Part shown: one piece after another, positions 1-64,000 of the stretch
Layout of the letters: every line of letters begins with the position of its first letter
How positions within the stretch are numbered: position 1 is the stretch's first letter
Sequence record: NC_041936.1
Strand: one strand, 5' to 3'
DNA: 64,000 bases
Origin: Escherichia phage ECD7
Position numbers and translations under genes: made by a program
Notes under the pieces: generated by a model
Told to the model about the DNA's origin: nothing
Database searches by the model: none
Seen by the model: the letters and a program-made list of their open reading frames with translations, nothing else

Positions 1-386
1 ATAACGTGATGGGTAAAGCCCGTGTTATTGAAGGGGATAAAGGCGCAGGTGATAAACTTGCTGCACTGATTCGCGCTGGCTGGATTCCTGGCGTTTCATC
101 CCGTGGATTGGGTCGTTTGAAAGACTCAGGTCGCGGATACAATATTGTACAGGAAGGTTTTGTGTTGACGGTTGGTGTTGATGTTGTATGGGGTCCGAGC
201 GCACCAGATGCGTGGGTAACTCCGGTGGTTGAGTCAACGGATAGCGATTCTAGCGCGTCAGACGCACCAGAAAGCGATAAAACCGAAAAAGTGACTAACC
301 CTACAGCCTCACAACAAAACATCGTAGAATCGAATAATAGCGCGTTTATGGCGCTCGCAGAAGCGTTATCTAAACGCTATAAATAA
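1..386 (+). CDS. 21: prohead core protease gp21, C-terminal part (5' end outside window)
   Basis: ORF runs to window edge; motifs VSSRGLG and SAPDAWV resemble T4 gp21 C-terminus; followed by 22 and 23 as in T4. Confidence 0.6.
   Translation, partial: NVMGKARVIEGDKGAGDKLAALIRAGWIPGVSSRGLGRLKDSGRGYNIVQEGFVLTVGVDVVWGPSAPDAWVTPVVESTDSDSSASDAPESDKTEKVTNPTASQQNIVESNNSAFMALAEALSKRYK
378..385 (+). promoter_or_regulatory. T4-type late promoter motif TATAAATA upstream of gene 22
   Basis: exact TATAAATA about 33 nt before the ATG at 418. Confidence 0.5.
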
Positions 387-417
387 TAACGTCGTTATCA
401 ACAAGAAGGTTATAACC

Positions 418-1212
418 ATGCTTAAAGAAATGCTGCTCGAAGAAGCAAAACAGATCACCGTAGACGTTGCTCTCGATGACCTGTTTGAATCCGTCGAACT
501 GTCGCCGGAAGTAAAAGAAAATTTTGGTACTATCTACGCTCAGGCGGTAAAAGCTAATGCTGTTGCACTGGCAGAAAGCCACATTGAAAAAATCGCCGCT
601 AAAGCCGATGAACTGGTAGAATCAAAGGTCGAAGAAGCACGCACCGAGATTGAAACCAAACTGTACGAAGATGCAGATAAATTCCTGAATCACTTAGGCG
701 CTAAATGGCTGGCGGAAAATAAAGAAGCCGTTACCCGTAATATTAAAGCGGATCTGTGCGAATCCCTGATTGGTTCTCTGAAAGATGTTTTCGTTACTCA
801 CAATGTTGTAGTACCGGAAGAATCTGTAGACGTTGTTTCTGAACTTGACGAAGCACTCAAAGAAGAAAAAGAAAAAACCTCCGAACTCTTTGATGCCAAA
901 CTGCAACTTGAAAGCGAAATTCGTGGCATGAAGCGCGAACAAGCGATCAATGAAAGCACTCGTGATCTTTCCGATACTCAGAAAGAAAAAGTAACCGCGC
1001 TGATTGAAGGTCTGGAATATAGCGAAACTTTCGATAAGAAATTAACTGCAATTGTCGAAATGGTTGCTAAGAAAGAAGACAAACCAGCGAAGATTGAAGA
1101 ATCACTAAATACTGATGCCGACAAGCTGAATGTTATTGCAGAAGCTGTCGAAGAATCAGAGAAAAAGGCAACTGTAGATTCCGGCGTATCCCGCTACCTG
1201 AATTTCATCTAA
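418..1212 (+). CDS. 22: prohead core scaffold protein gp22
   Basis: 264 aa acidic coiled-coil-like protein between gp21 and gp23; size and position match T4 gp22. Confidence 0.8.
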   Translation: MLKEMLLEEAKQITVDVALDDLFESVELSPEVKENFGTIYAQAVKANAVALAESHIEKIAAKADELVESKVEEARTEIETKLYEDADKFLNHLGAKWLAENKEAVTRNIKADLCESLIGSLKDVFVTHNVVVPEESVDVVSELDEALKEEKEKTSELFDAKLQLESEIRGMKREQAINESTRDLSDTQKEKVTALIEGLEYSETFDKKLTAIVEMVAKKEDKPAKIEESLNTDADKLNVIAEAVEESEKKATVDSGVSRYLNFI

Positions 1213-1230
1213 TGTAATTCAAATCTACTT

Positions 1231-1238
1231 TATAAATA
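1231..1238 (+). promoter_or_regulatory. T4-type late promoter TATAAATA upstream of gene 23
   Basis: exact TATAAATA 34 nt upstream of the gp23 ATG. Confidence 0.6.
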
Positions 1239-1271
1239 CTTTAGGTTAACAACAAACAAGGTTTAAAGAAC

Positions 1272-2858
1272 ATGAAAACTACCAAAGAACTGATGGAAAA
1301 ATGGTCCCCGCTGCTGGAGAACGAAAAACTGCCGGAAATCGCAACTGCGTCTAAGCAGAAACTGGTTGCTAAAATTCTGGAATCTCAGGAAGCGGATTTT
1401 GCTGTAGACCCGATCTATAAGGATGAAAAAGTTGTTGAAGCATTTGGTGGCTTTATCACCGAAGCAGAAGTTGCTGGCGACCACGGTTATGACGCATCTC
1501 AGATCGCGGCTGGTCAGACTACTGGTGCAATCACCAACGTAGGTCCGGCTGTTATCGGTATGGTTCGCCGTGCTATCCCTAACCTGATCGCATTTGATAT
1601 TTGTGGTGTTCAGCCGATGAGCACTCCGACTAGCCAGATCTTTGCAATCCGTTCTGTATACGGTCCTAACCCGCTGGCATCTCAGGCGAAAGAAGCATTC
1701 CATCCGATGTATGCGCCTGATGTGTTCCATAGCTCTCTGGCTGCTAAAGGTGCAACCACTGGTTCCCCGACTGGTACTCCGTTTGCTAAACTGGAAATCG
1801 GTACTCAGATTGCATCTGGTGATATTGTTCACCACACCTTCGCAGAAACTGGTATTGCATATCTGCAAAACGTTACCGCAGACGCAGTAACCCCTACCAA
1901 AGCAGGTCAAGAAACCGCAGACGAAACTGTTATGAAGCTGATGGAAGAAGGTAAATTGGCTGAAATCGCTTATGGTATGGCTACTTCCATTGCCGAAATT
2001 CAGGAAGGCTTTAACGGTTCCAGCAATAACCCGTGGGCTGAAATGTCAATGCGTATTGACAAACAGGTTGTTGAAGCGAAATCTCGCCAACTGAAAGCCC
2101 GTTACTCTATCGAAGTTGCGCAGGATCTGCGTGCTGTACACGGTATGGATGCTGACGCTGAACTGAATGCTATCCTGGCTAACGAAGTTCTGCTTGAAAT
2201 CAACCGTGAAATCGTTGACGTCATCAACTTTACCGCTCAGGTTGGTAAGACTGGTATGACTCAGACCGTTGGTTCTAAAGCTGGTGTATTTGACCTGCAA
2301 GACCCGATCGATACTCGCGGTGCTCGTTGGGCTGGTGAATCCTTCAAATCTCTGATCTACCAGATCGACAAAGAAGCTGCTGAAATCGCTCGTCAGACTG
2401 GTCGCGGTGCGGGTAACTTTGTTATCGCTTCCCGTAACGTTGTAAACATTCTGGCTTCTGCTGATCAGGGTATCAGTCTTGCTATGCAGGGTGCTGCAAA
2501 AGGTCTGAATACCGACACCACTAAAGCTGTTTTCGCTGGTGTTCTGGCTGGTAAGTACAAAGTGTTCATCGACCAGTATGCTCGTCAAGACTACTTCACC
2601 GTAGGTTACAAAGGCGACAACGAAATGGATGCTGGTATCTACTATGCTCCGTATGTTGCTCTGACTCCGCTGCGTGCAACTGACCCGCAGTCTTTCCACC
2701 CGGTTCTGGGCTTCAAGACTCGCTATGGCATCGGCATTAACCCGTTTGCAGACAGCAAATCCCAGGCACCGTCCGCTCGCATCACCTCCGGTATGTTGAG
2801 CAAAGACAGCGTAGGTAAAAACGCATACTTCCGTCGTGTATGGGTTAAAGGTTGCTAA
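1272..2858 (+). CDS. 23: major capsid protein gp23
   Basis: 528 aa; long colinear similarity to recalled T4 gp23 (e.g. GPAVIGMVRRAIPNLIAFDICGVQPM, DAGIYYAPYVALTPLR, KNAYFRRV). Confidence 0.95.
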   Translation: MKTTKELMEKWSPLLENEKLPEIATASKQKLVAKILESQEADFAVDPIYKDEKVVEAFGGFITEAEVAGDHGYDASQIAAGQTTGAITNVGPAVIGMVRRAIPNLIAFDICGVQPMSTPTSQIFAIRSVYGPNPLASQAKEAFHPMYAPDVFHSSLAAKGATTGSPTGTPFAKLEIGTQIASGDIVHHTFAETGIAYLQNVTADAVTPTKAGQETADETVMKLMEEGKLAEIAYGMATSIAEIQEGFNGSSNNPWAEMSMRIDKQVVEAKSRQLKARYSIEVAQDLRAVHGMDADAELNAILANEVLLEINREIVDVINFTAQVGKTGMTQTVGSKAGVFDLQDPIDTRGARWAGESFKSLIYQIDKEAAEIARQTGRGAGNFVIASRNVVNILASADQGISLAMQGAAKGLNTDTTKAVFAGVLAGKYKVFIDQYARQDYFTVGYKGDNEMDAGIYYAPYVALTPLRATDPQSFHPVLGFKTRYGIGINPFADSKSQAPSARITSGMLSKDSVGKNAYFRRVWVKGC

Positions 2859-2943
2859 TATAAGCCATTCCTGAAAAACTCCGGTCGGGTGCAATACCCG
2901 ACTTATCATAAACCTTATGACAGTGTAAAGTGTTAATTCCAAA

Positions 2944-2973
2944 GGGAAGACTCGAAAGGGTCTTCCCTTTTTG
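2944..2973 (+). terminator. rho-independent terminator after gene 23
   Basis: GGGAAGAC/GTCTTCCC stem followed by TTTTT; a second weaker hairpin lies at 2884-2903. Confidence 0.7.
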
Positions 2974-3356
2974 CGTATTATATCCCGTTATAAATAGGGT
3001 TGCAAGCTATATTCTATTGGGAGCGAAAATAGATACACACAACAAAGACAGGAAGATGCAGAACATCGGGGGTCGCGAGCCTAAATCCGGTGGCTATGAT
3101 ATGTGTAATTGCTTTTGATGCTGGATTTATTAAAACACAACAAACAATTCCACCAATTTTCGTAGTAACTGCATGGCAAAGGACCAATGAATGAAATGAG
3201 CGTTCATGTTGATATTGGGTCGGATAGATTTGGTAGATATACAGATCTGGTGTATGTCGACCTTGTTATGGCATTCCAGCGTGACGCTAGCGGTAATTTT
3301 TGGTTTTGGTACGCTGTTCCCTGAATTAACCCAAAATTCTCCATAAGGAGGAATGC

Positions 3357-3509
3357 ATGAGTAAGAAAGAAAACAGCTATGTTATGACTCGTAAGGAATA
3401 CAACGAATTGATGTTAGCATTAGCTTATGCAATTATTCGTTCTGATCATGCAATTAATCTGGTAAACAAAGTTAACCGTAGCGTTGATAATGTTTCTAGG
3501 AAGAAGTAA
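3357..3509 (+). CDS. small hypothetical protein (50 aa)
   Basis: ATG preceded by AAGGAGG RBS; below the ORF-track size cutoff; followed by a terminator. Confidence 0.35.
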   Translation: MSKKENSYVMTRKEYNELMLALAYAIIRSDHAINLVNKVNRSVDNVSRKK

Positions 3510-3518
3510 GTTTATTTT

Positions 3519-3548
3519 GGAATCCTTCGGATTCCTTTTTCTTTTTTT
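3519..3548 (+). terminator. rho-independent terminator
   Basis: GGAATCC-TTCG-GGATTCC hairpin followed by a T-run. Confidence 0.55.
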
Positions 3549-3549
3549 G

Positions 3550-3557
3550 TATAAATA
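3550..3557 (+). promoter_or_regulatory. T4-type late promoter TATAAATA upstream of gene 24
   Basis: exact TATAAATA 38 nt upstream of the ATG at 3595. Confidence 0.55.
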
Positions 3558-3594
3558 TGATATATCCATTAAGGCAAATACAGGATTCATAAAC

Positions 3595-4836
3595 ATGACT
3601 CATATTTTTACTGAACTGTTGCGGGAATCTACTTCCTCAGTAGCTAACCAGACAGCGCGACCGCAACTATTATCATTAACTCGCGCGGTAAACAACCTGA
3701 TTTTCTCTGATCTGGTAGCAATCCAGCCAACGGATCAACCAGTATCTGCATTGTACGGCCTACGTTATCTTAATCGTGATGGTCAGATGACTTTCCGAAC
3801 TGCTGCGACCTACGGTGGCGCGGCTGGTGATCGCACAGAGATTGAAGAGTTTTCAAAAGAAAAATCTTATGACGAAGGCGCACTGTTCAAATCAGGCGAT
3901 GTTGTATACGAAGTTGTGACCGCTGGTACAGTCGGTGAAGATGCCGAAACTCCAGAATCTGCAATCTTTAAAGGCGTAATGACAAACAAAATTCGTTTCT
4001 ATAGCGATTGTGCATCGGTAGAATACTTTGAAGATAAAAACACCGAAATTTCGTCTACCTCTATGCAGTTTGATAAATGGCAGGTTAATGTAGGTTCCCG
4101 TAAACTGAAAACCTCGTTCACCACTGAATTAATGCAGGATCTTGAGGCAAGCCAAATCAACTCTGAAAACTCTGTAATTGATCTTCTGGCTACTGTTGCT
4201 TCCGAAGAGATCAACAAAGATATTATTCAGAAGTTGATCACTGTATCATCTCGCTATAAAATTAAAGGGATCACCCCTGATGGCGTACTTTCTCTCGTTA
4301 GCGTTCAGGATGCACCAACACAAGCGCGTGAACTTTACCGCTATGCTTGCGAGATGAGCAATCAAATGTTGCGGACTTCCTCCTTTGCTGGTACATACGT
4401 TTTGGCGTCTTCTCGCGTGGTTGGCCTCCTGCAATCTACCGGATGGATGGAAGAAACCGACAATGCTCTAAGCGAAGGTCGTCTACGTTGCGGTCTGGAA
4501 GTGTACGCAGACACGACAACACCTTTCGATTATATGCTCGTTGGTTGTAAGCACATGATCGGTGATATGGAGAGTGTAGGTTCTTTGTTCTACTCCCCAT
4601 ATACAGAAGCCGACGGCGCTGGCGCGTATAAGAGTGTAATTGACCCTAATAGCTTCCAGCATCATGTAGCTATTATGAATCGTTATTCACTCTCTGTCAA
4701 CCCATACACATCAAAAGTTGATCAGGAAGAACACCAGGTCATCAAGGGTGACGATTGGGGTAAAATGGCTGGACGTTCAGAAATGTCCTACATTTTAGGA
4801 ATCGAACTGCCACCGCTTGAGATTGACAACGCTTAA
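3595..4836 (+). CDS. 24: capsid vertex protein gp24
   Basis: 413 aa from Met at 3595; colinear with recalled T4 gp24 (ELLRES..., GITPDG, FYSPYTE, ANPYT); the track ORF begins upstream at 3484. Confidence 0.9.
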   Translation: MTHIFTELLRESTSSVANQTARPQLLSLTRAVNNLIFSDLVAIQPTDQPVSALYGLRYLNRDGQMTFRTAATYGGAAGDRTEIEEFSKEKSYDEGALFKSGDVVYEVVTAGTVGEDAETPESAIFKGVMTNKIRFYSDCASVEYFEDKNTEISSTSMQFDKWQVNVGSRKLKTSFTTELMQDLEASQINSENSVIDLLATVASEEINKDIIQKLITVSSRYKIKGITPDGVLSLVSVQDAPTQARELYRYACEMSNQMLRTSSFAGTYVLASSRVVGLLQSTGWMEETDNALSEGRLRCGLEVYADTTTPFDYMLVGCKHMIGDMESVGSLFYSPYTEADGAGAYKSVIDPNSFQHHVAIMNRYSLSVNPYTSKVDQEEHQVIKGDDWGKMAGRSEMSYILGIELPPLEIDNA

Positions 4837-5424
4837 CTAAATATCTAACCAAGACAAGTCAGATCCGCCCAAGATTTTTTCGACGGCGGATCTATTTTCT
4901 TGATGATATAAGTTAAAACATGGTATCCCATGTCTACGGGCAACATAAACAGCAATTCGAGTTCCTCCCGAAACGATTCCATTAACTTCTTTCGCCCAAA
5001 ATATCACACAATCTACAGGGTCATCAAGTGTCTCACCTAAGACTTGAGCAACATTTCTAGAAAACAGATTTTGCATGTATAACGGTATAGAACGAGGATT
5101 ATCATAAACGTGTTCTAATTCATCCATCGCCAGATTTTTTTGTTCTAAGGTTTGCCATGCAATCACATCATGACCGTTATGCTTGTGGTCATAAAACTTC
5201 CAATTTGGAATGAAAATTTTTCTATAATCTGGATCGTAATACTTCATGAAAGCATTGTCCATACCGTAAGCCCCTCCAGAATGCGCTACAACGCGATTTT
5301 CTGACAATACCCTCCCAATGGTACTAGCCATTATCAAAATGTCGCTAGGCGCTTTTCTAGAGCCGATTAAAGCACATCTACGAAGTGGTTTTACTCCAAA
5401 TAGATCTTGTAACTGGTCAAACAT
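4837..5424 (-). CDS. DprA/Smf-like (SLOG Rossmann-fold) protein
   Basis: 195 aa; IGSRKAPS...VAHSGGAYGMDNA and later SRNVAQVLG...VSGGTRIAVYVARRHG resemble the DprA Rossmann domain; occupies the T4 rnlB slot. Confidence 0.5.
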   Translation of the reverse strand: MFDQLQDLFGVKPLRRCALIGSRKAPSDILIMASTIGRVLSENRVVAHSGGAYGMDNAFMKYYDPDYRKIFIPNWKFYDHKHNGHDVIAWQTLEQKNLAMDELEHVYDNPRSIPLYMQNLFSRNVAQVLGETLDDPVDCVIFWAKEVNGIVSGGTRIAVYVARRHGIPCFNLYHQENRSAVEKILGGSDLSWLDI

Positions 5425-5576
5425 AATATTTCCTCCATAGAAAGCAATATCATACTACAAGTTAATAACAAATACAAGTATCCGCGTAGCGGAAGCGAGC
5501 ACAGCGAGCAATAAAACACTTCCAGTAATTGATTAATAAATGTTCGAAACAAATTTTTATTATTCTATAAGATAAG

Positions 5577-5602
5577 TCTTCGTTTTGATCATAATTTAAT
5601 CA
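5577..5602. repeat. direct repeat copy 1 (TCTTCGTTTTGATCATAATTTAATCA)
   Basis: identical 26-mer recurs at 5726-5751 in a ~410 bp ORF-free AT-rich interval. Confidence 0.8.
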
Positions 5603-5725
5603 TACATGTAAAAACTACACAAAAGGATATCGCTTCGCGAACTCCTACGGAGTATAACATTTGTGTTACAATATGTAGTGATTAATAATTAACCAAAGAT
5701 ACATTTTCTATGTTCTAAAGATCTT

Positions 5726-5751
5726 TCTTCGTTTTGATCATAATTTAATCA
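5726..5751. repeat. direct repeat copy 2 (TCTTCGTTTTGATCATAATTTAATCA)
   Basis: identical to 5577-5602; flanking bases also similar. Confidence 0.8.
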
Positions 5752-5804
5752 AACAGTATTAATATTGTGCACATGTAAACTAAAATTATGTTAATAACAG
5801 ATAC

Positions 5805-5828
5805 AAAAAAGCCGCCCCAAAGGACGGC
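5805..5828 (-). terminator. rho-independent terminator (minus strand)
   Basis: GC hairpin GCCGCCCC..GGACGGC with A-run on plus (U-run on minus), just downstream of the 5838-6275 gene. Confidence 0.55.
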
Positions 5829-5837
5829 TAATGTTAA

Positions 5838-6275
5838 TTATTTGTTGATAACGATCTGATTTCGGCGAATGGTAACATTACTCTTAGAGATGATCAGATC
5901 ATCCGGCACTACGTTAGTTTTGTATGGTTGGAAGCGAACAAGCATCTGATTGCGTTTAGACCCTTCCTTAATCTTGATTTCCATCTGGATATTGTTGCCT
6001 ACGTGAGCAACCGCAATTTCACCTTTATTCTCATAGACCCACTTGCTGGTAACGTCTCCAGCAAAAGCCTTAATAACTTGCAATGCTTCGTCGTATGCGG
6101 TAGAGCTGTGAACTTTCAGAAGGCCAGCCGTAGCAAGACGTGAGCAGGTGATCGCCGGAGATTGCCAAACATCAACATTAATTTGCTCAATCAGAGTAAC
6201 ACCGCCCTGATCAACTGCTTTGAATGCTTCGAACATTGCCTTTTTCATTGCTACGTGGTTTTTACGGAATTTCAT
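5838..6275 (-). CDS. hypothetical protein (145 aa)
   Basis: ORF followed by a terminator; no recognisable motif. Confidence 0.5.
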   Translation of the reverse strand: MKFRKNHVAMKKAMFEAFKAVDQGGVTLIEQINVDVWQSPAITCSRLATAGLLKVHSSTAYDEALQVIKAFAGDVTSKWVYENKGEIAVAHVGNNIQMEIKIKEGSKRNQMLVRFQPYKTNVVPDDLIISKSNVTIRRNQIVINK

Positions 6276-6321
6276 AATTAGTCACCTCTATTGATTAGTT
6301 ATTCAGAATATTAATTACAAA

Positions 6322-6597
6322 TCAGGACATTGCCCGTTTGAATGCGTCCATTATAACAGTGTTATTTGGCATGTCAACACGTTTTTGAACTTTATTTTTA
6401 AATTTTTTGTTGATGTGGTGTTTACGATAAACAACCTTTTCACGGTTGGCGTAAGCCTCGCGTGCGTCTTTTACCATCAACCATGCCTTAGCCGCATCTT
6501 GTCCGCTGATCCCGCCAATCTTCTTAGCAATATCAACAAAATTAAGACCGTGGTCTTCGCGTAGCATGTAAACCATTAACGCTGTTTTCTTGTCCAT
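6322..6597 (-). CDS. hypothetical protein (91 aa), start chosen at internal Met
   Basis: ATG overlaps the stop of the upstream gene (TGATG coupling); the track ORF extends further 5'. Confidence 0.4.
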   Translation of the reverse strand: MDKKTALMVYMLREDHGLNFVDIAKKIGGISGQDAAKAWLMVKDAREAYANREKVVYRKHHINKKFKNKVQKRVDMPNNTVIMDAFKRAMS

Positions 6598-6794
6598 CAC
6601 TTCGCCCCATTGACGATTAACAGGATAGTGATTAGCACCGGAAACTGGATCATGATAGTGCCAATAAACCGGATAAATGCATTTTCTGACTTCCACACAT
6701 GACATGCGACTAGCTGATAGACCATTGTTGAAACCAGAACTAGGATATAAACCGAAAGCGGTGTAACTTCGATTAGTCGGGAAATCTCATTCAT
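6597..6794 (-). CDS. small hydrophobic protein (65 aa)
   Basis: hydrophobic, membrane-like sequence; GAGGTGA RBS upstream of the ATG. Confidence 0.4.
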   Translation of the reverse strand: MNEISRLIEVTPLSVYILVLVSTMVYQLVACHVWKSENAFIRFIGTIMIQFPVLITILLIVNGAK

Positions 6795-6954
6795 ACTTCA
6801 CCTCATACATTCATAAACACAACAACGAATAATACAGTAACAGTTATCAACGCCATTTTCAACCCCATATTCATAATATGTTCTTCGCCTCACTATGGAC
6901 AGTAGCATGTCGATGCGTGCCATTATAGACATCTAAATCGCTCTGTCAAGCACA

Positions 6955-6984
6955 AAAACAAAAAAGCCACCCCGAAGGATGGCT
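6955..6984 (-). terminator. rho-independent terminator downstream of hoc
   Basis: AGCCACCCC-GAAG-GATGGCT hairpin with A-run on plus. Confidence 0.6.
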
Positions 6985-6995
6985 GATAGATTTCA

Positions 6996-8210
6996 TTAAG
7001 CAGGATGCGTTTCACGAATGCGTAGAACTCGCTCTAACGTATCTCGGTCCAGTTTATGTAACTCTTTGGAATGATACATGAAACCATTGCGAGATTCCAT
7101 GCAAGTGCAATCACTATATTTTTCTTCCGCTGCCGCGATTGTCTCCAGATCTTTGGCGTACTTGCTGGTTGAATAAACTTCTCGATCACGCCACTCTAAC
7201 CCAGACTCATTGAATTTAACAATCTCGTCAAATACCCACCATCCAATGTAGATAAATGAAGTTTTGCGCCACGGGATCGGGTGTACGTAACGAAACATTT
7301 TAACAACTTCCATTGAACATTTTCGGCTTGTACTTGCTGCAACTTCTACTGTTTCATCTTCGATCTGTTGATATAGTTTAGCAACACACCAGAATTTGGC
7401 TGTGTCATCGTAAGTAGCACTCTCTTTGAACAGATGACCGTCTGGAGTGATAGAAAATCCTTCCAGTGCTTCGCCGACCTCACTACCGATCAGAGTCGGT
7501 GACATTTGCCCTTCGCGCTGCAAATACCAGTTATATTTGATCGTCAAATTAGGCATACCGCTAGAATCGCCTACAATGTCCTCTGACACAACATAATTAA
7601 GTGATATCTCATTACCTAGTGCCACGGTCTTTGATTCCACCACATCCTGATCTACGTTCATTGTTGCCAGCATTATTTTAGTCGATGCGCTAGCGGCTGA
7701 ATCTTCCGACTCGCCCCACACTTTTACAGTATACACGCCGTTTTTATCTGCTGTAAATTCTTGGATCGTAATATCCTTTTTTGTGTCTATAACGTCATCG
7801 CCCTTACTCCAACTATAATGTAGTTCATAGTTGTCTGCTGGAGTCTTCCCACCAGAAAAATTTACTGTTGCATGTAATTCTACGTCTTTTTGTGATGATA
7901 CGTAGAAATGCTGCGGTTCGGTGATATTTACGATTAATTCAGCTTCTTCCATGAGGAAAACTTCAGATTCTACTGATGTCATCGTATCGGTATCTTGTAC
8001 CGTTACTTTATAGCTACCCGCATTTTCACTTGTTGCGTCTGCTACAGTTAGCGTAGCTGTGCTATTTTCATGCGGTTGGTCGTCTTTTGTCCATGTATAT
8101 GTCAAATTGCTGGGTAATGGTTCGTCACCCGCTACAGTCGCCGTTAAGGTGAAACCATCTCCAGCAAGAAAACATCTTTTGTTAGATTGTATTGATACTG
8201 TGAAAGCCAT
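6996..8210 (-). CDS. hoc: highly immunogenic outer capsid protein Hoc
   Basis: 404 aa; Ig-like N-terminal repeats; C-terminus YVHPIPWRKTSFIYIGWWVFDEI...ESRNGFMYHSKEL matches recalled T4 Hoc capsid-binding domain. Confidence 0.85.
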   Translation of the reverse strand: MAFTVSIQSNKRCFLAGDGFTLTATVAGDEPLPSNLTYTWTKDDQPHENSTATLTVADATSENAGSYKVTVQDTDTMTSVESEVFLMEEAELIVNITEPQHFYVSSQKDVELHATVNFSGGKTPADNYELHYSWSKGDDVIDTKKDITIQEFTADKNGVYTVKVWGESEDSAASASTKIMLATMNVDQDVVESKTVALGNEISLNYVVSEDIVGDSSGMPNLTIKYNWYLQREGQMSPTLIGSEVGEALEGFSITPDGHLFKESATYDDTAKFWCVAKLYQQIEDETVEVAASTSRKCSMEVVKMFRYVHPIPWRKTSFIYIGWWVFDEIVKFNESGLEWRDREVYSTSKYAKDLETIAAAEEKYSDCTCMESRNGFMYHSKELHKLDRDTLERVLRIRETHPA

Positions 8211-8305
8211 ATAAAGCCACTCCCATCGAAAATCCGAATTTAATTAATTGAAATAGTTGATTGTCATCAACCAGATAACCATTGCGAGATTCCAATACAT
8301 GAGTA

Positions 8306-8470
8306 TTAGAATAGTGATGCAACGAGGCCGAAATAATATCGATCTCGTCTGGGTATTTGTTCTGCTATAAAGTCTGCTGTACTAACAACAATCTTTAACA
8401 GAAGTGGATGACCAACGGAGCCATAAACCGGACCTTCTGTTTGATGTAATACATTGATTTTGTTAGACAT
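8306..8470 (-). CDS. small hypothetical protein (54 aa)
   Basis: ATG preceded by GGGAGA RBS; below the ORF-track cutoff. Confidence 0.3.
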   Translation of the reverse strand: MSNKINVLHQTEGPVYGSVGHPLLLKIVVSTADFIAEQIPRRDRYYFGLVASLF

Positions 8471-8549
8471 GTAGTCTCCCTTTTTAATTGCATAACGGAA
8501 CTACAATTAAAATTATAACAAATATTTCACAACTTTTATCACCCAAAAA

Positions 8550-9275
8550 TTACTTGAGTGTGTGGAATTGGCTATGTTTAGTCTCTCGCACCTTGACAGA
8601 CCCATCGCGTTTGATATAATAGATCAGTGACTTGAGGGTGTCGTGTACATACGCGTGCGGGAAACGCTCTGGATACTTCTTCCAATCTGGAGTATTAACG
8701 ATCCAGTCGAAAATCCACCACGGGCAGGAGTAGTAACCACGACCGCCACCGATCAAGCAAATGGTCGGACGGAAGCCAGTAAGATCGCAAAATGAATCAG
8801 TGTCATTTGCTGGGGAACGATGTTCTGCTTCGTCAGAGAAAATGTTTGCTACCGGAGATTCCACTTTAACTTCCGGTGCTTCTTCAACATCTGACTTAAC
8901 TTCTTCGACCACTGGTTCAACTGCTGGAGATTCTTCTTTTGTTTCTTCAATGACGATCTCAGGTTCTTTCATTGCTTCAACCAGAGACGGGTCAACTTCG
9001 TCGAATACCACTTTATCATCTGCGGTGTCTGCTGCCAGAATAAGATCGTTAATACTGGTTCCTTCTGCCGGAGTTTCTTCTTCCATTTCGGAAGCCAGTT
9101 TAGTTAATTCGGTTTCTACGAACTCGATCATGTTCTCTAGTGATAAAGTCTTTTTGACCTTAATATCAAATTGTTTTGCGTAGTCAGCTAATTCTGTTTT
9201 AGCTGTTTTCTGTGCTTCTTTGTCGTCGGACGCCGCAATAGCGCGGAGTTCTTCGAAATATTCTTTATCAAACAT
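8550..9275 (-). CDS. inh: Inh-like protein (candidate prohead protease inhibitor)
   Basis: 241 aa between hoc and uvsW as in T4; acidic low-complexity middle and Cys/Trp-rich C-terminus; assigned by position and size only. Confidence 0.4.
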   Translation of the reverse strand: MFDKEYFEELRAIAASDDKEAQKTAKTELADYAKQFDIKVKKTLSLENMIEFVETELTKLASEMEEETPAEGTSINDLILAADTADDKVVFDEVDPSLVEAMKEPEIVIEETKEESPAVEPVVEEVKSDVEEAPEVKVESPVANIFSDEAEHRSPANDTDSFCDLTGFRPTICLIGGGRGYYSCPWWIFDWIVNTPDWKKYPERFPHAYVHDTLKSLIYYIKRDGSVKVRETKHSQFHTLK

Positions 9276-9301
9276 GTTATTCTCCTGATTGGGGGTGTTT
9301 G

Positions 9302-9309
9302 TATAAATA
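9302..9309 (+). promoter_or_regulatory. T4-type late promoter TATAAATA upstream of uvsW
   Basis: exact TATAAATA 37 nt before the uvsW ATG. Confidence 0.45.
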
Positions 9310-9345
9310 TTTGTATACTGTATTTATTGAGTGAGGCTATTCGCT

Positions 9346-10848
9346 ATGCAAGATATTAAAATTCACTTTCTGAACTATTCCCATGTTCAAATTGAATGTA
9401 GCGATTCAATTTTATTAGAAATGCGAGATTATTTTAGTTTTGAAGTCGAGGGAGCGCGGTTTCAAAAAAGATTTAAGTATGGTGGATGGGATGGGCGTAT
9501 TCGTCTTTTAGATTACAACGGAAAGCTGCCAATCGGCCTAACTAAAACCGTGGGAATCTTCGCTAAAAATATGGGCTATAGCGTATGGGTAGATCCTCGC
9601 TTATTCGAAAAAGAACAAGTTACAGAAGAAGAAATTACAAAATGGTGTAATGACTTAGAATTATATTCCGGTGCTAACAGGATCACCCCGCATTGGTATC
9701 AATCAAAGGCTGTCTTTGAAGGTATTCATCATAAACGCCGTATGTTAGTTTTGCCTACGTCCGCTGGTAAATCTGCGATTGCTTGTATGTTGTCTCGCTG
9801 GTACTTAGAGAACTACGAAGGGAAAGTGTTGATCATCGTTCCTACCACGTCGCTAGTGCTGCAAATGCGTGATGATTTTGTTGATTATCGCCAGTTTCCT
9901 TATGAAGCAATTCATACTATCATGAGCGGTACTAGTAAACACGTAGGTGATCGCCTGATCGTTGTTAGTACGTGGCAATCTGCATGTAAACAACCTCGTG
10001 AGTGGTTCCAGCAATTTGGGATGGTTATTGTTGACGAATGTCACAAAGCCACTGCTAAAAACCTGCTAAACATCGTTACTGATATGGATCATTGCCAATT
10101 TAAGATCGGCATGACTGGTTCCCCTCGTGACGGGAAAGCTAACATGATGCAGTATGTCGGGCTTTTCGGTGACATTTCCAAGATCGTGAGTATTGACCGC
10201 CTGATGGAAGAAGGCCAGGTGACAAAACTGAAAATTAACTGTCTTTTCCTTCGTTATACCGATGAGGAATGTAGCGCGGTTAAGGGTAGAGAATATGCGG
10301 AAGAGATCAAGTATATTACGTCTAACCCACGACGTAATAAGTTTGCTTGTAATTTGGCGCTAAAACTCGCTAAGAAGGGCGAAAACGTATTCCTGATGTT
10401 CCGCAATACTAAGCACGGAAAACTTATGTATGACGCGTTACAGAAGGTACACGACAAGGTTTATTATATTGACGGTGGAGTTAAGACAGAAGAACGTGAT
10501 GAATTTAAGAAATTAGCGGAAGGGGAAACCGGGATCATTTGTGTTGCGTCTTATGGTGTGTTCTCTACTGGTGTTTCAATTAAGAATTTGCACCATGTTA
10601 TTTTCGGTCATCCAGTGAAGGAATCAACTATCGTTCGTCAGAGTATCGGTCGTGCATTGCGTAAACATGGTTCGAAAGACATTGCAACGGTCTGGGATCT
10701 TATAGATCATCTGGCGGTGAAGACAAAGAGCAAGAATGCTAAGAAACAGTTTAGTCACCTTAATTATGCTCTTAAACATGCCCTTGAAAGAATAAAAATT
10801 TACAACACCGACCGATTCGAATATGTCACGAAAACCATCGAGATTTAA
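9346..10848 (+). CDS. uvsW: UvsW DNA/RNA helicase (SF2)
   Basis: 500 aa from ATG at 9346 (the track ORF starts at an upstream GTG); N-terminus DIKIHFLNYSHVQIEC...GWDGRIRLLDY and Walker A PTSAGKS match recalled T4 UvsW. Confidence 0.9.
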   Translation: MQDIKIHFLNYSHVQIECSDSILLEMRDYFSFEVEGARFQKRFKYGGWDGRIRLLDYNGKLPIGLTKTVGIFAKNMGYSVWVDPRLFEKEQVTEEEITKWCNDLELYSGANRITPHWYQSKAVFEGIHHKRRMLVLPTSAGKSAIACMLSRWYLENYEGKVLIIVPTTSLVLQMRDDFVDYRQFPYEAIHTIMSGTSKHVGDRLIVVSTWQSACKQPREWFQQFGMVIVDECHKATAKNLLNIVTDMDHCQFKIGMTGSPRDGKANMMQYVGLFGDISKIVSIDRLMEEGQVTKLKINCLFLRYTDEECSAVKGREYAEEIKYITSNPRRNKFACNLALKLAKKGENVFLMFRNTKHGKLMYDALQKVHDKVYYIDGGVKTEERDEFKKLAEGETGIICVASYGVFSTGVSIKNLHHVIFGHPVKESTIVRQSIGRALRKHGSKDIATVWDLIDHLAVKTKSKNAKKQFSHLNYALKHALERIKIYNTDRFEYVTKTIEI

Positions 10849-10853
10849 TAAAT

Positions 10854-10878
10854 AGGGGCTTTAATGCCCCTTTATTTC
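10854..10878 (+). terminator. putative terminator after uvsW
   Basis: GGGGC-TTTAAT-GCCCC hairpin followed by TTTATTT. Confidence 0.5.
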
Positions 10879-10892
10879 TACGGAGATTAAAA

Positions 10893-11129
10893 ATGATTAG
10901 CTTTAAACGTTTTTTGGTTGAGGCCGCTATTGACGGTTTCATGCGTAAGATTTATTCTTGTAATACTATCGAGGGATTAAATGAACTTGAGGAATATTAT
11001 GAGAAGCGCAAGAAAGAAACAGAATTGAAACCTGCTGATGATATTTCGATCCGTGATGCCATCGCTGGACGCCGTAAGCAATTGGAAGCGGACAACGAGC
11101 CAGAAGAGGAGCCGGAAGAGGATTTTTAA
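10893..11129 (+). CDS. uvsW.1: UvsW.1-like small acidic protein
   Basis: 78 aa ORF directly after uvsW, as in T4. Confidence 0.6.
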   Translation: MISFKRFLVEAAIDGFMRKIYSCNTIEGLNELEEYYEKRKKETELKPADDISIRDAIAGRRKQLEADNEPEEEPEEDF

Positions 11130-11134
11130 GATAT

Positions 11135-11159
11135 AAAAAAGCCCCATCAATGATGGGGC
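11135..11159 (-). terminator. rho-independent terminator (minus strand) downstream of the uvsY cluster
   Basis: GCCCCATCA/TGATGGGGC hairpin with A-run on plus. Confidence 0.55.
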
Positions 11160-11192
11160 AAAATAAACCAATTAAAATCGGTTATCAACAAA

Positions 11193-11369
11193 TTACATTA
11201 ACAGCATTGTTTGCTCTACGAGTTGTTCTTGTTCTTCGCCGTTCGCATCTTCACTAATCGAACGTTCTGTTACTAGCTGTAAGCAGTAGCCAGTGTGAAC
11301 AACGCCGTTTTCTGTCTGGACTGCTAACGCATCCTCGACAGGTTGTTTACAACAAATACAGATTTTCAT
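11193..11369 (-). CDS. small Cys-rich protein (58 aa, MKICICCKQP...)
   Basis: ORF below the track cutoff, directly downstream of uvsY; position matches the T4 uvsY.-1/-2 small genes. Confidence 0.4.
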   Translation of the reverse strand: MKICICCKQPVEDALAVQTENGVVHTGYCLQLVTERSISEDANGEEQEQLVEQTMLLM

Positions 11370-11390
11370 AAAAATTCCTCCTGCATGTAT

Positions 11391-11798
11391 TTAGCGACCA
11401 GATTCCAGCATACGCAATTCTATAGCATTCTTGATCGCAAATCCACGAGATTTAACGATATCAAGTGCGCGACCAGCAAAATCCATTACCATCTGGTAAT
11501 ATGCAATTTTCGTATCAAGCGGTAAGATCTCGTCGTCTGCTGCCATGACAACTTTCAATTCTGATTTCTCATATTCAGCACGACACCAGTCATCACTACG
11601 GTTAGTGTAAAAGTCAAGACGATTTTTCATAGCCTTTTTCTTTTTAGCCTCAAGAGCAATCGTCTCTCTTTTCGCCTCGCTGTAAATCCTTAACCACTTT
11701 GAGTATACTACCGGATTATTCAGCGCCTCCCATTGCAACTTAGTCGCATCGATCTTCATGTCAGCTTCTAATTGTTCTTTCAAATCGTTTAGGTCCAT
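11391..11798 (-). CDS. uvsY: UvsY recombination mediator
   Basis: 135 aa; KLQWEALNNPVVYSKWL...KSRGFAIKN resembles recalled T4 UvsY. Confidence 0.9.
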   Translation of the reverse strand: MDLNDLKEQLEADMKIDATKLQWEALNNPVVYSKWLRIYSEAKRETIALEAKKKKAMKNRLDFYTNRSDDWCRAEYEKSELKVVMAADDEILPLDTKIAYYQMVMDFAGRALDIVKSRGFAIKNAIELRMLESGR

Positions 11799-11845
11799 AA
11801 TATCCCCTTATTCACACTAAGACCTATATCATATCACACACAAAA

Positions 11846-12232
11846 TCACTTTGCAAGTCTTATGCGTAGTTGTTCAAGATCATCTGGGTTATCTATTACT
11901 GAAAAGTAGATTGATACTATGATTGAGTTATCGTCGTACTGCGGAGTTACTTCTACTGTCAGGTTTCGGACCCGTGGTTCATAGTTTCGGATCGCCTCAT
12001 TGATGTTTTTTGATAAGGTATCCACTGTCAGTGGGTTCATGTTCTCAAACAGTGATTTATTGAGATCGCATCCAAACAGTGGATCAAATGGACGAGATCC
12101 CTTGCGAGTAGTCACGATCAGTAGAATAGAATCCTTAACCGCTTTAATCCCTATGTTCTTTTTAACGTCGTTATTCCACGATCTGGATATATTGAGATCC
12201 AAATCAGTATACATCTGATTAATAGTTGCCAT
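11846..12232 (-). CDS. 25: baseplate wedge protein gp25
   Basis: TTRKGSRPFDPLFGCDL...RNYEPR...FSVIDNPDD matches recalled T4 gp25; start set at MATINQ. Confidence 0.9.
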   Translation of the reverse strand: MATINQMYTDLDLNISRSWNNDVKKNIGIKAVKDSILLIVTTRKGSRPFDPLFGCDLNKSLFENMNPLTVDTLSKNINEAIRNYEPRVRNLTVEVTPQYDDNSIIVSIYFSVIDNPDDLEQLRIRLAK

Positions 12233-12240
12233 GTTATACC

Positions 12241-12870
12241 TCAAAGAATTTTAAGGAAACTGGATAGACCTGATAATGAATATACACCAGATTCCCCGCA
12301 TTCGCACTTGATCGGTACTGCCAGCGTGATTTGATTTCTTGTTAGCTCGTCGATCACTTCTTCCACTTTATCCGTGGTAAGCATATCCAGCACGCGGTCA
12401 AAGTCCTGTGCGTTCAGGTCGTCTATATTGAATTGCTGATCGCCGATCACGATATATTCGATACATGCAATTACCATCTGCATAATATCAACATCTTCTG
12501 TAAACTTAGGTTGACGAAATTTTATTTTTACTTGCCCTAAGTCCAGAATATACGGTTCAACTTCTGGTATCTGTGTGCGTGAAACATCAAGAGAGTATAC
12601 TTTCTCTTTATTGCATACACCACACACCCAAGTAGCATCAATTTTCATCTTATTGAGGCTGTGACACCATAAGAGAAGAAAAATATATTCTGCTTCGCAT
12701 TTCTCTAGCTCTAATGCATTGATCCCCGTACATTCATGTATGATCTCTATAACAACCTCTGACAGCTTGCCAGTCTCTTTTGCTGCTACCAGTTTTTGAA
12801 ATTCGCCGAAGGTGAAAGCACGGGCGTGTATCAACTTTTCGCCTAATTGGATCTTGAAAAAGTATTGCAT
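12241..12870 (-). CDS. 26: baseplate hub subunit gp26
   Basis: 209 aa between gp25 and the divergent gene 51, as in T4. Confidence 0.75.
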   Translation of the reverse strand: MQYFFKIQLGEKLIHARAFTFGEFQKLVAAKETGKLSEVVIEIIHECTGINALELEKCEAEYIFLLLWCHSLNKMKIDATWVCGVCNKEKVYSLDVSRTQIPEVEPYILDLGQVKIKFRQPKFTEDVDIMQMVIACIEYIVIGDQQFNIDDLNAQDFDRVLDMLTTDKVEEVIDELTRNQITLAVPIKCECGESGVYSLSGLSSFLKIL

Positions 12871-12912
12871 AATAAAACACCCTTTATAAACACATAGAAT
12901 TATTTAGTATTT

Positions 12913-12920
12913 TATAAATA
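12913..12920 (+). promoter_or_regulatory. T4-type late promoter TATAAATA upstream of gene 51
   Basis: exact TATAAATA 21 nt upstream of the ATG. Confidence 0.5.
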
Positions 12921-12940
12921 CCCGAAAGGGGGATTATACC

Positions 12941-13711
12941 ATGAATATTATCAGAATAAAACTACCGGAAGGTGTGCAGAGATTTAAACCATTCACGGTA
13001 AAAGATTATAGAGATTTCCTTCTGGTGTCAACTGAAATTAAGATGAATCCAGAAGAAGAACAAACGATTCTTGATGAGCTATTAGAAGAAATATATCCAG
13101 AAGTAGATCCGGCATTTCGTGAATATATTTTCCTGAATGTCTTTACTAGTTCAATTGGTAAAACTAAAATACCGCTTTGTTTTACTTGCCCGACTTGCAA
13201 CAAAGAAAGAAAAATGTTGCTTAACTTACAGGTTGAAGCACTAAAACCAATCGTTCTAGAGGCCGCAGGGCTTAAAATAACTTTCCGGTATGTTAAACCA
13301 TCAACCGACTATGCAAAAACGTTTCTGGATGCGATAGAGCGTGTATCTGATGGTATTAATGATTATCTATGGACTGAATTACCGGAAGAAGTTAGAGAAC
13401 AGGTTATCGATTCAATCTCATTTGCTGAATTTGAAGAAGTTGTTAAGCAGATGCACACAATCAAGATCGAACAAAAGATATCTTGTTGTGAAAGTCATGA
13501 CCTGAAATACATAGGTCTTCTTCCATTATTCAAATTGTTGTTGAATCCAGATGAGTTATTCATCTTTTATCGAATAAACCATCTATTGGCAAAATCAAAT
13601 TATTCTATCAGTGATCTTATGGATATGTTACCGGTCGAGAGAAACATTGCACTGACACTGGTCGAGAAAGACGTAAAAGAGGCAAATAATGCAAAGAACG
13701 GGGTTTCCTAA
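12941..13711 (+). CDS. 51: baseplate hub assembly protein gp51
   Basis: 256 aa, first gene of the 51-27-28-29-48-54 array in T4 order. Confidence 0.75.
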   Translation: MNIIRIKLPEGVQRFKPFTVKDYRDFLLVSTEIKMNPEEEQTILDELLEEIYPEVDPAFREYIFLNVFTSSIGKTKIPLCFTCPTCNKERKMLLNLQVEALKPIVLEAAGLKITFRYVKPSTDYAKTFLDAIERVSDGINDYLWTELPEEVREQVIDSISFAEFEEVVKQMHTIKIEQKISCCESHDLKYIGLLPLFKLLLNPDELFIFYRINHLLAKSNYSISDLMDMLPVERNIALTLVEKDVKEANNAKNGVS

Positions 13712-14798
13712 TGTCTCAATAAAACTTTATCAGGATTATGAGGCATTTCTAAATCATCGCTTTATAGAATTGGGTGCTACCTTTGTTACAATGACTCTGC
13801 GTGATTCTATTCGTGGGGTGAACGAAGGATTGTTGCAATTCTATGATAATAAGGCGATGCATACAAAATTAAACGGGAGAGAGATCATTCAGATTTCGCT
13901 ATCAACTGCTAATACAGATGAAGTGTTTAACCGAATCTATGGGATCTCTCATAGTAATGTAACAATTGACCAAAAATCCGACAACATTTTAACATTCCAG
14001 TTAAAGAGCTATCACGAAACACTAAACCTTAAATTTTCCCGCTCATTGACAAATAACGCTGTTAATAACGTAACTAGCATGATTGATGCCATCTATAAGG
14101 AAGTTCCTTTATGGAAACCTACTATAAAGGGTGATAACGTTGTTATTCCTCGTTGTCCGTGGGTTAGTACCATAAATGACTATATGGATTTTGTGAGGGC
14201 ATACGGGCAAAGCGTAGAAACCGAGTCTTTCGTGTATTGCTGGGAAGATTTTGATGGTATAACGATCGCTGGACACGATACAATATTAAAAAATGAGCCA
14301 ATACCAGCTATAATCTGTGAGCCTAGACTCATGGGGCAATTTATTGATATGTCGCCTAATCTGATGGTTTTTAATTTCGAGTGGCAGACTAAGAGCAATG
14401 CTAAAGTTAAAAATTCATTTAGCAATGTGACATACACAACTATTGATTTTGTTACTAAGCAGTATAATAAAATTATTGTTGGTAATGGGGATAATATTGC
14501 ACACTTTGCTCATGGTGGAGCTTATGGTGATTTAACTTATAAGAATGCGTTTTTGGAAGGGTCTAAACTCGCCACAATAGAACAATATGATTCATATGCT
14601 ACCGCCGTGTGTCACGGTAATTTTTCGTTGCGCCCCGGTATGGTTATTCGATTCTTTGATGAGAAGCAACAAGCACGCAATGATTTTATTGTTGACGAAG
14701 TGGTGCATGAAATTAGCCGAGAGCAATCATTAACTCACCTGTATATGATCGGTAACAGCGAAGAATTACAGGAAGTCAAATTTGAAGGTAAGATATAA
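13689..14798 (+). CDS. 27: baseplate hub subunit gp27
   Basis: 369 aa; N-terminus resembles recalled T4 gp27 (PNVSIKLY...MTLRDS...EGLLQFYD). Confidence 0.85.
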   Translation: MQRTGFPNVSIKLYQDYEAFLNHRFIELGATFVTMTLRDSIRGVNEGLLQFYDNKAMHTKLNGREIIQISLSTANTDEVFNRIYGISHSNVTIDQKSDNILTFQLKSYHETLNLKFSRSLTNNAVNNVTSMIDAIYKEVPLWKPTIKGDNVVIPRCPWVSTINDYMDFVRAYGQSVETESFVYCWEDFDGITIAGHDTILKNEPIPAIICEPRLMGQFIDMSPNLMVFNFEWQTKSNAKVKNSFSNVTYTTIDFVTKQYNKIIVGNGDNIAHFAHGGAYGDLTYKNAFLEGSKLATIEQYDSYATAVCHGNFSLRPGMVIRFFDEKQQARNDFIVDEVVHEISREQSLTHLYMIGNSEELQEVKFEGKI

Positions 14799-15316
14799 TG
14801 ACAGAAACTAAACCTATGTTAAAATTTGTTGTTCCTGTAAAAAAATTAGAGATAAACGGGAAACATATCAAGATCCCAAAAATGGGGATTAAGCAACATC
14901 GATTATTAAAAGATGTTCGTAGCTGTGATGAAACATTAAAGATTCTTCTTGATTCAATCTGTCCTGGGTTAAACGCTGCCGAGTCTGAATTGGTTATGCT
15001 TAACCTTTGTGCGTTTAATGGTAAGTGTCTGGAAGAAAAAGACGGTCTTAAGCTGTCTGATGTGTATATTTGTACAGAGACTGAATTTACTTTAAATGGT
15101 AAAGTCTTTAAATTTAAAAATCCAATGTATACTTCTGACCCCATTATCGATGACGCTGATTTCTTGAGTCATCATTATCACGATCCTAGTGTAGACTTCC
15201 ATGATTTCCCAGCTTTTATTATGGATTGGGCTACAGGATTAAGAAAAACTATTGCACTGGATACACCGGAAGGTACTATCTATGGTGGAATTAACATATT
15301 GGATCGCCTATCATGA
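14798..15316 (+). CDS. 28: baseplate distal hub subunit gp28
   Basis: 172 aa, coupled to gp27 and gp29; size and position match T4. Confidence 0.75.
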   Translation: MTETKPMLKFVVPVKKLEINGKHIKIPKMGIKQHRLLKDVRSCDETLKILLDSICPGLNAAESELVMLNLCAFNGKCLEEKDGLKLSDVYICTETEFTLNGKVFKFKNPMYTSDPIIDDADFLSHHYHDPSVDFHDFPAFIMDWATGLRKTIALDTPEGTIYGGINILDRLS

Positions 15317-17046
15317 ATGACGCATTAACATCATTTCGCGGGATGCGCAAGGAAGCGGAAGAAAACCCGATTGATAAACTTAACAAATTAGATAAACTTG
15401 ATTCTATTGATAATTTGCAAGCCGCTACCGAATTGGTGGCGGAGACAGTAGAACAAAAATCTAATGAAGTTGTTGGTGCGGTAGAGGATAACACCGCAGC
15501 CAATGAATTGACGGCAGAAAATACACAATCTACCGCTGGCAATACCAAAAAAACTTATGAAGAATTGCAAAAACTCAATAATTTCTCTTCTCAGATGAAT
15601 GAGAAATTACGTGGTTTTGGTGTTATGATGGAACGTAGATTTGGTGTTGTCAGTAAAATGGCTAGCGGTATTGGTGCGATTGAAGAAGCACTGAAAAAAC
15701 CGGAACAACCGCAAACAATGCCATCACCTCAGCCAGTTTTGCCTACTGTACCGGAACAGCCTAATAATGACAACTATCAAGGTCTTCCAAAGAAAAAACC
15801 AGATGTTGAGGAACGGAAGAAAAAGAACGCCACAGATAAGCGTAATGCCGATTCTATGGAAAATCTTCTTAAAGTTGTTCGTGGAGGATTTAAAGAAACC
15901 ATAGGTATCTCTAATAAGGTCTTAGGGATGTTATTTAAGATCACCTTGACCGCTATGGCAGAAGCCGCAAAATGGGGTGCTATTTTGATGGGTATTGTTT
16001 TTGTCATTGATACCCTGATGGTTCATTTCAGATATTGGAGCGATTTATTCGAGACAAAATTCAGTGAATTTATGGATAAAGCCGGAGAATGGGCTGGACC
16101 AATTAGTGATATTCTAACAACTATTCGTCAAGTTCGAGATTATTGGTCTAAAGGCGAATATGGAGAGTTAATTAAATCTCTTGTTATGGGTATTGGTGAT
16201 GCATTCTATAAAACCTTTATCCAACTTGATCGAATTATCACTACTGGTATTGCTAAAATTCTTCGCATGATCCCTGGTATGGGTGATTATGCCGATAAGT
16301 TAGAATACGGTGCTTTAAAGTCTGCTGTCGCTCAAGGCTATACGCCAAATGAAAGAGAACTCGAATTAATGGATAAGGTCGAGTCTGAACATGAAGAAGA
16401 CAAATATGGAGAGCGTACTGGTTGGACCGGAAAAGCCCGTGATATTGGCGAAGCTATTGGGGATTCTATTAAGGATAAAGTTAACGAAGGTCTTGTTAGT
16501 CTGGGCTGGCGAGATCAAAAGGATGTTGACGCAGAGAAACGACAAGAAGAATTAAAACGCGGGGAATATAAGTCTGTTTCTGCTGAACAACGATCTGCTA
16601 GTCGTAAACTTAGAATTAAAAGCGAGGGCGCGATCAATAATATTAATGAAGTTATGGAGAATTTGAGCGGTGACTATGACAAAGAAAGAATGGGAGAGTT
16701 GAAAAAGGATATTGATGTTTACCGTGAGCAAGTTCAAGATCCTACATTAGTTGAAAGTGATCGTTCTCAGTTAGAGCGTCTTATTGAAAAATTTGATGAG
16801 ATGTATGCTGATAAAACTAAGGGTGCGGTTCCAGCTAATCCTGTTCCTGCAACTGAAACGGAAACAGCAAAACAAGCGGAACGTACTGAACAAATGCAGA
16901 AACAAGCTGCAATCCAGCAACAAACGACAAATCAGACCTCAAACGTAAATAATACACAAATTGTAACAAACAATAGAACTGTTAAACAGGGTGCACCAAC
17001 AACTAGAATTGATGCCCCCGGTACAATTAATATGGGGAACTTTTAA
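15313..17046 (+). CDS. 29: baseplate hub / tail length determinator gp29
   Basis: 577 aa, size and position match T4 gp29. Confidence 0.8.
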   Translation: MNDALTSFRGMRKEAEENPIDKLNKLDKLDSIDNLQAATELVAETVEQKSNEVVGAVEDNTAANELTAENTQSTAGNTKKTYEELQKLNNFSSQMNEKLRGFGVMMERRFGVVSKMASGIGAIEEALKKPEQPQTMPSPQPVLPTVPEQPNNDNYQGLPKKKPDVEERKKKNATDKRNADSMENLLKVVRGGFKETIGISNKVLGMLFKITLTAMAEAAKWGAILMGIVFVIDTLMVHFRYWSDLFETKFSEFMDKAGEWAGPISDILTTIRQVRDYWSKGEYGELIKSLVMGIGDAFYKTFIQLDRIITTGIAKILRMIPGMGDYADKLEYGALKSAVAQGYTPNERELELMDKVESEHEEDKYGERTGWTGKARDIGEAIGDSIKDKVNEGLVSLGWRDQKDVDAEKRQEELKRGEYKSVSAEQRSASRKLRIKSEGAINNINEVMENLSGDYDKERMGELKKDIDVYREQVQDPTLVESDRSQLERLIEKFDEMYADKTKGAVPANPVPATETETAKQAERTEQMQKQAAIQQQTTNQTSNVNNTQIVTNNRTVKQGAPTTRIDAPGTINMGNF

Positions 17047-18104
17047 TGAAAATTAGTGTTATCAATGATGCCGTTGATAGCTTTAAAGCGGGGGTTAAAA
17101 CCTCCGCTGGTTTTACCTCAAAAAATAAAGGGAAAACATTAACCGCTCAATTCCCCGCTGAACGTGCTAGCGGTAATGATGCTAGCGGTTATTATATCAA
17201 CGACTTATATAATAATGGTCTGTTATTCACTGCATACGATTATACATCTCGTACTACTGGATCGTTGCGTGATTTCAGGAAAAAGAAAAATGTTGCTAGC
17301 GGTTTTGGCGGTAGCGTTAATATCGCTGGTTTTGATTTAAATTTGGGAGGGAGAAATGCTGCATTTGACCGCGAGGCAATTGCTAATATTCTTCTTCCTC
17401 GTAGTCAATCTGACGTTGACGCTGCTAGCCATAAGTTTAATGATGTTGGTGAATCTGTCATTTCTCGCGGCGGTGGTACTTTAGGCGGTGCTCTTTCTAA
17501 TATGGCATCTACTGCCGTTTTTGGTGGTATCGAAAGTATTACTGGTGGATACCTTGCCGATCACGGTGAACAGATTTATAATACTGCGCGAAGCATGTAT
17601 GCTGGTGCTGACGCACGAACTAAAAACTACGTATGGCATTTAACCCCACGTAGTATTGAAGACCTTCGCAATATTCTGATCATATACGAAACGTTTTTAG
17701 AATTGTCTTATGGATCTAGTGGTATTTCCAGCACCGCAAAAGAATTAAAAGCGGAAGTTGATGCGTGGTATAAAAATACACTATTGAGAAAATCCACCCC
17801 AGAGGAAGCGAAGAGAAATGATACTCTGTTTGAAGGGATCACCGATTTTCTATCAAACGCAATTACTGTATCTAACCCGACAATATGGATGATCTCTAAC
17901 TTCGGTAAGCGTACATCGTTTGAAGGGCGTAGCGATGCATTTGGTCCCGCTCAGATCTCAAGTGTACGTCTGGACAAGTCGCCGGATGGTAAGTTTAATG
18001 GCCTTGCTATTTCTCCTAACTTGCCGAGTACCTTTGTTCTGGAAGTATCATTTAGAGAGATCTTGACACTTTCCCGTGGTACTATATTTGGGAGTGCGGT
18101 ATAA
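17046..18104 (+). CDS. 48: baseplate tail tube cap gp48
   Basis: 352 aa, position and size as T4 gp48. Confidence 0.8.
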   Translation: MKISVINDAVDSFKAGVKTSAGFTSKNKGKTLTAQFPAERASGNDASGYYINDLYNNGLLFTAYDYTSRTTGSLRDFRKKKNVASGFGGSVNIAGFDLNLGGRNAAFDREAIANILLPRSQSDVDAASHKFNDVGESVISRGGGTLGGALSNMASTAVFGGIESITGGYLADHGEQIYNTARSMYAGADARTKNYVWHLTPRSIEDLRNILIIYETFLELSYGSSGISSTAKELKAEVDAWYKNTLLRKSTPEEAKRNDTLFEGITDFLSNAITVSNPTIWMISNFGKRTSFEGRSDAFGPAQISSVRLDKSPDGKFNGLAISPNLPSTFVLEVSFREILTLSRGTIFGSAV

Positions 18105-19036
18105 TGTTTGATTTAAATGATTTTAACGAACAAGCCGCTAACCTTGACTTTCAGCGATCCAACTTATTCAGCGTGGCATTTGCCACCACTCCAAGTAATA
18201 AGACACAAGCGATCCTAGAAAGTATGGGCGGTGCGGTATATGATATTATACCAAATGCATTAAATGACTATTTCGGGATTACTCGTGGTGATTATACTGA
18301 CGCATTAACAAATCTTGCTGTACAGGGTGTTAGGCGTGCTGTTGATTCATCCGGTGTCAAAAAGTATCTTTTAGGTGCAATGTCATCCCGCGTAGTTCAA
18401 TCTCTTCTGGGGCAATTTGATGTTGGTACATATGCGCTTGACTGGTTCAATATGGCATATAAGACAAGCGGTCTTCTGGTGTATGCTGTTAAGGTTCCAG
18501 AAAACAGATTGAATTATGAAATGGACCGTAACCACAATGCACCAAACATTCGAATTACCGGACGTGATTTTGATCCGCTTGTGTTGAGCTTTAGAATGGA
18601 CTCTAGCGCATCAAACTATAGAGCAATGCAAGATTGGGTTAACTCAGTAGAAGACCCCGTCACAGGGCTTCGTGCGCTTCCTGTTGACGTTGAAGCGGAT
18701 ATTCAGGTCAACTTACATAACCGAATGGGAGTCCCTCACACGATCATGATGTTTAATGGTTGTGTTCCTGTTGGTGTGAGTGCACCGGAATTAACCTATG
18801 AAAACAACAACGAAATTACAACATTCGATGTTACTTTTGCGTATAGGACTATGCAAACTGGTGCTGTAGGAGAGCAAGCCGCGCGAGAATGGATTGAGGA
18901 TAAGGCAATAAACGCAATAACAAACACTTTCGGCAATAATTTACTTGATAGTGGGTTATCTGCTGCTGGTAATGCTTTATCGCGTCTAAATGGCGTTGGT
19001 GGGCGTGTGGTGAATACTGTCACCAACTGGTTCTAA
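18104..19036 (+). CDS. 54: baseplate tail tube initiator gp54
   Basis: 310 aa, position and size as T4 gp54. Confidence 0.8.
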   Translation: MFDLNDFNEQAANLDFQRSNLFSVAFATTPSNKTQAILESMGGAVYDIIPNALNDYFGITRGDYTDALTNLAVQGVRRAVDSSGVKKYLLGAMSSRVVQSLLGQFDVGTYALDWFNMAYKTSGLLVYAVKVPENRLNYEMDRNHNAPNIRITGRDFDPLVLSFRMDSSASNYRAMQDWVNSVEDPVTGLRALPVDVEADIQVNLHNRMGVPHTIMMFNGCVPVGVSAPELTYENNNEITTFDVTFAYRTMQTGAVGEQAAREWIEDKAINAITNTFGNNLLDSGLSAAGNALSRLNGVGGRVVNTVTNWF

Positions 19037-19043
19037 TAAGCGA

Positions 19044-19076
19044 AAGGCGGGGATAATCCCCGCCTTTTTATTTTGC
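19044..19076 (+). terminator. rho-independent terminator after gene 54
   Basis: AAAGGCGGGGA/TCCCCGCCTTT hairpin followed by a T-run. Confidence 0.65.
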
Positions 19077-19553
19077 TAAATCATTGCAATATTTTAGTGC
19101 CTTAGTTTGAAATTCTGCGCTGTTAAGTTCTTCATAACGGTCATAATCACCGTTTAATGCTGCCTTTCTTGCTTCTTGCTCTATCTGCATGTCAGACATG
19201 ATAATACAGCGATCCCGCGCTTTCATCTTCTCAAGTTGTATAGACTCTTCTTTCTGCTTGCGCAATTCTTCTTGACGCTTCTTTTCTTCTTGTGCTTTCT
19301 CTTCCCGCGCTTCTTTGATTGCATCCTTGAACATCTGCGTTTGTGGTGCTAAACCAACTTTAACGCGATCCACGTCTCGACGTTCCATTTTAGAAATAAA
19401 GCATGATTCGATCTGATCATCACTTGCATATGCTGCTTTACATTCACGAAGCAAGAAAACCGGATCTGATTTAGCATTCATCATAGCTTCCATGTTGGCA
19501 CAACCAGTAAGCATGAATGCAGCCGCAAGACCAATCAGTTTAATCATTTTCAT
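19068..19553 (-). CDS. putative lipoprotein (161 aa)
   Basis: signal peptide with lipobox LTGC; charged coiled-coil middle; translationally coupled to the upstream ADP-ribosyltransferase. Confidence 0.6.
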   Translation of the reverse strand: MKMIKLIGLAAAFMLTGCANMEAMMNAKSDPVFLLRECKAAYASDDQIESCFISKMERRDVDRVKVGLAPQTQMFKDAIKEAREEKAQEEKKRQEELRKQKEESIQLEKMKARDRCIIMSDMQIEQEARKAALNGDYDRYEELNSAEFQTKALKYCNDLAK

Positions 19554-20374
19554 TTAGTCACCTCACCGAAAATTGTAAATTGTCTACGATTCTCATCGCC
19601 GAAAGATTCTACTACGTCGTTTACCTTGACGCAAGTCCCGCGCGGTAAAATTACTTCACATTCGCAAGGGTTCCATGCAATTGACCCAACAACAAAACCT
19701 TTATGATCTTTTACGTCAATTACCCATGATACATTACAAGAATGTTGCATCTTTCCGGTCATTGATTCATATCGATTCTCGCAATAAAGGCTAGTGCTGT
19801 TTGATAGCCATCCTCCAAAGATGATTGGTGTCATGCTGGTTGACACAAAGTTTTTAAAGGTAAATTCCTTATCTTCAATAATACGCTCTATTGTCTGAAT
19901 GTCAAGATGTTGACCGCGATAAAGAGTACCGTTTAACTTTTCGGTTTTATCCATGACACAATCCATCAAATCAACAATCTCTGATATCTCATCGGTCATG
20001 TCTTCTTCCCCTAAGAGAGCACCATTTACCCATTCGTATTGTTCGGACACATAATCACAGATTGCATTATATTCTGCTGGGGTTATGTTGTTATGTTTGT
20101 AATGTTTGAATACATTATCTCCAAAGTCTTCGGAGTGTACTTCATACATCACATTAATGATTTTCTTGACAAATCCATAATCTTGTGTCTCACGCTCAAG
20201 GAAGCGGATAACCTTCACATAATCATCAAAGTTAATCTGATCGCTGATCATCTCAGTGATCATGTAACCATTAATCCCCTCAATGTCATATGTTTCGATG
20301 TAATTATCCATACGTTCCATCATTGATTCGCGTGATTCTTCTGAAAGACGAAAATCCTGTAATTTCTTGAACAT
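19550..20374 (-). CDS. ADP-ribosyltransferase (Alt/Mod-like, 274 aa)
   Basis: R-S-E triad: LYRG, FVSTS, CECE; same motifs as the Alt C-terminus (ILYRG, YVSTS, KECE). Confidence 0.7.
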   Translation of the reverse strand: MFKKLQDFRLSEESRESMMERMDNYIETYDIEGINGYMITEMISDQINFDDYVKVIRFLERETQDYGFVKKIINVMYEVHSEDFGDNVFKHYKHNNITPAEYNAICDYVSEQYEWVNGALLGEEDMTDEISEIVDLMDCVMDKTEKLNGTLYRGQHLDIQTIERIIEDKEFTFKNFVSTSMTPIIFGGWLSNSTSLYCENRYESMTGKMQHSCNVSWVIDVKDHKGFVVGSIAWNPCECEVILPRGTCVKVNDVVESFGDENRRQFTIFGEVTK

Positions 20375-20390
20375 TTTAAACCTCCCATAT

Positions 20391-20428
20391 AACAGAAAAC
20401 GGGGCTAGTATAAAACTAGTCCCCGTTT
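20391..20428 (-). terminator. stem-loop, putative terminator downstream of alt
   Basis: AACGGGGCTAGT/ACTAGTCCCCGTT hairpin with a U-rich tail on minus. Confidence 0.45.
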
Positions 20429-20452
20429 GAGTCAACCATTATTTCTTAAAAA

Positions 20453-22504
20453 TTACATTTTAAATTTATCTGGCATTGCGTCTACAGATACCAGATCAGC
20501 GATAAGCTGACGTAGAGTTGCCTTATCTGCTTTCTTACGTTCGGTTTTAGCTTCGCTAATGAAGCTGGAGAAAGACAGGTCAGAAGCAGGTTTAACAACA
20601 CCCTCACGGATGAATGCATCACCGTCCGCGATCATCTCACCAGATTCTTGTAATGCTGCCAGTTCACTTTTGTTCATAATATGTGCCTCAATGTAATAAG
20701 TTTCTTGTGAATCCGTCGATGCCGTAGCACGAGTTACCGTATCAAAGGATAACACAACACCGCGAGGAAGTAAAATCTCGCATTCTTTGTAAGCAAATGC
20801 TTTGTTACCTACTGGCAATACAGGGATGTTTTCCGCGCCAGCGATAGAGAAAGCAACATTAGCGCCACCTTCACCGCGAGAGCCAGCCATAGAATCAACA
20901 CCAGCAACGGCACTAGCCACGTTTGCATTCCAGCCACCAAAAATATTAGGCGCAAGGGAAGTGCTCACATAGTTTTTAAAGTAAAACGCTTTTTGCTTAC
21001 GTGCAGTTTCCCACATTTGCGACCGGAAGTCCATACCACGATACAGAATAGTACCCGGATCAAGTTTAACACCATAGTTAGAGAAGGCATTATCCAGTGC
21101 ATCGCACATCTTGACCAATTCTTCTGGATCTGCGATTCCCTCAAACTCTTCCAGCTTGCGATCAGTTAGGAAGTTGTTCATATTGATGTATGCTGCATCG
21201 GCATATTCGCTCAACACAAAACCTTCCGCGCCCGGCAGATCAAGATCAATATCTGCCATCATTTCACCCATGTTGCTAGCAATTGCTTCAAACATACCGG
21301 ACGCAACATTACGAAGGGCATCGGTTTTAATCTGGGTGATATGACTACGCAGCATTTCAGCTTTTACATCTGCTGGCATAGACTGGTCTACTCGATCCAT
21401 TGCCAGGGCGGTGATCTTGTTTTCGAATACTTCCTCGCTCATGATTTCTTTTAAGCGTTTGATTGAGGCTGCGATAACTTCCGCAGACAACGGATCATAT
21501 TGATCCTGAACTTTTACCAGTTCGCTTACTGCGTATTTTGCATCGGCTTCGCTTTCAAAAATAGTACGCATGAAACCATAGCGAGTGATAATATCACTTG
21601 TCCAGTCATTCAGAGAACGGGCGGTTGAACGTTCTAAGGCTTGACGGTCAATCAGAGTATTAAACTGTTTCTTAGGTTCGGCTTCGGTGATATCTTCTTC
21701 CGGTTTAAGATTAATTTTTTCTGGATGATTCACGTAGTCGCTGTTATAGGTCGCTTGAGTTTTCAGCATTTCTTCTTTAGTCAAACGAGATTTAGCCGCT
21801 ACGCGTTGTTCTGCTTCCGCGTTTCGTTCTTCTTCTGACACAAGACTAGCCGCATACGCCTCATCTTTAGTCAGAGATTCACCAGTAGCCTTAGATACCC
21901 AGCGATCACCTAAATCACTTTCTACTTTAGTGAACAAGGATTCATCAAGTTTAATCCCTTTAATCTTATCAATCGCCATCCCGCGACGTTTGACAACAAC
22001 TAAAGCGATCTTTTTGCTGGTCATTACTTCCTGCTGGAATACTTCAAACTTCGGTGTACGACGCACCAAACGCTCTATAACGCGCTTAACCAGTTCGGTC
22101 TTACCTTTCATGCGGGATACGTTAAAACGGAACATAACAGCGTCTAATTGCGCTTTACGGGCTGTTTCCATAACCACATCAAAAGCACTTGCCATAACTG
22201 CAATCGGGTTATCACCTAGACCATTTTTAAGCTGTACAATACGACCGCTTTTGTTCATTTCACACAGTACAACGTGTGCGGTCTTGTCACCCATACGAAT
22301 AATTTTAGGTGTTTTGTTGGTGAAGTTGCAAAGACGGACAATCACATCTTTATCGCGTGTCTGTACTGCAAAAAGCTGTTTAGGATTCTGCTTAGGCTTT
22401 AAGCATTGTACCGGAGCAATACTGCCAAAGTTTTCTTCCTCTTCCGTCAACAGCCATTTCTCGAAAGATTCAATCATTAGATCGTCGATTTCTAAGTTAA
22501 ACAT
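20453..22504 (-). CDS. alt: Alt ADP-ribosyltransferase (packaged internal head protein)
   Basis: 683 aa (T4 Alt is 682); C-terminal ART motifs; position after gene 54 as in T4. Confidence 0.85.
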   Translation of the reverse strand: MFNLEIDDLMIESFEKWLLTEEEENFGSIAPVQCLKPKQNPKQLFAVQTRDKDVIVRLCNFTNKTPKIIRMGDKTAHVVLCEMNKSGRIVQLKNGLGDNPIAVMASAFDVVMETARKAQLDAVMFRFNVSRMKGKTELVKRVIERLVRRTPKFEVFQQEVMTSKKIALVVVKRRGMAIDKIKGIKLDESLFTKVESDLGDRWVSKATGESLTKDEAYAASLVSEEERNAEAEQRVAAKSRLTKEEMLKTQATYNSDYVNHPEKINLKPEEDITEAEPKKQFNTLIDRQALERSTARSLNDWTSDIITRYGFMRTIFESEADAKYAVSELVKVQDQYDPLSAEVIAASIKRLKEIMSEEVFENKITALAMDRVDQSMPADVKAEMLRSHITQIKTDALRNVASGMFEAIASNMGEMMADIDLDLPGAEGFVLSEYADAAYINMNNFLTDRKLEEFEGIADPEELVKMCDALDNAFSNYGVKLDPGTILYRGMDFRSQMWETARKQKAFYFKNYVSTSLAPNIFGGWNANVASAVAGVDSMAGSRGEGGANVAFSIAGAENIPVLPVGNKAFAYKECEILLPRGVVLSFDTVTRATASTDSQETYYIEAHIMNKSELAALQESGEMIADGDAFIREGVVKPASDLSFSSFISEAKTERKKADKATLRQLIADLVSVDAMPDKFKM

Positions 22505-22545
22505 TTTATATCCTCTAGTTGATAACCTATAAACCTATATTTATG

Positions 22546-22570
22546 AAAAAGGGGCTTAACGCCCCCTTTT
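22546..22570 (-). terminator. symmetric GC hairpin terminator
   Basis: AAAAGGGGC-TTAA-CGCCCCCTTTT. Confidence 0.55.
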
Positions 22571-22571
22571 A

Positions 22572-22784
22572 TTATAATGCACCATCAAGCAATTGCTCTA
22601 AGGTGTATCCTGAATAGTCTTTTTCAATCAGGATATATTTTCCTACTCGTTTAATCCAACCGCGCATTTCAACGTATTCTGCGTAGTTGATGGTGCGAGT
22701 TGTTCCATCTTCCAGTAATGCAGTACCGATTTCGTTGATGCGGTCATAAGTTACGTCGGTAATGATGATTTCGATGTTAGCCAT
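22572..22784 (-). CDS. small hypothetical protein (70 aa, MANIEIII...)
   Basis: start set at the internal Met downstream of its own promoter; the track ORF runs into the promoter. Confidence 0.4.
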   Translation of the reverse strand: MANIEIIITDVTYDRINEIGTALLEDGTTRTINYAEYVEMRGWIKRVGKYILIEKDYSGYTLEQLLDGAL

Positions 22785-22820
22785 TTGATACTCATTAGTA
22801 GTTCGTTTCGGTATGTGTGC

Positions 22821-22849
22821 ATTATAGGGGATCACCGATCCCTTGTCAA
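22821..22849 (-). promoter_or_regulatory. sigma70-like early promoter with palindromic spacer (PeSL-type)
   Basis: minus strand TTGACA - 17 nt GGGGATC..GATCCCC spacer - TATAAT. Confidence 0.6.
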
Positions 22850-22857
22850 CAACTTTT

Positions 22858-23376
22858 TTAGTTATTTTTTAATTGCTCATCTTGCAATAGGGCAATCACA
22901 TGCTGGCGATGTTCTTCCGATTGAGGCACACCGAAAAAGTTTGTTTTGTAGAAATACTCTAATCGGTCTTCTCGTGTGCTCTCTTCCATCATGATCGCGG
23001 GTAGTCCGAGATTTCGGAAACGTCGCTTTTCTGCTGGCGTAAAATCACTGTAATACAGCATATAATCATCATTACCAGCAATGCTAAACTCATCCTTCAT
23101 GAAAGAGAATATTGCGTTTAAACGCTGTTTACCGTCCACGATTTCGATTTCATAGCGAGAGCCATCATCAATCTTAGCCATTGCGATAGCACCAACCGGA
23201 AAATCATTAATCAGGTTTTCGATAAACATACGTTTGTTTTCTGTGTCCCATACCAAAGGACGCTGATAATCTGGGTTCATGTTGATATAGCCATCTTCTA
23301 ACCATGCTTCGTAAACAGAGATGACAAAGTTTTTAGTATTGGTATAGTAACGGCGTTTAGGCGTTAAACGGTTCAT
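22858..23376 (-). CDS. DUF262 (ParB-like / GmrSD N-terminal domain) protein
   Basis: DYQRPLVW and IVDGKQRL motifs typical of DUF262; start at internal Met with AGGAG RBS. Confidence 0.55.
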   Translation of the reverse strand: MNRLTPKRRYYTNTKNFVISVYEAWLEDGYINMNPDYQRPLVWDTENKRMFIENLINDFPVGAIAMAKIDDGSRYEIEIVDGKQRLNAIFSFMKDEFSIAGNDDYMLYYSDFTPAEKRRFRNLGLPAIMMEESTREDRLEYFYKTNFFGVPQSEEHRQHVIALLQDEQLKNN

Positions 23377-23377
23377 A

Positions 23378-23707
23378 TTATAGTCTCCTGAATGGATCAT
23401 CACGTAAATCAATATCTTTTAAGAACTCATCCCATGAATGGCGGATATTGTTCTTAATTCTCCAGATAAGCGCAGGGATTGAACGCTCTCCCATCTGGAA
23501 GTAAGGATCATATGATCCGTATGCCCAATATGCTACTACAATTCCACAATCAGCGCAATAGTATTCTATTTCACTTGCTGGCGACCAAAGTCCATCAATA
23601 TGATCAGTGATCTTGCTTTCGATGTTATGGCTATGACAATCAGGGCAACGGATGCAATGACCTTGTTTATCGTAATTTGACGTTAGAGAATACTTAAACA
23701 ATCTCAT
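23378..23707 (-). CDS. zinc-ribbon protein (109 aa)
   Basis: CxxC...CxxC (CIRCPDC ... CADCG); TAATG coupling to the methyltransferase-like gene. Confidence 0.5.
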   Translation of the reverse strand: MRLFKYSLTSNYDKQGHCIRCPDCHSHNIESKITDHIDGLWSPASEIEYYCADCGIVVAYWAYGSYDPYFQMGERSIPALIWRIKNNIRHSWDEFLKDIDLRDDPFRRL

Positions 23708-24423
23708 TATAGATCCTTATTGGCTTCAAATACTGCCTTTGCGAATCCTCGCGGCGTAAGTGACCTGATAGTCTTTGTTCTGGTTCCTTTCCCGCCTAGC
23801 TTAGAATGCTGTTTGCTGTACCCTTTATTAATCTGCAACGGTTTCTTTTCTGGCATTATAAAGCCTTGTCCGGTCCATAAGCAAGTCTTTTTCGGGTACA
23901 TATCACGGGCGGCAATATACTCAGGAAACGTAGGATGCTTATCATCTTCCGGCAAATAACCGCCATATTCCCACGGATGGAACATGTAATCAGGCTTACG
24001 CCACATACTAGAGATAACGCTTACAGGATTCTCTATCATATAGGGAACTCCTAGCCATTCACCCAAATAAGCGGTTATTTTAGCTGCCCGTACATCATGA
24101 ACTTGAATCAATGGTCCTTGTTCTCGTTTCTTTCGTTCAAAGTGTGCAGCGCCACTAACAGCTAAATTGGTGCACGGTGGGAATGCAAATATAATATCCG
24201 GTTTCCCCCATTCAAGGTCCATTGCTCTTTCCAGCCAGTTCAAATCAATCCAGGTGTTTACATAGGTAATGTTTGGATGTTCAAATCTGGTATTATACTT
24301 TTTGTATGTACCGTGGTCGGCGTCATCCGCATTAAAGCAGACTACCTTATGACCTGCTTTAGCCCATTCTAGCCCCATTATCCCCGATCCGTCAAAGTTG
24401 CAGAATATTAATTTTTGTTTCAT
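23707..24423 (-). CDS. cytosine-5 methyltransferase-like protein (238 aa)
   Basis: N-terminal FxGxG (FCNFDGSGIMG), catalytic-type FPPC, and ENP motif in the order of C5-MTase motifs I, IV, VI; short for a DNA MTase. Confidence 0.45.
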   Translation of the reverse strand: MKQKLIFCNFDGSGIMGLEWAKAGHKVVCFNADDADHGTYKKYNTRFEHPNITYVNTWIDLNWLERAMDLEWGKPDIIFAFPPCTNLAVSGAAHFERKKREQGPLIQVHDVRAAKITAYLGEWLGVPYMIENPVSVISSMWRKPDYMFHPWEYGGYLPEDDKHPTFPEYIAARDMYPKKTCLWTGQGFIMPEKKPLQINKGYSKQHSKLGGKGTRTKTIRSLTPRGFAKAVFEANKDL

Positions 24424-24665
24424 ATACGACCCTTTAACCCAGCACAGATTTTAGTCGGTTCTTTACCGTGCCACATTAAGTAAAGTCCGTTAGTGCGGCC
24501 TTGTTTTGTATATGATTCTTTTCTGATCTTCTTATAGTATCGTGCTTCCTCAGCCGATTGTTTAGAATGCCGATCATAAAGGAAGAGGAACAAAGGCCAA
24601 CCATTAGCGGCCTTAATGCAGTTATTAAGAAATTCCTTATTGCGTTTAATTAATTTTCTTTTCAC
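24420..24665 (-). CDS. small basic hypothetical protein (81 aa)
   Basis: ATGA-coupled within the operon. Confidence 0.45.
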   Translation of the reverse strand: MKRKLIKRNKEFLNNCIKAANGWPLFLFLYDRHSKQSAEEARYYKKIRKESYTKQGRTNGLYLMWHGKEPTKICAGLKGRI

Positions 24666-24913
24666 GCTGCCCCCATTGGTTTGATAGTAACAGAATCTAA
24701 AAGACCTTTGTTAGCCAGTTCGCGGCAAGTTTTCAGATCCGTAACTTCCCAGCCAGCCGCAATCAGGTTATCAATGAGGCTGTTAGCAACTTCCTCGCTC
24801 ATGAAAGAGCACTGTTTGCCGATGGTGTAGCGCACACGCTGTAATTTCAGTTTACGGAAGCCTTTAACGTTCAGGTCTTTAGCGATTTTCTTTGCGGTTT
24901 CGATGTTAGCCAT
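24662..24913 (-). CDS. small hypothetical protein (83 aa)
   Basis: first ORF behind the promoter at 24954-24982. Confidence 0.5.
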   Translation of the reverse strand: MANIETAKKIAKDLNVKGFRKLKLQRVRYTIGKQCSFMSEEVANSLIDNLIAAGWEVTDLKTCRELANKGLLDSVTIKPMGAA

Positions 24914-24953
24914 TGTTTGATTCTCCTAAGTGGTATCTCGTCTTGATGGTTGT

Positions 24954-24982
24954 ATTGTAGGGGAGTTATCCTCCCCTGTCAA
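24954..24982 (-). promoter_or_regulatory. sigma70-like early promoter with palindromic spacer
   Basis: minus TTGACA - 17 nt (GGGGAGGATAACTCCCC) - TACAAT. Confidence 0.55.
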
Positions 24983-24996
24983 CACTTTTTATAAAA

Positions 24997-25164
24997 TTAT
25001 TTGTTAATTTCTGGTGCGTTGCTCGGATAGTAACCTTCTTTAACGCCCAGGTATTTCGCAACCATCCCTACAATCTTCTGTGCTACTACAATGTCAAATT
25101 TCAGATAATCTTCGCCGTGGGTTTCAATGATATATGCTTCACATGCTGCTTTAGTCTCGAACAT
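24997..25164 (-). CDS. small protein (55 aa), paralog of 28255-28422
   Basis: MFETKAACEAYIIETHGEDYLKFDIVVAQKI...; 50/55 residues identical to the second copy. Confidence 0.5.
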   Translation of the reverse strand: MFETKAACEAYIIETHGEDYLKFDIVVAQKIVGMVAKYLGVKEGYYPSNAPEINK

Positions 25165-25197
25165 TTTGATTCTCCTATTTCGTTTCGGTATGGGTGT

Positions 25198-25227
25198 ATT
25201 ATAGGGGATCTCCCGATCCCCGTCAAC
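25198..25227 (-). promoter_or_regulatory. sigma70-like early promoter with palindromic spacer
   Basis: minus TTGACG - GGGATCGGGAGATCCCC - TATAAT. Confidence 0.6.
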
Positions 25228-25240
25228 AACTTTTTTAAAA

Positions 25241-25522
25241 TTATTCGTGATTAGTTTCGATGTTGTGCATTTTGCACCAGTTCAGCCAATCGCCCAGATC
25301 TTGATAGTTGATGCTTTTATCTGCTGCCATCGTTTTTGTCTTGATACCCATATGTGCGTTATGAGTAAGCATTTTTACAGTGAACTCAATTTTATCGCCT
25401 TTAGCTTTAACATCAACCAGTTTGGTCCACTGGCTACCAGCGCCGCGAATGTTCATGCCAACGATGTTTCCGATGTATGCTTCTTTGTTTTTCAGGATTT
25501 CGGTTGCTTTGATGAATTTCAT
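25241..25522 (-). CDS. small hypothetical protein (93 aa)
   Basis: ORF with its own promoter. Confidence 0.5.
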   Translation of the reverse strand: MKFIKATEILKNKEAYIGNIVGMNIRGAGSQWTKLVDVKAKGDKIEFTVKMLTHNAHMGIKTKTMAADKSINYQDLGDWLNWCKMHNIETNHE

Positions 25523-25555
25523 TTTTGATTCTCCAGTTCGTTTCGGTATGGGTGT

Positions 25556-25584
25556 ATTATGCTATGTTCTTACTTTGGTGTCAA
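25556..25584 (-). promoter_or_regulatory. sigma70-like early promoter (no palindrome)
   Basis: minus TTGACA - 17 nt - CATAAT. Confidence 0.5.
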
Positions 25585-25591
25585 CAACTTT

Positions 25592-25861
25592 TTAGATATT
25601 TTCAGAAATAAATTTTAAAACTTGACGTAAATGTTTCTCATCTTTGATAGTCGCCGGAAGTTCTTCTTTTACTTCCTGTGCAAGATAGATATTTCCGTTC
25701 CAAGTGAAAGATCCGTCTTCGTTTACGCGATAGCTGAACATCCACTCGCAATCATTTTCGATTTCATATACACACAGAAGGGTGTAATCGTTAAAGCTAT
25801 TGATTTCAAGGTCGAAGCCGTGACGTTTTGCAAAGTTGGTAGTGGTTTTAGTCAGTGCCAT
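25592..25861 (-). CDS. small hypothetical protein (89 aa)
   Basis: ORF with its own promoter. Confidence 0.5.
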   Translation of the reverse strand: MALTKTTTNFAKRHGFDLEINSFNDYTLLCVYEIENDCEWMFSYRVNEDGSFTWNGNIYLAQEVKEELPATIKDEKHLRQVLKFISENI

Positions 25862-25901
25862 TGTTTGATTCTCCTAAGTGGTATCTAGTTTCGATGGGTG
25901 T

Positions 25902-25930
25902 ATTATGCTATACACAGGATCTGGTGTCAA
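25902..25930 (-). promoter_or_regulatory. sigma70-like early promoter
   Basis: minus TTGACA - 17 nt - CATAAT. Confidence 0.5.
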
Positions 25931-25954
25931 TGCCTTTTTTAAAATTTTATGCAA

Positions 25955-25980
25955 TAAAAAAGCCGACGCTATGGTCGGCT
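25955..25980 (-). terminator. rho-independent terminator
   Basis: AGCCGAC/GTCGGCT hairpin with A-run on plus. Confidence 0.55.
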
Positions 25981-25987
25981 AATAAAA

Positions 25988-26296
25988 TCATTTAGACAAA
26001 TAATCATTCTGTGCAATCCGGTCGGCGTATGCTGGTGTTATGTCAATCGCCAGCACTTTAACGCGTGCTTTCTTGCGACCTGGGTTTTCTCGTAACCAGT
26101 GCTCATGACCGTGAATATTTTTATACTGCGATGCTTCTTCGAAGGTACGGATCGGACCTGGGTAATCAGCGTAAAGGATCTCTAGATCTTCGGTGATGTA
26201 AAAATATACATCGTAATTGCTGTTCTCTAGCTTAAGCAGAGACTTTCGGAACATTGGGAGATTTTCGCGGGTAAATTCAAAGATATTATCTTTCAT
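25988..26296 (-). CDS. HxHW-family small protein, member 1 (102 aa)
   Basis: YDVYFYITEDLEI...HGHEHWL...KVLAIDI; shares the family motif with five paralogs. Confidence 0.55.
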   Translation of the reverse strand: MKDNIFEFTRENLPMFRKSLLKLENSNYDVYFYITEDLEILYADYPGPIRTFEEASQYKNIHGHEHWLRENPGRKKARVKVLAIDITPAYADRIAQNDYLSK

Positions 26297-26319
26297 AGTA
26301 TTATCCTCAATAGTTGGAT

Positions 26320-26340
26320 GAAAAGGGGCGTTAACGCCCC
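26320..26340 (-). terminator. GC hairpin (terminator or attenuator)
   Basis: GGGGCG-TTAA-CGCCCC between two same-strand genes. Confidence 0.4.
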
Positions 26341-26346
26341 CATATA

Positions 26347-26634
26347 TTAAAACAGTCCTTCCTGTACACCGTAGTAGAGTTCGTCGCTGATAATTTCATT
26401 AATGCGACGGTGTGCATATTCCTGATTTGCGAAGTTGTCAGCAAGTTCTACTTTAGTTTCGCCGTCATGAGTCCATTTAGTGATAACTTTACCATCTGCA
26501 AATTTGAAGTTGAACTCTTTAGCTACTGCATCGCGTACCAGACGTGCAAACTTATTGTTGCGGATTGCATTGTCGGTTTCGTGTGCAGCGTGAGCAAATT
26601 TGTTAACTTTCAGAGTGATAGTGATGTATGCCAT
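26347..26634 (-). CDS. small hypothetical protein (95 aa), paralog of 29640-29951
   Basis: shared segment AKEFNxK. Confidence 0.5.
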   Translation of the reverse strand: MAYITITLKVNKFAHAAHETDNAIRNNKFARLVRDAVAKEFNFKFADGKVITKWTHDGETKVELADNFANQEYAHRRINEIISDELYYGVQEGLF

Positions 26635-26680
26635 AATTTGATTCTCCTAGTTAGAAAGTGTATCTCGTTTCGATGGGGAT

Positions 26681-26709
26681 ATTATGCTATACCCCCGATC
26701 TGGTGTCAA
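26681..26709 (-). promoter_or_regulatory. sigma70-like early promoter
   Basis: minus TTGACA - 17 nt - CATAAT. Confidence 0.5.
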
Positions 26710-26715
26710 CACTTT

Positions 26716-26994
26716 TTATAAAATAATTTTTTGATATTTTTCTATGATGTTCGTGTAAGTCACATCAACCGCTAGCACCGTTGCTTCGAATCCACCGTTT
26801 AGCCAATGGCTATGATCATGGTCGTGAAAGAAACCTAGTCCAGTACGAAGACCTTCTTTATATTCTGCGCGTACATTCAGTTTGTCGTCGATAAACAGAT
26901 AAAACCATGAATTTTTACTAGGATTGATGATACAACCTTTCAGATTAGGGAGAATATCACGACTAAGAATAAATTTATCACCTACTTTGAACAT
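26716..26994 (-). CDS. HxHW-family small protein, member 2
   Basis: WFYLFIDDKLNV...HDHDHSHWL...VLAVDV; start set at ATG with RBS (the track start is GTG). Confidence 0.55.
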   Translation of the reverse strand: MFKVGDKFILSRDILPNLKGCIINPSKNSWFYLFIDDKLNVRAEYKEGLRTGLGFFHDHDHSHWLNGGFEATVLAVDVTYTNIIEKYQKIIL

Positions 26995-26998
26995 AATA

Positions 26999-27319
26999 TT
27001 AGTCCTCACTTATAAGGTCAAACCAATTGTTTTTCGCATAATGCTTAATGCGTGCTTGATCTGCTTCCGCTGGTGATAGATTCCATGCAACCACTACAAC
27101 TTCTGACGCATCGTCATCAGTTTCTGATACCCAATGATTGTGATTCATACAGTTATTTGCTATCGAGTGAGCAAATGATTTCATCACTGGAGACGTATAA
27201 TCATAGTAACGGATTTTCAGATTTTCATCAACATACAAATAGATCGTATAAGGTTTATATTCAGTAACCAGTAACAGACAGTTACGCAATTCTGGGAAAA
27301 TCTTTTTAGTTAATTTCAT
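26999..27319 (-). CDS. HxHW-family small protein, member 3 (106 aa)
   Basis: YTIYLYVDENLKI...NHNHWV...VVVAWNL. Confidence 0.5.
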   Translation of the reverse strand: MKLTKKIFPELRNCLLLVTEYKPYTIYLYVDENLKIRYYDYTSPVMKSFAHSIANNCMNHNHWVSETDDDASEVVVVAWNLSPAEADQARIKHYAKNNWFDLISED

Positions 27320-27521
27320 ATTCTAGTTCTCCGTAATACACAGTAATCCATTTTTCTTCATACTTTGTATCTTTCCAGCACACAACCCCGTTTACTGTGC
27401 AATCTTTGGAATTGACGAATGATTCATATTGTTCTGCATCTTCCATCATTTCATGAGCGGTCTTTTCATCGAATATATCGCAGATCGCTTTATATGCTCG
27501 ATAATCTTTAAATTTGCTCAT
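27306..27521 (-). CDS. small protein MSKFKDY..., tandem paralog a
   Basis: N-terminus MSKFKDYRAY shared with the adjacent gene. Confidence 0.45.
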   Translation of the reverse strand: MSKFKDYRAYKAICDIFDEKTAHEMMEDAEQYESFVNSKDCTVNGVVCWKDTKYEEKWITVYYGELEYEIN

Positions 27522-27523
27522 AA

Positions 27524-27733
27524 TTAACACCACTCAAGAGTTTTTGAAAACACATCTATCCATTGTTGAGTATATGCGGTTTCTTTCCATGATACAATAC
27601 CAGTCGAATAATGGTTTTTGTTTCCAGAAAAGGACGGGCATTTTGATGCATCTTCCATCATCTTTTCGGCGAACTCTGGTGCGTATACTCGCAAGATCTG
27701 TTGATATGCTTTGTAGTCTTTAAATTTGCTCAT
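27524..27733 (-). CDS. small protein MSKFKDY..., tandem paralog b (69 aa)
   Basis: N-terminus MSKFKDYKAY; W...W.....W pattern shared. Confidence 0.45.
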   Translation of the reverse strand: MSKFKDYKAYQQILRVYAPEFAEKMMEDASKCPSFSGNKNHYSTGIVSWKETAYTQQWIDVFSKTLEWC

Positions 27734-27998
27734 AATCGTTAACTACCTTATCAGCTTCTTTTATTGTTTTTACATCAACTGCGATAATACGTAAAGGTTC
27801 GTCGAAGGTCCACCAATGATCGTGAATATCAGCTTGTGATTTATCACCAAAGGAATCACGAATATCATTTTTACATTTATAGCTAATGTGACCGTTATAG
27901 TCAACATAAAGGTAATTATCGAAAATCGGCGTTTTTAAGATCATACCGAAAAATCTTTCTTTGTGTGTCTTATCCAGCGTTGCAGTAATTCGCATCAT
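27720..27998 (-). CDS. HxHW-family small protein, member 4 (92 aa)
   Basis: NYLYVDYNGHI...HDHWW...IIAVDV. Confidence 0.55.
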   Translation of the reverse strand: MMRITATLDKTHKERFFGMILKTPIFDNYLYVDYNGHISYKCKNDIRDSFGDKSQADIHDHWWTFDEPLRIIAVDVKTIKEADKVVNDYEQI

Positions 27999-28010
27999 AA
28001 TATATTCCTC

Positions 28011-28190
28011 TTAGAAAGGGATGGTCATTTCTTGAGCTTGTACATTCTCGTTAGGATTAAACTTCATCCAACCGATATTGTCTACCAGCATATACACATT
28101 TTTATCATATCCTACGTGAGTAGTCAACACTAAATGTGCTTTACCTTCAACGATGATTTCCATGTACTTCTGAACTTCGATAGCTTTCAT
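28011..28190 (-). CDS. small hypothetical protein (59 aa)
   Basis: ATG with GGAGA RBS; below the track cutoff. Confidence 0.35.
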   Translation of the reverse strand: MKAIEVQKYMEIIVEGKAHLVLTTHVGYDKNVYMLVDNIGWMKFNPNENVQAQEMTIPF

Positions 28191-28222
28191 TTTGATTCTC
28201 CGTTTGTTGTCTTGATGGGAGT

Positions 28223-28251
28223 ATCTTACTACTCCCTTTAATCATTGTCAA
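28223..28251 (-). promoter_or_regulatory. promoter-like element with conserved stem-loop (weak -10 TAAGAT)
   Basis: minus TTGACA - 17 nt - TAAGAT overlapping the GGGAGTAGTAAGATACTCCC palindrome; 30 bp identical to 63911-63940. Confidence 0.4.
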
Positions 28252-28254
28252 CGA

Positions 28255-28422
28255 TTATTTGTTAATTTCCGGTGCGTTGCTTGGATAGTAACCTTCTTTA
28301 ACACCCAGATATTTTGCAACCATTCCGGTGATCTTCTGTGCCACTACGATATCGAATTTCAGGTAGTCTTCACCGTGGGTTGCTACAATGTATGCTTCGC
28401 ATTCTGCTTTAGTCTGGAACAT
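28255..28422 (-). CDS. small protein (55 aa), paralog of 24997-25164
   Basis: MFQTKAECEAYIVATHGEDYLKFDIVVAQKI... Confidence 0.5.
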   Translation of the reverse strand: MFQTKAECEAYIVATHGEDYLKFDIVVAQKITGMVAKYLGVKEGYYPSNAPEINK

Positions 28423-28455
28423 TTTGATTCTCCTTTATCTCGTTGGTATGTGTGC

Positions 28456-28484
28456 ATTATAGGGGATCACCGATCCCCTGTCAA
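28456..28484 (-). promoter_or_regulatory. sigma70-like early promoter with palindromic spacer
   Basis: minus TTGACA - GGGGATCGGTGATCCCC - TATAAT. Confidence 0.6.
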
Positions 28485-28489
28485 CAACT

Positions 28490-28783
28490 TTATAATGCTT
28501 TATATGCGTATTTCATAAATTTGTCTGCCACTTCATTGGCATGTTCAGATTCTACGCCTGATTCGAGAACAATAGCTAGGTCGGTTTCGTCATTCCCGCC
28601 GTACCAATGATTTGATGTTCGATTTTTTTCAATTGGAAATTGGTCACTTTTATCTGTGCGACAAAATACATCTAAATGCTCGTCGATGTAAAAGATCCAA
28701 TCTTCATAAAGAATAACGGTATTAGCCAGATTTTTATTGCCTTCAACGAAAGGTTCGGCTACAAACAAATTAGTATGTTCCAT
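28490..28783 (-). CDS. HxHW-family small protein, member 5
   Basis: WIFYIDEHLDV...SNHWY...LAIVLE; start at internal Met with GAGGA RBS. Confidence 0.45.
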   Translation of the reverse strand: MEHTNLFVAEPFVEGNKNLANTVILYEDWIFYIDEHLDVFCRTDKSDQFPIEKNRTSNHWYGGNDETDLAIVLESGVESEHANEVADKFMKYAYKAL

Positions 28784-28799
28784 AGTAATTTCCTCAAAA

Positions 28800-28991
28800 T
28801 TATACAGCTTCGTAAACTTCCCAATGTCCAACACCAGCACGCTTAACGAAAAGGTTTTCTTTGATGTTATTCATAAACGTCTGGATGGATTTAATGCGGT
28901 TTGAAGGTTTCCATTCTTCGTTGGCATTGCGTCGATACATCATAACATTACCAGTTCGCTTATATTCAGCAACCATTTTAAGACCACACAT
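28800..28991 (-). CDS. small hypothetical protein (63 aa)
   Basis: ORF in the early cluster. Confidence 0.4.
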   Translation of the reverse strand: MCGLKMVAEYKRTGNVMMYRRNANEEWKPSNRIKSIQTFMNNIKENLFVKRAGVGHWEVYEAV

Positions 28992-29048
28992 AATATTATC
29001 CTCAATTTGCGGGAGAGTATTACCCCTCCCAATGATTGTTATGTTATA

Positions 29049-29369
29049 TCACACAAAATGGCGTGTCAATGCTTCTTTTGCGGTTCCGCTAAGACTTTCG
29101 ATCTCGCCTGGCATAACATCAACCGCCAGAACTTCTACAACATCCTCGGACCCTAACCAGTGAGTATGGCCTTTGTAGAACTTGATAACCAGACTACCTT
29201 CCTCGTCCCATTTAACGCTATCGCTAGCCCACCACACATCACCGTCGATAAAGTTGATGTAAAGCACACTACGCAACATTGAATTAATTACTTTCAATAC
29301 TGCGCCTTTCATCTCTTCCACGGTATGGTCTTCCATTTTGAAGACCATACCTACCTGAACTTTTGCCAT
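29049..29369 (-). CDS. HxHW-family small protein, member 6 (106 aa)
   Basis: VLYINFIDGDV...GHTHWL...VLAVDV. Confidence 0.55.
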   Translation of the reverse strand: MAKVQVGMVFKMEDHTVEEMKGAVLKVINSMLRSVLYINFIDGDVWWASDSVKWDEEGSLVIKFYKGHTHWLGSEDVVEVLAVDVMPGEIESLSGTAKEALTRHFV

Positions 29370-29386
29370 TTAGTCACCTCTCTTTA

Positions 29387-29566
29387 TTACATAACAATCA
29401 CGCCAGCCGTTGAAAGTTGATGTTTCAACTGAGCATTTTCTGCTACCGTCAAATCAATGATTTCTTGTGACGCTGCAATCATATATCCATTGGTGATATT
29501 GTTTTGCATCAGTTCAATGGTTTCTTCGTTGTAGCGGATTTTAGCGATGATTTCGTTGAAGTTCAT
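29387..29566 (-). CDS. small hypothetical protein (59 aa)
   Basis: ATG with GGAGAATC RBS-like context; below the track cutoff. Confidence 0.35.
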   Translation of the reverse strand: MNFNEIIAKIRYNEETIELMQNNITNGYMIAASQEIIDLTVAENAQLKHQLSTAGVIVM

Positions 29567-29600
29567 GATTGATTCTCCTAGTTCGTTTCGGTATGTGTGT

Positions 29601-29630
29601 AGTATAGGGGATCTCCCGATCCCCTGTCAA
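29601..29630 (-). promoter_or_regulatory. sigma70-like early promoter with palindromic spacer
   Basis: minus TTGACA - GGGGATCGGGAGATCCCC - TATACT. Confidence 0.55.
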
Positions 29631-29639
29631 CAACTTTTT

Positions 29640-29951
29640 TTAAAGTTTTTCCATGATAACGGTCATAATTACATCTTCTGCGCGAGCGGTCAGATTATCA
29701 GCGTCAGCATGTGGGCGGTTGGTTGTTACAGAGATAACACCGTTGCGCACTGGTTTGATATTGATATCAAGATGATCCGCGAAACGTTCGCCAGTTACAG
29801 AATGAATTTTGGTGTTAAATTCTTTTGCCAGTGCCTTGCGAACTTCACGAATCAGGGTAGCGTTTTTCAGTTGGTTCTCCGCGCTCATGGTCTTCTGGGT
29901 GTTCATGGTTCCGTCGAAGTCAATCATTGGCAGCGTTACGATGTATTTCAT
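29640..29951 (-). CDS. small hypothetical protein (103 aa), paralog of 26347-26634
   Basis: shared AKEFNTK segment. Confidence 0.5.
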   Translation of the reverse strand: MKYIVTLPMIDFDGTMNTQKTMSAENQLKNATLIREVRKALAKEFNTKIHSVTGERFADHLDINIKPVRNGVISVTTNRPHADADNLTARAEDVIMTVIMEKL

Positions 29952-29996
29952 TTTTGATTCTCCGTTTAAGAAAGTGTGTTTCGTTTTGATGTGTGT

Positions 29997-30025
29997 AGTA
30001 TAGGGGATACGTGATCCCCTGTCAA
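29997..30025 (-). promoter_or_regulatory. sigma70-like early promoter with palindromic spacer
   Basis: minus TTGACA - GGGGATCACGTATCCCC - TATACT. Confidence 0.55.
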
Positions 30026-30038
30026 CAACTTTTTTGAA

Positions 30039-30515
30039 TTATTTTTCTTGATGCTCGCGCTCGTACTTTTCGAAATAAAATTCTACTGGCTGGTCATGAA
30101 TTGACAGCAAGCCAAAGCGTTTAGCCGCTCGCAATCCCATATTGCGCTGAATGTACTTCTGGAAGTTCTCGCGTATACACTTACGCCAGTATTCTAAGCC
30201 CATACAGCTTTTATAAAGATTGCATTGTACACACGCCGGATTCATGTTATCAAGTATATCATGTTCCGGTTTATGCATTCCTACAACCTTATACTTCCAC
30301 GACCCATCATCATTACGGGCAATTCGTCCATTTTCATCATAGACTACCTTTGAGCGTCGCAATACTGGTTTGATATGGTCTGCGTGCCAGCGATCCCCTA
30401 GTTCCTCGCCACAATAGGCACAACGCCCACCGTATTTCATTTTCAGGATCTGGCGTTGCTCTTTCTTTGACAATTTTTTAGGTTTAGGGGCTTTCGCCCC
30501 TTCATTATCACACAT
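30039..30515 (-). CDS. HNH endonuclease (158 aa)
   Basis: CAYCGEELGDRWHADHIKP ... CVQCNLYK HNH zinc-finger nuclease motif; overlaps the 3' end of ligase by 8 nt. Confidence 0.65.
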   Translation of the reverse strand: MCDNEGAKAPKPKKLSKKEQRQILKMKYGGRCAYCGEELGDRWHADHIKPVLRRSKVVYDENGRIARNDDGSWKYKVVGMHKPEHDILDNMNPACVQCNLYKSCMGLEYWRKCIRENFQKYIQRNMGLRAAKRFGLLSIHDQPVEFYFEKYEREHQEK

Positions 30516-32010
30516 CGAATACCTCTTTTACTGTATTTGCAGTGGTCTTGTCGTAGCGAATACGTTTGATGATTGGGAGAAATAAAGAGAACTCCGGTTC
30601 ATCTTCTTTACGTGATTTGCTGCGGATATACCCGTTGCATGTCATCTCAATGACTTTTCCAATCAGGTTATGACGGTCAGTCCATAACATTTCTCGGTCG
30701 AGTTCATTTCGACGATCGAACGGAATTACACGTTCAGTACCATCATCACCTTTTTCGGTTGTAGTGTCGGTTAATCCCGATCCGGTGTTAGTCATCATTC
30801 GTCCGCACGCACTACGGACAGTAAAACCGCCTACCTTATTGGGGTCTTTACTATGCGGATATACATCAACAATTTCCGCGTCGAAGTCAATCACTTCTTT
30901 AAATTTAACCTGATCTTTACTACGGCGATCTTCAAATACACCATGTAAATTTTTAAGGATAATACCTTCTAAGCCCATGTTTACATAGCGATGATATACT
31001 TCGCGAGCTTCATCGATATTGTTAACTACAGTGTTTTCGATTATCTGAACACGAGGATCGTTAAGTTCTTCAACAATCTGTTTTAGCTCTTCGAATCGAT
31101 CTTTATATTGCTTCGTTGCTTTCTCGTTTCCGTAATACACATCACGGTCGATAACATCCCAGACAGTGTAAACAATACATTGGGCTTCTTCTTTTGGAAT
31201 AGTTCCTTTCAGTGATTTGTTGAGGATACCATTTCCGGTCTGACGATCTGCAACAACGGATTCTTTCACCGCTTCCGCTACTGGCGTTAATGGCATTTCC
31301 TCTTCTTCAAATATCCATGACAGAGTACCATCATAAACGCTCTCAACGAAGTTCTGCGCTGGTGTTTGCGAAAGGGTAGGCATATATACCAATTCGCCAT
31401 CTAGAACAATTCCACGGCCTCGTAGACTCTCTAAAACCGCAAACAAATCATCAAGCCCTTGATAGGTATTACCTGAACGGGTATAGATTGCTAATGTTTC
31501 CCCGTCAATATCAGCCATACCACGAGCGCCATCGCTTTTAAGTTGTGCATACGCCGGATATTTGATATTGGCAATGGTCTTATCAGAACATGACGATGCA
31601 AGGTGGCACGGCTGCTGGGGGATCAGTTTCTTCCATACCTTGTTTGCAGTGGTAGCGGAACAACCGCATTCCAGGTCACGATTCAGGACCATCATTGCAA
31701 CTTTAGCATCATCTTCTGACAAGCAAGTCAGAGTATCGGTAACTAGCTGTAATGCTGCATTACCAGTTACTTGACGTGTGGCAAGTTTATTTTTAAAGAC
31801 TTGTAATGCACCGGATAAAGACAATACAGACGAATAGCGCGATGGTTTATCGTATTTCTTTACGCCAAACGTAACCTGTTTGCAATATGCCAGATAAAAG
31901 CATTCTTTCAGTGTTTCATTGCTTGCAGATTCTTTCAGGATCTTTTCTTTCAGCGATGTTTTGTCTGTTGCTGCAAGCTGATTAATGATATTAAGAATTG
32001 ACATTTTCAC
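30508..32010 (-). CDS. 30: ATP-dependent DNA ligase gp30
   Basis: 500 aa; GLEGIILKN, KGTIPKEEAQC, FKEVIDFDAEIVDVYPH colinear with recalled T4 DNA ligase. Confidence 0.9.
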   Translation of the reverse strand: MKMSILNIINQLAATDKTSLKEKILKESASNETLKECFYLAYCKQVTFGVKKYDKPSRYSSVLSLSGALQVFKNKLATRQVTGNAALQLVTDTLTCLSEDDAKVAMMVLNRDLECGCSATTANKVWKKLIPQQPCHLASSCSDKTIANIKYPAYAQLKSDGARGMADIDGETLAIYTRSGNTYQGLDDLFAVLESLRGRGIVLDGELVYMPTLSQTPAQNFVESVYDGTLSWIFEEEEMPLTPVAEAVKESVVADRQTGNGILNKSLKGTIPKEEAQCIVYTVWDVIDRDVYYGNEKATKQYKDRFEELKQIVEELNDPRVQIIENTVVNNIDEAREVYHRYVNMGLEGIILKNLHGVFEDRRSKDQVKFKEVIDFDAEIVDVYPHSKDPNKVGGFTVRSACGRMMTNTGSGLTDTTTEKGDDGTERVIPFDRRNELDREMLWTDRHNLIGKVIEMTCNGYIRSKSRKEDEPEFSLFLPIIKRIRYDKTTANTVKEVFDV

Positions 32011-32470
32011 CTCGTTTTGTTAAACGTTCACGAATATCATTGAGGATACTACAAAATTCTGATTCGGTCAATATGGTCTTTAACGGATCAGTTCCACCTA
32101 TACTATGACGTAATTTCTTATTTCCGGTAGCGAGTAATGCTTTACAAAATTCTGGGTTATTCCGTGCCATCGTAACAAATGCCAGGTGCACCAGTCTGTA
32201 ATAATGCTCACTCATTCGATGAATCGGGCGACCCTGAAAATATAGCATGTGATTCTCAATCTTTTCAGTCCTTCCGGTTCTTTTTGCCTTGCCACCGTGC
32301 ATCAAAAAGATTTCTCTTTGCTTTTCTGGATTCTTGAATCTTAATCCCTGTAAAAATCCTTCTGTGCTGTTAATATCGCAACCAAATAGACGGAATGGTC
32401 TTTTATTGAAGTTGCTCAATTCACCCGATGGATAAGGTCCACCCGCATAGATATCAATTTCAGAAGTCAT
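31991..32470 (-). CDS. NADAR (YbiA/DUF1768)-like protein
   Basis: ELSNFNKRPFRLFGCDINSTEGFLQGLRF and ALLATGNKKL resemble NADAR-family signatures. Confidence 0.5.
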   Translation of the reverse strand: MTSEIDIYAGGPYPSGELSNFNKRPFRLFGCDINSTEGFLQGLRFKNPEKQREIFLMHGGKAKRTGRTEKIENHMLYFQGRPIHRMSEHYYRLVHLAFVTMARNNPEFCKALLATGNKKLRHSIGGTDPLKTILTESEFCSILNDIRERLTKRGENVNS

Positions 32471-32624
32471 TGAAACTAATCTCGCTAATCATAGAGAACG
32501 GATCATAATCGTCATGAGGAATATCGATAGTAATCGAATGAGGATTTACCCATACACCAAACTGGTCTTCTTCGGTGAATACTTCGGTATGGATTTCTTG
32601 GATGTTTACATTCATAGTTTTCAT
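32460..32624 (-). CDS. small hypothetical protein (54 aa)
   Basis: ORF below the track cutoff, overlapping the NADAR gene start. Confidence 0.3.
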   Translation of the reverse strand: MKTMNVNIQEIHTEVFTEEDQFGVWVNPHSITIDIPHDDYDPFSMISEISFNDF

Positions 32625-32706
32625 AATAAAAATTCCTTAATAATCAATAACTTACAAAATCATATAGCCAAAATATAGCGGGATTATTACCCGCCGTTTA
32701 AAATCA

Positions 32707-33030
32707 TTAACCGTAAACTACCACAATATTCTGTTTGTGCGTTACAGTCCATTTCAGGTCGATCTCTTCTTCCTTCTTAACGCCGTTAATAACGTCTGGA
32801 TGAGGAACTTTATTAAGTTTCCCATGAGGAAGCAATACAGTCTTGCCCAGCAATTCTTTATCAACGTTATCACCGATATCAATAATCTTACCGACTAAAG
32901 GAATCTCTCCCATAGTTCGTTTTTGCTCGATGATAATACCAAAATCGCTCTTTACTTCGGTCCCTGCGCTTTCCGCTTTAGCTTCAATGATCACATAGTC
33001 ACCAAGTGCTTTAGGAGTTTTAACGGTCAT
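32707..33030 (-). CDS. 31: co-chaperonin GroES analogue gp31
   Basis: 107 aa; GDYVIIEA...IIIEQKRTMGEIP...KVPHPDV pattern parallels recalled T4 gp31. Confidence 0.75.
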   Translation of the reverse strand: MTVKTPKALGDYVIIEAKAESAGTEVKSDFGIIIEQKRTMGEIPLVGKIIDIGDNVDKELLGKTVLLPHGKLNKVPHPDVINGVKKEEEIDLKWTVTHKQNIVVVYG

Positions 33031-33066
33031 AATTTTCTTACCTCTTCAATTCATCTCAATAGTAAA

Positions 33067-33684
33067 TTATTTATATTTCGCGACCTTTGGATTTCGCCGC
33101 AGACCGGAATGTATTTGCGCTATACAACAATAAGAAACATTAAACATATCAGCTATAATTTGCTTCTTAACTTTTCCTTTAAGCCGCATTATTTCTTCGA
33201 CTTGCGCATTTGTCAGTTTTGCCCGTGAGTGGTTTTCACCGACATTGTTATTGAGTCCAGTTCTAAATGAATGTCTCATATTTTCTAGTAAGGTTACTAT
33301 TTCTAGATTCCACACATAATTGCAGGTTTTTACACCATTGATGTGATTAACCTCAAGTCCGGTAACGTCTCCTAGAAATGCATTTGCTACAAGTCGATGT
33401 ATCTTTTCGGCTTTAACTGAGATTTTACCATTGTCTTTTTGTTTTGACAATGTTGAATAATAATATCCATATCGGTCTAAAATTGGTTTTATTATTTTAC
33501 CAGCCCGTTTTTGTTTTACGAGCTTAATATTACCGGGAGAAACTTCTCTATAAAATTCGATACTTCGGTCAATAGATCTCAATCTACCATAATTAGAGAT
33601 TTCATACCACGGATAACCTACAGCTTGTCTCCATTCTTCCGGCGCTGGTAATACGATATTATCATCTTTTGTTTCCATTGTCAA
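33067..33684 (-). CDS. HNH homing endonuclease (NUMOD4 + HNH_3 type)
   Basis: WYEISNYGRLRS and EVNHINGVK...NLE motifs; freestanding between 31 and cd. Confidence 0.65.
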   Translation of the reverse strand: MTMETKDDNIVLPAPEEWRQAVGYPWYEISNYGRLRSIDRSIEFYREVSPGNIKLVKQKRAGKIIKPILDRYGYYYSTLSKQKDNGKISVKAEKIHRLVANAFLGDVTGLEVNHINGVKTCNYVWNLEIVTLLENMRHSFRTGLNNNVGENHSRAKLTNAQVEEIMRLKGKVKKQIIADMFNVSYCCIAQIHSGLRRNPKVAKYK

Positions 33685-34007
33685 CTGCCACCGTAAATTT
33701 CAACGATCTGCGCTGGAGTCAGCCCGTCTACATTAATCAGACTATCAAGCCCAATACTACGGAAACCTTCAACTGCAATTTCATATACTGGCAAAGATGT
33801 TTCTGATTCTTTACGCGGTTTTTCAACATTAGGAACTAACCACTTTTCGTATGTTTCGAAAGGCATCAGTGCCGGATCTCGCGTAGCGATCATATCTCGG
33901 ACAGTACCATCTTTCTTAGTAAACTGCAAAGAGTGAGTACCGACAGAAAACATTTTCTTTAGTGCTTCACGAAGTGCGATATTATCAATTTGTTCAGTCA
34001 TTATCAA
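33681..34007 (-). CDS. hypothetical protein (108 aa)
   Basis: ORF coupled to the cd operon. Confidence 0.45.
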   Translation of the reverse strand: MIMTEQIDNIALREALKKMFSVGTHSLQFTKKDGTVRDMIATRDPALMPFETYEKWLVPNVEKPRKESETSLPVYEIAVEGFRSIGLDSLINVDGLTPAQIVEIYGGS

Positions 34008-34500
34008 TACCCTTCAAATCAGTCAATAATGCTTTTGGAATACGCGTAACCGTAATGTCGGCTTTATCCAAAATATCAGCCCAATCACACCCACCATTTC
34101 GATCATATGTGTCGCAATAGTATAGATGTTTAATTCCACTGTTTGCAATTGCTTTAGCGCAATCTGGACACGGTGAAGCAGTACACCACATACTAGCGCC
34201 TTCAATCGATACACCGCTACGGGCAGCAAACAAAATAGCATTTAATTCAGCATGGATCTCGTTTTTCTGTGACCATGCACTATGTTCTGGTCGTTTTTCT
34301 GGGATCATTTTGCCGTCATCATCCAGCCAACCGCTTTTATGTGCATGACAGCTACAATTTACTTGCCCTGCTGGAGTGCCGTTAAATCCAGTAGAAATGA
34401 TTCGCCCGTCTTTTTCGATCAGTGCGCCTACCTTCCACGAAACGCATTTAGAGTTCTTTGCGATTAGATAGGCGATCTGCATGTAAGTTTGTGACAACAT
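33994..34500 (-). CDS. cd: dCMP deaminase
   Basis: HAELNAI ... PCPDC zinc-binding deaminase motifs; 168 aa. Confidence 0.85.
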   Translation of the reverse strand: MLSQTYMQIAYLIAKNSKCVSWKVGALIEKDGRIISTGFNGTPAGQVNCSCHAHKSGWLDDDGKMIPEKRPEHSAWSQKNEIHAELNAILFAARSGVSIEGASMWCTASPCPDCAKAIANSGIKHLYYCDTYDRNGGCDWADILDKADITVTRIPKALLTDLKGIDND

Positions 34501-34521
34501 AATATAATCCTCACATATTAA

Positions 34522-34725
34522 TTAACCGTATACGCGAAAGTATTCTACCGATCCGTCACTATACTGTTTTACATTGAATGTATTCACACCATGATCATTG
34601 CTCATAATGACATATACACTGCGACGCTCATCACCAAACGGGTTAACTGGTGCGGGTTCAATTTCAACATTAAAACCACGTTTAGCAAGTGCTTCGCCTA
34701 ATTGCTTGAGTTTATCGGTAAACAT
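34522..34725 (-). CDS. small hypothetical protein (67 aa)
   Basis: ORF between pseT and cd. Confidence 0.4.
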   Translation of the reverse strand: MFTDKLKQLGEALAKRGFNVEIEPAPVNPFGDERRSVYVIMSNDHGVNTFNVKQYSDGSVEYFRVYG

Positions 34726-35624
34726 TAAAAGTCTCCGTAGTTAACCTGAAAACATTCTACACCAATTGAGCGGTACATGTCAACCACTTGATCACGGTCA
34801 TCTACTGCCAAAACAACATGATAACGCGGTGCAATTTCAGAGAAGAAAATCTCTTTCTTTACTTCATGATCAGGACGACGATCATTAGTTTCACGTTGAA
34901 AGTGATCACTAGGTTCGATACCTTGTTCACGCAACCATTGCAGAGTATCTTCTTCGCAAACATCCTCACGTCCTGAGCATGTAATGATACGATAACCATT
35001 ATCACGATACAGTTTAAGCATTTCGATCACTTGCGGACGCGGTTTATCTTCTTTGACCTTTGTCCAGTCAAACGGATGACGACCGCCCTTATCCGCTAAT
35101 GTCCCATCAATATCAAAGATCACTGCCTTTGGCAGCATGGTATTCGGTTTGTATACTTCTTGACCCATATATTCCTGCATCAGATAAAATTGGTTACGCA
35201 AATGAGATAGCGGAATTGCTTTCTCTCCGCGATAGAAATTACGTTTCTTTAGTGTCTCAAATGATTCATTGAACACTTGCTCAGTATACACCGCGTTAAA
35301 TTCTTTTGCAAGTTCTTTATAGAATACACGATGTTTTTCTTTCAGGTTAGTATCAGAGATAATGATACTTAATCCGCGTGATAGAGTCTCGCGAGCAATC
35401 ATTCTCTGAATAGACTCTACCAGCTTTTCTTTTTCCTTAGTATACTTGTATTTCAAAAGTGAGTCAACACCAAACAACATAAGACGAAGATCATCACGAT
35501 TCACATTACGATAATTACTAAACCGTTTACATGTTTCCATAGCCCATGTAGTTTTACCGGACCCAGAACAACCAACGGTTAAAATCACTTCACATTTCGG
35601 CATTATTTCTCCTTCGGTTTGCAC
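34725..35624 (-). CDS. pseT: polynucleotide 5'-kinase / 3'-phosphatase
   Basis: Walker A GCSGSGKTT; HAD-type DIDGTL; C-terminus VECFQV..GDF colinear with recalled T4 Pnk. Confidence 0.9.
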   Translation of the reverse strand: MQTEGEIMPKCEVILTVGCSGSGKTTWAMETCKRFSNYRNVNRDDLRLMLFGVDSLLKYKYTKEKEKLVESIQRMIARETLSRGLSIIISDTNLKEKHRVFYKELAKEFNAVYTEQVFNESFETLKKRNFYRGEKAIPLSHLRNQFYLMQEYMGQEVYKPNTMLPKAVIFDIDGTLADKGGRHPFDWTKVKEDKPRPQVIEMLKLYRDNGYRIITCSGREDVCEEDTLQWLREQGIEPSDHFQRETNDRRPDHEVKKEIFFSEIAPRYHVVLAVDDRDQVVDMYRSIGVECFQVNYGDF

Positions 35625-36055
35625 CGTTCCTCATTAAGTTCTTTGCGATAATAACACATGATCAACTTACTTTCAAGTGTATATCTCTTAATATCCGCAA
35701 GCCAGACTCTGAATTTTTGGGAGTCCTCCCACGACATAGAAACTCTAGGTTTACCGTCTATTGTATCCACTTTCAGGTCAATGTCAACTTTTTCTATTGG
35801 TGCTGGTAGTGGAGGATGTAATTTCGGTTCCTGTGAATAATGGTCCATTGTACACGAAGAAAGAGCAAATACAATAGGTACAGCGAAGACATGGATTATG
35901 GCGGTCTGAAAATTCTTATGTGCTTTCTTAAACATCCAGTGTATCACGAAAATTGAAAACACCATCAGGATAATAATGCTTGCACCTATCCCCAGATAAT
36001 CAACCAGATTAAAATTGCTTATCTGCTCTTGCGTAGGCAATATTTCTATGCTCAT
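35603..36055 (-). CDS. membrane protein (150 aa)
   Basis: N-terminal transmembrane helix. Confidence 0.45.
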   Translation of the reverse strand: MSIEILPTQEQISNFNLVDYLGIGASIIILMVFSIFVIHWMFKKAHKNFQTAIIHVFAVPIVFALSSCTMDHYSQEPKLHPPLPAPIEKVDIDLKVDTIDGKPRVSMSWEDSQKFRVWLADIKRYTLESKLIMCYYRKELNEERCKPKEK

Positions 36056-36375
36056 TTAGTAGCCTCCTTTAATTCTTCGGTAAACTCCTTAAATGAATCA
36101 TTAAGCTGTTTCTCTACCAACTTGGGTTTTTGTGCTACTACATAGCCTCGTGTAGCGTCTTTCATTGCTTTGTTTTGTTCTTCTGCAAACTTAGTTCTTA
36201 TTCCGTACATCTCCTTTTGTAGTGAGTCTACAACCTTCATCTTTTCATCTGTCTTTTTCTTATACTCTGTAAATTCCTGATTCAGTCGATCTACCTCCTT
36301 TTTATTTTCCCACCACATATTGCCACCTACCCCCAGCAACACAGATATGATAACAATGTATATCAGCTTTGACAT
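36052..36375 (-). CDS. membrane-anchored coiled-coil protein
   Basis: start set at MSKLIYIV; the track ORF N-terminus overlaps the terminator. Confidence 0.4.
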   Translation of the reverse strand: MSKLIYIVIISVLLGVGGNMWWENKKEVDRLNQEFTEYKKKTDEKMKVVDSLQKEMYGIRTKFAEEQNKAMKDATRGYVVAQKPKLVEKQLNDSFKEFTEELKEATK

Positions 36376-36389
36376 ATTACCCCCAACGA

Positions 36390-36413
36390 CAAAAGGCGGG
36401 GAACTAGCCCCGC
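36390..36413 (-). terminator. rho-independent terminator downstream of rnlA
   Basis: GCGGGG/CCCCGC hairpin with A-run on plus. Confidence 0.55.
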
Positions 36414-36419
36414 TTATTA

Positions 36420-37589
36420 TTACCAATCAATCTTATCAGCCGGAATCAGTTTCTTATAATTCCGTAGATAGTAAGTTTTCATTGAAGCCAGAATACGGTC
36501 ATAATCAAGACCATCAAATGCAATCATCAGACACATGAAAATATATGATTGTGCATCACCATGTTTACGTGATTCGATAGTCGCATTGGATGCATATGTC
36601 TTTCTGTCTTCTCCCGCGTGTGCGTTATAAAATTCTGTTGCTGTCGTAAAGGCATTGCGAAGAATGGACCTGAATGCTTCCTCGAATAGCTCGATTCGTT
36701 CCAGTGCTTCCGGTTCGCCTTCATATGCAGCACGCAAATCATCGGTTTCGCTTTCTACGACATAGTAGATCAGGTTATTAGGAAACATCGATGTGTTTTT
36801 AATGTTATGCACACCAATATACCATTCACTCTTCACCTTGAACATTTGACCGTCTTTAGTGCGTGCAACAATTCCTTCGATACCTTCTGCGGTCCGAACT
36901 TCATCAAGAATATTGCTAAAACGCGCTGAATCAACCTGTAACGCATTTACCAGATGAGGACGTAGGATTGCGTCAGAAAATAGCATTTGATGCGGTACGT
37001 ACTCTCCTGTGACGTTATGGCGTACATTCAGAAGTGTTAGCGACGGTTCAGAATATTCTACAACAATTCGGTTGCTGGGTGCTGTATATTCAAAGTTGAA
37101 AGTATAATCAGATCCAATATCGGCGATCTTAGCGCGTAGATCCGCATACTTCTCTGAATACAGAAGACCGTTTGCTCTCTCTGCCTGGCTTGAGTACAAG
37201 GCCGCTTTAGACTTCAACTGAACATAGCCGTTATCAATGTATGTGCTTACTAGACTACCGTCCATTTTGTCCATGACCATTTCCACATCTTCCGGCTTAA
37301 AGCGAGCGCGATCATTCTCACCTAAATTAAAAAACTTCTCCATAGGACGAGATGCAATGCGGACAGGTCGGTCTTTATCATCGATTTCAAACATGATCCC
37401 GCGACACTCTAACGCATCTGGTTTATTCCACATTTCCGGTTTGCTCAAGTACAGATAACTAAAAATGCGCATACGGGTTTGCATCGCCGTAATTTCATCT
37501 TTGTAATAGAACGTATCAGATCCGTCACATAGTGTCATCAGATTTTTGAACAATGCTAAAACTTTTTTGTTGTTTTCTTTTGTTGACAT
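36420..37589 (-). CDS. rnlA: RNA ligase 1
   Basis: adenylylation motif KMDGSLVS; LECRGIMFE...PVRIASRPMEKFFNL colinear with recalled T4 RnlA. Confidence 0.9.
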   Translation of the reverse strand: MSTKENNKKVLALFKNLMTLCDGSDTFYYKDEITAMQTRMRIFSYLYLSKPEMWNKPDALECRGIMFEIDDKDRPVRIASRPMEKFFNLGENDRARFKPEDVEMVMDKMDGSLVSTYIDNGYVQLKSKAALYSSQAERANGLLYSEKYADLRAKIADIGSDYTFNFEYTAPSNRIVVEYSEPSLTLLNVRHNVTGEYVPHQMLFSDAILRPHLVNALQVDSARFSNILDEVRTAEGIEGIVARTKDGQMFKVKSEWYIGVHNIKNTSMFPNNLIYYVVESETDDLRAAYEGEPEALERIELFEEAFRSILRNAFTTATEFYNAHAGEDRKTYASNATIESRKHGDAQSYIFMCLMIAFDGLDYDRILASMKTYYLRNYKKLIPADKIDW

Positions 37590-37986
37590 AATTTGTGTTC
37601 CACTCTGGTTTAAATTTGGTGATCAAAACAGGTTCTTCGATATCGGCAGTGCTTATAATATCCTTACCTGTTGGATTTTCTATGTACAACTCAAAGCACT
37701 GGCGGTAATAGAATGTTACTGTCTTCCCTTCCTCTAGCGCCTTATGAATATTCTTACTCTTGCGAGTATCCGCCGTTGGTGTCTGTCTGTTAATGCTAGT
37801 CCGGTAATAATTGATCCGCTTTCTGAGATTAACAGTCTGACCAATGTATACCAGTTCATCATCAACCGCAATAGCGTAAAGAACATTTAAACGGTTCTTC
37901 TGAGGCGGTAGAATCACATCACCATCTTTACACTCTAAACATGAATATTTAACGAATCCATAGTTTTCTATTAGCTCATTAATCAT
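37525..37986 (-). CDS. denA: endonuclease II (GIY-YIG)
   Basis: VLYAIAVDDELVYIGQTVNLRKRINYYRT nearly identical to recalled T4 DenA; C-terminal extension overlaps the rnlA start. Confidence 0.85.
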   Translation of the reverse strand: MINELIENYGFVKYSCLECKDGDVILPPQKNRLNVLYAIAVDDELVYIGQTVNLRKRINYYRTSINRQTPTADTRKSKNIHKALEEGKTVTFYYRQCFELYIENPTGKDIISTADIEEPVLITKFKPEWNTNYVNKRKQQKSFSIVQKSDDTM

Positions 37987-38003
37987 TATCCTTTCCTCAC
38001 GTC

Positions 38004-38030
38004 ACAACAAAGGCGGGATTTCTCCCGCCC
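38004..38030 (-). terminator. rho-independent terminator
   Basis: GGCGGGA/TCCCGCC hairpin with A-rich run on plus. Confidence 0.5.
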
Positions 38031-38036
38031 ACCTTA

Positions 38037-38435
38037 TTAACTTTCCAGAATATCGCGAGCTTCGTTACGCTCCTTGATGATTTTCAGGACAAATTCCAGT
38101 TTTTCTTTGTTCAGTGTTCCGTTTTCCATTGCTTCTTTGACGGTAAACACTCCGCCACCTTGCCCGTATACAGTGACAGTGATTTCACCTAACATCGTGG
38201 TATGAAAACCGCCAATTTTCGGTGATTCGAACGAAACAATCACCTCGCGGACAGTATTACCGTCGTTGATTTCTGAGAGGGTAATGTCGTTTTTGTAGGC
38301 GGTTGCCTTAACCATACGGATCAGCATAGTCTGATCTGGGGAGATGGTCATTTTGTCCATTGCATGTTGCAATGCAGCGTAACCGAAAACTTTAACGAAG
38401 TCCAGAACGTCTTTGCGAGTTTGAAATTTAATCAT
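38037..38435 (-). CDS. hypothetical protein (132 aa)
   Basis: ORF behind a palindromic promoter-like element. Confidence 0.5.
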   Translation of the reverse strand: MIKFQTRKDVLDFVKVFGYAALQHAMDKMTISPDQTMLIRMVKATAYKNDITLSEINDGNTVREVIVSFESPKIGGFHTTMLGEITVTVYGQGGGVFTVKEAMENGTLNKEKLEFVLKIIKERNEARDILES

Positions 38436-38476
38436 CTTGATACTCCTTAGTAAGTTAGTTTCGTTTCGATGGGGGT

Positions 38477-38505
38477 ATATTACTACCCCCGTTCCATGCT
38501 GTCAA
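38477..38505 (-). promoter_or_regulatory. promoter-like element with stem-loop
   Basis: minus TTGACA then GGGGGTAGTAATATACCCCC palindrome; -10 approximate. Confidence 0.4.
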
Positions 38506-38724
38506 CTACTTTTTAATGACAAGTTCGAATTTTGCTACCTTGCGTCCTCGTTTATTGAAAGCAACCCACGGACGGGTTTCAATGTAGAACAATTCTTCAC
38601 CAATAATGAATACTGGCTGATTGTAAAGGCGACCCATCAGGTCACGCTGGCGAATGGTAGTAGATTCGTATACTTCGCCTACTACAAAGTGTTTGCTGAT
38701 AGAGTCGGTGCAGATAAATTTCAT
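38506..38724 (-). CDS. small hypothetical protein (72 aa)
   Basis: ORF behind the promoter at 38758-38786. Confidence 0.45.
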   Translation of the reverse strand: MKFICTDSISKHFVVGEVYESTTIRQRDLMGRLYNQPVFIIGEELFYIETRPWVAFNKRGRKVAKFELVIKK

Positions 38725-38757
38725 TTTGATTCTCCTTTGTTTCGTTTCGATGGGAGT

Positions 38758-38786
38758 ATCTTACTACCCCCGTTATTCAGTGTCAA
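38758..38786 (-). promoter_or_regulatory. promoter-like element with conserved stem-loop
   Basis: minus TTGACA - 17 nt - TAAGAT within a GGGGGTAGTAAGATACTCCC-type palindrome. Confidence 0.4.
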
Positions 38787-38794
38787 CTACTTTT

Positions 38795-39013
38795 TTACTT
38801 GTTGTATTCATTCCACCATTGGGTGAGCTTATCAATTATTTTTGTGTTTCTATCCAACTTATCCCACCGTTTTCGAGGGTTTATCAACCGGAATAGGTAA
38901 GGTGTACTTGTTAAGTGGACTCGGTCAATATAGTGATTGATGTACTGTTTTTCGATTCTAAGTTTCATCTTTTTACGATGAAAATATGCAATAACTTGTT
39001 CTTCTGTTTCCAT
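38795..39013 (-). CDS. small hypothetical protein (72 aa)
   Basis: ORF behind the promoter at 39038-39066. Confidence 0.45.
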   Translation of the reverse strand: METEEQVIAYFHRKKMKLRIEKQYINHYIDRVHLTSTPYLFRLINPRKRWDKLDRNTKIIDKLTQWWNEYNK

Positions 39014-39037
39014 ATGTTCCTCCGTTTCGATGTGCGT

Positions 39038-39066
39038 ATTATGCTATGGCAAGATCCGATTGTCAA
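39038..39066 (-). promoter_or_regulatory. sigma70-like early promoter
   Basis: minus TTGACA - 17 nt - CATAAT. Confidence 0.5.
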
Positions 39067-39075
39067 CGCCCAATA

Positions 39076-39102
39076 ACAAAAAAGTCGCCACTATGGGCGA
39101 CT
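39076..39102 (-). terminator. rho-independent terminator
   Basis: AGTCGCC/GGCGACT hairpin with A-run on plus. Confidence 0.55.
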
Positions 39103-39113
39103 TTGAACAAACA

Positions 39114-39590
39114 TTAATCATGACCGTGATTGGCAATGTCCGCGCGTGTCTTATCTTTGTGATTTCCTACGTCAAAGACACGATAGCCGTTTTCTCTAAG
39201 AACTTTAATCACTTCTGGGTTATCCTCAAAGACTCCGACAACTTCATCTTTATCAAAGGATTTAATTACCTCTAATTTGATGTGATAGTCTTTACGGGAA
39301 TCATTGCGACCTCTCATAAAGATTTTATCGAAACACACATCATTAGCGATCAGCCATTCCACCGTTTCTATGTAAGCATGTGAACTTCGTCCGGTGAGGA
39401 TGTAAATCAAATGCCCGTTGTCGGAAAGAGCATTAATAACACGGATTACATCGTAAATGGGGGAATCTCCCCCACATGCCTTGTTATATTCGATCCATGA
39501 CTCGACTTTATCAAGATTTTCGGTTGGCATCTTTGCTAGTCGATGTGTTGGATCTGTGATCGTAAAATCTAAATCGACAAAATATATCAT
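39114..39590 (-). CDS. HAD-superfamily phosphatase-like protein
   Basis: N-terminal DLDFTIT (DxDxT) HAD motif; coupled downstream of nrdB. Confidence 0.45.
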   Translation of the reverse strand: MIYFVDLDFTITDPTHRLAKMPTENLDKVESWIEYNKACGGDSPIYDVIRVINALSDNGHLIYILTGRSSHAYIETVEWLIANDVCFDKIFMRGRNDSRKDYHIKLEVIKSFDKDEVVGVFEDNPEVIKVLRENGYRVFDVGNHKDKTRADIANHGHD

Positions 39591-40747
39591 AGATATTTCC
39601 CGAATCGGTTGTAGTCATCGTCTGTTAAATCGGTATTAACCTGAGATACCAGATACATAATCTCTACTTCTTGCGCCGCGTTTTGAACTTCGTCAGAGTT
39701 TAACCACTTACGCATCCACGGTAAAGGATGACGACGAACACTAAACGGGCTTTTCAGTCCGGCAGCACGCATACGGGAATCTGCCAGGTATTCTACATAG
39801 GTTTTCAGAATTTCCGGTGACAGGTTAGGAATTGCCCCCATTGCGAATAAGTGGTCTACCCATTCTTTTTCTTGCTCGACAACATCCAGAAAGATTTTCG
39901 TTGCTTCGTCTTCAAGTTCTTCCGCAATCTGTTTCCACTCATCACCGTCAGCCCCCGTTTGCCATTGACGAATAATGTATTGTGTGCCTTTTAAGTGAAG
40001 TTGTTCATCACGCGCAATAAATTTCATGATCTTCGCGTTACCTTCAAGTAAACCACGTTCGGCAAAGCTGAAAGTACATGCAAAGGAAACATAGAAACGG
40101 ATTGCTTCCAGTGCATTAACGCAGTGTGCACACAGATAAATCGAAGCCATCAGATCTCGTTTTGTATCTTCAAAAAATCTTCTTGCATCATCTAATGCTG
40201 TCTGGTCGTCTCGTTCTTCCCAATAGCGGAGATCTTCTTTTGCATTCTCATACTTACGAATCCAATAAAGAACATCGTCATAGTATTGCCCGATAGATTC
40301 CGCTCGCTTCATGATAGCAGGGTTATCGATGATCTGGTCAAACTCACTAGCCGGATCAATAAAACAGTTACGCATAATGTGAGTATAACTGCGGCTATGA
40401 ATTGTCTCGCTGAATGTCCATGTTTGCAACCATGTATCGAGAGTCGGATCAGATACAATTGGACCAAATGCTGCGGACGGTGCGCGACCTTGAATAGAAT
40501 CAAGCAATGTCTGATACTTCAAGTTTTCTGTAAAGAAACGTTTTTCAACATCGCCCATATTCAGATATTGAATGCGGTCGGTTGCAAGTGAAATCTCTTC
40601 TGGACGCCAGAAAAATGACAATTGCTTTTCGATCAGTTCTTCAAATACTTGATGACGCTGAATATCATAGCGAGCGATACCCAACCCACTACCCAGAAAC
40701 ATCGGTTCGTTCATAATATCAACATGTTCGCGGTTAAATACGCTCAT
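39587..40747 (-). CDS. nrdB: ribonucleotide reductase small subunit
   Basis: 386 aa (T4 NrdB about 388); diiron-ligand style E..H pattern; position after nrdA; no intron-sized interruption. Confidence 0.85.
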   Translation of the reverse strand: MSVFNREHVDIMNEPMFLGSGLGIARYDIQRHQVFEELIEKQLSFFWRPEEISLATDRIQYLNMGDVEKRFFTENLKYQTLLDSIQGRAPSAAFGPIVSDPTLDTWLQTWTFSETIHSRSYTHIMRNCFIDPASEFDQIIDNPAIMKRAESIGQYYDDVLYWIRKYENAKEDLRYWEERDDQTALDDARRFFEDTKRDLMASIYLCAHCVNALEAIRFYVSFACTFSFAERGLLEGNAKIMKFIARDEQLHLKGTQYIIRQWQTGADGDEWKQIAEELEDEATKIFLDVVEQEKEWVDHLFAMGAIPNLSPEILKTYVEYLADSRMRAAGLKSPFSVRRHPLPWMRKWLNSDEVQNAAQEVEIMYLVSQVNTDLTDDDYNRFGKYL

Positions 40748-40762
40748 TAATTCACCTCACTA

Positions 40763-40930
40763 TCACTTTTTAACACAAAAGAACTTAGTATTTCTGTTTA
40801 TTTCGATATCCTGTTGCAACTCCTGCACGGCTTCAAAACAACTTTGATGTGATGAAAACTCTACGCTGGTAACAGTTCCTTTATTATATGACCCGACACT
40901 AACGGAAAGCAATAACCATAATGTAGCCAT
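40763..40930 (-). CDS. small protein MATLWLL... (55 aa), tandem paralog
   Basis: shares MAT(L/V)WLL...SS(V/I)EF...Q.C...F.C with the adjacent ORF; TAATG coupling. Confidence 0.4.
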   Translation of the reverse strand: MATLWLLLSVSVGSYNKGTVTSVEFSSHQSCFEAVQELQQDIEINRNTKFFCVKK

Positions 40931-41103
40931 TAGTTCACCTTCTGCTTTTCAATGCAATACAGATTCATAAAGCGTTTATTGTCTTCGCGTATAATCTCGC
41001 GAGCTTTAACGCAATCCTGCTTTGTTGCAAATTCAATGCTTGACATATTTCCGTAATTATACATTGAATTGCTTATTGCAATCAATAACCATACAGTAGC
41101 CAT
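40930..41103 (-). CDS. small protein MATVWLL... (57 aa), tandem paralog
   Basis: see paralog; hydrophobic N-terminus. Confidence 0.4.
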   Translation of the reverse strand: MATVWLLIAISNSMYNYGNMSSIEFATKQDCVKAREIIREDNKRFMNLYCIEKQKVN

Positions 41104-41270
41104 TATCCGACAACCTCAAAACATTTATCATCAGGAAGAATAGCCCATTCTACGCCGTATTCATCCTTAACGTAGTAGCAAGTCCCATCATGTCGAGCAT
41201 CATATTCATCACCGACAACAAAGCTATCAGCTAGTTCAAAATCTACAGCAACACATTTTAATTTGGTCAT
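41103..41270 (-). CDS. small hypothetical protein (55 aa)
   Basis: start at internal Met downstream of the promoter at 41303-41330. Confidence 0.4.
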   Translation of the reverse strand: MTKLKCVAVDFELADSFVVGDEYDARHDGTCYYVKDEYGVEWAILPDDKCFEVVG

Positions 41271-41302
41271 AATAAAATCCTCACTTGTTTTTGATGGTTG
41301 TA

Positions 41303-41330
41303 TTATAGCGGGGATTTCTCCCCGCGTCAA
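41303..41330 (-). promoter_or_regulatory. sigma70-like promoter with palindromic spacer
   Basis: minus TTGACG - GCGGGGAGAAATCCCCGC - TATAAT. Confidence 0.55.
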
Positions 41331-41338
41331 CACTTATT

Positions 41339-43582
41339 TTACAGCTTGCAAGATGAGCACTCGCTAGCGTCTTCCGTACCATCAGCACCATCACGCACGT
41401 TAGCGTAATACAGTGTCTTGAGGCCGTAATATTGAGCAAACAACATATCATCTAATACATCAGCAATATCGACTTTACCAGTCTTATAAGTGCTTGGATC
41501 GTAGGATGTGTTGGAACTAATCGCCTGATCTACAAACTTCTGCATGATCGCTGCCAGTGTCAGATAAGGCTTGTTACCTTTCTTGATCAGTGTCCAAAGC
41601 AGGTCAATAACATCAGCATTATTCTCTACGTTCGGAATAACCTGATTAAATTGCCCTTCTTTCGATCCTTTAACCGATACAATCCCGCGAGGCGGTTCAA
41701 TACCGTTTGTGCTGTTAGACACCTGAGAGGACGACTCACAAGGCATCAGCGCCGAAAGCGTACTGTTACGAATGCCATATTTTTTCAGGTCTTCGCGAAG
41801 TTCTTCCCAATCCATCTCATACACAGGATCAACCAGTTCATCTACTGTCTTTTTGTACCAGTCGATAGGCAGTTCACCGCGACCATAACGTGTTTCGTGC
41901 ATCAGTTCGCAAGCACCCTTCTCTTTAGCCAGTTGTACACTAGCCTTAATCAGAGCATATTGCAAGCGTTCAAACGTTTTATGCGTAAACTCGTTAGCGT
42001 CTTCATATGTGAAGAAATTATCCGCCAGATATGATGCAAAGTTAGTCACACCAACACCCAGAGAGCGACGTTTTTTGGCTGTCAGAGCTTGTTCTACAGG
42101 ATAATCCTGGTAATCTAACAGGTTGTCAAGTGCACGCACCATAACCATAGCAATGCGTTCTACTTCTTCCATATTTTCGATATCAAAGTTTCCTAAAACA
42201 TATGCTGCCAAAGTACATAGGCTGATCTCTGAATCATCACGACCCATCGGTTTTGTTGGCAGAGCAATTTCACAACACAGGTTAGATTGTTTAATCGGTG
42301 CTACATTACGAATAAACGCCCCGTGATTGTTCATGTTGTCTGTGAACGCTGGATAGATTCGACCAGTGTTAAAACGTTCAATTGCCACCGCTAAAAACAG
42401 GTCTTCGGCTTTAACACGAGTTTTACGAACACTCGGATCTTTTTCCAGTTTTTCGTAAAGCTGGCGGAAACCTTCCTCATCTCGGAAGTACAGATCCCAC
42501 AACAAGCCACCTGCAACATCTGGACTAAACAGAGTAATGTAATCCCGTTTGAGGAATCGCTCTACCATCAGGTTATTAATCTGTACGCCGTAATCAAGAT
42601 GACGAATGCGGTTATCTTCTACCCCTTTGTTGTTCTTCAACACAATCAGACTTTCAAACTCTAAATGCCACATTGGGTAATAGAGAGTCGCCGCCCCGCC
42701 ACGAATACCGCCTTGTGAACATGACTTAACGGCAGTCTGAAAATGTTTCCAGAATGGGATAACGCCAGTATGACGAACTTCACCATGCCCGATCTTAGAT
42801 CCTTCCGCACGAATCATGCCAGCGTTGATACCGATGCCAGCACGCTTGCTAATATACTTGATGATTGCATTTGCGGTTTCATTAATACCCTGCAATGAAT
42901 CATCAGATTCGATCACCACACACGAACTAAATTGGCGTGTTGGGGTACGCACACCAGCCATAATCGGAGTAGGCAGAGAAATTTGCTTATTAGCAACAGC
43001 ATTATAAAAATCAATCACATGTTCAAGTCGATTTTCTGTCTCTTCTTGATGTAAGCACATACCGATCAGCATATACGCAAATTGCGGTGTTTCAATGATT
43101 TTCTTAGTGCTGCGATCCTGAACAAGATATTTCTCTTTTAACTGCATCGCACCAGCATAGGTCATTTTAAAATCAAGTTTATGGTCGATGAATTTCTCCA
43201 GATATTCCACTTCTTCACGGGAATACTTTTGCAGAATTTCGCGATCATATTTTCCGGTTGCAATATTACGCTCAATATGGCTATAAAAATCAATAGGTTG
43301 GAATTGACCGTATACTGATTTACGAAGCGCGAACATTGCAAGGTTACTTGCTACATATTGATAATCAGGTGTTTCTACAGTAATGTTATCTGCGGCGACC
43401 TTAATCAATACTTTCTGGATATCATTGGTAGACATACCTTCTGTCAGAAGTGGTTCAACCATATCAAATAATTCATATGGGTCAACGTTATGACCTTCGG
43501 CTGCCGCTTCCAGAATTTTCATTACTTTTTCTTTTTCAAACGGAACAGTCAGACCGGAAGACTTAACAACATTTTTAATCAT
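41339..43582 (-). CDS. nrdA: ribonucleotide reductase large subunit
   Basis: 747 aa; ATP-cone N-terminus; catalytic region NLCCEIALP; C-terminal CSSCKL-type redox tail. Confidence 0.9.
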   Translation of the reverse strand: MIKNVVKSSGLTVPFEKEKVMKILEAAAEGHNVDPYELFDMVEPLLTEGMSTNDIQKVLIKVAADNITVETPDYQYVASNLAMFALRKSVYGQFQPIDFYSHIERNIATGKYDREILQKYSREEVEYLEKFIDHKLDFKMTYAGAMQLKEKYLVQDRSTKKIIETPQFAYMLIGMCLHQEETENRLEHVIDFYNAVANKQISLPTPIMAGVRTPTRQFSSCVVIESDDSLQGINETANAIIKYISKRAGIGINAGMIRAEGSKIGHGEVRHTGVIPFWKHFQTAVKSCSQGGIRGGAATLYYPMWHLEFESLIVLKNNKGVEDNRIRHLDYGVQINNLMVERFLKRDYITLFSPDVAGGLLWDLYFRDEEGFRQLYEKLEKDPSVRKTRVKAEDLFLAVAIERFNTGRIYPAFTDNMNNHGAFIRNVAPIKQSNLCCEIALPTKPMGRDDSEISLCTLAAYVLGNFDIENMEEVERIAMVMVRALDNLLDYQDYPVEQALTAKKRRSLGVGVTNFASYLADNFFTYEDANEFTHKTFERLQYALIKASVQLAKEKGACELMHETRYGRGELPIDWYKKTVDELVDPVYEMDWEELREDLKKYGIRNSTLSALMPCESSSQVSNSTNGIEPPRGIVSVKGSKEGQFNQVIPNVENNADVIDLLWTLIKKGNKPYLTLAAIMQKFVDQAISSNTSYDPSTYKTGKVDIADVLDDMLFAQYYGLKTLYYANVRDGADGTEDASECSSCKL

Positions 43583-43649
43583 ATTACCTCACTTCATATT
43601 TTAGCAGGAACAAGTTTATCCTCCATAACGGGGCTTTCGCCCCCTTTGT

Positions 43650-44882
43650 TTATACTGCCATTTGAGCGGTGATCGCTGGATGGCTTTGATAGTTGTGAAT
43701 TTTAAAGTCTTTCGGAGTCTTTGTCAATACCTCATCTAAAGATTTAAATTCCGGCAACTCAATTGTTGGTTTATCAAACGGAACACGGTTTAACTGTTCC
43801 ATAACTTGATCAAAATGGTTTTTGTAAATGTGAGTATCTCCGCCGGAGAAAATCAGTTCACCAACTTCAAGGTCGCACATTTTCGCTATGATGTGAGTTA
43901 ACAGCGCATAGCTGGCGACGTTAAAGGGCAAGCCCAAAAAGCTGTCTACGCTTCTCTGAAACCACATGCAAGATAGTTTACCTTCATTGACGTAGAATTG
44001 CACGAAAGGATGACATACACCTAATACAGCATTATGTGTTCCTTGTACGTTCCATGAGTCAATAATGATCCGGCGATCCGTTGGATTGTTTTTAATTTGT
44101 TCAATCACGTTTTGTAACTGGTCTTCCCAAATCTTCGGGCGATAGACATATTCTTCATCGTCTTTAGTGCTCGATGTGTCTACGTCCATACTAGCAAAGA
44201 TCGTGGTATCTGGTGCTAAAATATCCCCACCCAGATAATCACTATCAAGCAGATAACCGAAATAACCATCATCTACCCATTCCTGGAATCCCCACAAGCA
44301 ATATGCATCATTAACAAAATTAGATTGAGTCTTCCAGTGGTCTGCTACTAAGAATAGATTATATTCAGAATCAAACTCTTCATAACGCATACCACGCCAG
44401 ATAGCACATAAACGGTCTTCTGTTTCATTGGTTGGCGTAAAGTCTTCTACCCACGGGTGCTTAAATGTATGTGTATATTTGCTCTTAACGCGCTTAATTT
44501 TGACTTCCCCGTGTGGATGAATCGGTTTGCGTCGCCACGCCATACCATACATATTGCCAACATTATAGCCGTTGAATCGTAGCGGATTCTTTTCTTTCAT
44601 ATCAAGACAGTTGCCGCGCCAAATGTCGAAGGCTTCTTCGTCAAACCGACCGCGTGTAATTTCCTGTAAGCGACGGCGGTCAAGTGATCCCTCCATAAAC
44701 CATAGCAACTCGCCAATTACAGAGGCTGTAGCCATCTTTTTAGTGGTCAGTAATGGGAAACCCTTGCTTAAATCAATTCGCATCTCTGCGCCGAATTTAG
44801 AGAGCGTACCTACCCCCGTGCGGTCTTCACGAGGCCAGCCATTATCAAGAACATCACGCAACAGTTTCAAATATTCTTTCAT
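43650..44882 (-). CDS. td: thymidylate synthase with large internal insertion
   Basis: DRTGVGT, LLWF, RRIIIDSWN, VCHPF, QRSVDSFLGLPFNVASYALLTH and C-terminus PKDF..NY.SHP....MAV match TS/T4 Td; about 120 extra residues between MAWRRK and DQLQN. Confidence 0.85.
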   Translation of the reverse strand: MKEYLKLLRDVLDNGWPREDRTGVGTLSKFGAEMRIDLSKGFPLLTTKKMATASVIGELLWFMEGSLDRRRLQEITRGRFDEEAFDIWRGNCLDMKEKNPLRFNGYNVGNMYGMAWRRKPIHPHGEVKIKRVKSKYTHTFKHPWVEDFTPTNETEDRLCAIWRGMRYEEFDSEYNLFLVADHWKTQSNFVNDAYCLWGFQEWVDDGYFGYLLDSDYLGGDILAPDTTIFASMDVDTSSTKDDEEYVYRPKIWEDQLQNVIEQIKNNPTDRRIIIDSWNVQGTHNAVLGVCHPFVQFYVNEGKLSCMWFQRSVDSFLGLPFNVASYALLTHIIAKMCDLEVGELIFSGGDTHIYKNHFDQVMEQLNRVPFDKPTIELPEFKSLDEVLTKTPKDFKIHNYQSHPAITAQMAV

Positions 44883-45123
44883 CCCACATCACCTTTTTCT
44901 TGTTGATTGCTTTCTTACGCAGTTTTGCTACTGTCTCGTCAATATTGATAAAGACAACGCCCGGATCGAATACAGTAACAGGTCTTGAAATATCGCTATT
45001 TTCCTGTACTGGAAGCCATGATGCTTTAGCTTCATCATAGAGATATTGTAAACCGTAATAATCTACGGCTACTGCGTAGTTTTCACTGGTAGCCGTCCAT
45101 AATTGAATAATACCGACTTTCAT
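44854..45123 (-). CDS. hypothetical protein (89 aa)
   Basis: ORF between frd and td; start at internal Met. Confidence 0.4.
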   Translation of the reverse strand: MKVGIIQLWTATSENYAVAVDYYGLQYLYDEAKASWLPVQENSDISRPVTVFDPGVVFINIDETVAKLRKKAINKKKVMWDERIFETVA

Positions 45124-45216
45124 TATTGTTCCCGTCCGCAATGTAAACACCGACTACCAGCAAACATCAAAGATTCACCACAATGTTTGCACTCATAATC
45201 TGTCAGAATTTTCATG

Positions 45217-45798
45217 TTACGCCTTCTTACGTTCTAAAATTTGTTCGCTGATCAGGTAATTATCAAGGAAGTAATTATGTTCTTCTTTTGTTGCAAAGTC
45301 AAAATATAATTCCTGAATCATTTCCTTAGAGATACCAACATCATATTCAAATGGATCGTTGACCCCTGAACGTTGAACATACGTTAACACAATACGGTCC
45401 GCAAAGTCAACTGCTTTTTCAATCAGGGAAGGTCCACCGATAACACTTACCAAACCTTGCGTTTTCTCCAGGACTTTTAACAGATCCTTTAATTCGTCAT
45501 CATTAGTAATTGCGGTATACACATCTGGTTGGTCGCCGTTTTTTGTTTTCGGTTCTGGCTTGCTGGTATCGGTGCTAACAACCACATTCAAACGTCCCCA
45601 AAGTGCTTTAGGCAGACTTTCAAAGGTGTTACGTCCCATTACTACCGCAGCAAAATCAACATCGCCAATAGTGCGGATTTTAAAGTTTTCCATATCCTTT
45701 TTGATTGGACGATCCCACGGTAAACCGCCTTTAAAACCAAACGCCCAATTTTCATCTGACATTTTAGTGTTGCCAATCGCAAATACACATTGAATCAT
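45217..45798 (-). CDS. frd: dihydrofolate reductase
   Basis: FGFKGGLPW...MGRNTFESLP DHFR-like N-terminal motifs; position upstream of td as in T4. Confidence 0.8.
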   Translation of the reverse strand: MIQCVFAIGNTKMSDENWAFGFKGGLPWDRPIKKDMENFKIRTIGDVDFAAVVMGRNTFESLPKALWGRLNVVVSTDTSKPEPKTKNGDQPDVYTAITNDDELKDLLKVLEKTQGLVSVIGGPSLIEKAVDFADRIVLTYVQRSGVNDPFEYDVGISKEMIQELYFDFATKEEHNYFLDNYLISEQILERKKA

Positions 45799-45812
45799 AA
45801 TATAATCTCCTA

Positions 45813-46142
45813 TCAAATCAGTTTGAAATAGTTGTCTTGCACGTTTTCTTCTGTGATTGCCGTTTTAAATTCTTGACCGTTATCCGGTGTTATGACATAG
45901 CGGTCTGAATAATCACGCCATCTTTTCAGCATACTGACGCCAACATTAACACCATTTTCCCAGAAACGGAAGGTAATCATTTTTGTTTCATATCGGTAAT
46001 CACTTTGAATCAAGCTACCATCACCGCGACGTGATTCATAAACCGTAATACATTCACGGTTAGCGGCTTTAAGGCATTCTTCAATAGTGCCACACGAGAC
46101 AATTTCTGTTGAGTCATCTACGATTTGTTCTACAGTCCACAT
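45813..46142 (-). CDS. hypothetical protein (109 aa)
   Basis: ORF behind the promoter at 46174-46201. Confidence 0.45.
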   Translation of the reverse strand: MWTVEQIVDDSTEIVSCGTIEECLKAANRECITVYESRRGDGSLIQSDYRYETKMITFRFWENGVNVGVSMLKRWRDYSDRYVITPDNGQEFKTAITEENVQDNYFKLI

Positions 46143-46173
46143 AATATAATTCTCTCTTCGTTTCGATGTTTGT

Positions 46174-46201
46174 ATTATACATCATCTGTATTCGGTGTCA
46201 A
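46174..46201 (-). promoter_or_regulatory. sigma70-like promoter
   Basis: minus TTGACA - 16 nt - TATAAT. Confidence 0.5.
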
Positions 46202-46527
46202 CCTTTTTGTTCCATGAAAAGCGGTGCTGTTTCTTCTTTCAGTTTAATAACTAGCGCGGAAACTTCATCAAGAAAATCTTTTTCCATATGAGCAAGCATT
46301 GATTTAGAATCTTTGATGACTTTCAAAGAATATTCACTTAGATTTCCTTTTCCTAACAATAATGCAGGATACACACTATGTGGGATCTCGATTTCATGAT
46401 ATTCGCTCATAGTATAATATTTGTGAATTTTTAAATCTATATTTCTTCGTTGTACGTCTACATCAGCAATGACATACAGAAGTTCAATTTTATCACTTTT
46501 CTGGGAAAGGGTAGCATTCAAAAACAT
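46198..46527 (-). CDS. hypothetical protein (109 aa)
   Basis: ORF behind the promoter at 46557-46584. Confidence 0.45.
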   Translation of the reverse strand: MFLNATLSQKSDKIELLYVIADVDVQRRNIDLKIHKYYTMSEYHEIEIPHSVYPALLLGKGNLSEYSLKVIKDSKSMLAHMEKDFLDEVSALVIKLKEETAPLFMEQKG

Positions 46528-46556
46528 TGTTAATCCTCCGTTGTTTCGATGCTTGT

Positions 46557-46584
46557 ATTATACAACCTCATCTCAGCATGTCAA
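46557..46584 (-). promoter_or_regulatory. sigma70-like promoter
   Basis: minus TTGACA - 16 nt - TATAAT. Confidence 0.5.
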
Positions 46585-46610
46585 CACCTTTTTCATAAAA
46601 TTTTAGGCAA

Positions 46611-46636
46611 TAAAAAAGCCTCCCCGAAGGGAGGCT
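46611..46636 (-). terminator. rho-independent terminator downstream of gene 32
   Basis: AGCCTCCC-TTCG-GGGAGGCT hairpin followed by a U-run on minus. Confidence 0.7.
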
Positions 46637-46646
46637 GTAAAATTCA

Positions 46647-47593
46647 TTACATCGCTAACAGAGAGTCCAGGTCATCCAGATCAGAAGCGGAGGAAGTACC
46701 GCCACCCAGGTCCAGAGATGCCATCAGATCATCAGCGGAAGAATCTGACGCTGTGCTAGTTGCGGTAGTACCAGCGTCGAATGCATTCATCTGTGCATCG
46801 AAATCATCAAGCTGGCTGTTAATCGCTGCCGCAGCACCAGAAGCCGCAGTACCAGCTACCAGCTTACGCCTTTAACTTTCTTAAATTTAGCATCCAGTTC
46901 CTCGAAAGATTTAAACTGGTCTTTTGCTACGATAACATCAATATCTACCATGTTTTCGAACAGATATTTCTGGAATGCTTCATCTTCGATGTTCGGAATC
47001 GCTGATTGCTGCATGAAACGTGAATCATCGTAGTTCAGGAATTTATCTACTTTCTTAGCTTTCAGAAGGAAGTTAGCGCCTTCGAACGGACATACGATGT
47101 TTACAGGTTTTTCGCCCAATTCCGTGTTTACGTTGCTCATTGCCAGAATCTTGTCATAAATTTTCTTACCGAAGCGGAATTTAAATACTTTACCTTCGTT
47201 TTCCGGCGCTTTCGGATCTTTCATGACCAGAATGTTTGCGAAGTAAGAAGATTTACGCTTAACATCTTGATATTCTTTATTGTTGGTGTTGTACAGGTCA
47301 TTTTCGCTAATGTATTTGCACACAGGGCAAGAATCAAAATCACCGTGGGTGCTAGGGCAGTTTTCCCAATAATACTTACCATTTACTTTGAAAGAATGGT
47401 TTACAAGGTTGATGATCGGTAAACCGTCTTCGGTGCGTGCCGGAAGAAAACGAATCACCGCTTCACCGTTACCCGCCGCGTCAGTTTTAATCTTCCACTC
47501 TTTCGGATCTTCTTTGGAGAAGCCGTTGCTACCTTTCAGTGCTGCCAGTTGAGCTTGCAGTTTGGAAGAATCTTGACGACGAAAAATGTTCAT
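46647..47593 (-). CDS. 32: ssDNA-binding protein gp32; reading frame interrupted near 46856-46871 (apparent frameshift)
   Basis: N-terminal/core part (47593-46856) matches recalled T4 gp32 ([53 protein letters not shown]); the acidic C-terminal tail is encoded in the -1 frame down to 46647; start placed at the second Met with AAAGAGG RBS. Confidence 0.8.
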
Positions 47594-47635
47594 AATTATA
47601 CCTCTTTTATACATTAACTATTAATTTGCTAGATT

Positions 47636-47663
47636 ATTATACAGATTTAAATTTACTTGTCAA
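47636..47663 (-). promoter_or_regulatory. sigma70-like promoter upstream of gene 32
   Basis: minus TTGACA - 16 nt - TATAAT, overlapping the 3' end of gene 59. Confidence 0.5.
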
Positions 47664-48340
47664 CTATTTGTTTCGGCTTTTAATTGAGATATTTCTTTAC
47701 ACTCTTTAACTACTTTAACAAATAATGCTCTTGCTTTTGCGGCGTCAATAACAAGTAGTTTCTTGTACGCCTTCATTTTAACACTATAAGTTTGCCAAAT
47801 CAAGTCTTTGGCTACCTTGTCGTGTTCGTCGATTATATTTAGAAAGCTATCTAACAACATAAACGACTCAAACGATATAATCCGATTTTGCAGTAGTTTA
47901 AAAATACCGCTTGTTTCGGTTGCGGGATTATATGTAATTAGCTCTTTAAGAGTAACCCCGCGTTTCTCTGAGAAGTATACCAGACTTTTAATGTCATCGT
48001 CAAATCGTGTTGCAGCATCAGTGATCTTACCGATATACTCCATGTAAAATCCGTATGCGTCAACATCAGTGATTTCACCTACCCATGCATCGGTATTAGC
48101 TACCAGATTGCTTAGGAATAGGAAGTATAATTCTCTTAGATTGTACTTTTCCGCTAATTTTGCGAAATAATACTTATCTCTGCGTTTATTGAATGCGGCA
48201 TCAGACAACCGCATCCTCCAATTGTATTTTACGCAATCATAACGCCCGTTCATGTGAGCTTTCATCATGCAATATAACATATACACAGATTTAGCATTAA
48301 TTCGCATATCTGGATCTGGAGGAAGACGGTTTCTGATCAT
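47660..48340 (-). CDS. 59: helicase loader gp59
   Basis: 226 aa; KSVYMLYCMMKAHMNGRYDCVKYNWRMRLSDAAFNKRRDKYYF colinear with recalled T4 gp59. Confidence 0.85.
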   Translation of the reverse strand: MIRNRLPPDPDMRINAKSVYMLYCMMKAHMNGRYDCVKYNWRMRLSDAAFNKRRDKYYFAKLAEKYNLRELYFLFLSNLVANTDAWVGEITDVDAYGFYMEYIGKITDAATRFDDDIKSLVYFSEKRGVTLKELITYNPATETSGIFKLLQNRIISFESFMLLDSFLNIIDEHDKVAKDLIWQTYSVKMKAYKKLLVIDAAKARALFVKVVKECKEISQLKAETNS

Positions 48341-48349
48341 ACATACCCC

Positions 48350-48619
48350 TTAAATATCGAGAGTGTTGGTCGGTTCGTCGATCACTCCCTTCCTGAGCGT
48401 TCTATTTACTATACATTCTTGTGTGATCTTGTCAATAATGGACACAGGAATATACTTCTGATAGTGACCATATTCGATAGAGTTTTCCTCTACAAACTGC
48501 GTTGTCGCTTCAAGATAAGTCAATCCCTCTTCAACAACCAGTTTTTCGATTGCAAGACCGTTTGCTGTTTTGTTCGCGGCTTTTACCGCATGTTCATTAA
48601 GCATTGAACACCCGATCAT
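48350..48619 (-). CDS. 33: late transcription accessory protein gp33
   Basis: LTYLEATTQFVEENSI resembles recalled T4 gp33; position between 59 and dsbA. Confidence 0.7.
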   Translation of the reverse strand: MIGCSMLNEHAVKAANKTANGLAIEKLVVEEGLTYLEATTQFVEENSIEYGHYQKYIPVSIIDKITQECIVNRTLRKGVIDEPTNTLDI

Positions 48620-48872
48620 AGAGTTCTACCGCTTCGTCGCGTTCTGCTTCGAAGGTTTCGCGCTGTTGCTGGTGATACAGTTTAAACAGAATGCCCCACA
48701 TTTTACCATCTACGCCTAATTCTTCTTTAGCACGCTGCTTGATCTCTTTGATCTTATCGCCATATGCTTCTTGAATGGTTTTCTGATCGCTGGCTTCTTT
48801 AATCAGTTGTGCCAGGGTATTTCCGTGCACTGCTTCGTCGAATACTACTTTTTCTTTTTTCTGTTCAGTCAT
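48597..48872 (-). CDS. dsbA: dsDNA-binding protein DsbA
   Basis: VFDEAVHG..LAQLIKEASD ... ELGVDGKM ... ETFEAE..E.VELYD parallels recalled T4 DsbA. Confidence 0.75.
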   Translation of the reverse strand: MTEQKKEKVVFDEAVHGNTLAQLIKEASDQKTIQEAYGDKIKEIKQRAKEELGVDGKMWGILFKLYHQQQRETFEAERDEAVELYDRVFNA

Positions 48873-48876
48873 AATA

Positions 48877-49482
48877 TTAACCCTCTTTCGTCATTAATTG
48901 AAAACCACGTTCAGCTTTTGAGATTTCGCTAGGACGTAAATCGTCACCCACATATTCTAGCATCATTTCTCGGATAATGTCAAGTGCTTTTTCATCACCT
49001 GATTTTAACTCGAACTCAAGTTCATAATGAGCAGTGTCGCCCATTCCTTCGCCTACTTTGCCATAATAGAAAGTGTCTTTGCACATTTCCACTATACCGC
49101 AACCCAGATCTAGAGTCAATGACTTGCGATATGTCATTACTTGCATTATTGTAGTGATATAGTCTGAGTTTACCCCTAGACTATCAATAAAATGGACGAA
49201 CTCATCCCAATTTGAAAATGTCATTTCCTCGCGGTTGAATAGTCCAGATTCATTATCACCCATTTTGACCATGATCTCTGATTTTCTACAGTCAAGTCGT
49301 GCATAAATTCCTTTTTGACGTAGCGCATGGTCTTCGGTATCATAATAAAATTCGTGTTTTAATATGTTATCTCGGTCTACGATATTATAACCGTCATACA
49401 TTGCTACCCACAAATCACAGATGGTTTCGACGCCAATTTGTGAGTGTGCATAGTATTTTAATTCAAGTTCTTTCATAGTCAA
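48877..49482 (-). CDS. CYTH-like (triphosphate tunnel metalloenzyme / class IV adenylate cyclase-like) protein
   Basis: N-terminal ExExK (KELELKY) and C-terminal acidic strand YELEFELK typical of the CYTH fold; 201 aa; no gene recalled at this position in T4. Confidence 0.45.
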   Translation of the reverse strand: MTMKELELKYYAHSQIGVETICDLWVAMYDGYNIVDRDNILKHEFYYDTEDHALRQKGIYARLDCRKSEIMVKMGDNESGLFNREEMTFSNWDEFVHFIDSLGVNSDYITTIMQVMTYRKSLTLDLGCGIVEMCKDTFYYGKVGEGMGDTAHYELEFELKSGDEKALDIIREMMLEYVGDDLRPSEISKAERGFQLMTKEG

Positions 49483-49485
49483 CCC

Positions 49486-50433
49486 TTAGAACTCACCAAT
49501 TTTCTGCAACATTTTAACTAACGCATTTGTTACAAAATAATTATAAATTTTACCGCGTGGTGCTGGTTTAGATTTCTCCCATGCCAACAAAATTTCATAT
49601 TCGATGTTATCAGGAATAAATTCAAAATCAATAAGTTCGCGGTTTTCGTCAAAGCGTCGTGCTTCTTCCTCTGTCATCAAAGACTTTGGATCTTCGGCAT
49701 CGAAAATTTGCTCTAACCATTTGGTTGCAATTGGTTTAGCTCGTTCCCCTTCCAGTCGTGAGATAATGAAATCACTACGGCACTTGATAGAAGCTACACC
49801 GTCTTTTGCGTCACCCTTAACACATTTTACCATAAGGTCTTTGTAAGGGCTACCATATTTGCATTTCTTCCATGCTTTCTGTACTGGCGCCCACTGTTTC
49901 ACATTTTTGTATTTGTGCAACTGTGTGTAGTCACCATCGCCGGAGTTGATTAGCACCTGGCGACCTTCTACAGAAAACTTTTTAGTTAACACAGCTATTA
50001 TATCATCCGCTTCAACTTTGTCAACCTTAATAACGTGATAAGGCATATTCTCTTTAAACTCTTCGGTGATCTTATTGATCGCAGCAAAGATCATCTCCCA
50101 ATCACGCGGATCTGCGTCTCGTTTTTCCTTACGGTTGCGTTTATAGTAAGGGGCGATATCACGTCGCCAGTAACCTTTGCTTGAATCAAAAGCAAGTACC
50201 GTAATAGGGTATTGCTCTTTGAATTTTGTCATATTATAACGCATGGTGTCAAGAATAAGATGACGGATCATGCCTTCATTAATAGGATCTTCCGGTTTAA
50301 AGGTATGCGAGATAGTAGCAATCATAAGCTGCGACATATCAATCAAATGCACACCCTCCGGCAGTTTATCTTCTGGATCATCGAAGAAATCATTAAGTGT
50401 AGCGGTAGTTTTTGTAAACGGGTTATACGTCAT
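49486..50433 (-). CDS. rnh: RNase H / FEN-type 5'-3' exonuclease
   Basis: GYWRRD, YYKRNR, EADDIIAVL, GDGDYTQLHKYKNVKQW colinear with recalled T4 RNase H. Confidence 0.9.
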   Translation of the reverse strand: MTYNPFTKTTATLNDFFDDPEDKLPEGVHLIDMSQLMIATISHTFKPEDPINEGMIRHLILDTMRYNMTKFKEQYPITVLAFDSSKGYWRRDIAPYYKRNRKEKRDADPRDWEMIFAAINKITEEFKENMPYHVIKVDKVEADDIIAVLTKKFSVEGRQVLINSGDGDYTQLHKYKNVKQWAPVQKAWKKCKYGSPYKDLMVKCVKGDAKDGVASIKCRSDFIISRLEGERAKPIATKWLEQIFDAEDPKSLMTEEEARRFDENRELIDFEFIPDNIEYEILLAWEKSKPAPRGKIYNYFVTNALVKMLQKIGEF

Positions 50434-50435
50434 AA

Positions 50436-50621
50436 TTAAGTTCTCTCCACTCTCACAACAACATATTCGCCAAACGAGTTAGATACTTCACGATCATACC
50501 CATATTTCTCCATAACTCGCAGAATTGCATTGTTTAATTCGGCGCGGAAATAATTGTAATCCTTATCAGGGATTCTGTCAACTACCCATTTTGCACCTTC
50601 TGACAAATCAACTTTAACCAT
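50436..50621 (-). CDS. small hypothetical protein (61 aa)
   Basis: ORF immediately upstream of rnh. Confidence 0.4.
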   Translation of the reverse strand: MVKVDLSEGAKWVVDRIPDKDYNYFRAELNNAILRVMEKYGYDREVSNSFGEYVVVRVERT

Positions 50622-50659
50622 AATATATCATCCTCTTTTGTTTCTATCAAGCCTCATTT

Positions 50660-50667
50660 TATAAATA
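50660..50667 (+). promoter_or_regulatory. T4-type late promoter TATAAATA upstream of gene 34
   Basis: exact TATAAATA 29 nt upstream of the ATG. Confidence 0.55.
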
Positions 50668-50695
50668 TGAACATACTATAAAAGGAGACCCAATA

Positions 50696-53600
50696 ATGGC
50701 AGATTTTTCTCAACATTTCAAGGCCACATTTGGCTTTGACGCTGGTAATGAAAAGGTCGTCAATGTAGCATTGGCTGATAAGAATGTCAACACCGATGCG
50801 GTCAACGTTGAATTTTTCAATTACCATAATGGTATTACTCAGTATGACACAACTCGCGGTTATGATCAATACGGAACTACAATCTATCAAAACCGTCCGT
50901 ATTATGCAAAAGAAGATATCACAAAGCCAGCAGGTGATTTTGACCCGACTAAATGGCAAGCACTGCGCACGGACCCACGTTGGGATTATATTGCAGCAAC
51001 TTCCGGTGATACTCCTTTACAGTCTGGTGATTATATCGCAGCAGATGGTCAATTTGCAAACTTGACTTTCTCTATGCCAACTAAACCAGCAGAGGGAGAC
51101 ACTATAACAGTAAAAGATATCGGTGGCAAGTGTGGTGTTAACGAATTATCGTTCTTGAGTTCAGGACATGAGTTTTACCATAACGGTAATGTGTATAACC
51201 GAAAATGGTATTGCACTACCCCGTATGCAATGAACTATTTCATCTTTGTTCGTAATCGTTGGCATGTTTATCAGACAGGAACAGAGCCACGCGGGGTGTA
51301 CGCACAGCCAGCGATTGATGCTATTCAAATGCAGAATGGTGATCAGGTCTTTCGTCGTAGTTCGTTGGGTAATATTACCTTAGTGCTTCCTAAGTTTGCC
51401 AACAATGGCGACATGATCCAGACTACAGACCTTGACGGATTAACCGCAACCAACCACGTTACGGTTAAAGTTCATGAGCACGCAGAAGAACAATCAATTG
51501 GCACGTCCGGTCTAAAAGAGATTATCGGTAAGCGTAGCGGTCATGGTGTATTCATCTTTGACAAGACGGAAAACTTATGGCGTTTGTGGGATGGTGATCA
51601 GTCTGTTCGTCTTAAACCGATCATCGATGACACTCGCTTGCAACCTAATAGCTATGTTGCCGTATTTGGTGATCGTGATGTTACTCTGACGCTGCCGACC
51701 AATGTCGAGCCGGGTGATCGTATTCAAGTTTCTATGCAGTATATGCACGGAAACCAGACTTGCCGAATCATTACCTCAGAAGAGGATACAAAAATCCTTA
51801 TGCAGAAAAACATGGTTCAGTTTCCTAAGCGTAGCGAGTACCCATTCAATGGGACCGATACATGGACGGGAGTTTCTGAATTGTCTTTCAACGCTGCAAA
51901 TGATTATGTACCTTATCTGGAGTTCTCTTATTCAGAAGGTGATGATGGTAAGAAATACTGGTTGGTGGCACATGCTCACCCGATTGTAGAACGAGTAGAT
52001 CCGACTCGTAAAGACCGTGTTGGTGTAATTGCACTGGCTACCCAGACTGAAACGAATAAAAACCATGAAGAGAATCCTAGCGACGAAGTTGCAGTAACAC
52101 CAAAAATGCTGGCTAATAAAACCGCCAACGAAACTCGACGCGGTATTGCTCGAATTGCAACTCAAGCGGAAACGCATCAAGATACTGGTTCCAACTTCCT
52201 GGATGATGTTATCGTTACGCCTAAAAAGTTAAATGACTGTGTTGCTACCGAAGCCCGTCGTGGTGTGATGGAAATTGCAACCCAGCACGAAACCAATGAA
52301 GGTTTAGACGATACCCGCGCTATTACTCCTAAGAAATTAGAAGAACGTCGCGCTTCCGAAGATCTCGCTGGTATTGCTGAAATTGTTCAGGTTGGCGGTA
52401 GTGCTGCCGCTCGACGTGGCGAAGCTGGTACAGGGATCTATAACATCAACGACCATGCTAAAATTGTTACGCCAAAAAACATCAACGAGGTCAAGGCGAC
52501 CGAAACTTCCCGTGGTGTTGGCTATCTGGCAACTGACGCGGAAGTGCAAGGGGCTACAGAATCAACCCCGCAAGATGCTTTACTAATCACGACTCGCACG
52601 CTAACGAAACGTACTGCTACCGAATCGCGCACTGGTATCGCTGAAATTGCAACACAGGAAGAAACAAACTTAGGTCAAAGTGATAACCATATCATCACGC
52701 CTAAAAAGCTGCATACTCGCCGCGCAACGGAAACTTTACACGGTTTAGCAGAAATTGCAACTCAGCCGGAATTTGACGCAGGTCTTGACGATGCTCGCAT
52801 TTCTACCCCATTGAAGATTAAAACCTTCTTTGAGAATGCACAGCGTTTGAAAGTAGATCCGACTCAGGGGCTTAACCTTACTGGTGATTTGTGGCAAGGT
52901 ATCATGATCCGCGGTCTGGACGCAACCGAAGACACAAAAGGTGTCGCTAAAGTTGCTACTACTCAGCTTACGGATGCTGGTCAAGATGATACTACAATCA
53001 TCACGCCTAAAAAGCTGCAAGGCAAAAAGGCCACAGAAGGTAAAGAAGGTATTATCCGAGTTGGTACTCAAGCCGAAACCGTGGCTGGTACACTGGCTAA
53101 TGTAGCAATTTCTCCGAAGAACTTCAAATATGTTGTTCAGACAGAGGATACATGGAAAGCAACCGAAGCGCGTCGTGGTTTCTTGAAAGTTGCCACTCAG
53201 GAAAACTGTTTTGTTGGTGATAATCTGCAAGGTTCTACTCAAGAACTAGGAAACTACCAGCATGACGGAATTGCTGTTACCCCGAAAGGATTAAACTACG
53301 CACTTGCTAATTTCTTACCTAAGATGGCAACCGCTCAGAATAGTTTGAAATTAGGTAACGTAGAGGCCGCTAAATGGGCGCGTAGAGACATTGACCAGAC
53401 CATAGAGAGCAATTACACGTTTAATAAAAACGTTAACGTGAAGGGCGATTTAGAGTGCTTAAAATCAGGTTCCTTTGAAACTCTGTATGTGACTAAGAAC
53501 TCTACTGATGATCCGAGTAATGGTCATCTGGTGTTGGGTGAGCGTGGAGTTGACGGTCACACCGGAATTACTCTGCATGGCACAACCGCATCGGAAGGCA

Positions 53601-54436
53601 TGAAAAACTCCTGGTCTATTATCGTTGGTGGTACTGGAACGGCGCAAGCAGTTAATAGTGGCGCTATCGCTTTCGGTCAAATCAATGATGGTGGAGTCGT
53701 CGAGCATTACGCCTTTGCTATGGAACACACTGGCGACGCGACAGCATATAGAAACTTAATGGCAGGTCGTAACCTGTATGCAAAACAAGGCGGTTTATAC
53801 ATTGTTGACCTGTCTAATCCGGCAATGACTCGTTCCTCAGATGGTATGCTGAATATCGGTCACGGTGGAAGTGTTAACATCAAGGCAGGTCATCAAACGT
53901 TAACTACAGAGATCGCCGGACAGAAATATCAGATCGTACACGCAGGAAACGCCGACGAAGTTCTTAACCGTCGGTTTGTTAAGAATGCTGGCGATACAAT
54001 GGTCGGTAAGCTGACTATGGATAATGCGCCTATTGTTTCTGTTAAGCATGAAGCTAGCGCGGCAACCGCTCCGGCAATCGGTAACATCGGTTTCTGGAAT
54101 ATGCGAGTTACTACCCAGAACATCAAAGAAACTTATCCAGAGAAGAAAAACGGTACTCTGATGCAATGGGGTACTGACGCGGACGGGCTTACCCAGCTTT
54201 GGTCCCCTGATGGTACTCATAAACATTATATCCGTTCCGGTACTGGTGGTCAATGGACCGCATGGGGTGAAATTTACACCAAACAGAATAAGCCTACCGC
54301 TCAGGAAATCGGGGCAGTTGTTGCAGAAGGTGGTTTAATGAACTCTATGACGGTTCGTGATTGGATCAAAGTTGGTAATGTTAAAATCATCGCCAATAAT
54401 CTGACTCGTACCGTAGACTTTATCTGGGAAGACTAA
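50696..54436 (+). CDS. 34: long tail fibre proximal subunit gp34
   Basis: 1246 aa; GDTITVKDIGGKCGVNEL, FPKRSEYP, RRGIARIATQAET, ISTPLKIKT and C-terminus NVKIIANNLTRTVDFIWED colinear with recalled T4 gp34. Confidence 0.9.
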   Translation: MADFSQHFKATFGFDAGNEKVVNVALADKNVNTDAVNVEFFNYHNGITQYDTTRGYDQYGTTIYQNRPYYAKEDITKPAGDFDPTKWQALRTDPRWDYIAATSGDTPLQSGDYIAADGQFANLTFSMPTKPAEGDTITVKDIGGKCGVNELSFLSSGHEFYHNGNVYNRKWYCTTPYAMNYFIFVRNRWHVYQTGTEPRGVYAQPAIDAIQMQNGDQVFRRSSLGNITLVLPKFANNGDMIQTTDLDGLTATNHVTVKVHEHAEEQSIGTSGLKEIIGKRSGHGVFIFDKTENLWRLWDGDQSVRLKPIIDDTRLQPNSYVAVFGDRDVTLTLPTNVEPGDRIQVSMQYMHGNQTCRIITSEEDTKILMQKNMVQFPKRSEYPFNGTDTWTGVSELSFNAANDYVPYLEFSYSEGDDGKKYWLVAHAHPIVERVDPTRKDRVGVIALATQTETNKNHEENPSDEVAVTPKMLANKTANETRRGIARIATQAETHQDTGSNFLDDVIVTPKKLNDCVATEARRGVMEIATQHETNEGLDDTRAITPKKLEERRASEDLAGIAEIVQVGGSAAARRGEAGTGIYNINDHAKIVTPKNINEVKATETSRGVGYLATDAEVQGATESTPQDALLITTRTLTKRTATESRTGIAEIATQEETNLGQSDNHIITPKKLHTRRATETLHGLAEIATQPEFDAGLDDARISTPLKIKTFFENAQRLKVDPTQGLNLTGDLWQGIMIRGLDATEDTKGVAKVATTQLTDAGQDDTTIITPKKLQGKKATEGKEGIIRVGTQAETVAGTLANVAISPKNFKYVVQTEDTWKATEARRGFLKVATQENCFVGDNLQGSTQELGNYQHDGIAVTPKGLNYALANFLPKMATAQNSLKLGNVEAAKWARRDIDQTIESNYTFNKNVNVKGDLECLKSGSFETLYVTKNSTDDPSNGHLVLGERGVDGHTGITLHGTTASEGMKNSWSIIVGGTGTAQAVNSGAIAFGQINDGGVVEHYAFAMEHTGDATAYRNLMAGRNLYAKQGGLYIVDLSNPAMTRSSDGMLNIGHGGSVNIKAGHQTLTTEIAGQKYQIVHAGNADEVLNRRFVKNAGDTMVGKLTMDNAPIVSVKHEASAATAPAIGNIGFWNMRVTTQNIKETYPEKKNGTLMQWGTDADGLTQLWSPDGTHKHYIRSGTGGQWTAWGEIYTKQNKPTAQEIGAVVAEGGLMNSMTVRDWIKVGNVKIIANNLTRTVDFIWED

Positions 54437-54468
54437 TTAAAGGGGGCGAAAGCCCCTATGGGGTTATT

Positions 54469-55608
54469 ATGACACAAGATATAGAATTACGCAATACTGG
54501 AATTAGGTTTGCGCATTTCGACGAAGACTCTGCGACATTTACCAGCATTTCAGAAAATAACTCTGTGATGTATAAGCTGGAAGTGCGCGGATCTAATGCG
54601 GATTCTACCAAACCAGCAAGGATTAGATTTAATGGAGTGGAGATCGTTGGCACTGGCTATGAAAATGGCCTAAATTTTAAAGTTCTTACTCCAACTGGAC
54701 AACTACACGAAGAAAAGGTATTCTATGGTCGCGGTGCTGTTTTGGCAATGCGTGATTATCTTTCTTTGCTGAAAGGTGACTATATCATTGCGATGGCAAC
54801 GCATGGAGAATTGTTTGCAGATCCGATAAGTGATGATGTATTTTCTAAGCTGGGATCTGTATCATTCCCGAATCACATTTTGTTACAGCAAATGCCTCGT
54901 GTATCATATGCAGCAATTTATTCTACTAAAATGGGTAAAATTGTGTGCGAAGGTATGCAAGCGACCCACGGGGAAGGACAAGATTCATCTATACAAATTG
55001 AGAAAGTCTATGATACTATAGATGATCTTGCTATAACAGGAACACCACAACGATTTTTAGATTATCCGGTTGAGTATGTTAGCGAAGATGCCGAACATTT
55101 CGAGCTAATACAATGGCCTCACGATGAGATCAGCGCCCCACTTGAGGATTTTAACATAAAGGCAGGTGACAAACTATCAATATCCTTTGAATTGTTCCGT
55201 GATAGTGCCGCAGCCGCAGCCAACGTAACAGCGCGTTTCTATCACAACTACTTCACCGATGGACAATATCAAACTGGTGTTCGATACAATGCCAGCAAAA
55301 AAGACCAATGGGAAAAGTTTGAAGCCGTCTATACCGTACCGGAAGGAGTTGATAGTGTAGTAACTGGTTGTATCAGATATCCAACCAACTCAAGTGAAGG
55401 TATTGTTAAAATTAGAAACATACTAATAACGCCGATCAGTGGAGTCGTCAAAACTACTGGTCCTACTTCATTTGGTGTTAATGGTGTTAGAACAACTCAT
55501 ATTCAGGATAACGGTGATTTTACTAACCCTGTAATGAGTCTTCTTAAACTGCCTAGAGATAATAAACACATCACATCCAACAACTTTAAAGAGTTCGATG
55601 TTGATTAA
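54469..55608 (+). CDS. 35: long tail fibre hinge connector gp35
   Basis: 379 aa directly after gp34 (T4 gp35 is 372 aa). Confidence 0.7.
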   Translation: MTQDIELRNTGIRFAHFDEDSATFTSISENNSVMYKLEVRGSNADSTKPARIRFNGVEIVGTGYENGLNFKVLTPTGQLHEEKVFYGRGAVLAMRDYLSLLKGDYIIAMATHGELFADPISDDVFSKLGSVSFPNHILLQQMPRVSYAAIYSTKMGKIVCEGMQATHGEGQDSSIQIEKVYDTIDDLAITGTPQRFLDYPVEYVSEDAEHFELIQWPHDEISAPLEDFNIKAGDKLSISFELFRDSAAAAANVTARFYHNYFTDGQYQTGVRYNASKKDQWEKFEAVYTVPEGVDSVVTGCIRYPTNSSEGIVKIRNILITPISGVVKTTGPTSFGVNGVRTTHIQDNGDFTNPVMSLLKLPRDNKHITSNNFKEFDVD

Positions 55609-55619
55609 CATTTTTAACA

Positions 55620-55650
55620 AGCCGATCCTCGTGGTCGGCTTTATTTTTAT
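55620..55650 (+). terminator. rho-independent terminator after gene 35
   Basis: GCCGATC..GGTCGGC hairpin followed by a T-run. Confidence 0.6.
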
Positions 55651-55769
55651 ACAGTTGGTTAAATTATAACCAAAACGAAGAAAGATCTTTAGAATATAGA
55701 AAAGTTTGTTTCGGTTAAAAATTAGTCAGTGCCTACGGCACGTCGCGAAGCGATATTTTGTTAACATTC

Positions 55770-55777
55770 TATAAATA
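55770..55777 (+). promoter_or_regulatory. T4-type late promoter TATAAATA upstream of gene 36
   Basis: exact TATAAATA 34 nt upstream of the ATG. Confidence 0.55.
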
Positions 55778-55810
55778 CTCGGAACTATAACTAATTTTTG
55801 AGGTTACTTT

Positions 55811-57301
55811 ATGGCAGATTTGAAATATGGATCTACTGTAGGTGGATCTCCCATTTGGACGCAAGGAAACTTGACGATCCAGCCAGCGGGGGATCAGCTT
55901 TTCTACAAAGGTCATAAAATCTATACCGCTTTTGATAGACCTTCGGCTACCGATTTTGATGCTGTTAGTGCATCCGAAGGTGGAACATTTCAAAAGCAAG
56001 TTCATTTCGAGGAAGGTTTAAGCGTAGGTAGCGCATCGGCTGGAGAAACCAAAAAGAATGGTATCTTTAAAGGTCAGAGTGACGCTGCTAATTTTGACGG
56101 CGTAAGCTGGGGTTTGCATTCATGGAAGTCAATCGGCTTTGTTAATGCCCGTGATGGCGTTATTATGGCGTATATTGACACCACAACGGGCGAATTTAAG
56201 TCTAAAGGGACTATCGAAGGGACAACCATTAAAGACACAGGTCAACGCGTCTATAGCCCTGTTAATAAACCAACGAATAATGATTTAGATTTGGTGTCTC
56301 GTCGCGGTGATACTCTCACAGGAACATATAATTTAAACACTGTCACTGTTAAACTATCGGTTGATTCGAAATTAATTGCAAGGGAACGTGATTTAATTAA
56401 TTTTGATGCGACTAAGATCTATTATGGTAACGTTCTTGATACGTTGGTCTTCCGAAGTAAAGATGAGCCTACCATTTTTGTTAATGGCAAAGAAGGTCGT
56501 TTTTATCACACCAACAATAAACCAACTAAAGCCGATGTTGGACTAGGAAATGTCACCAATGATGCACAGGTTAAACGTGCTGGTGATATTATGGAAGGTA
56601 ACTTGCAAGCGCCTAGAATGTTGGCGACAAACGATCCTGCTGGTCCTAATGAATTGGTTCGTTTGAGCTACTTTGAGAGAAAATCAATGGTAGCAAATCC
56701 AACCATCATAGGAAACGTTGATTGGAACACTCTTATTAATCGCGGTATCTATCGTGTGGAAAATGCTGGGTCGGGTACTAATAAACCGTCTGATAGCTAT
56801 TATAACGGCGTTTTGATGGTATATCGCCCAGAAGATGCGGTCGGCACTCGTCGAATTGTTCAGGTGTATTATCCTGAATCTATTGACCATCCGATGTGCT
56901 GGCGTTCTTGTTCTAATGAATCATGGACTGCATGGAACTATGTAGATCACCGTAAATTAGCCGATATTCGCTATGTTAACGTAACTGGCGATACCATGAC
57001 AGGACCGTTAACTGTTCCGGCTGCAAACGGTGTTAGAACGGCTAAAACTAACTATAACGGGGATAACTGTTATGCGGCGTTAAGCGGTGCTGATGGTACT
57101 GCTATGATTCACCGCATTAGTGATATTAAAGGGACCGAAAAGCTGGGGATCACCCACGACTCAAAGGTCGTGTTTTTCCGTTCTAGAAACAATACTCAAA
57201 CCGTGGACCGCTATCAGCTTTATCATGAAGGCAATAAGCCTACTCCGGCTGATGTTGGAGCGGTTCCACTTAATGCGGTGATTGATTTTGGTACTTTCTA
57301 A
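55811..57301 (+). CDS. 36: long tail fibre distal-half subunit gp36 (enlarged)
   Basis: 496 aa; repeated NKPT..D(V/L)G fibre motifs; position between 35 and 37. Confidence 0.65.
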   Translation: MADLKYGSTVGGSPIWTQGNLTIQPAGDQLFYKGHKIYTAFDRPSATDFDAVSASEGGTFQKQVHFEEGLSVGSASAGETKKNGIFKGQSDAANFDGVSWGLHSWKSIGFVNARDGVIMAYIDTTTGEFKSKGTIEGTTIKDTGQRVYSPVNKPTNNDLDLVSRRGDTLTGTYNLNTVTVKLSVDSKLIARERDLINFDATKIYYGNVLDTLVFRSKDEPTIFVNGKEGRFYHTNNKPTKADVGLGNVTNDAQVKRAGDIMEGNLQAPRMLATNDPAGPNELVRLSYFERKSMVANPTIIGNVDWNTLINRGIYRVENAGSGTNKPSDSYYNGVLMVYRPEDAVGTRRIVQVYYPESIDHPMCWRSCSNESWTAWNYVDHRKLADIRYVNVTGDTMTGPLTVPAANGVRTAKTNYNGDNCYAALSGADGTAMIHRISDIKGTEKLGITHDSKVVFFRSRNNTQTVDRYQLYHEGNKPTPADVGAVPLNAVIDFGTF

Positions 57302-57305
57302 TTTT

Positions 57306-57330
57306 AGCGGGGATTATCTCCCCGCTTTTC
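57306..57330 (+). terminator. rho-independent terminator after gene 36
   Basis: AGCGGGGA/TCCCCGCT hairpin followed by TTTT. Confidence 0.6.
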
Positions 57331-57371
57331 TAAATAATATTATTCTAATAACCGTTTAAGGATTTTATAAA

Positions 57372-60314
57372 ATGGCAGATTTAAGCAGAATCCAATTTAA
57401 ACGCACTAGCACTAAAGGTCGTAAACCTGATGCTAGTACGATGAATCCGGGGGAATTGGCAATCAACCTTGCGGATCAATATCTTCTTACTAAAAATGAT
57501 TCCGGTGCTATTATCAATTTAAGTTGTCCTCCGGTGTATGACCGCGATGTTACAATGGCGGGTAAGGTTAAAGGTAATAATTATATCTTAAGTAAAACCG
57601 CCAACTATTTGGAAGACCAGACAGCGAGAGATCTTAACTACTTTGGCGCTTTCTGTACCAATGGTCTTGATGGTCTTCTCGAACTCACGCTAAACGTTCC
57701 TCACTCTTCCGGTGTCCAACATGGTCGAGGATTTACTTTCCAGTATGGGCACACTGGATCGCGCGTAGAAACTTATGGATATAATGCACAAGGACAAAAA
57801 GCATTTAGCTATAAAATGTATCACGAAGGTGATAAACCAACTCCAGGAGAATTGAACGTTTATAGCAAACAAGAAGTTGACCGTATGTTTGTTAAAACCG
57901 TTAAACTTGCTACAGTTCCTGTTGATATAGTTGACGGTTATTTTAAATTAGCGACTGCGATGATTCCGCAAAACGGTCGTAGCGTATTTTTCCGTATTCA
58001 TGGTGGTAACGGATATAACGTTACTGCATACGATCAAGTTGATATTGTAGAAATTGTTATTCGCAGTGGAAATAATCGTCCTAAAGGTGTTAACGTTATT
58101 GCATACCGCCGAAATACAAACAAAGCATTTGATGTTTTGGCTGTTAATACTTCTGGTGATAACTATGATATCTACGTGAAATATCAGCGTTACACTGATA
58201 ACGTTATTGTTGAATTTGGTAAAAGTGTTGATGTTGATCTGGTAGTCCATGACGTTCCAGATTTTGTTGTTGATCGTCCTGTTGGCGATAATGTTATTGG
58301 CGGTCGCGCGGTAACTCTTTTCAACACCGAAAACAAACGAGGTGTGTTGAGTTTTGACGACAACACACAAAATAGTTATGATATTGTTCACTTGAGTAAT
58401 GATAGGGGTACTGGACGGAAATATATTCGTAAATTCCGTAGCAACTATAACGAAATGATCTGGCATGAGACGGTTCAAGGTTCTACTTATCGACTCGCCA
58501 CGGGTAGTACAGATGCCCAGGAGATTCTATCCGTTGAATCTAGTAGCTCTATTGCTGGGACTCATAAAGGTAATATTCTTTCTGGTCGAATGATGTTGGG
58601 TGGCGGTAGTAATGTTATTACCTTGCGGCGTCCTGCTGGTCAATCCAACCATATTACGTTTCAAGATAATCGGACTGGATCTATTACCCGTCAAGGGTGG
58701 ATCGGTTATGGTAATGCTGATACTAACGTTTTTGAATGGTATAGTGATGTAGGTGGTACTTCTATTCGTCACCACATCGACGGACAGATCGAACTTGCAA
58801 CCGGTAACACAAAACGAGTTTATACTAACGCTCAATTCATCTCAATGAATAGCAACGCCTACCGTATGCTATACGGTAATTATGGTGCATTCTGGCGTAA
58901 TGACGGCGTTAAAGTTTATCTTCTTTCTACTGCCGAAAATGATAAATTGGGTGGATGGAATAGCTATCGTCCATTCATTTATGATTTAACTTCCGGTAAC
59001 GTTCAATTAGGCGGTGATGGTAACGAAGATGCATTAACGTTAGAACTTGCTTCTCGTGCCGCTCGCTTTAGTAATGACGTTTACATTAAGAAAGGGCATT
59101 TGACTTTCGACGCTGGGCGCTCTGGATCTCGCGATTACTTCCGGTTTAACCATTGGGGTGATAGCAATAATGCCCGTGATAACATTCTATATCTAGAAGA
59201 CAGTAAAGGTCGACATTTTAGCACCGAGCGTAATATGGCAACGGGTGCATTAAAAGCCGACTTCTTAGGCGATCTTGAAGTTGGTGGTAAGTTGACATGG
59301 GGTAAAAATACAGCTACATCTAGCTTTAATATTCGTGCATGGGGTAGTGATTCTCGTAAGCAAGTATTAGAATGCGCGGATGAAAGTGGTTGGCATTGGT
59401 ATACCCAACGTGCTGGCGGTCCAGGTACTGAATTAATCGATTTTGCCATTAATGGTACTGTTAAGCCTAAAGCAATTCACACTGGCGGTAATATTACCCT
59501 GAACGGTCCTGATATTGAGTTTAAACGCGCTGGCAATAAGCACATCTGGTTTAGAGATCCAGACGGTTTAGAGTTAGGCTTGATGTACTGCGATGATGCT
59601 GGTGCTATTCGATTCCGTGGTCAGAAACAAGCCCAAGCGTGGAAATTTGCAGATAAAATGATCCAGTTGGAATCTGGTACTGTAACCGGTGGCGGTAATG
59701 GCCTGATTCGTGGTGAAGTTGCTGGCGGTAGTTGGGCTAGCTGGCGTGACCGTGCTGCTGGCCTTATGGTTGGGTGTCCTCAATCCACCAACTCGGCACA
59801 TAACGTATGGAAAGCGACGCATTGGGGTAAATATCACATTGCAGCAATGGCTGTACATGTTCCTGATGGTACTATTACCAATGCTTTAGCTCGCCTAAAC
59901 GTTCATGACGCCAACTTTGACTTTAGCGCATCCGGTGACTTGTCGGCAGGTCGTAACGGTTCGTTTAACGATGTGTATATTCGTTCTGATGCTCGCCTTA
60001 AAATCAATAAGGAAGAGTATAAGGAGAATGCCACCGATAAAGTTAATCGCTTGACGGTATACACCTATGACAAGGTTAAATCTTTAACCGACCGTACTGT
60101 CATTGCTCATGAAGTTGGTATTATTGCTCAGGATCTTGAAAAAGAATTGCCGGAAGCCGTAACAACTTCTAAGATCGGCGACCCAGATAATCCAGAAGAG
60201 ATCTTAACAATTTCTAACTCTGCTGTCAACGCTCTTTTAATTAAGGCGTTTCAGGAAATGAGCAAAGAATTGAAAGCCGTTAAAGCTGAACTAGCAGAAC
60301 TTAAAAAGAATTAA
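57372..60314 (+). CDS. 37: long tail fibre distal subunit gp37 with C-terminal intramolecular chaperone domain
   Basis: 980 aa; N-terminal MADL and fibre repeat motifs; C-terminal domain begins at SDARLK. Confidence 0.75.
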   Translation: MADLSRIQFKRTSTKGRKPDASTMNPGELAINLADQYLLTKNDSGAIINLSCPPVYDRDVTMAGKVKGNNYILSKTANYLEDQTARDLNYFGAFCTNGLDGLLELTLNVPHSSGVQHGRGFTFQYGHTGSRVETYGYNAQGQKAFSYKMYHEGDKPTPGELNVYSKQEVDRMFVKTVKLATVPVDIVDGYFKLATAMIPQNGRSVFFRIHGGNGYNVTAYDQVDIVEIVIRSGNNRPKGVNVIAYRRNTNKAFDVLAVNTSGDNYDIYVKYQRYTDNVIVEFGKSVDVDLVVHDVPDFVVDRPVGDNVIGGRAVTLFNTENKRGVLSFDDNTQNSYDIVHLSNDRGTGRKYIRKFRSNYNEMIWHETVQGSTYRLATGSTDAQEILSVESSSSIAGTHKGNILSGRMMLGGGSNVITLRRPAGQSNHITFQDNRTGSITRQGWIGYGNADTNVFEWYSDVGGTSIRHHIDGQIELATGNTKRVYTNAQFISMNSNAYRMLYGNYGAFWRNDGVKVYLLSTAENDKLGGWNSYRPFIYDLTSGNVQLGGDGNEDALTLELASRAARFSNDVYIKKGHLTFDAGRSGSRDYFRFNHWGDSNNARDNILYLEDSKGRHFSTERNMATGALKADFLGDLEVGGKLTWGKNTATSSFNIRAWGSDSRKQVLECADESGWHWYTQRAGGPGTELIDFAINGTVKPKAIHTGGNITLNGPDIEFKRAGNKHIWFRDPDGLELGLMYCDDAGAIRFRGQKQAQAWKFADKMIQLESGTVTGGGNGLIRGEVAGGSWASWRDRAAGLMVGCPQSTNSAHNVWKATHWGKYHIAAMAVHVPDGTITNALARLNVHDANFDFSASGDLSAGRNGSFNDVYIRSDARLKINKEEYKENATDKVNRLTVYTYDKVKSLTDRTVIAHEVGIIAQDLEKELPEAVTTSKIGDPDNPEEILTISNSAVNALLIKAFQEMSKELKAVKAELAELKKN
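59985..60311 (+). other. intramolecular chaperone (peptidase S74-like) autoproteolytic domain at the gp37 C-terminus
   Basis: SDARLKINKE ... VGIIAQDLEKELPEAV ... LLIKAFQEM ... coiled-coil tail; pattern recalled from endosialidase/T5 fibre chaperone domains. Confidence 0.6.
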
Positions 60315-60356
60315 GGAAAATTCCCAGGGAAGGGAAACTACTAAGGAGAAACGGCT

Positions 60357-60596
60357 GTGGTCTATAATATCATCATTGGTGCTTTGTCTAATTTCGGAAT
60401 GAAATTATTGTCAAAGTTAATTAGTGAAAAGATGCTCACTAAAATTTTCTTCTACTGCGCTCGTCGTCTTGCGGCTTATACCAATACGCCAATTGATGAT
60501 CGTTTTGTGGAAGAACTTTATAAGGAGTTTAATAAAGATCAGTCAGAAGATAGTAACGAGCAAGATAAACCTAGTGATAGTCAAGTACCTAAATAA
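60357..60596 (+). CDS. small hypothetical protein (79 aa, GTG start) in the gp38 slot
   Basis: AAGGAG RBS upstream of GTG; hydrophobic N-terminus, acidic C-terminus; not gp38-like. Confidence 0.4.
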   Translation: MVYNIIIGALSNFGMKLLSKLISEKMLTKIFFYCARRLAAYTNTPIDDRFVEELYKEFNKDQSEDSNEQDKPSDSQVPK

Positions 60597-60629
60597 GAGT
60601 ACACTGTCATAGTTATCTTAGGGCATTAT

Positions 60630-61286
60630 ATGCAAGTTTCTGAAAAAGAGAAAGACTTTGCTATCTCAAATGTCCTGCGCGCTATTTTCACAACTAAAAG
60701 CACGGAGTTGCTCGTACTTCGTGTTTTTGCTGCCGTCGTGTTGTCCATATTGGCATTTGTCGTTTATAGTAAAAACGAGTTATTTGCGCTTTATAAAGAG
60801 ACTCGTTATGAGACTTATGCTCACATTCTCCAGGTAGAGAAAGACCGCAATTTTGATAATGCAGCACAGGAGCAGTTACAGATAGTTCATGTGTCGGCTG
60901 ATGCCGATTTTTCTGCTGTTTTTAGTTTTCGTCCGAAAAACCTAAACTATTTTGTTGATTTGGTGGCATATGAAGGAAAGCTACCGCACACAATCGATGA
61001 AAAAAATTTAGGCGGATTCCCTATCAATAAAACGAGTGAAGAATATCGTAGGCATCTTTTAGGTAAATCATATTTTACCGATAAAGATTTCCAGTATATT
61101 CCATCAAGAGAAAAGAAATTAGAGAATATCGATATAGGTTTCATGTATTCTTGTCCTATATTCAATCTCGATAATGTCTATTCTGGTAGTATCGCCATTT
61201 CATGGAAGAATAAACCGGATATTGACATTGAGAATTTAGATACTCTTTGCAATCAATCTGCCAGAATCCTCGGAAGGATTAGATAA
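60630..61286 (+). CDS. t: holin T
   Basis: 218 aa; YETY, LQIVHVSADADFSAVFSFRPKNLNYFVDLVAYEGKLP, YSCPIFNLDNVYSG, ARILGR colinear with recalled T4 holin. Confidence 0.9.
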   Translation: MQVSEKEKDFAISNVLRAIFTTKSTELLVLRVFAAVVLSILAFVVYSKNELFALYKETRYETYAHILQVEKDRNFDNAAQEQLQIVHVSADADFSAVFSFRPKNLNYFVDLVAYEGKLPHTIDEKNLGGFPINKTSEEYRRHLLGKSYFTDKDFQYIPSREKKLENIDIGFMYSCPIFNLDNVYSGSIAISWKNKPDIDIENLDTLCNQSARILGRIR

Positions 61287-61292
61287 CTTAAA

Positions 61293-61323
61293 GGGGAAGC
61301 CTTTCGGCCTCCCCTTCTTTTTA
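61293..61323 (+). terminator. rho-independent terminator after t
   Basis: GGGGAAGCC-TTTC-GGCCTCCCC hairpin followed by a T-run. Confidence 0.6.
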
Positions 61324-61569
61324 TTGGCGCATAGAAGCCCCTGAATCACATTTTGACGCTGTATGATGAAAACAGGTAGCGTACCAGTCATCGGCTTGTT
61401 TGTCTTCGTCAGAAAACGCGTAATTGCGTTGTATGCCGTTTTCTACTTTGACCAGTGCAATAGCTGTTTCTGGAAGATCAATCAATCGGACAAAATCGCC
61501 ATCTTCCCATTCTACACGAGCAATATCATAACCCATCTCAAAGTATACAATCGCTTGTTCTAATTTCAT
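61321..61569 (-). CDS. hypothetical protein (82 aa)
   Basis: ORF in the coupled minus-strand array. Confidence 0.4.
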   Translation of the reverse strand: MKLEQAIVYFEMGYDIARVEWEDGDFVRLIDLPETAIALVKVENGIQRNYAFSDEDKQADDWYATCFHHTASKCDSGASMRQ

Positions 61570-61898
61570 TCTGGAAACTTCCCGTAAATGTTCTCTGCCA
61601 ACATACGCGCATCGCTAATGATATCTTTCATGCTATGACCGTAGTGTTCAGCCATTGAGTTGACACAATCAACAAAGAAATTATAACGGCGACGGTTTAA
61701 GATTTCTTCTCTGCTATAGTTTTCATATTTGACGGTCGAGTGTGCTTTCTCGATTGCCTTGATTGCTATATTGACTTCATTGATAATGGTTTTAGCATTG
61801 TATGCGCCACGACGGATCAGGATATTTGTCAATTCTCTTGCAATATCTTGCAATTCTTCATATTCATGTTCAAACATAATCAACCTCTCAAAATACAA
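61566..61898 (-). CDS. hypothetical protein (110 aa)
   Basis: ORF in the coupled minus-strand array. Confidence 0.45.
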   Translation of the reverse strand: MYFERLIMFEHEYEELQDIARELTNILIRRGAYNAKTIINEVNIAIKAIEKAHSTVKYENYSREEILNRRRYNFFVDCVNSMAEHYGHSMKDIISDARMLAENIYGKFPE

Positions 61899-61901
61899 TC
61901 C

Positions 61902-62246
61902 TTACAGATGAAAACCTGTTACGATCACCGCATCGATCTTACCGCTAGGAATAAACGGTTCGCCCTCTTTTATTTCAACTTTGAATTGATGCCATTTCGC
62001 TAATACTTCTTCCGGTACACCCAGCGATTCGGCGTCTGCTTTAGTTTCATCCATAATCCAACTAGGCTGCATGAGAGCATAGTTTACATAGTCCATTTCT
62101 GGGGTCATGTCATCAATGTTAATATATTTGCAGTTGACGCGTTTCAGAATTTCAAATTCTTTATTGTCAACCTGTACCATGTATAATTCAGTAGTTTCTG
62201 GAATCAGTTCCCACACAATCAGTACATTTTTCATAGTTCGCCTCAC
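61902..62246 (-). CDS. hypothetical protein (114 aa)
   Basis: ORF in the coupled minus-strand array. Confidence 0.45.
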   Translation of the reverse strand: MRRTMKNVLIVWELIPETTELYMVQVDNKEFEILKRVNCKYINIDDMTPEMDYVNYALMQPSWIMDETKADAESLGVPEEVLAKWHQFKVEIKEGEPFIPSGKIDAVIVTGFHL

Positions 62247-62611
62247 TTAACAAACATTTTCTTTAATGCTTTCAGGATCGTTGCTTCCGGCGCTTCTTCC
62301 GGTGGAGGAAGCAATTCTACCACTTCCTCTTCCAACTCGATATAGTCTACCAGATATTCTACATAGAATGCAAGTGCTTCCATGAAATTAAATGCTACAT
62401 CCGATTCACCACAAGCGCCTACATGCATTGTATAAACATCACTGCGATCAAGTTTGTGGATGCTTCCCAGATAGTTTCGGTTATACCAGACTTCCCACAC
62501 TTTCAGCTTTCCGGTTTTGGTTGCTGTTTTATAATCGGTTTCGTAATGATGCAATTGACGTTGCAAATCATTGATAATAACACATTTTTCGTAATTGTTT
62601 TGAATTTCCAT
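62243..62611 (-). CDS. hypothetical protein (122 aa)
   Basis: ORF in the coupled minus-strand array. Confidence 0.45.
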   Translation of the reverse strand: MEIQNNYEKCVIINDLQRQLHHYETDYKTATKTGKLKVWEVWYNRNYLGSIHKLDRSDVYTMHVGACGESDVAFNFMEALAFYVEYLVDYIELEEEVVELLPPPEEAPEATILKALKKMFVK

Positions 62612-62621
62612 GATGTAATCC

Positions 62622-62813
62622 TCACTTATCGTTAAGAAGTTCTAAAACTTTCTGTCGTACTTTGTCAATATTAGTTGATTCAAAAACTGTACGGTATCCC
62701 CAGCTTTGACCGTATGAGCGGTTGCAATCTCCATATCCCCATTGTTCAACCTGGTAGTATTCAAGGAATGGATGCTGCCGAACTATGATACCATCGCGAT
62801 TAAAAATTACCAT
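62622..62813 (-). CDS. small hypothetical protein (63 aa)
   Basis: ORF in the minus-strand array. Confidence 0.4.
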   Translation of the reverse strand: MVIFNRDGIIVRQHPFLEYYQVEQWGYGDCNRSYGQSWGYRTVFESTNIDKVRQKVLELLNDK

Positions 62814-62836
62814 AATATAATCCTCACGTCAACAAC

Positions 62837-63124
62837 TTATTTTCGGTTGTGGTCACGATATGTTTTAAAATATCCCTCGTACCACGGTAAAATATCTGGA
62901 TTTTTACCACTATACAGACTTTTAACCATCATGTCAATAAGGCCATCTGGTGTTTGATAGTTTCCAGCTTTTATAAGCTCTCTGATTAAAATCTCTCTGT
63001 ATATGTCTTTCGGATCTTCGTAATCAACTTGTATTGTGGTTGTGGTCTCATTCAATTTTGTTTCTGGAGTATCTCGCATTGCATCCCACCAATCTTTTGT
63101 GACCTTAATGTTATTGAATTGCAT
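62837..63124 (-). CDS. hypothetical protein (95 aa)
   Basis: ORF in the minus-strand array. Confidence 0.45.
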   Translation of the reverse strand: MQFNNIKVTKDWWDAMRDTPETKLNETTTTIQVDYEDPKDIYREILIRELIKAGNYQTPDGLIDMMVKSLYSGKNPDILPWYEGYFKTYRDHNRK

Positions 63125-63135
63125 AATTTAACCTC

Positions 63136-63894
63136 TTACTTGCAAACGTATTGATCTACATCAATTGCGCCACCGAATGTGGGATGACGTTTTTCAAATC
63201 GAATAGTTCCGTCGTTTGGTTCGAAAACGGAGTATTCATATAGATCTTTCTTGCCAACATTCTTATAAAACCCACCTTTAGTCATAACGGTTTCTTGTAC
63301 GTTTGCTTTGTGTACGTTGTATTCGTCAATGTATACAAAATCAACCATCTTCCCATTTTTAATGGTTACTTTAAGATCTCCTGGCTGGTTTCCATATTTT
63401 GCATACAGTGGAGCCTCTTTAATTTTTGTGGAAATTCCATCTTTCATACTCCACTCATAACGAACGGTGCATTGATAGGTAAAAGTTTCGACCTTCGGTT
63501 CTTCTACCACTTTTGCTTCCTGTTTCGGTTGTTCTTCTTCAACCTTCGCAGAAGTCTCTGAATCTCTCTCTGACTCGGTTTCTTCTTTAGGTAATACATT
63601 CATCAAGTTTTGGATTTGAGCGTTATATACAACCTCCAGTGGCTGAATCTGCCCGATATTGATCATTGTATCACGAACAGTTTTATTCCAGTTGCGTTGC
63701 TCTTGTTTAAGAGACGGATCAATCTTAACAGCCTTAACATATACCTCATGAAGTTTCGAATCCAGTGCGGAGATTGACTCATTAGCACAAATAAACTTCT
63801 CTGATTTGGTAGTGGCTTTAGCGCAATCAAAGGACGCAGCATTAGCACCGAAAGCAGTAGCGGAAAGAACGATAGCAGCGATAATGTTTTTCAT
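63136..63894 (-). CDS. secreted DUF1311 (LprI-like) domain protein
   Basis: signal peptide MKNIIAAIVLSATAFGANA; FDCAKATTKSEKFIC...LDSKLHEVY resembles the DUF1311 N-terminal signature. Confidence 0.5.
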   Translation of the reverse strand: MKNIIAAIVLSATAFGANAASFDCAKATTKSEKFICANESISALDSKLHEVYVKAVKIDPSLKQEQRNWNKTVRDTMINIGQIQPLEVVYNAQIQNLMNVLPKEETESERDSETSAKVEEEQPKQEAKVVEEPKVETFTYQCTVRYEWSMKDGISTKIKEAPLYAKYGNQPGDLKVTIKNGKMVDFVYIDEYNVHKANVQETVMTKGGFYKNVGKKDLYEYSVFEPNDGTIRFEKRHPTFGGAIDVDQYVCK

Positions 63895-63928
63895 AATATA
63901 TTCCTCAATGTTTTGTCTTGATGGGAGT

Positions 63929-63957
63929 ATCTTACTACTCCCTTAATCCGGTGTCAA
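63929..63957 (-). promoter_or_regulatory. promoter-like element with conserved stem-loop (TTGACA / TAAGAT)
   Basis: 30 bp identical to the element at 28206-28236. Confidence 0.4.
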
Positions 63958-64000
63958 CTACTTTTTAAATTTCTTCTACAGTAAAGTCTTCAATGTTGTT

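Follow-up and report, generated by a model that had tools for sequence, protein, structure and literature searches.

What are the promoter-like sequences that recur ahead of small genes in Escherichia phage ECD7, and do they mark the points at which such genes are gained and lost? We followed both questions in a 64,000-nucleotide stretch of the genome (NC_041936.1; hereafter, the window). The window belongs to an RB49-like Krischvirus, is 95-98% identical to RB49, phi1, JSE, and JEP8, and is syntenic with RB49, phi1, and JSE, being collinear with RB49 ORF182-247. We conclude that the sequences are very probably promoter-early stem-loops (PeSLs), composite regulatory cassettes originally defined in coliphages RB49 and phi1, close relatives of this phage (Arbiol et al., 2010; PMC2839356).

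A family of 17 elements on the minus strand

Exact matches to TTGACA-N15-19-TATAAT numbered 10 in the window against 0.16 expected. An nhmmer profile, seeded with 12 window copies and then iterated, settled at exactly 17 elements (E = 1e-7 to 3e-16), and the next match had E = 0.055. All 17 lay on the minus strand, as a preliminary description with its count of at least 17 repeated promoter-hairpin elements had proposed. The ten coordinates cited there mark the lower-numbered ends of -10 hexamers, nine precisely and one (41303) with an error of a single position (41302). Its element size of 40-60 bp was too short: the conserved unit spans ∼90-105 bp, from the A-tract through the ATG. Its statement that the elements precede almost every small early gene was too broad, since a family element heads 16 of the 61 minus-strand genes in the 19-50.6 kb interval and 10 of the 23 genes in the dense 22.5-30.1 kb region.

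Each element comprises, in order, an A-rich tract, TTGACA (15/17) or TTGACG (2/17), a spacer of 17 nt (14 copies), 16 nt (two), or 18 nt (one), a TATAAT-like box (TATAAT, TATACT, TACAAT, TAAGAT, TAATAT, or CATAAT), a conserved leader beginning AUCGAAACGAA, a GGAG-type ribosome-binding site (RBS), and an ATG 24-46 nt past the -10 box. Upstream stop codons fall 0-14 nt ahead of the -35 box. A GGAG/GAGG RBS precedes the ATG in 15 of the 17 copies, and the ORFs that follow, called small in the preliminary description, measure 55-252 aa. Intergenic gaps measure 55-126 nt where an element is present, and elsewhere neighboring genes mostly overlap or lie less than 20 nt apart.

The copies at 28251 and 63957, some 35 kb apart, have an exact 32-mer in common, in agreement with the ∼30 bp of identity noted earlier; the longest exact match between copies is 33 bp (22849 versus 28484). 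Exact runs of 17-33 bp occur in the spacer, discriminator, and leader between copies preceding unrelated genes. The downstream proteins form 136 pairs, of which only one is paralogous, so gene duplication does not explain the family. A 238-bp duplication does hold elements 25226 and 28484 together with paralogous 55-aa genes.

Applied to the syntenic region in nine relatives, RB49 and phi1 included, the same profile found 15-19 copies per genome, always on one strand; over the window and these relatives, all 172 matches were on the same strand. Element 30025 (29949..30055) is identical to RB49 PeSL211/210 at 101 of 101 positions. Element 28484 (28420..28514) is near-identical to its ortholog, RB49 PeSL206/205, which tested experimentally as a strong promoter (Arbiol et al., 2010; PMC2839356). 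The junction at 25226 (25162..25256) matches the phi1-type ORF193/191 junction already in the literature: ORF192, which RB49 has at this place, is missing. The GEC-3S annotation already marks promoters at the same positions, and a BLAST search with a window element returned Krischvirus-type records only (57 records). Judged by sequence, these are the already published, and hence already known, PeSL cassettes of RB49-type coliphages, and the preliminary description, which had pointed to such cassettes in the RB49 group, named the correct phages and elements.

Hairpins in the spacer and over the -10 box

A core hairpin is present in 13 of the 17 copies, within the spacer in seven and enclosing the -10 box in six. 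The inverted repeat had been described as usually a spacer feature; this holds for the seven, whereas the GGGAGTA..TACTCCC type (6/17, CATAAT variants counted) straddles the box, its loop and 3' arm lying over and past the hexamer, and four copies lack a core hairpin. Stems vary by class (GGGGATC, GGGGAG, or GCGGGGA in the spacer; GGGAGTA, GGGGGTA, or GGGTGTAT over the -10 box), and loops of both orientations, GGT and ACC, occur in the family.

The spacer type comprises the elements at 22782..22879 (TTGACA-17-TATAAT, heading the 70-aa ORF 22572-22784), whose hairpin GGGATCggtGATCCC (22828-22842) is weakened by a G>A change at the first stem position; 24911..25012 (TTGACA-17-TACAAT; 83-aa ORF 24662-24913), with AGGGGAGgataaCTCCCCT at 24959-24977 (-19.4 kcal/mol); 25162..25256 (TTGACG-17-TATAAT; 55-aa ORF 24997-25164), with GGGGATCgggaGATCCCC at 25204-25221; and 28420..28514 (TTGACA-17-TATAAT; 55-aa ORF 28255-28422), with AGGGGATCggtGATCCCCT at 28461-28479. 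To these are added 29564..29660 (TTGACA-18-TATACT; 59-aa ORF 29387-29566; AGGGGATCgggaGATCCCCT, 29606-29625), 29949..30055 (TTGACA-17-TATACT; 103-aa ORF 29640-29951; AGGGGATcacgtATCCCCT, 30002-30020), and, downstream of nrdA, 41268..41360 (TTGACG-17-TATAAT; 55-aa ORF 41103-41270; GCGGGGAgaaaTCCCCGC, 41308-41325, -19 kcal/mol).

Among the -10-enclosing copies, 25859..25985 (TTGACA-17-CATAAT; 89-aa ORF 25592-25861) has a weak hairpin, GTGTATagcataATACAC (25898-25915), and a canonical terminator hairpin upstream (25961-25980). The others are 26632..26739 (TTGACA-17-CATAAT; 95-aa ORF 26347-26634; GGGGGTATagcataATATCCCC, 26675-26696), 28188..28281 (TTGACA-17-TAAGAT; 59-aa ORF 28011-28190; GGGAGTAgtaagaTACTCCC, 28217-28236), 38433..38535 (TTGACA-17-TAATAT; 132-aa ORF 38037-38435; GGGGGTAgtaataTACCCCC, 38471-38490), 38722..38816 (TTGACA-17-TAAGAT; 72-aa ORF 38506-38724; GGGGGTAgtaagaTACTCCC with one G.U pair, 38752-38771), and 63892..63987 (TTGACA-17-TAAGAT; 252-aa ORF 63136-63894 with an LprI domain; again GGGAGTAgtaagaTACTCCC, 63923-63942).

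In two of the four members without a core hairpin, a terminator hairpin of conventional type precedes the -35 box: 39011..39110 (TTGACA-17-CATAAT; 72-aa ORF 38795-39013) has a 9-bp stem, AAAGTCGCC..GGCGACTTT, with a T-run (39081-39104), and 46525..46640 (TTGACA-16-TATAAT; 109-aa ORF 46198-46527) has AGCCTCCCttcgGGGAGGCT with a T-run just after gene 32 (∼46617-46636). The remaining two are 25520..25614 (TTGACA-17-CATAAT; 93-aa ORF 25241-25522) and 46140..46231 (TTGACA-16-TATAAT; 109-aa ORF 45813-46142). A composite that is PeSL-like in architecture but does not belong to the sequence family (profile E = 4.9) lies on the minus strand at 20374..20453, between alt and a second ADP-ribosyltransferase gene. 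It reads TTGACT-17-TATACT; a 13-bp hairpin, AAACGGGGACTAG..CTAGCCCCGTTT, surrounds its -10 box, and TTTTCTGTT comes after the hairpin.

Hairpins with a minimum of 6 bp and three G-C pairs occurred in 12 of the 17 copies, whereas 45 other promoter-like sites had none and random windows had them in 5.3% of cases, an excess indicating that they are not due to chance. The mean RNAfold z-score across the 17 copies was -1.8, and the observed stem register outscored every slid register. The palindromes were conserved as structures, with some compensatory changes: one stem pair of the TAAGAT class varied in this way (GC, 8; AU, 6; GU, 2), and the CATAAT class showed double changes at three stem pairs, although the covariation comes from few independent events among copies related by descent.

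No hairpin extends more than 6 nt past the -10 box, and all of them end before the predicted start site. A terminator consensus scan found no PeSL hairpin with the canonical intrinsic-terminator pattern; the same scan did pick up conventional terminators elsewhere in the region. The 8-nt tails after PeSL hairpins hold only 1-3 U (1-3 in the spacer class; one in the -10-enclosing class, where the tail is AUCGAAAC or AUCAAGAC). With so few U residues and no canonical pattern, a general terminator role depends on one published reporter assay, in which the PeSL211/210 stem-loop terminated transcription and cut lacZ expression comparably to rrnB T1 (PMC2839356).

Gene gain and loss at the elements

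Comparison of the window with the nine relatives yielded 16 indel or replacement events. Eight ended inside PeSL footprints, which make up 5.2% of bases (p = 6e-5); the enrichment was modest under a gene-junction null with PeSLs at 16 of 60 junctions (p = 0.04) and was gone under a two-junction null (p = 0.48). In six of these eight events the overlap homology measured 33-106 bp; at other indels it was 3-17 bp. The other eight were homing-endonuclease insertions or involved 3-17 bp direct repeats, so the claim that the elements delimit accessory-gene shuffling is supported but was too absolute.

This genome lacks the ORF186, ORF192, ORF195/196, ORF211, and ORF226 units. At 22782..22879, relatives have two PeSLs flanking the extra ORF186 unit; at 25859..25985 and 38433..38535 they carry extra ORF195/196 and ORF226 units, respectively. 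The elements at 46140..46231 and 46525..46640 bound a replaceable cassette, 46198-46527, which in relatives is either missing or replaced by an endonuclease gene of 1.2-1.6 kb; its 109-aa ORF stands where RB49 and phi1 have endonuclease ORF240.

A proposed composite cassette and the alternatives

We propose that each PeSL would provide a sigma-70 early promoter close to consensus, built of an UP-like A-tract, TTGACA, 17 nt of spacer, and a box resembling TATAAT. Unmodified host RNA polymerase would read this promoter right after infection, as suggested by the consensus and by the known activity of the 28484 ortholog. The G/C-rich stem-loop (13/17) is placed wholly ahead of the predicted start site, so only polymerases continuing from the preceding gene would transcribe it. 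In the read-through RNA, it may attenuate or terminate transcription or cap the 3' end. Termination is experimentally established only for the 30025 ortholog; we infer it for the other spacer-type hairpins, and it is doubtful for the -10-enclosing type because that type has no U-tract. The conserved leader and GGAG RBS would then head a transcription unit with 1-5 small genes whose functions are unknown. Since the ∼100-bp units are 60-95% alike and in direct orientation, phage homologous recombination could cross over between them, and such crossovers would delete, insert, or replace the intervening genes. Crossover from PeSL to PeSL is supported by the indel junctions, which have 33-106 bp of common PeSL sequence.

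It is possible, if rather unlikely, that the hairpins act as RNA elements other than terminators, especially in the -10-enclosing class, by protecting processed upstream transcripts from 3' exonucleases or by pausing polymerase; at a similar level of doubt, they might instead tune open-complex formation on the non-template strand. The U-poor tails and the outcome of the terminator scan fit such roles, and the G.U intermediates indicate a constraint at the RNA level. The lacZ result speaks against them, the assayed stem-loop being identical to that of 30025. The palindromes might also act as DNA, as protein binding sites or cruciform targets for a repressor, recombinase, or structure-specific nuclease, making PeSLs site-specific, integron-like cassettes instead of passive homology. 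The two loop orientations would suit this idea, and Arbiol et al. (PMC2839356) suggest a possible stem-loop-binding recombination protein. We regard it as very unlikely, however: stem sequences and positions vary by class, and compensatory changes that include G.U intermediates favor selection on pairing over a protein-recognition sequence. Crossover zones, in our comparisons and in PMC2839356, are scattered: they fall in the AT-rich region, between the -10 box and the RBS, and at other places. This scatter and the 33-106 bp of homology are as expected for homologous and not site-specific exchange. At PeSL206/205, where RB49 and phi1 differ as GGT/ACC, the flanks carry linked differences as well, which argues for half-element exchange and against an in-place flip, and Arbiol et al. 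report that neither phage has an integrase.

Were these ordinary early promoters only, the resemblance would reflect a convergent sigma-70 consensus plus a few gene-with-promoter duplications, with incidental palindromes. The weak indel enrichment under the junction-level nulls, the 238-bp duplication, and the four copies without a core hairpin are compatible with this account. It is nonetheless most improbable to us, given that the similarity runs through positions with no known consensus role before unrelated genes, that hairpins of this kind are absent from the other promoter-like sites, and that pairing is kept by compensatory changes. Its corollary, that indels coincide with PeSLs only since both are confined to intergenic sites of the variable region, appears just as improbable in view of the longer overlap homology at PeSL-bounded indels and of the mini-circles with crossovers inside PeSLs that were found by inverse PCR (PMC2839356).

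Comparison with known systems

The closest counterparts of the composite cassettes are the PeSLs of RB49 and phi1, from the same genus and on the same strand (Arbiol, Comeau, Kutateladze, Adamia, and Krisch, 2010, Genome Biol Evol 2:140; PMC2839356). Both sets share the genomic region (hyperplastic region 3, ORF185-211, plus the ORF225-228, 233/234, and 239-241 junctions), an AT-rich tract with the upstream stop codon followed by sigma-70 -35/-10 boxes, RBS, and ATG, a GGGG..CCCC stem-loop between the boxes or over the -10, and an association with small genes, of unknown function, that are present in some genomes and absent from others. Nothing essential differs; what sets this genome apart is the particular set of cassettes that it carries and one weakened stem (22849). 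The PeSL-like elements of T4/PST and KVP40/nt-1 (Comeau, Arbiol, and Krisch, 2014; PMC4122927) and those of the T-even internal-protein loci likewise combine early promoters with stem-loops, flank variable genes, and are proposed recombination linkers. They differ in using an early promoter consensus of the T4 type and in their stems, which are AT-rich and weaker, and the authors consider them analogs, not homologs (PMC4122927).

With intrinsic (Rho-independent) terminators, PeSLs share a G/C-rich hairpin of 6-8 bp located 5-30 nt past the upstream stop codon; they differ in having no U-tract, since what follows the hairpin is either leader sequence (AUCGAAAC) or the -10 box (UAUAAU). Lambdoid morons, reportedly characterized by Hendrix et al. 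in 2000, are said to be single accessory genes with their own promoter and terminator between conserved genes. To our knowledge, moron regulatory sequences are neither repeated nor thought to mediate mobility, whereas the repeated promoter-hairpin unit here itself supplies homology. The linker sequences of Botstein and Campbell are conserved stretches that guide modular exchange. For PeSLs, we know of no integrase or attC-type site. Integron cassettes, a comparison drawn by Arbiol et al. (PMC2839356), are likewise small promoter-associated gene units that can be circular and insert at a recurring sequence; PeSL junctions, in contrast, resemble the products of homologous recombination.

A repeated promoter unit on the minus strand

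The strict pattern TTGACA-N15-19-TATAAT matched the window 10 times, against 0.16 matches expected from shuffles. An iterated nhmmer profile seeded with 12 copies converged at exactly 17 elements (E = 3e-16 to 1e-7), all on the minus strand, and the first match below this family had E = 0.055. The -35 boxes, by which we name the elements, start at 63957, 46584, 46201, 41330, 39066, 38786, 38505, 30025, 29630, 28484, 28251, 26709, 25930, 25584, 25226, 24982 and 22849. The preliminary description, which reported at least 17 dispersed minus-strand copies, agrees with this count; nine of its ten example coordinates are exactly the ends of -10 hexamers, and the tenth is one base off.

Each unit consists of an A-tract, the -35 box, a spacer, the -10 box, a C-rich discriminator, a leader (CATCGAAACGAA or CATACCGAAACGAA), an RBS of the GGAGAATCAAAATG type and a start codon, as in the example at 22849-22784 on the minus strand (AAAAAAGTTG-TTGACA-aGGGATCggtGATCCCc-TATAAT-gcacacataccgaaacgaa...ATG). 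TTGACA or TTGACG, a spacer of 16-18 nt and an upstream A-tract of the AAAAAG(T)TG type were present in 17 of 17 copies, and every -10 box agreed with the consensus at four to six of its six positions. An RBS and ATG followed 24-46 nt past the -10 box, and the upstream gene's stop codon lay 0-14 nt ahead of the -35 box in most copies. The promoters are close to consensus, and they are correctly oriented and correctly spaced relative to the start codons. The conserved unit extends over ~90-105 bp rather than the 40-60 bp first estimated. Elements 22849 and 28484 share the longest exact run, of 33 bp; elements 28251 and 63957, 35.7 kb apart, share one of 32 bp, which bears out the claim that distant copies are identical over 30 bp.

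The copies cluster at 22.5-30.1 kb of the window, the counterpart of RB49 ORF185-211. Gene junctions with an element measured 55-126 nt, whereas most of those without one overlapped or were shorter than 20 nt. Each element heads a unit of one to five genes, and Pfam gave no match for 16 of the 17 downstream proteins. The elements had been said to precede almost every small early gene, which proved too broad: 16 of 61 genes have one in front, a share that rises to 10 of 23 where the elements are densest.

The elements are the published PeSLs of RB49-like phages

Sequence identity of the region to Krischvirus phages, among them JEP8, PHB13, KFS-EC, RB49, phi1, JSE and GEC-3S, is 95-98%. At 19-50.6 kb (minus strand), the window is collinear with RB49 ORF182-247, comprising alt, the ORF185-211 cluster of unknown function, ligase gene 30, cd, pseT, rnlA, denA, nrdB, nrdA, td, frd, genes 32, 59 and 33, and rnh; tail-fibre genes 34-37 follow at 50.7-60.3 kb on the plus strand. 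This collinear region is hyperplastic region 3 of Arbiol et al. (2010), in which the promoter-early stem-loop cassette (PeSL) was defined as a composite of a sigma-70-like early promoter and a stem-loop (PMC2839356). That study counts 51-52 PeSLs per genome in five positional subclasses: the stable stem-loop, frequently polyG/polyC, lies between the boxes, overlaps the -10 or the -35 box, sits upstream in the AT-rich part or immediately precedes the start site, and the first of these positions and the one over the -10 box are the commonest (PMC2839356). PeSLs are also described there as intergenic in hyperplastic regions, with the upstream stop codon in the AT-rich part and, at the 3' side, the Shine-Dalgarno sequence and start codon of a functionally uncharacterized gene (PMC2839356).

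The window elements share with these PeSLs the promoter boxes, the stem-loop position, the intergenic setting, homology and a link to gene gain and loss. Element 30025 was identical at 101 of 101 positions to RB49 PeSL211/210 (published PeSLs are named by their flanking ORFs). Direct comparison showed element 28484 to be near-identical to PeSL206/205; near-identity to PeSL192/191 was also seen in the window, and the 25226 junction is the published phi1-type ORF193/191 junction, at which RB49 has ORF192 between two PeSLs. Our window-derived profile found 19 copies in the syntenic region of RB49 and 18 in that of phi1, and promoters are annotated at the same sites in GEC-3S. The window elements are therefore the published PeSL family, several of them the same elements at orthologous sites, and the feature is already known; the resemblance to RB49-group cassettes had been recognized correctly. 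Arbiol et al. report a promoter activity of ~13,000 Miller units for PeSL206/205; the PeSL211/210 stem-loop, the only one with published terminator or attenuator activity, lowered lacZ expression to a similar extent as rrnB T1 (PMC2839356). The RB49 early-promoter features of Nolan et al., which agree with the 5'-end mapping of Desplats 2002, recur in the window: T or C at -12, a C-rich stretch from -3 to -1 and G at -33.

A BLAST search with one element returned RB49-like records only (Escherichia, Shigella and Enterobacteria; 57 records, four to eight places each), and the exact pattern with the hairpin in the spacer was found in one IMG/VR contig only, five times. Our literature search found no Krischvirus transcriptomics paper. 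Two further consensus early promoters (TTGACA-16-TATAAT) lie at 6922-6990 and 6350-6410 on the minus strand, outside the sequence family. That at 6949 directly follows a terminator hairpin (GCCATCCTTCGGGGTGGC and a T-run) and is PeSL-like, of the upstream-stem-loop subclass; under the broader definition of Arbiol et al., the window would contain ~19-20 PeSLs.

GGAG is present in 13 of the 17 RBSs, and 10 of the 17 read GGAGAATCAAA(A)ATG (leaders, for example, at 28422-28440 and 25164-25182). In early-gene RBSs, GGAG is the target of the T4 RegB endoribonuclease. Since a divergent regB gene has been reported in RB49 (PMC3014915), PeSL-driven mRNAs may be RegB substrates.

Hairpins end upstream of the predicted start site

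The palindromes had been described as usually forming the spacer. A G/C-rich inverted repeat does lie wholly within the spacer in seven of the 17 elements (41330, 30025, 29630, 28484, 25226, 24982 and 22849; the spacer class). In six others (63957, 38786, 38505, 28251, 26709 and 25930), however, comprising the GGGAGTA..TACTCCC type and the CATAAT variant, only the 5' arm is in the spacer, and the loop and 3' arm cover the -10 hexamer and discriminator. Four elements have no core hairpin: 39066 and 46584 instead have a conventional terminator hairpin and T-run upstream of the -35 box, and 25584 and 46201 have no hairpin. Element 25930 has an upstream terminator hairpin besides its core hairpin.

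Clear hairpins had folding energies of -9 to -19.4 kcal/mol, with z-scores against dinucleotide shuffles of +1.4 to -4.9 per element (mean -1.8). A matched control of promoter sites was more telling than the z-scores: between -35 and +1, 12 of the 17 family members have a hairpin of 6 bp or more that includes three or more G-C pairs. None of the other TTGAC-N-TAnnnT sites in the window (n = 45) has one, and the rate among random 37-nt windows is 5.3%. Every hairpin ended at most 6 nt beyond the -10 hexamer and upstream of the predicted start site, suggesting that it is transcribed solely by read-through from the upstream gene.

We took as a canonical intrinsic terminator a G/C-rich hairpin followed directly by a U-rich tract with at least five U in 8 nt. 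No U-tract followed the core hairpins of the 17-element family; the tails were UAUAAUAC or AUACUACA in the spacer class (one to three U in 8) and AUCGAAAC or AUCAAGAC in the class over the -10 box (one U in 8). Only the separate upstream hairpins at 25961-25980, ~46617-46636 and 39081-39104 fitted the canonical definition. A consensus terminator scan called none of the PeSL core hairpins, while it called ordinary terminators nearby, and we therefore claim no terminator function from sequence. Rfam covariance models matched no family in the whole window at the gathering score.

One or two GATC (Dam) sites occur in the spacer-hairpin stems at 22828-22842, 25204-25221, 28461-28479, 29606-29625 and 30002-30020; the 17 promoter cores contain 12 GATC against ~2.4 expected from the window frequency, an excess that partly reflects shared ancestry.

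Moderate support for structural conservation of the palindromes

In the window and the syntenic regions of nine relatives, the window-derived profile identified 172 elements, all on the same strand, with 102 distinct cores. In the TAAGAT/TAATAT class, one stem pair was G-C (8), A-U (6) or G-U (2), and 96% of cells were paired, compared with 49-78% in slid registers. In the CATAAT class, both sides had changed at three pairs (GGGGATAT/ATATCCCC against GGGTGTAT/ATACACCC is one instance, for which window element 26709 has a G.U intermediate), and the covariation score exceeded all 500 shuffles and all slid registers. Spacer-class stems stand in differing registers (17- versus 18-nt spacers, and the 41330 type), and their variation was read directly, without a single structural alignment: GGGGAT/ATCCCC alternated with GGGGAG/CTCCCC, GGGGGTC (G.U) variants occurred, and a few changes were disruptive, that in window element 22849 among them.

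The hairpins upstream of the predicted start site have thus been kept by some compensatory change. Structural conservation across copies, a point singled out beforehand, is borne out by these changes and by the register tests; given the few independent events and the relatedness of the copies by descent, this amounts to moderate support and not proof.

PeSLs bound about half of the gene-content differences

We chained BLAST alignments of the window against the nine relatives and counted events in 19-50.65 kb. There were 16 distinct insertions, deletions or replacements, and eight had at least one endpoint inside a PeSL footprint. These involve the ORF186 unit (missing from the window), ORF192/JSE-199, ORF191, ORF195/196, ORF210, ORF211, ORF226 and a cassette bounded by 46201 and 46584: in the window it is a 109-aa ORF, in RB49, phi1, JEP8, JK32 and GEC-3S a 1.2-1.6 kb endonuclease gene, and JSE and PHB13 have nothing there. 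In six of the eight, the flanking alignments overlapped by 33-106 bp; these indel junctions carry PeSL-length homology, a hallmark of exchange between two homologous repeats. Events outside PeSLs had overlaps of 3-17 bp or were homing-endonuclease insertions.

PeSL footprints make up 5.2% of bases, and event endpoints were enriched in them per base (p=6e-5). PeSLs also occupy 16 of 60 gene junctions; a per-junction null gave p=0.04 for eight of 16 events, and with two junctions per event the enrichment was not significant (p=0.48). We therefore keep the claim of an association with indels moderate and rest it mainly on the overlap homology. The proposal that the elements delimit the units of accessory-gene shuffling holds in this narrower form: PeSLs lie at the borders of roughly half of the differences in gene content rather than of every one.

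Duplication of genes together with their promoters was ruled out as the source of the repeats, since only the pair 25226/28484 has paralogous downstream proteins. There, a dispersed 238-bp duplication (24996-25233 versus 28254-28491, 84% identical) contains a 55-aa gene (91% amino acid identity) and its PeSL, the only case of gene and element duplicated as a unit. In phage G2248, ~12950-13030, a tandem partial PeSL duplication repeats the 3' arm, -10 box and leader (...TATCCCCTATACTACACACATCAAAACGAAGGGGATCACGTATCCCCTATACTACACACATCAAAACGAAAC), suggesting slippage or unequal exchange inside the element. The likeness between some elements carries over into the initial codons of ORFs that are unrelated beyond this point (ATGGCTAACATCGAAA at 22784 and again at 24913, minus strand), suggesting that crossovers or conversions can extend a few codons into coding sequence. 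The hairpin loop is GGT or its reverse complement ACC across the family and differs at orthologous RB49/phi1 sites (window 28461-28479 versus phi1 ~11450-11470). We ruled out in-place loop inversion, as a sign of cruciform extrusion, at RB49/phi1 PeSL206/205: the loop change goes together with a different upstream flank and -10 box, with identical sequence downstream, which points to a crossover inside the element and half-element exchange.

A 203-aa HNH/NUMOD4 homing-endonuclease gene (33067-33678, minus strand) is a window-specific insertion between genes 31 and 31.1 whose boundaries are not PeSLs; it is missing in eight of the nine relatives, and PHB13 has a gene at that spot. Gene 32 (single-stranded DNA-binding protein; 46647-47614, minus strand) is of the G2248/JK32 allele type with a 1-nt deletion near 46858-46865 (GTAAG-CTGG versus GTAAGCCTGG); the frameshift leads to a stop after 245 aa and loss of the ~70-aa acidic C-terminal domain, and it is a true truncation or else an error of sequencing or assembly. 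The 180-aa ORF187 ortholog (22858-23400, minus strand) has a GmrSD_N (DUF262) domain (Pfam E=5.5e-20), which is typical of type IV restriction enzymes, and adjoins a putative DNA methyltransferase gene (23707-24423) without a Pfam match.

Mechanism and comparison with known PeSLs

The observation is confirmed and its interpretation as regulatory cassettes is supported. On this interpretation, all 17 copies would fire early, all the hairpins would attenuate read-through, and the rearrangements would be produced by the phage homologous recombination machinery, which needs less than 50 bp of homology. Mini-circles whose crossovers lie in PeSLs were detected by inverse PCR in RB49 and phi1 by Arbiol et al. 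(PMC2839356). The least secure part of this mechanism is a terminating function for the hairpins over the -10 box, which essentially lack a U-tract; these hairpins may instead stabilize 3' ends, pause polymerase or modulate the promoter that they overlap.

The palindromes might also be a protein target at the DNA level, as Arbiol et al. also raised. We disfavor this reading: the stems are diverse and show compensatory changes, crossover points are dispersed, and different stem sequences at different positions argue for selection on pairing over a protein-recognition sequence. A site-specific, integron-like cassette would have a dedicated recombinase and a fixed crossover site, and is argued against by junction overlaps that vary in length and position and by the statement of Arbiol et al. 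that no integrase was found (PMC2839356). It seems very improbable to us that the stem-loops go beyond terminators or passive homology and are structure-specific DNA/RNA signals (for instance phage-protein targets, or cruciform/hairpin-induced template-switching sites) with an active part in steering the excision and insertion of cassettes, and that the hairpins around the -10 box have a separate, undescribed role in controlling the overlapped promoter.

PeSLs represent one of a small number of concrete mechanisms put forward to explain accessory-gene exchange in T4-type phages that leaves regulation intact, and spotting them helps to annotate transcription units and to predict where gene content varies. 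Our result is confirmatory, since the elements, their positions and even single sequences match the published description of RB49 and phi1. The hairpin class counts, the compensatory changes with G.U intermediates, the missing U-tracts and the junction-level indel statistic are additions that sharpen the known PeSL picture without changing it.

Follow-up and report, generated by a model that had tools for sequence, protein, structure and literature searches.

Does the pairing of a methyltransferase-like gene with a DUF262 gene in one short operon of Escherichia phage ECD7 (NC_041936.1) represent a DNA-modification system in its own right, or a mosaic of accessory genes that share a promoter? 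The first-pass annotation suggested a DNA-modification or anti-restriction module, or a phage-borne exclusion system, and regarded the composition as undescribed. We analyzed the locus within a window of 64,000 nucleotides (the whole stretch of DNA under analysis), in which five PeSL-type promoters are found. The unit and its boundaries are as follows:

24982-24954, minus strand: upstream PeSL-type early σ70-type promoter (TTGACA, 17-nt G/C-rich palindromic spacer GGGGAGGATAACTCCCC, TACAAT), which drives the five-gene unit
24913-24662, minus strand: g83, 83 aa, phrog_14908
24665-24420, minus strand: g81, 81 aa, GTG start, basic protein, phrog_7065
24423-23707, minus strand: mt238, 238 aa, predicted compact orphan C5-cytosine DNA methyltransferase of the phage 'Dcm' family, phrog_757
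23707-23378, minus strand: zn109, 109 aa, cysteine-rich zinc ribbon (CxxCxxC...CxxC), phrog_2993
23376-22858, minus strand: mini-DUF262, 172 aa from ATG (184 aa from an upstream TTG), predicted stand-alone GmrSD_N-type ParB/Srx-fold module
22849-22821, minus strand: next PeSL-type promoter, a perfect one (TTGACA, 17-nt spacer AGGGATCGGTGATCCCC, TATAAT), the downstream boundary of the unit
22551-22565: terminator after the small gene driven by the promoter at 22849-22821

The promoter at 24954-24982 and the five packed genes described in the first-pass annotation were confirmed by the ORF coordinates, the overlaps and the TTGACA-17-TACAAT sequence. The sequence check returned five tightly packed minus-strand ORFs (83, 81, 238, 109 and 172 aa) at the same coordinates, and the successive junctions are two overlaps of 4 nt, one of 1 nt and a spacer of 1 nt. 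A promoter is annotated at the equivalent site in phage GEC-3S. Both this promoter and the one at the downstream boundary have 6-bp palindromic arms within the spacer; the latter starts 9 nt past the DUF262 stop and drives a separate small gene. The unit lies in the early accessory region adjoining alt, and the phage early setting given previously was correct. The region is 97-98% identical to Krischvirus genomes, and more than 50 GenBank records of Krischvirus phages annotate the five genes, some of them naming a 'DNA methyltransferase' and a 'DUF262 domain protein'. It forms a single early transcription unit, driven by σ70, within a hyperplastic part of an RB49/Phi1/JSE-like Krischvirus genome. 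PeSLs mediate the modular shuffling of ORFans in RB49 and phi1 (PMC2839356), and the unit shows their defining features, namely variable ORFs flanked by a strong σ70 promoter that has a G/C-rich stem-loop beside or within it.

The assignment of the 238-aa protein to the C5-methyltransferase type was upheld by its motifs, profile match and fold. Its match to the phrog_757 profile is strong (E 8e-91), and that to PF00145 reaches 15.2 bits, below the Pfam gathering cut-off of 22, over residues 10-100 only; a few close homologues do have a precomputed PF00145 match. A PDB sequence search with mt238 gave no match, and an NCBIfam scan of the locus products returned nothing useful. The FxGxG, FPPC and ENP motifs noted in mt238, like DYQRPLVW and DGKQRL in the DUF262 protein, are real and conserved. 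Motif I (F10-D-G12-S13-G14) occurs as F.GSG in 117 of 120 homologues and motif IV (F81-P82-P83-C84) in 119 of 120; P82, P83 and C84, as well as E131-N132-P133 of motif VI, are invariant in 38 homologues, and C84 is the predicted catalytic cysteine. Only about 70 residues lie between motif VIII and the C-terminal motif. When the AF2 model (pLDDT 88.7) was searched with Foldseek, ranks 1-9 were all DNMT3A/3B chains (E 1.5e-7 to 5e-6, TM about 0.5), and the prophage CP-933R DNA methyltransferase 3g7u and DNMT2 were also listed. These results identify mt238 as a member of the compact phage 'Dcm' family, with predicted C5-cytosine methyltransferase activity. The family comprises 7322 clusters; phage records with a member number 626, with Tls, Dhillonvirus, rV5-like and SSE121-like phages among them.

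mt238 shares 54% identity over its full length (E 2e-90) with the 711-bp dcm of Warwickvirus tonn, which is of the Drexlerviridae type. Residues C82, E128, K175 and K176 of the tonn protein have the numbering of the residues mutated in K42 Dcm, and C84, E131 and K178/K179 of mt238 correspond to K42 Dcm C82, E128 and K175/K176, K42 Dcm being equated with the tonn-type gene by gene length, residue numbering and the BASEL annotation. In E. coli, phage K42 Dcm expressed on its own produces 5mC at CCWGG, as measured by LC-MS; it also triggers retron Ec86, which is native to BL21(DE3) (10.1101/2023.08.16.553469). With the mt238 family carried alone by hundreds of phages and K42 Dcm active by itself, the claim of an undescribed system is not supported. 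The target of mt238 may nonetheless be a sequence other than CCWGG, because the segment preceding the LGGK motif, the equivalent of a target-recognition region, differs: it reads GYSKQHSK in mt238 and DNPGWAKT in the characterised Dcm type (of 120 homologues, about 100 are GYS-type and 18 NPGW-type). Site frequencies (CCWGG O/E 0.43, GGCC O/E 0.35) yield no target assignment, since restriction avoidance and 5mC-deamination decay are both compatible with them and cannot be told apart.

The 172-aa protein had been read as a DUF262 protein without its nuclease half, and this reading stands. It matches PF03235 with 73 bits (E 4.8e-20; cut-off 33.2), the DUF262 domain reaches its C-terminus, and Y37-Q38-R39 and D81-G82-K83-Q84-R85-L86 are invariant in the mini-DUF262 alignment, which also has a conserved C-terminal motif, NFxGVPQSEEH. 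Scans of the protein and of seven neighbouring products detected no nuclease domain, whether DUF1524, HNH or of another type. All of the nearest 150 of 17,106 relatives are short and nuclease-less and end with the DUF262 domain; they range from 128 to 368 aa, most being about 160-190 or 250-295 aa, and the N-terminal extensions of the 250-295-aa relatives have no Pfam domain. Foldseek searches with the AF2 model (pLDDT 87.3) returned PadC, Noc, ParB-CDP/CTPγS and BrxU, with sulfiredoxin ranked lower and with TM scores of only 0.42-0.50, and a PDB sequence search gave chance matches only. The best PADLOC match is NsnA (E 7e-21), and PD-T4-2_A is also matched (E 4.5e-12). Sequence and model thus indicate a true DUF262 protein of predicted ParB/Srx fold, in a clade of small nuclease-less proteins. 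The family spans hundreds of clusters at 50% identity and is present in about 300 records of sequenced phages, and the clade is widespread, virulent and temperate phages alike carrying it as a solitary 'moron'. Within the T4-like group, tblastn matches came from Krischvirus, RB43-type (Pseudotevenvirus) and Klebsiella/Enterobacter T4-like phages, with no Tequatrovirus or Mosigvirus among the matches listed; the 53 Escherichia records with mini-DUF262 are close in number to the 55 near-identical Krischvirus matches.

The remaining genes recur in a diverged relative of the cassette (L148), which keeps g83, g81, zn109 and DUF262 at 56-74% identity, followed by a PeSL promoter, but encodes no methyltransferase; its g81 stop codon runs into the start of the zinc-ribbon gene. 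g83 is 74% identical to the first gene of this cassette and has a weak PADLOC match to the C-terminal part of RT_UG35 (E 2.3e-5). g81 is 65% identical to the second gene; it appears to be dispensable, given that it is precisely absent in phage JSE. zn109 is 67% identical to its L148 copy, and C18, C21, C24, C51 and C54 are invariant between both known lineages. A zn109 homologue search retrieved its own cluster only, although distant homologues occur singly in Nonagvirus JenK1 and Felix O1-type phages, with neither methyltransferase nor DUF262 nearby. L148 remains the only intermediate relative found, because scans of metagenome and viral contigs with a zinc-ribbon alignment gave only Krischvirus copies at least 99% identical.

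Gene order outside the Krischvirus group bears directly on whether the five genes form a system. At 80 other viral loci with mt238 homologues, no g83, g81, zn109 or DUF262 was found within 5 kb. Conversely, among 54 viral loci with mini-DUF262 homologues, mt238 and zn109 were present only at the Krischvirus contig (1/54). In about 30 other phage lineages the mini-DUF262 neighbours are unrelated, as in Klebsiella T4-like phages, where the gene is upstream of goF, and in P22-like prophages, where it lies among Ead/Ea22 genes; most have no methyltransferase nearby. The Krischvirus MIZ5 showed no match to the gene block. The five-gene order expected in relatives therefore breaks down outside the nearly clonal RB49 group, as L148, the 80 loci and the varied DUF262 neighbours each demonstrate. 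Methyltransferases of other families do lie at most two genes from mini-DUF262 in four to five of the about 30 lineages (L086, L138, L095, L109 and, weakly, L094); in L086 and L138 mini-DUF262 overlaps or is contiguous with N6_N4-type methyltransferase genes, and in L095 and L109 it has D12, DUF4942 and C5 methyltransferases in its vicinity. At the same loci, methyltransferases account for 4-5 of 67 clusters at positions ±1-2 and at least 2 of 150 at positions ±3-7, so that enrichment over the outer shell is slight and marginal. In Klebsiella T4-like phages, the gene of ~319 aa that follows mini-DUF262 was considered as the nuclease partner in a split GmrS/GmrD system and rejected: it has no Pfam match, is annotated as goF and is unrelated to the HD-domain neighbour in L139.

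Since the methyltransferase family is already characterised and mini-DUF262 is independently mobile, the pairing appears to be a lineage-specific mosaic within the nearly clonal RB49 group and not a new system. What is shown above for the genes and their promoter, for the domains, folds and families of the proteins and for their distribution is probably best explained by an early transcription unit of individually gained and lost accessory genes, in which mt238 has an anti-restriction role and mini-DUF262 is a separate gene and not a required partner. mt238, the sole component of the unit with a predictable activity, would be produced soon after infection; with SAM and with Cys84 as nucleophile, it would methylate a short sequence in phage DNA as this replicates and, incidentally, in host DNA. 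We infer that such methylation would protect the otherwise unmodified cytosine DNA of the phage from methylation-sensitive restriction. mini-DUF262 is a nuclease-less module of predicted ParB/Srx fold, probably a nucleotide-binding switch, from a clade that travels singly among phages. The module proposed in the first-pass annotation is therefore retained in part: an anti-restriction role for mt238 is plausible, and a functional pairing with DUF262 is unsupported by the 0/80 loci and by L148.

The unmodified state of Krischvirus cytosines comes from earlier work. RB49 DNA is cut by HpaII and NheI (PMC4041780), and the cytosines of Krischvirus TB34, which carries all five genes intact, were canonical by HPLC/MS, with no detectable modified nucleosides (PMC13390438). 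Krischvirus SAP was however reported with 5-hmdC and gentiobiosyl-mdC, and no known pathway genes exist in Krischvirus (PMC13390438). SAP carries the cassette (DUF262 98.8% identical), and C5-methyltransferase plus TET pathways exist in phages, so that mt238 might catalyse the first step of a post-replicative hypermodification (5mC to 5hmC to glycosyl-5hmC) that explains SAP DNA. This we regard as barely credible. TB34 has canonical cytosines although it shares 99.96% identity with SAP and its cassette is the same and intact, which also led us to reject the cassette as a likely source of the SAP hmC/gentiobiosyl modification; no glucosyltransferase genes were detected in Krischvirus genomes by the authors (PMC13390438), and a site-specific enzyme could not replace every cytosine. 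The SAP modification profile groups with those of seven Tequatrovirus phages of the same collection (PMC13390438), which would make other explanations likelier.

A counterpoint to the mosaic reading is that g83, g81, zn109 and DUF262 remain syntenic in two lineages whose copies are now only 56-74% identical, although the region is otherwise prone to shuffling. Because this synteny persists despite shuffling, the four genes could form a functional group, possibly related to the methyltransferase. In such a block, mini-DUF262 could act as a nucleotide-gated switch on DNA that modulates any resident methyltransferase or neutralises host DUF262 defences. We consider this unlikely; if true, small phage proteins of this kind would make up a class of ParB-fold regulators that is new.

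Other explanations concern the role of mini-DUF262. The methyltransferase, zinc ribbon and DUF262 protein could constitute one DNA-modification module, in which the DUF262 protein, perhaps with the zinc ribbon, loads on DNA in a nucleotide-dependent manner and recruits or activates mt238. The genes are translationally coupled in one operon, the target-recognition region of mt238 is small (~70 residues), and mini-DUF262 adjoins or lies near methyltransferase genes in L086, L138, L095 and L109. Precedents include a ParB-fold activator required by a phage T-dioxygenase on dsDNA (PMC13229309) and the ParB-CTPase folds that are often fused to N6_N4 methyltransferases in phages (PMC12704722). A joint module nevertheless seems improbable when none of the 80 other mt238-family loci has a DUF262 or zn109 homologue, K42 Dcm, a member of this family, methylates without any partner from the operon, L148 retains both proteins without any methyltransferase, and most mini-DUF262 lineages have none nearby, with only marginal enrichment over the outer shell.

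A role in anti-defence, with mini-DUF262 (possibly with the zinc ribbon) mimicking the host DUF262 N-domain of GmrSD/BrxU, SspE, NsnA of Menshen or PD-T4-2 through dead hetero-oligomers or ligand competition, is consistent with its position in the early accessory region by alt, a typical place for host-takeover and counter-defence genes, with its best PADLOC matches being the defence components NsnA and PD-T4-2_A, and with the wide occurrence of the clade as a solitary 'moron' in virulent and temperate phages. Nuclease-less GmrS-like proteins are also known to pair with GmrSD proteins, as in GmrS1/GmrSD2 (PMC12373910). Krischvirus DNA is unmodified, however, and GmrSD-type enzymes should thus pose no threat to it, and the invariance of the pocket residues (QR, DGKQR) points to a functional nucleotide site and not to a passive decoy; we consider this role, too, unlikely. 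An exclusion system of type IV-like character, directed against co-infecting phages with modified DNA, was among the original proposals and would draw on DUF262 being the sensor/NTPase half of GmrSD enzymes (Pfam PF03235) and on the distribution of tblastn matches, in which Krischvirus, RB43-type and Klebsiella/Enterobacter T4-like phages are positive and no Tequatrovirus or Mosigvirus is among those listed. It is very unlikely, given that no nuclease domain occurs in the DUF262 protein or the neighbouring products scanned, that the nearest 150 of 17,106 relatives all end with the DUF262 domain, and that partner genes differ between lineages.

Our preferred reading, a mosaic unit with an orphan methyltransferase, has consequences for how RB49-type phages are viewed. 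Although these are the standard T4-like phages with unmodified cytosines, they encode a probably active C5 methyltransferase, whose presence bears on the reading of their sensitivity to restriction, BREX and retron Eco1-type defences. RB49 has been propagated on E. coli B (PMC4041780). Other Krischvirus records also give E. coli B as the host. Retron Ec86 is native to E. coli B more generally. The analysis also singles out a clade of nuclease-less mini-DUF262 proteins in phages, which is a more interesting question than the pairing itself, and illustrates that operon sharing in PeSL-shuffled regions is weak evidence of shared function. The practical value is modest.

Several known systems resemble parts of the unit. 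The type IV restriction enzymes of the GmrSD family (GmrSD, BrxU, SspE) share with mini-DUF262 a DUF262/ParB-Srx domain with QR and DGxQR motifs, but in mini-DUF262, which belongs to a separate clade, the domain is the whole protein and neither the protein nor the operon has a DUF1524/HNH half. NsnA (Menshen) and DndB are, like mini-DUF262, DUF262 proteins without a nuclease. NsnA has 385 aa and an extra C-terminal DNA-binding domain (PMC12065111), which mini-DUF262 lacks, and both NsnA and DndB act inside multi-gene host systems that are absent at the mini-DUF262 locus. ParB-dependent 5mYOX T-dioxygenases and ParB_N-N6_N4 methyltransferase fusions likewise place a ParB/Srx module beside a base-modifying enzyme in a phage, and one such fusion lies three genes from mini-DUF262 in L138. 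These systems use PF02195 ParB_N instead of DUF262, and their association is conserved or fused, whereas here it is confined to one nearly clonal phage group and broken in L148. The DNMT3A/DNMT3B catalytic domain (for example PDB 4u7t and 6kdt) resembles mt238 in its class I SAM-methyltransferase fold and very small target-recognition region, although identity is only 13-17% and TM only 0.45-0.53, and mt238 has neither regulatory domains nor a DNMT3L-type partner. The Drexlerviridae phage 'Dcm' proteins (the K42/KarlJaspers-type 711-bp gene; dcm in Tls, swan01 and BASEL FritzSarasin) belong to the same family, phrog_757 (236-238 aa), have the same catalytic Cys, Glu and Lys-Lys positions and the same closest solved fold (DNMT3A), and are also orphan enzymes in an early/accessory region; they differ in the segment before LGGK, and mt238 is one of five genes in an operon of a T4-like phage. 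The PeSL cassettes of RB49 and phi1 are, like this unit, variable ORFans flanked by strong σ70 promoters with a G/C-rich palindrome and subject to gene-level insertions and deletions between close relatives. Unlike PeSL cassettes with a single ORFan, this cassette carries five genes, and its internal gains and losses (methyltransferase, g81) fall at overlapping stop/start junctions and not at PeSLs.

More than 50 Krischvirus genomes, among them RB49, Phi1, JSE, GEC-3S, TB34 and JEP8, match the region at 22500-25300 along its entire length with 97-98% identity; these are 'pseudo-T-even' coliphages with ordinary cytosine in their DNA (PMC6563267; PMC4041780). All five minus-strand ORFs proposed in the first-pass annotation are present where it placed them, and they are joined by overlaps of 4, 4 and 1 nt, then by a 1-nt gap. 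They lie directly upstream of an alt-like ADP-ribosyltransferase gene at 20453-22504 (ADPrib_exo_Tox, E 2e-9), which encodes 683 aa with the domain at residues 425-610. A GGGGC-loop-GCCCC terminator-like hairpin can be found at 22551-22565, between the Alt-like gene and the preceding small gene; it was called by the scan on the plus strand, its stem is palindromic, and a T-run follows it on the minus strand.

Genes and promoters of the five-gene unit, and related promoters in the window
24982-24954, minus strand: unit promoter, TTGACA-17-TACAAT, 11/12 consensus match
24913-24662, minus strand: g83, 83 aa
24665-24420, minus strand: g81, 81 aa, GTG start
24423-23707, minus strand: mt238, methyltransferase, 238 aa
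23707-23378, minus strand: zn109, zinc-ribbon protein, 109 aa
23376-22858, minus strand: DUF262 gene, 172 aa
22849-22821, minus strand: second consensus promoter, directly after the DUF262 stop, 12/12 consensus match
22821-22849, 24954-24982, 25198-25226, 28456-28484 and 41302-41330, all minus strand: the five palindromic-spacer σ70 consensus promoters in the window

Since the second promoter follows immediately after the DUF262 stop, the five genes form one unit. Promoters are annotated at the equivalent sites in the GenBank record of GEC-3S. A simple scan of the 3-kb region returned eight promoter-like sites, no excess over the 8.2 expected from shuffled sequence; the two flanking promoters stand out from this background by their 11/12 and 12/12 matches and by a distinctive 17-nt spacer, which in both is a G/C-rich palindrome (e.g. 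GGGGATCGGTGATCCCC). Judged by sequence, the palindromic-spacer promoters of the window correspond to the promoter-early stem-loop (PeSL) elements known from RB49 and phi1, where these strong early promoters with stem-loops are clustered in hyperplastic regions and cause ORFans to be inserted, deleted or replaced (PMC2839356). Because the region is PeSL-shuffled, a shared transcript is weak evidence for a common function. We also observed that g83 and the gene that comes first behind the next PeSL promoter have the same 5' start, ATGGCTAACATCGAAA (MANIE...), at 24913-24896 and 22784-22767 of the minus strand, and this shared end could act as a recombination site between cassettes.

The pairing of methyltransferase and DUF262 protein had been put forward as a new modification, anti-restriction or exclusion system, and our data do not support this. 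The block is co-inherited within RB49-type phages, with zn109 and DUF262 copies of at least 95% identity in 55 records, which amount to a single observation because the genomes are 97-98% identical overall. Outside that group the association breaks down. None of 80 IMG/VR loci with mt238 homologues (49-64% identity) had a homologue of g83, g81, zn109 or DUF262 within 5 kb (phmmer, E <= 1e-3). Conversely, mt238 and zn109 were found near mini-DUF262 homologues (relatives of the 172-aa protein) in one of 54 IMG/VR loci, that one being a Krischvirus contig. The methyltransferase family occurs in 626 phage records spread over many genera (Tls, Dhillonvirus, rV5-like and Jersey-like phages among them), and the genes beside mini-DUF262 sort into 67 unrelated clusters, among which no family dominates. 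In Klebsiella and Enterobacter T4-like phages mini-DUF262 lies directly upstream of goF, and in P22-like prophages it is found amid Ead/Ea22 genes.

Beyond the RB49 group, the closest relative is found on a metagenomic contig of 2.6 kb (L148; ENA ERZ27254724 k141_110561), which at 20-1600 carries g83, g81, zn109 and DUF262 in the same order at 74%, 65%, 67% and 56% identity, respectively. The methyltransferase is absent, the stop of g81 overlaps with the start of the zinc-ribbon gene, and a 46-aa ORF separates zinc ribbon and DUF262. Behind the block lies a promoter that has the same palindromic PeSL spacer and drives an LPD25-domain gene. In MIZ5 (L147, OR167181.1), which is classified as Krischvirus, the five-gene block is unmatched; the sole similarity is a 47-nt PeSL promoter stretch, situated elsewhere in the genome beside an unrelated gene cluster near dmd. 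In JSE, g81 is exactly missing (3029-3075 of locus L143 versus 24420-24665 of the window), so that the methyltransferase begins at the GTG that starts g81 elsewhere and overlaps the g83 stop. The g81 start (GTGAAAAGAAAATTAAT) resembles the methyltransferase start (ATGAAACAAAAATTAAT), and a deletion between the two gives the JSE state. The JSE and W115 methyltransferases are annotated 15 codons short in GenBank, with the loss of motif I from the annotation. As the association dissolves outside the RB49 group (80 loci, 54 loci, L148, JSE and MIZ5), the methyltransferase is a facultative insert, and g83, g81, zn109 and DUF262 are the older members of the block.

The smaller proteins of the unit are less informative. 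No informative matches were obtained for g83 or g81 in Pfam, PHROG, NCBIfam or PADLOC. The zn109 protein has a CxxCxxC...CxxC pattern, matches phrog_2993, and yields zinc-ribbon matches in Pfam that are all sub-threshold. Solitary small genes encode distant homologues of it (27-43% identity) in Nonagvirus JenK1, in Proteus and Klebsiella siphoviruses and in Felix O1-type phages, where neither a methyltransferase nor a DUF262 gene lies nearby.

The 172-aa protein is, as first read, a DUF262 protein without the nuclease half: it scores 73 bits against Pfam GmrSD_N (cut-off 33.2), and in PADLOC it matches NsnA and PD-T4-2_A best. YQR and DGKQRL are invariant among close relatives, which also share a C-terminal NFxGVPQSEEH motif. 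The best of five AlphaFold2 models (pLDDT 87.3) matches ParB-fold structures, including PadC, Noc, CTP/CDP-bound ParB and BrxU (TM 0.42-0.50); the other four were poor (51-60) because the alignment had just eight sequences. Among 1.8 billion representative proteins, a profile search recovered 17,106 relatives. The best 150 of these are 128-368 aa long, mostly about 160-190 or 250-295 aa, with the domain reaching the C-terminus and no nuclease domain; the longer class has an extra N-terminal extension without assignment. We rejected a truncated GmrSD on these grounds: since the nearest relatives share its architecture, the protein belongs to a mini-DUF262 clade of its own, a widespread and uncharacterised one whose members are solitary accessory proteins of phages.

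Two other functions seem improbable to us. Mini-DUF262 might be an accessory factor to a DNA methyltransferase, an unlikely reading that we retain because of neighbouring methyltransferases and published precedents: a ParB-fold activator has been shown for phage T-dioxygenases (PMC13229309), and phage ParB-methyltransferase fusions are frequent (PMC12704722). Methyltransferases of other families lie at most two genes away in three unrelated phage contigs, namely L086 (4953-6507; an SPPY enzyme with a weak, sub-threshold N6_N4 match that overlaps the DUF262 gene), L138 (5001-7850; an N6_N4 enzyme) and L095 (3911-7251; a D12 Dam-type enzyme), as well as in locus L109 (DUF4942), with L094 a weak case. 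This corresponds to 4-5 of 67 neighbour clusters within two genes. Farther out in these loci, at positions ±3-7, the figure is at least 2 of 150, namely a ParB_N-N6_N4 fusion in L138 and a C5 enzyme in L095. It is also doubtful that mini-DUF262 serves as an anti-defence decoy, an idea that derives from the pairing of nuclease-less GmrS1 with GmrSD2 (PMC12373910).

Bulk modification of phage DNA by the cassette is contradicted by TB34, which carries all five genes intact (L155, 39385-42121) and contains canonical nucleosides only by HPLC/MS (PMC13390438), and by the cleavage of RB49 DNA by HpaII and NheI (PMC4041780). We estimate that an enzyme acting at specific sites would methylate far fewer than 1% of cytosines, which is compatible with both results. 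Phage SAP, at 99.96% identity to TB34, is nevertheless reported to carry hmC and gentiobiosyl-mC, for which no pathway is known (PMC13390438). Both carry the cassette, and mt238 is unlikely to be the source, because TB34 has the same gene and canonical cytosines. By its modification profile SAP falls together with seven Tequatrovirus phages from that collection (PMC13390438), from which we infer that a mixed stock is a possibility to rule out. Across the whole window CCWGG is markedly depleted (33 observed, 76.7 expected; O/E 0.43), as is GGCC (O/E 0.35), and GATC is not (O/E 1.04); the depletion could be due to restriction-site avoidance or to 5mC-deamination decay.

The assignment of the 238-aa protein as C5-methyltransferase-like was right. 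PF00145 reaches 15.2 bits, under the cut-off of 22, over the N-terminal third only, and the match to phrog_757 ('DNA methyltransferase') spans the whole protein (E 8e-91). The family comprises 7322 clusters at 90% identity, nearly all of 225-260 aa. Across 38 aligned members F10, G12 and G14 hardly vary, and P82, P83, C84, E131, N132, P133, R142, K178 and, at the C-terminus, I219-R-S-L-T-P-R225 show little or no variation; the motifs are retained in 112-119 of 120 homologues. The nine best PDB matches of the AlphaFold2 model (pLDDT 88.7, pTM 0.88) are DNMT3A/DNMT3B catalytic domains (E 1.5e-7 to 5e-6, TM 0.41-0.53), with further matches to the prophage DNA methyltransferase 3g7u and DNMT2. The trigger of retron Ec86 is the 711-bp dcm gene of Drexlerviridae phage K42, whose product was modelled on DNMT3A, is inactivated by C82A, E128A, K175A and K176A, and when expressed alone in E. 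coli gives 5mC at the msDNA CCWGG site by LC-MS (10.1101/2023.08.16.553469). The 711-bp dcm of Warwickvirus tonn has Cys, Glu and Lys-Lys at these positions (82, 128, 175 and 176), aligned with C84, E131, K178 and K179 of mt238, to which it is 54% identical over the whole length (E 2e-90). A gene 98% identical to tonn dcm in the BASEL phage FritzSarasin is annotated 'Dcm-like C5 cytosine methyltransferase'. Motifs, structure and this correspondence make mt238 a new member of the phage Dcm family, the compact orphan C5 methyltransferases characterised by experiment. The target of mt238 may differ from CCWGG, because the segment before the conserved LGGK motif, where the target-recognition region should be, reads DNPGWAKT in the characterised Dcm type (18 of 120 homologues) and GYSKQHSK in mt238 and about 100 of the 120.

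What the first reader, a model, noticed from the sequence alone, without database searches (positions are those of the whole stretch)
24997..25240. Duplicated gene cassette: 55 aa ORF plus its promoter present twice
The segment 24997-25240 and the segment 28255-28490 are about 85-90 percent identical at the DNA level. Each carries a 55 aa ORF (MFETKAACEAYIIETHGEDYLKFDIVVAQKI... vs MFQTKAECEAYIVATHGEDYLKFDIVVAQKI..., 50 of 55 residues identical) and its upstream palindromic promoter. The two copies sit 3.2 kb apart and bracket the paralogous family region. This is direct evidence of recent cassette duplication or transposition.
Basis: seen in the sequence. Interest (0 to 1): 0.5.

Follow-up and report, generated by a model that had tools for sequence, protein, structure and literature searches.

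The report
Old duplicated early-gene cassette in RB49-like phage
The window is from an RB49-like (Krischvirus) T4-type coliphage, and the repeat is a real but ancient pair of small early genes (RB49 ORF191 and ORF205), each behind one of the phage's already described hairpin-containing early promoters (PeSLs), so it is ordinary and not a recent duplication.

Summary
Window 24996-25233 and 28254-28491 are 85.5% identical over 241 nt (E 9e-71). This is the largest dispersed repeat in the window. Each copy has a minus-strand 55-codon ORF (50/55 aa identical), a 33-nt leader with AGGAGA, and a consensus sigma-70 promoter with a GGGGATC..GATCCCC hairpin in its 17-nt spacer.

The window is a Krischvirus (97.8% to phage JEP8). 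The copies are RB49 ORF191 (A) and ORF205 (B). Their promoters are PeSLs (Arbiol et al. 2010), and that paper tested PeSL206/205, the promoter of copy B, as a strong promoter.

"Recent" is wrong. Of 25 CDS differences, 19 are at third codon positions. A-B dS is about 1.0 and dN/dS about 0.05, against dS 0.04-0.06 between orthologues. Fifty of 57 krischvirus records carry both copies, in two clean clades.

The promoter is not specific to the pair. A and B promoters are 77% alike, no closer than each is to PeSLs of unrelated genes.

The repeats do recombine:
- Cognac and FL04 collapsed A x B and lost the interval.
- PTE-Eco09 shows conversion patches.
- JK32 and UPWr_E1 lack cassette A and have a chimeric PeSL at its site.

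The protein (phrog_8009) has no known function.

The parts
24997..25164 (-). Copy A coding sequence, 55 aa (orthologue of RB49 ORF191 / RB49p191, phi1p191); phrog_8009, function unknown
   Evidence: ORF list. 98-100% aa identity to annotated hypothetical proteins in krischviruses. RB49 annotation. dN/dS 0.047 against copy B.
25165..25197 (-). Copy A 33-nt leader with Shine-Dalgarno AGGAGA (25171-25176), 6 nt before the ATG
   Evidence: Sequence read directly.
25198..25226 (-). PeSL193/191: sigma-70 early promoter of copy A. -35 TTGACG 25221-25226; -10 TATAAT 25198-25203; hairpin GGGGATC/GGGA/GATCCCC 25204-25221 filling the 17-nt spacer; AT-rich tract 25227-25240 upstream
   Evidence: Promoter scan 11/12. 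Pattern scan. RNA fold gives a 7-bp stem. Anatomy matches the PeSL description in PMC2839356.
28255..28422 (-). Copy B coding sequence, 55 aa (orthologue of RB49 ORF205 / RB49p205, phi1p205)
28423..28455 (-). Copy B 33-nt leader with Shine-Dalgarno AGGAGA (28429-28434)
   Evidence: Sequence read directly.
28456..28484 (-). PeSL206/205: sigma-70 early promoter of copy B. -35 TTGACA 28479-28484; -10 TATAAT 28456-28461; hairpin GGGGATC/GGT/GATCCCC 28462-28478
   Evidence: Promoter scan 12/12. Fold z -2.6. The -35-to--10 core is identical to the RB49 orthologue, and the RB49 PeSL206/205 gave about 13,000 Miller units in a lacZ fusion (PMC2839356).
24954..24982 (-). PeSL191/190: the next promoter-hairpin element, starting 15 nt after the stop codon of copy A (hairpin GGGGAG/GATAA/CTCCCC). 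It is the right-hand boundary of cassette A and the recombination partner in the JK32 and UPWr_E1 deletion
28223..28251 (-). PeSL205/204: the next promoter-hairpin element, starting 3 nt after the stop codon of copy B. It is a different subclass, with stem GGGAGTA..TACTCCC overlapping the -10 box. It is the right-hand boundary of cassette B
25241..28254 (-). Interval bracketed by the two direct repeats. It holds 10 small early genes (RB49 ORF193-204 equivalents; ORF192, 195 and 196 absent here). The whole interval is missing in phages Cognac and FL04
   Evidence: ORFs. blastn of Cognac and FL04 against the window shows a clean junction of 28254 to 25233 through a single hybrid cassette.

Best explanation
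These are two paralogous, independently transcribed early-gene cassettes in the alt-to-ligase hyperplastic region of a Krischvirus (RB49-like T4-type phage). Each cassette is a PeSL (promoter-early stem-loop), a 33-nt leader with a strong ribosome-binding site, and a 55-codon gene. The PeSL is a consensus sigma-70 promoter read by unmodified host RNA polymerase right after infection, with a 7-bp G+C hairpin in its spacer. The gene encodes a small, mostly helical protein of unknown function (RB49 ORF191 and ORF205; phrog_8009). The split between the copies is old. It predates the divergence of all sampled krischviruses, and both copies have since been kept under strong purifying selection. The most likely origin (inferred, not shown) is homologous recombination at PeSLs. 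This could be excision of a PeSL+ORF mini-circle and reinsertion at another PeSL, or unequal exchange between PeSLs on replicating concatemers. Both copies end exactly at the neighbouring PeSLs. Today the two 240-bp copies and their flanking PeSLs act as substrates for the phage's recombination system, producing three kinds of event: A x B crossovers that delete the ~3.3-kb interval, short gene-conversion patches between the copies, and PeSL x PeSL crossovers that remove cassette A precisely.
For: Identity of the window: 97.8% to Escherichia phage JEP8 over 5.5 kb, and all 57 hits are krischviruses. Gene names come from the RB49 and Phi1 annotations.

PeSL anatomy: -35, 17-nt spacer with hairpin, -10, AT-rich upstream tract, SD and ATG. 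This matches the published definition (PMC2839356). That paper measured strong promoter activity for PeSL206/205 and sequenced a mini-circle carrying ORFs 191-194.

Coding and selection: 19 of 25 differences fall at third positions, dN/dS 0.047.

Age: dS is 0.97 for A-B, against 0.04 (A-A) and 0.06 (B-B). There are two clean clades. By arithmetic, 50 of 57 krischvirus records have both copies.

Recombination products:
- Cognac and FL04 join the B upstream context to the A downstream context through one hybrid cassette. Their crossover points differ: -15..+6 in Cognac, and the -35 region in FL04.
- In PTE-Eco09 the A-locus copy carries a B-type tract from -33 to +23, and the B-locus copy carries an A-type tract from +50 to +80.
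- JK32 and UPWr_E1 have a single chimeric PeSL between ORF193 and ORF190. Its 5' part is PeSL193/191 and its leader is that of PeSL191/190.
- MIZ4 joins ORF193 to PeSL186/185.

A and B are each other's nearest known relatives: dN 0.048, against 0.106 and 0.132 to the next homologue, P0003.
Against: The direction and mechanism of the original duplication cannot be read from the sequence. No empty-site allele exists for copy B. The left boundary of the duplicated unit lies inside PeSL sequence shared by many promoters. The promoters of A and B are no closer to each other than to other PeSLs, so the promoter may have been swapped since the duplication. The PeSL hairpins of these two cassettes lack a U-tract and are not called as intrinsic terminators. 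The published terminator role was shown for a different PeSL (211/210). The protein's function is unknown: no Pfam, PADLOC or PDB match, a low-confidence model (pLDDT 67.6) and no fold match.
Confidence: 0.85

Rival explanations
1. Recent cassette duplication or transposition: one copy was made from the other shortly before this genome was sampled.
For: 85% DNA identity including the promoter. PeSL mini-circles that could move cassettes are documented (PMC2839356).
Against: dS is about 1.0 between the copies, against 0.04-0.06 between orthologues. Both copies sit at the same two loci in 50 krischvirus records. A and B form separate clades. There are fixed clade-specific amino-acid differences.
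Confidence: 0.02
2. Not an intragenomic duplication but two separate acquisitions. A diverged homologous cassette from another phage entered a second PeSL site by PeSL-mediated exchange during co-infection, so the copies are xenologues.
For: The gene moves between unrelated phages. There are 70-72% aa homologues in Swiduovirus-type siphophages without a PeSL, and an 83% homologue in an unclassified contig. PeSLs are proposed as linkers for inter-phage exchange.
Against: A and B are closer to each other than to any other sequence in about 1.8 billion representatives. No donor lineage is known. This reading and an old duplication predict the same present-day sequence, so it is not excluded.
Confidence: 0.15
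3. Remnant of an old segmental (block) duplication produced by unequal crossing-over between PeSLs, later eroded by indels, rather than movement of a single-gene cassette.
For: The same region holds other paralogues on both sides of copy B: a ~100-aa H-x-H-W family at 25988, 26716, 26999, 27720 and 29049, and a tandem pair at 27306/27524. Homologous recombination in T4-type concatemers is very active (established knowledge of T4 biology; discussed).
Against: The other paralogues are only 25-44% identical, far older than the 91% A/B pair. The candidate colinear pairs ORF198/ORF210 and ORF197/ORF206 show no significant similarity. Homology between the two loci stops one base after the stop codon.
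Confidence: 0.1
4. Assembly artefact: a collapsed or misjoined repeat.
For: None beyond the general risk with repeats.
Against: The copies differ at 15% of positions, which is too divergent to be confused. The same arrangement occurs in 50 independent records, including RB49, Phi1, JSE and GEC-3S.
Confidence: 0.01

Closest known systems
PeSL + ORFan cassettes of RB49/phi1 (Arbiol, Comeau, Kutateladze, Adamia, Krisch 2010, PMC2839356; Comeau et al. 2014, PMC4122927)
   Same: Same phage genus and the same loci. Copy A is ORF191, which was on the sequenced 191-194 mini-circle. Copy B is ORF205, whose PeSL206/205 was the promoter assayed at about 13,000 Miller units. The anatomy is the same: AT-rich tract, -35, hairpin in the spacer, -10, SD, ATG. 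The natural indels found here have crossovers between the -10 box and the leader, as the published mini-circle junctions did.
   Different: The main text of those papers does not mention that ORF191 and ORF205 are paralogues. They also do not report recombination between whole cassettes (CDS included), which appears here as the Cognac/FL04 collapse and the PTE-Eco09 conversion tracts.
Phage 'morons' (Hendrix et al. 2000, as discussed in PMC2839356)
   Same: A single accessory gene carrying its own promoter, inserted between other genes and dispensable. Single-copy and interval-deleted phages exist in nature.
   Different: Morons are thought to arrive by illegitimate recombination, and their regulatory sequences are not the vehicle of movement. 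Here the boundaries are conserved repeated promoter elements, and all observed junctions are homologous crossovers.
Integron gene cassettes
   Same: Small promoter-associated single-ORF units, circular intermediates, and insertion at a recurring site.
   Different: There is no integrase, no attC or attI, and each cassette has its own promoter. Recombination appears to be general homologous recombination over roughly 20-240 bp of identity.
Direct-repeat-mediated deletions in T4 non-essential regions (Mosig et al. 1998, cited in PMC2839356)
   Same: Loss of blocks of small non-essential early ORFs through recombination at short repeated sequences containing G-rich and C-rich inverted motifs.
   Different: Here the repeat is a 240-bp diverged gene duplicate as well as the short promoter motifs.

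Membership tests
PeSL (promoter-early stem-loop) regulatory cassette | Sigma-70 consensus -35 and -10 hexamers at 17 +/- 1 nt spacing | tested here: met
   A: TTGACG/17/TATAAT, 11 of 12. B: TTGACA/17/TATAAT, 12 of 12.
PeSL (promoter-early stem-loop) regulatory cassette | G-rich/C-rich stem-loop within or overlapping the promoter | tested here: met
   [quoted passage not shown] Stems of 7-8 bp are predicted. This is the commonest published subclass.
PeSL (promoter-early stem-loop) regulatory cassette | AT-rich tract upstream of -35 containing or abutting the stop codon of the upstream gene; SD and ATG of the downstream ORF at the 3' end | tested here: met
   A has AATAATTTTAAAAAAGTTG upstream. 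B has ATTATAAAGTTG, with the ORF206 stop 5 nt from the -35 box. AGGAGA lies 6 nt before the ATG in both.
PeSL (promoter-early stem-loop) regulatory cassette | Located in a hyperplastic region, immediately upstream of a small ORFan | tested here: met
   The alt-to-gene 30 (ligase) region holds 10 PeSL-like promoters within 22.8-30.0 kb. The family is an ORFan: only 3 clusters at 50% identity in 1.8e9 representatives.
PeSL (promoter-early stem-loop) regulatory cassette | Strong early promoter activity in vivo | not testable with these tools
   Published for the RB49 orthologue of B's promoter (PeSL206/205, about 13,000 Miller units; PMC2839356). The window's -35-to--10 core is identical to RB49's. 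A's promoter has not been assayed.
PeSL (promoter-early stem-loop) regulatory cassette | Stem-loop acts as terminator or attenuator for upstream transcription | tested here: inconclusive
   The hairpins fold, but they are followed by UAUAAU rather than a U-tract and are not called by the terminator scan. The published assay used a different PeSL, 211/210.
PeSL (promoter-early stem-loop) regulatory cassette | Serves as a site of homologous exchange that generates indels of the flanked ORF | tested here: met
   Chimeric PeSL193/191::191/190 in JK32 and UPWr_E1 where cassette A is absent. MIZ4 has a deletion from PeSL193/191 to PeSL186/185.
Transposable element (IS / MITE-like) | Terminal inverted repeats, target-site duplication, or an associated transposase | tested here: not met
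   The homology boundaries are the -35 region of the cassette's own PeSL and the stop codon. The flanks are neighbouring PeSLs, with no TIR or TSD visible. No transposase lies among the neighbouring ORFs.
Integron cassette | attC recombination site and an integron integrase nearby | tested here: not met
   No integrase is annotated in this region in RB49, Phi1, JSE or GEC-3S. Each cassette has its own promoter.
phrog_8009 (phage protein family of unknown function) | Full-length profile match | tested here: met
   E 6.8e-38 (A) and 1.1e-38 (B), covering positions 1-55 of a 55-position profile.

The most novel reading that the evidence does not exclude
The ORF191/ORF205 pair could be the first natural example of the reinsertion half of the PeSL mini-circle model. 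Under this reading a PeSL+ORF unit was copied to a second PeSL site 3.3 kb away, which Arbiol et al. proposed but showed only for excision. The two diverged copies would then be retained because they have sub-functionalised: the clade-specific changes cluster in residues 3-15 and at residue 32. Together they would also act as a recombination bracket that makes the 10-gene accessory block between them easy to lose.
Probability: 0.25. Interest if true: 0.35.

Novelty: already known. Interest (0 to 1): 0.18.

Why it matters
It matters little beyond phage genomics. The element type, the genes and even one of the two promoters were described and tested in 2010. The modest added value is comparative. 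Public krischvirus genomes contain natural products of the recombination that the PeSL model predicts. These are a precise cassette loss with a chimeric PeSL, two independent A x B collapses that delete 10 or more early genes, and short conversion tracts. They also show that at least one copy of this 55-aa gene is kept in all 57 records. That makes the gene a reasonable candidate for a functional test of a small early phage protein.

Tried and rejected
Protein function led nowhere:
- Pfam, PADLOC and PDB sequence searches gave nothing.
- PHROGs gave only an unnamed family.
- The word-indexed search found 4 proteins, and the exhaustive phmmer search found 3 clusters, one of them a doubtful 1625-aa hit.
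- AlphaFold2 on a 5-sequence alignment gave pLDDT 67.6, with two helices and a disordered tail.
- Foldseek against BFVD gave no match better than E 1.9. I ran no further search on a low-confidence 55-aa model.

Other dead ends:
- Rfam at gathering threshold found nothing in the whole window.
- IMG/VR gave only one related locus.
- Block-duplication idea: ORF198 vs ORF210 and ORF197 vs ORF206 show no significant similarity.
- Literature: no paper in the library names RB49p191/205 or phi1p191/205. The two PeSL papers and Nolan et al. 2006 do not mention this paralogy. The supplementary tables of PMC2839356 are not held.
- The transposon and integron readings were rejected for lack of their defining features.

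Full report
**1. The observation**

- The repeat finder reports 24996-25233 and 28254-28491 as a two-copy family at 84% ungapped identity.
- MAFFT gives 87%.
- blastn gives 85.5% over 241 nt, with E 1.8e-74 pairwise and 9e-71 in a self-search of the window. It is the longest dispersed repeat in all 64 kb.
- The genes are on the minus strand: 24997..25164 (copy A) and 28255..28422 (copy B), 55 aa each.
- They differ at five residues: E3Q, A7E, I13V, E14A, V32T.
- Similarity starts a few bases upstream of the -35 hexamer. It covers the promoter, the 33-nt leader, the Shine-Dalgarno sequence and the whole CDS, and stops one base after the TAA stop.

**2. What the window is**

Megablast of 24000-29500 hits 57 phage records, all krischviruses (RB49-like T4-type phages, Straboviridae). 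The best is Escherichia phage JEP8 at 97.8%.
- In RB49 (NC_005066), copy A is RB49p191 (ORF191) and copy B is RB49p205 (ORF205). Phi1 uses the same numbering.
- The region lies between alt (window 20453..22504) and DNA ligase gp30 (30508..32010). It is one of the hyperplastic regions of small early genes.
- The window has the phi1 arrangement: ORF192 is absent, and a single promoter element separates ORF193 (25241..25522) from ORF191.

**3. The promoter is a PeSL**

The anatomy is:
- Copy A: TTGACG, a 17-nt spacer made of the hairpin GGGGATC-GGGA-GATCCCC, then TATAAT.
- Copy B: TTGACA, GGGGATC-GGT-GATCCCC, then TATAAT.
- Both have an AT-rich tract upstream and AGGAGA 6 nt before the ATG.

This is the "promoter-early stem-loop" (PeSL) described for RB49 and phi1 by Arbiol et al. 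2010 (PMC2839356). That paper bears directly on both copies.
- It cloned PeSL206/205, the promoter of copy B, and measured about 13,000 Miller units.
- It sequenced a mini-circle carrying ORFs 191-194, formed by a crossover between PeSL190/191 and PeSL194/195.
- The window's B promoter core is identical to RB49's.
- The terminator role claimed for PeSL hairpins was shown for a different PeSL (211/210). The two hairpins here lack a U-tract and are not called as intrinsic terminators, so I treat that function as unproven for them.

**4. The duplication is not recent**

- Of the 25 coding differences, 19 are at third codon positions.
- Nei-Gojobori gives pS 0.56, dS about 1.0, dN 0.047 and dN/dS 0.047.
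- Across the window plus 12 related loci, A-type copies are 96-100% identical to each other and B-type copies 94-100%. A versus B is 83-90%.
- Mean dS is 0.04 among A orthologues, 0.06 among B orthologues and 0.97 between A and B.
- tblastn finds 114 places in 64 records. Seven of these records are siphophages with one place each, which leaves 107 places in 57 krischvirus records. That works out to 50 genomes with both copies and 7 with one.

The split is therefore far older than the sampled genus. Both copies are protein-coding genes under strong purifying selection. An assembly artefact is excluded.

**5. The promoter is not specific to the pair**

In an alignment of ten PeSLs from 22.8-30.0 kb:
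- The A and B promoters plus leaders are 77% alike.
- A is 84% alike to the PeSL of the unrelated ORF209 (29601-29630).
- B is 77-78% alike to the PeSLs of ORF185 and ORF209.

Across genomes the hairpin loops (GGT, ACC, GGGA, ATC) are shuffled among orthologous PeSLs. GGT and ACC make the 17-mer exact reverse complements of each other. The pair-specific signal is therefore the CDS. The promoter is a member of a dispersed family that evolves in concert.

**6. The repeats recombine in nature**

I classified 44 sites that distinguish A from B in every copy and ran blastn of five loci against the window.
- **Cognac:** one cassette only. Its upstream context, promoter and leader are B-type up to -15. 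Its CDS from +6 on and its downstream context are A-type. Window 28254..25233 is missing.
- **FL04:** the same collapse, but with the crossover in the -35 region. This makes it an independent event.
- **PTE-Eco09:** the A-locus copy carries a B-type tract from -33 to +23. The B-locus copy carries an A-type tract from +50 to +80. These look like short gene-conversion patches.
- **JK32 and UPWr_E1:** both lack cassette A. ORF193 is followed by one chimeric PeSL, whose -35, hairpin and -10 come from PeSL193/191 and whose leader comes from PeSL191/190. [quoted passage not shown]
- **MIZ4:** ORF193 is joined to PeSL186/185, so ORF191-186 are lost.

Every one of the 57 krischvirus records keeps at least one copy.

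**7. Origin (inferred)**

Both copies are bounded on each side by PeSLs. The next -35 box begins 15 nt after the stop of A and 3 nt after the stop of B. There are no terminal inverted repeats, no target-site duplications, and no transposase or integrase.
- The simplest origin is PeSL-mediated homologous recombination, either by mini-circle reinsertion or by unequal exchange.
- A separate acquisition from a diverged phage cannot be excluded. However, A and B are each other's nearest relatives: dN 0.048, against 0.106 and 0.132 to the next homologue, P0003.
- In the contig that carries P0003, the gene directly follows and overlaps a homologue of ORF194, with no PeSL between them. This hints that the A neighbourhood is ancestral.
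- A block-duplication origin has little support.

**8. The protein**

The family is tiny.
- The indexed search found four proteins.
- The exhaustive phmmer search found three clusters at 50% identity among 1.8 billion representatives.
- There are 70-72% homologues in Swiduovirus-type siphophages, where the gene has an ordinary promoter without a hairpin.
- Pfam, PADLOC and PDB gave no hit. PHROGs places it in phrog_8009, function unknown.
- AlphaFold2 predicts two helices (residues 5-16 and 18-39) and a disordered but invariant tail, EGYYPSNAPEINK, at low confidence (pLDDT 67.6).
- Foldseek found nothing.

My working guess is a dispensable-in-the-lab early protein that binds a host component. 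This rests only on its early-promoter context and its conservation.

**9. Verdict**

It is wrong on age, and it overstates the promoter evidence. The feature is an already described kind of element in an already sequenced phage lineage. What I did not find in the PeSL papers is the ORF191/ORF205 paralogy itself and the natural A x B collapse and conversion products. These are small confirmations of the published model, so interest is low.

Noticed in passing
window 25988-26296, 26716-26994, 26999-27319, 27720-27998, 29049-29369 (all minus strand): A diverged paralogous family of 92-106 aa early proteins sharing an H-x-H-W ... (V/I)(L/V)A(V/I)D(V/I) motif, 25-33% identical (RB49 ORF197/199/200/203/208 equivalents). 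Four members lie between the two 55-aa copies and one lies outside. Function unknown.
   Followed up: partly
window 27306-27521 and 27524-27733 (minus strand): Tandem paralogue pair (71 and 69 aa, both starting MSKFKDY), 44% aa identity, also seen as a 97-nt DNA repeat at 70% (D7). These are the RB49 ORF201/202 equivalents.
   Followed up: partly
PeSL hairpins, e.g. window 28462-28478 and 22821-22849; loci L001, L003-L013: The hairpin loop differs between orthologous promoters of closely related phages. GGGGATC-GGT-GATCCCC and GGGGATC-ACC-GATCCCC are exact reverse complements, and GGGA and ATC loops also occur at the same loci. This suggests loop inversion by template switching, or frequent PeSL-to-PeSL conversion. 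Each stem also contains two GATC (Dam) sites.
   Followed up: partly
L014 4723-5165 (Logan SRR5584643 contig): A distant homologue (P0003, 83% aa to copy A) overlaps the stop of a homologue of window gene 25592-25861 (RB49 ORF194) in ATGGTGATG. There is no promoter between them, and one promoter and one terminator lie upstream. The opposite strand next to it carries PHP-domain and 2-hydroxyacid dehydrogenase genes. The contig has only weak similarity to any phage record.
   Followed up: partly
L002 2501-2656 (Escherichia phage vB_EcoS_swi2); also SeSz-2, D10, Pu29, Bas81: 70-72% aa homologues of the 55-aa protein occur in ~45-47 kb siphophages (Swiduovirus and relatives), next to the large terminase gene and behind an ordinary promoter without a hairpin. 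The coding sequence therefore travels between phage families independently of PeSLs.
   Followed up: partly
window 5679-5765 (+) and 55643-55728 (-): An 88-nt intergenic inverted repeat at 83% identity (E 2e-15), with shared core TTTTCTATnTTCTAAAGATCTTTCTTCGTTTTG. One copy lies beside the 145-aa ORF at 5838-6275, on its 3' side, and the other lies between two large plus-strand genes (54469-55608 and 55811-57301). Not explained.
   Followed up: partly
window 28179-28260 vs 38713-38795; also 38477-38505 and 63929-63957: A second PeSL subclass, TTGACA...GGGAGTAGTAAGATACTCCCATC, with the stem overlapping the -10 box, recurs at least four times across the window, 10-35 kb apart.
   Followed up: no
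L011 (phage PTE-Eco09) 2334-2884: In PTE-Eco09, copy B directly follows the ORF210 homologue. The ORF206-209 equivalents are missing, so this is another PeSL-bounded deletion next to the cassette.
   Followed up: no
L004 (phage Cognac) 6001-6168: The hybrid cassette in Cognac is A-type through the CDS, except for two adjacent B-type sites at +107 and +113. This may be a mismatch-repair patch from the heteroduplex of the A x B crossover.
   Followed up: no
window 23707-24423 (minus strand): A cytosine-C5 (Dcm-like) DNA methyltransferase gene (RB49 ORF189) lies about 0.6 kb downstream of copy A. It is lost together with copy A in phages MIZ4 and MIZ5.
   Followed up: no
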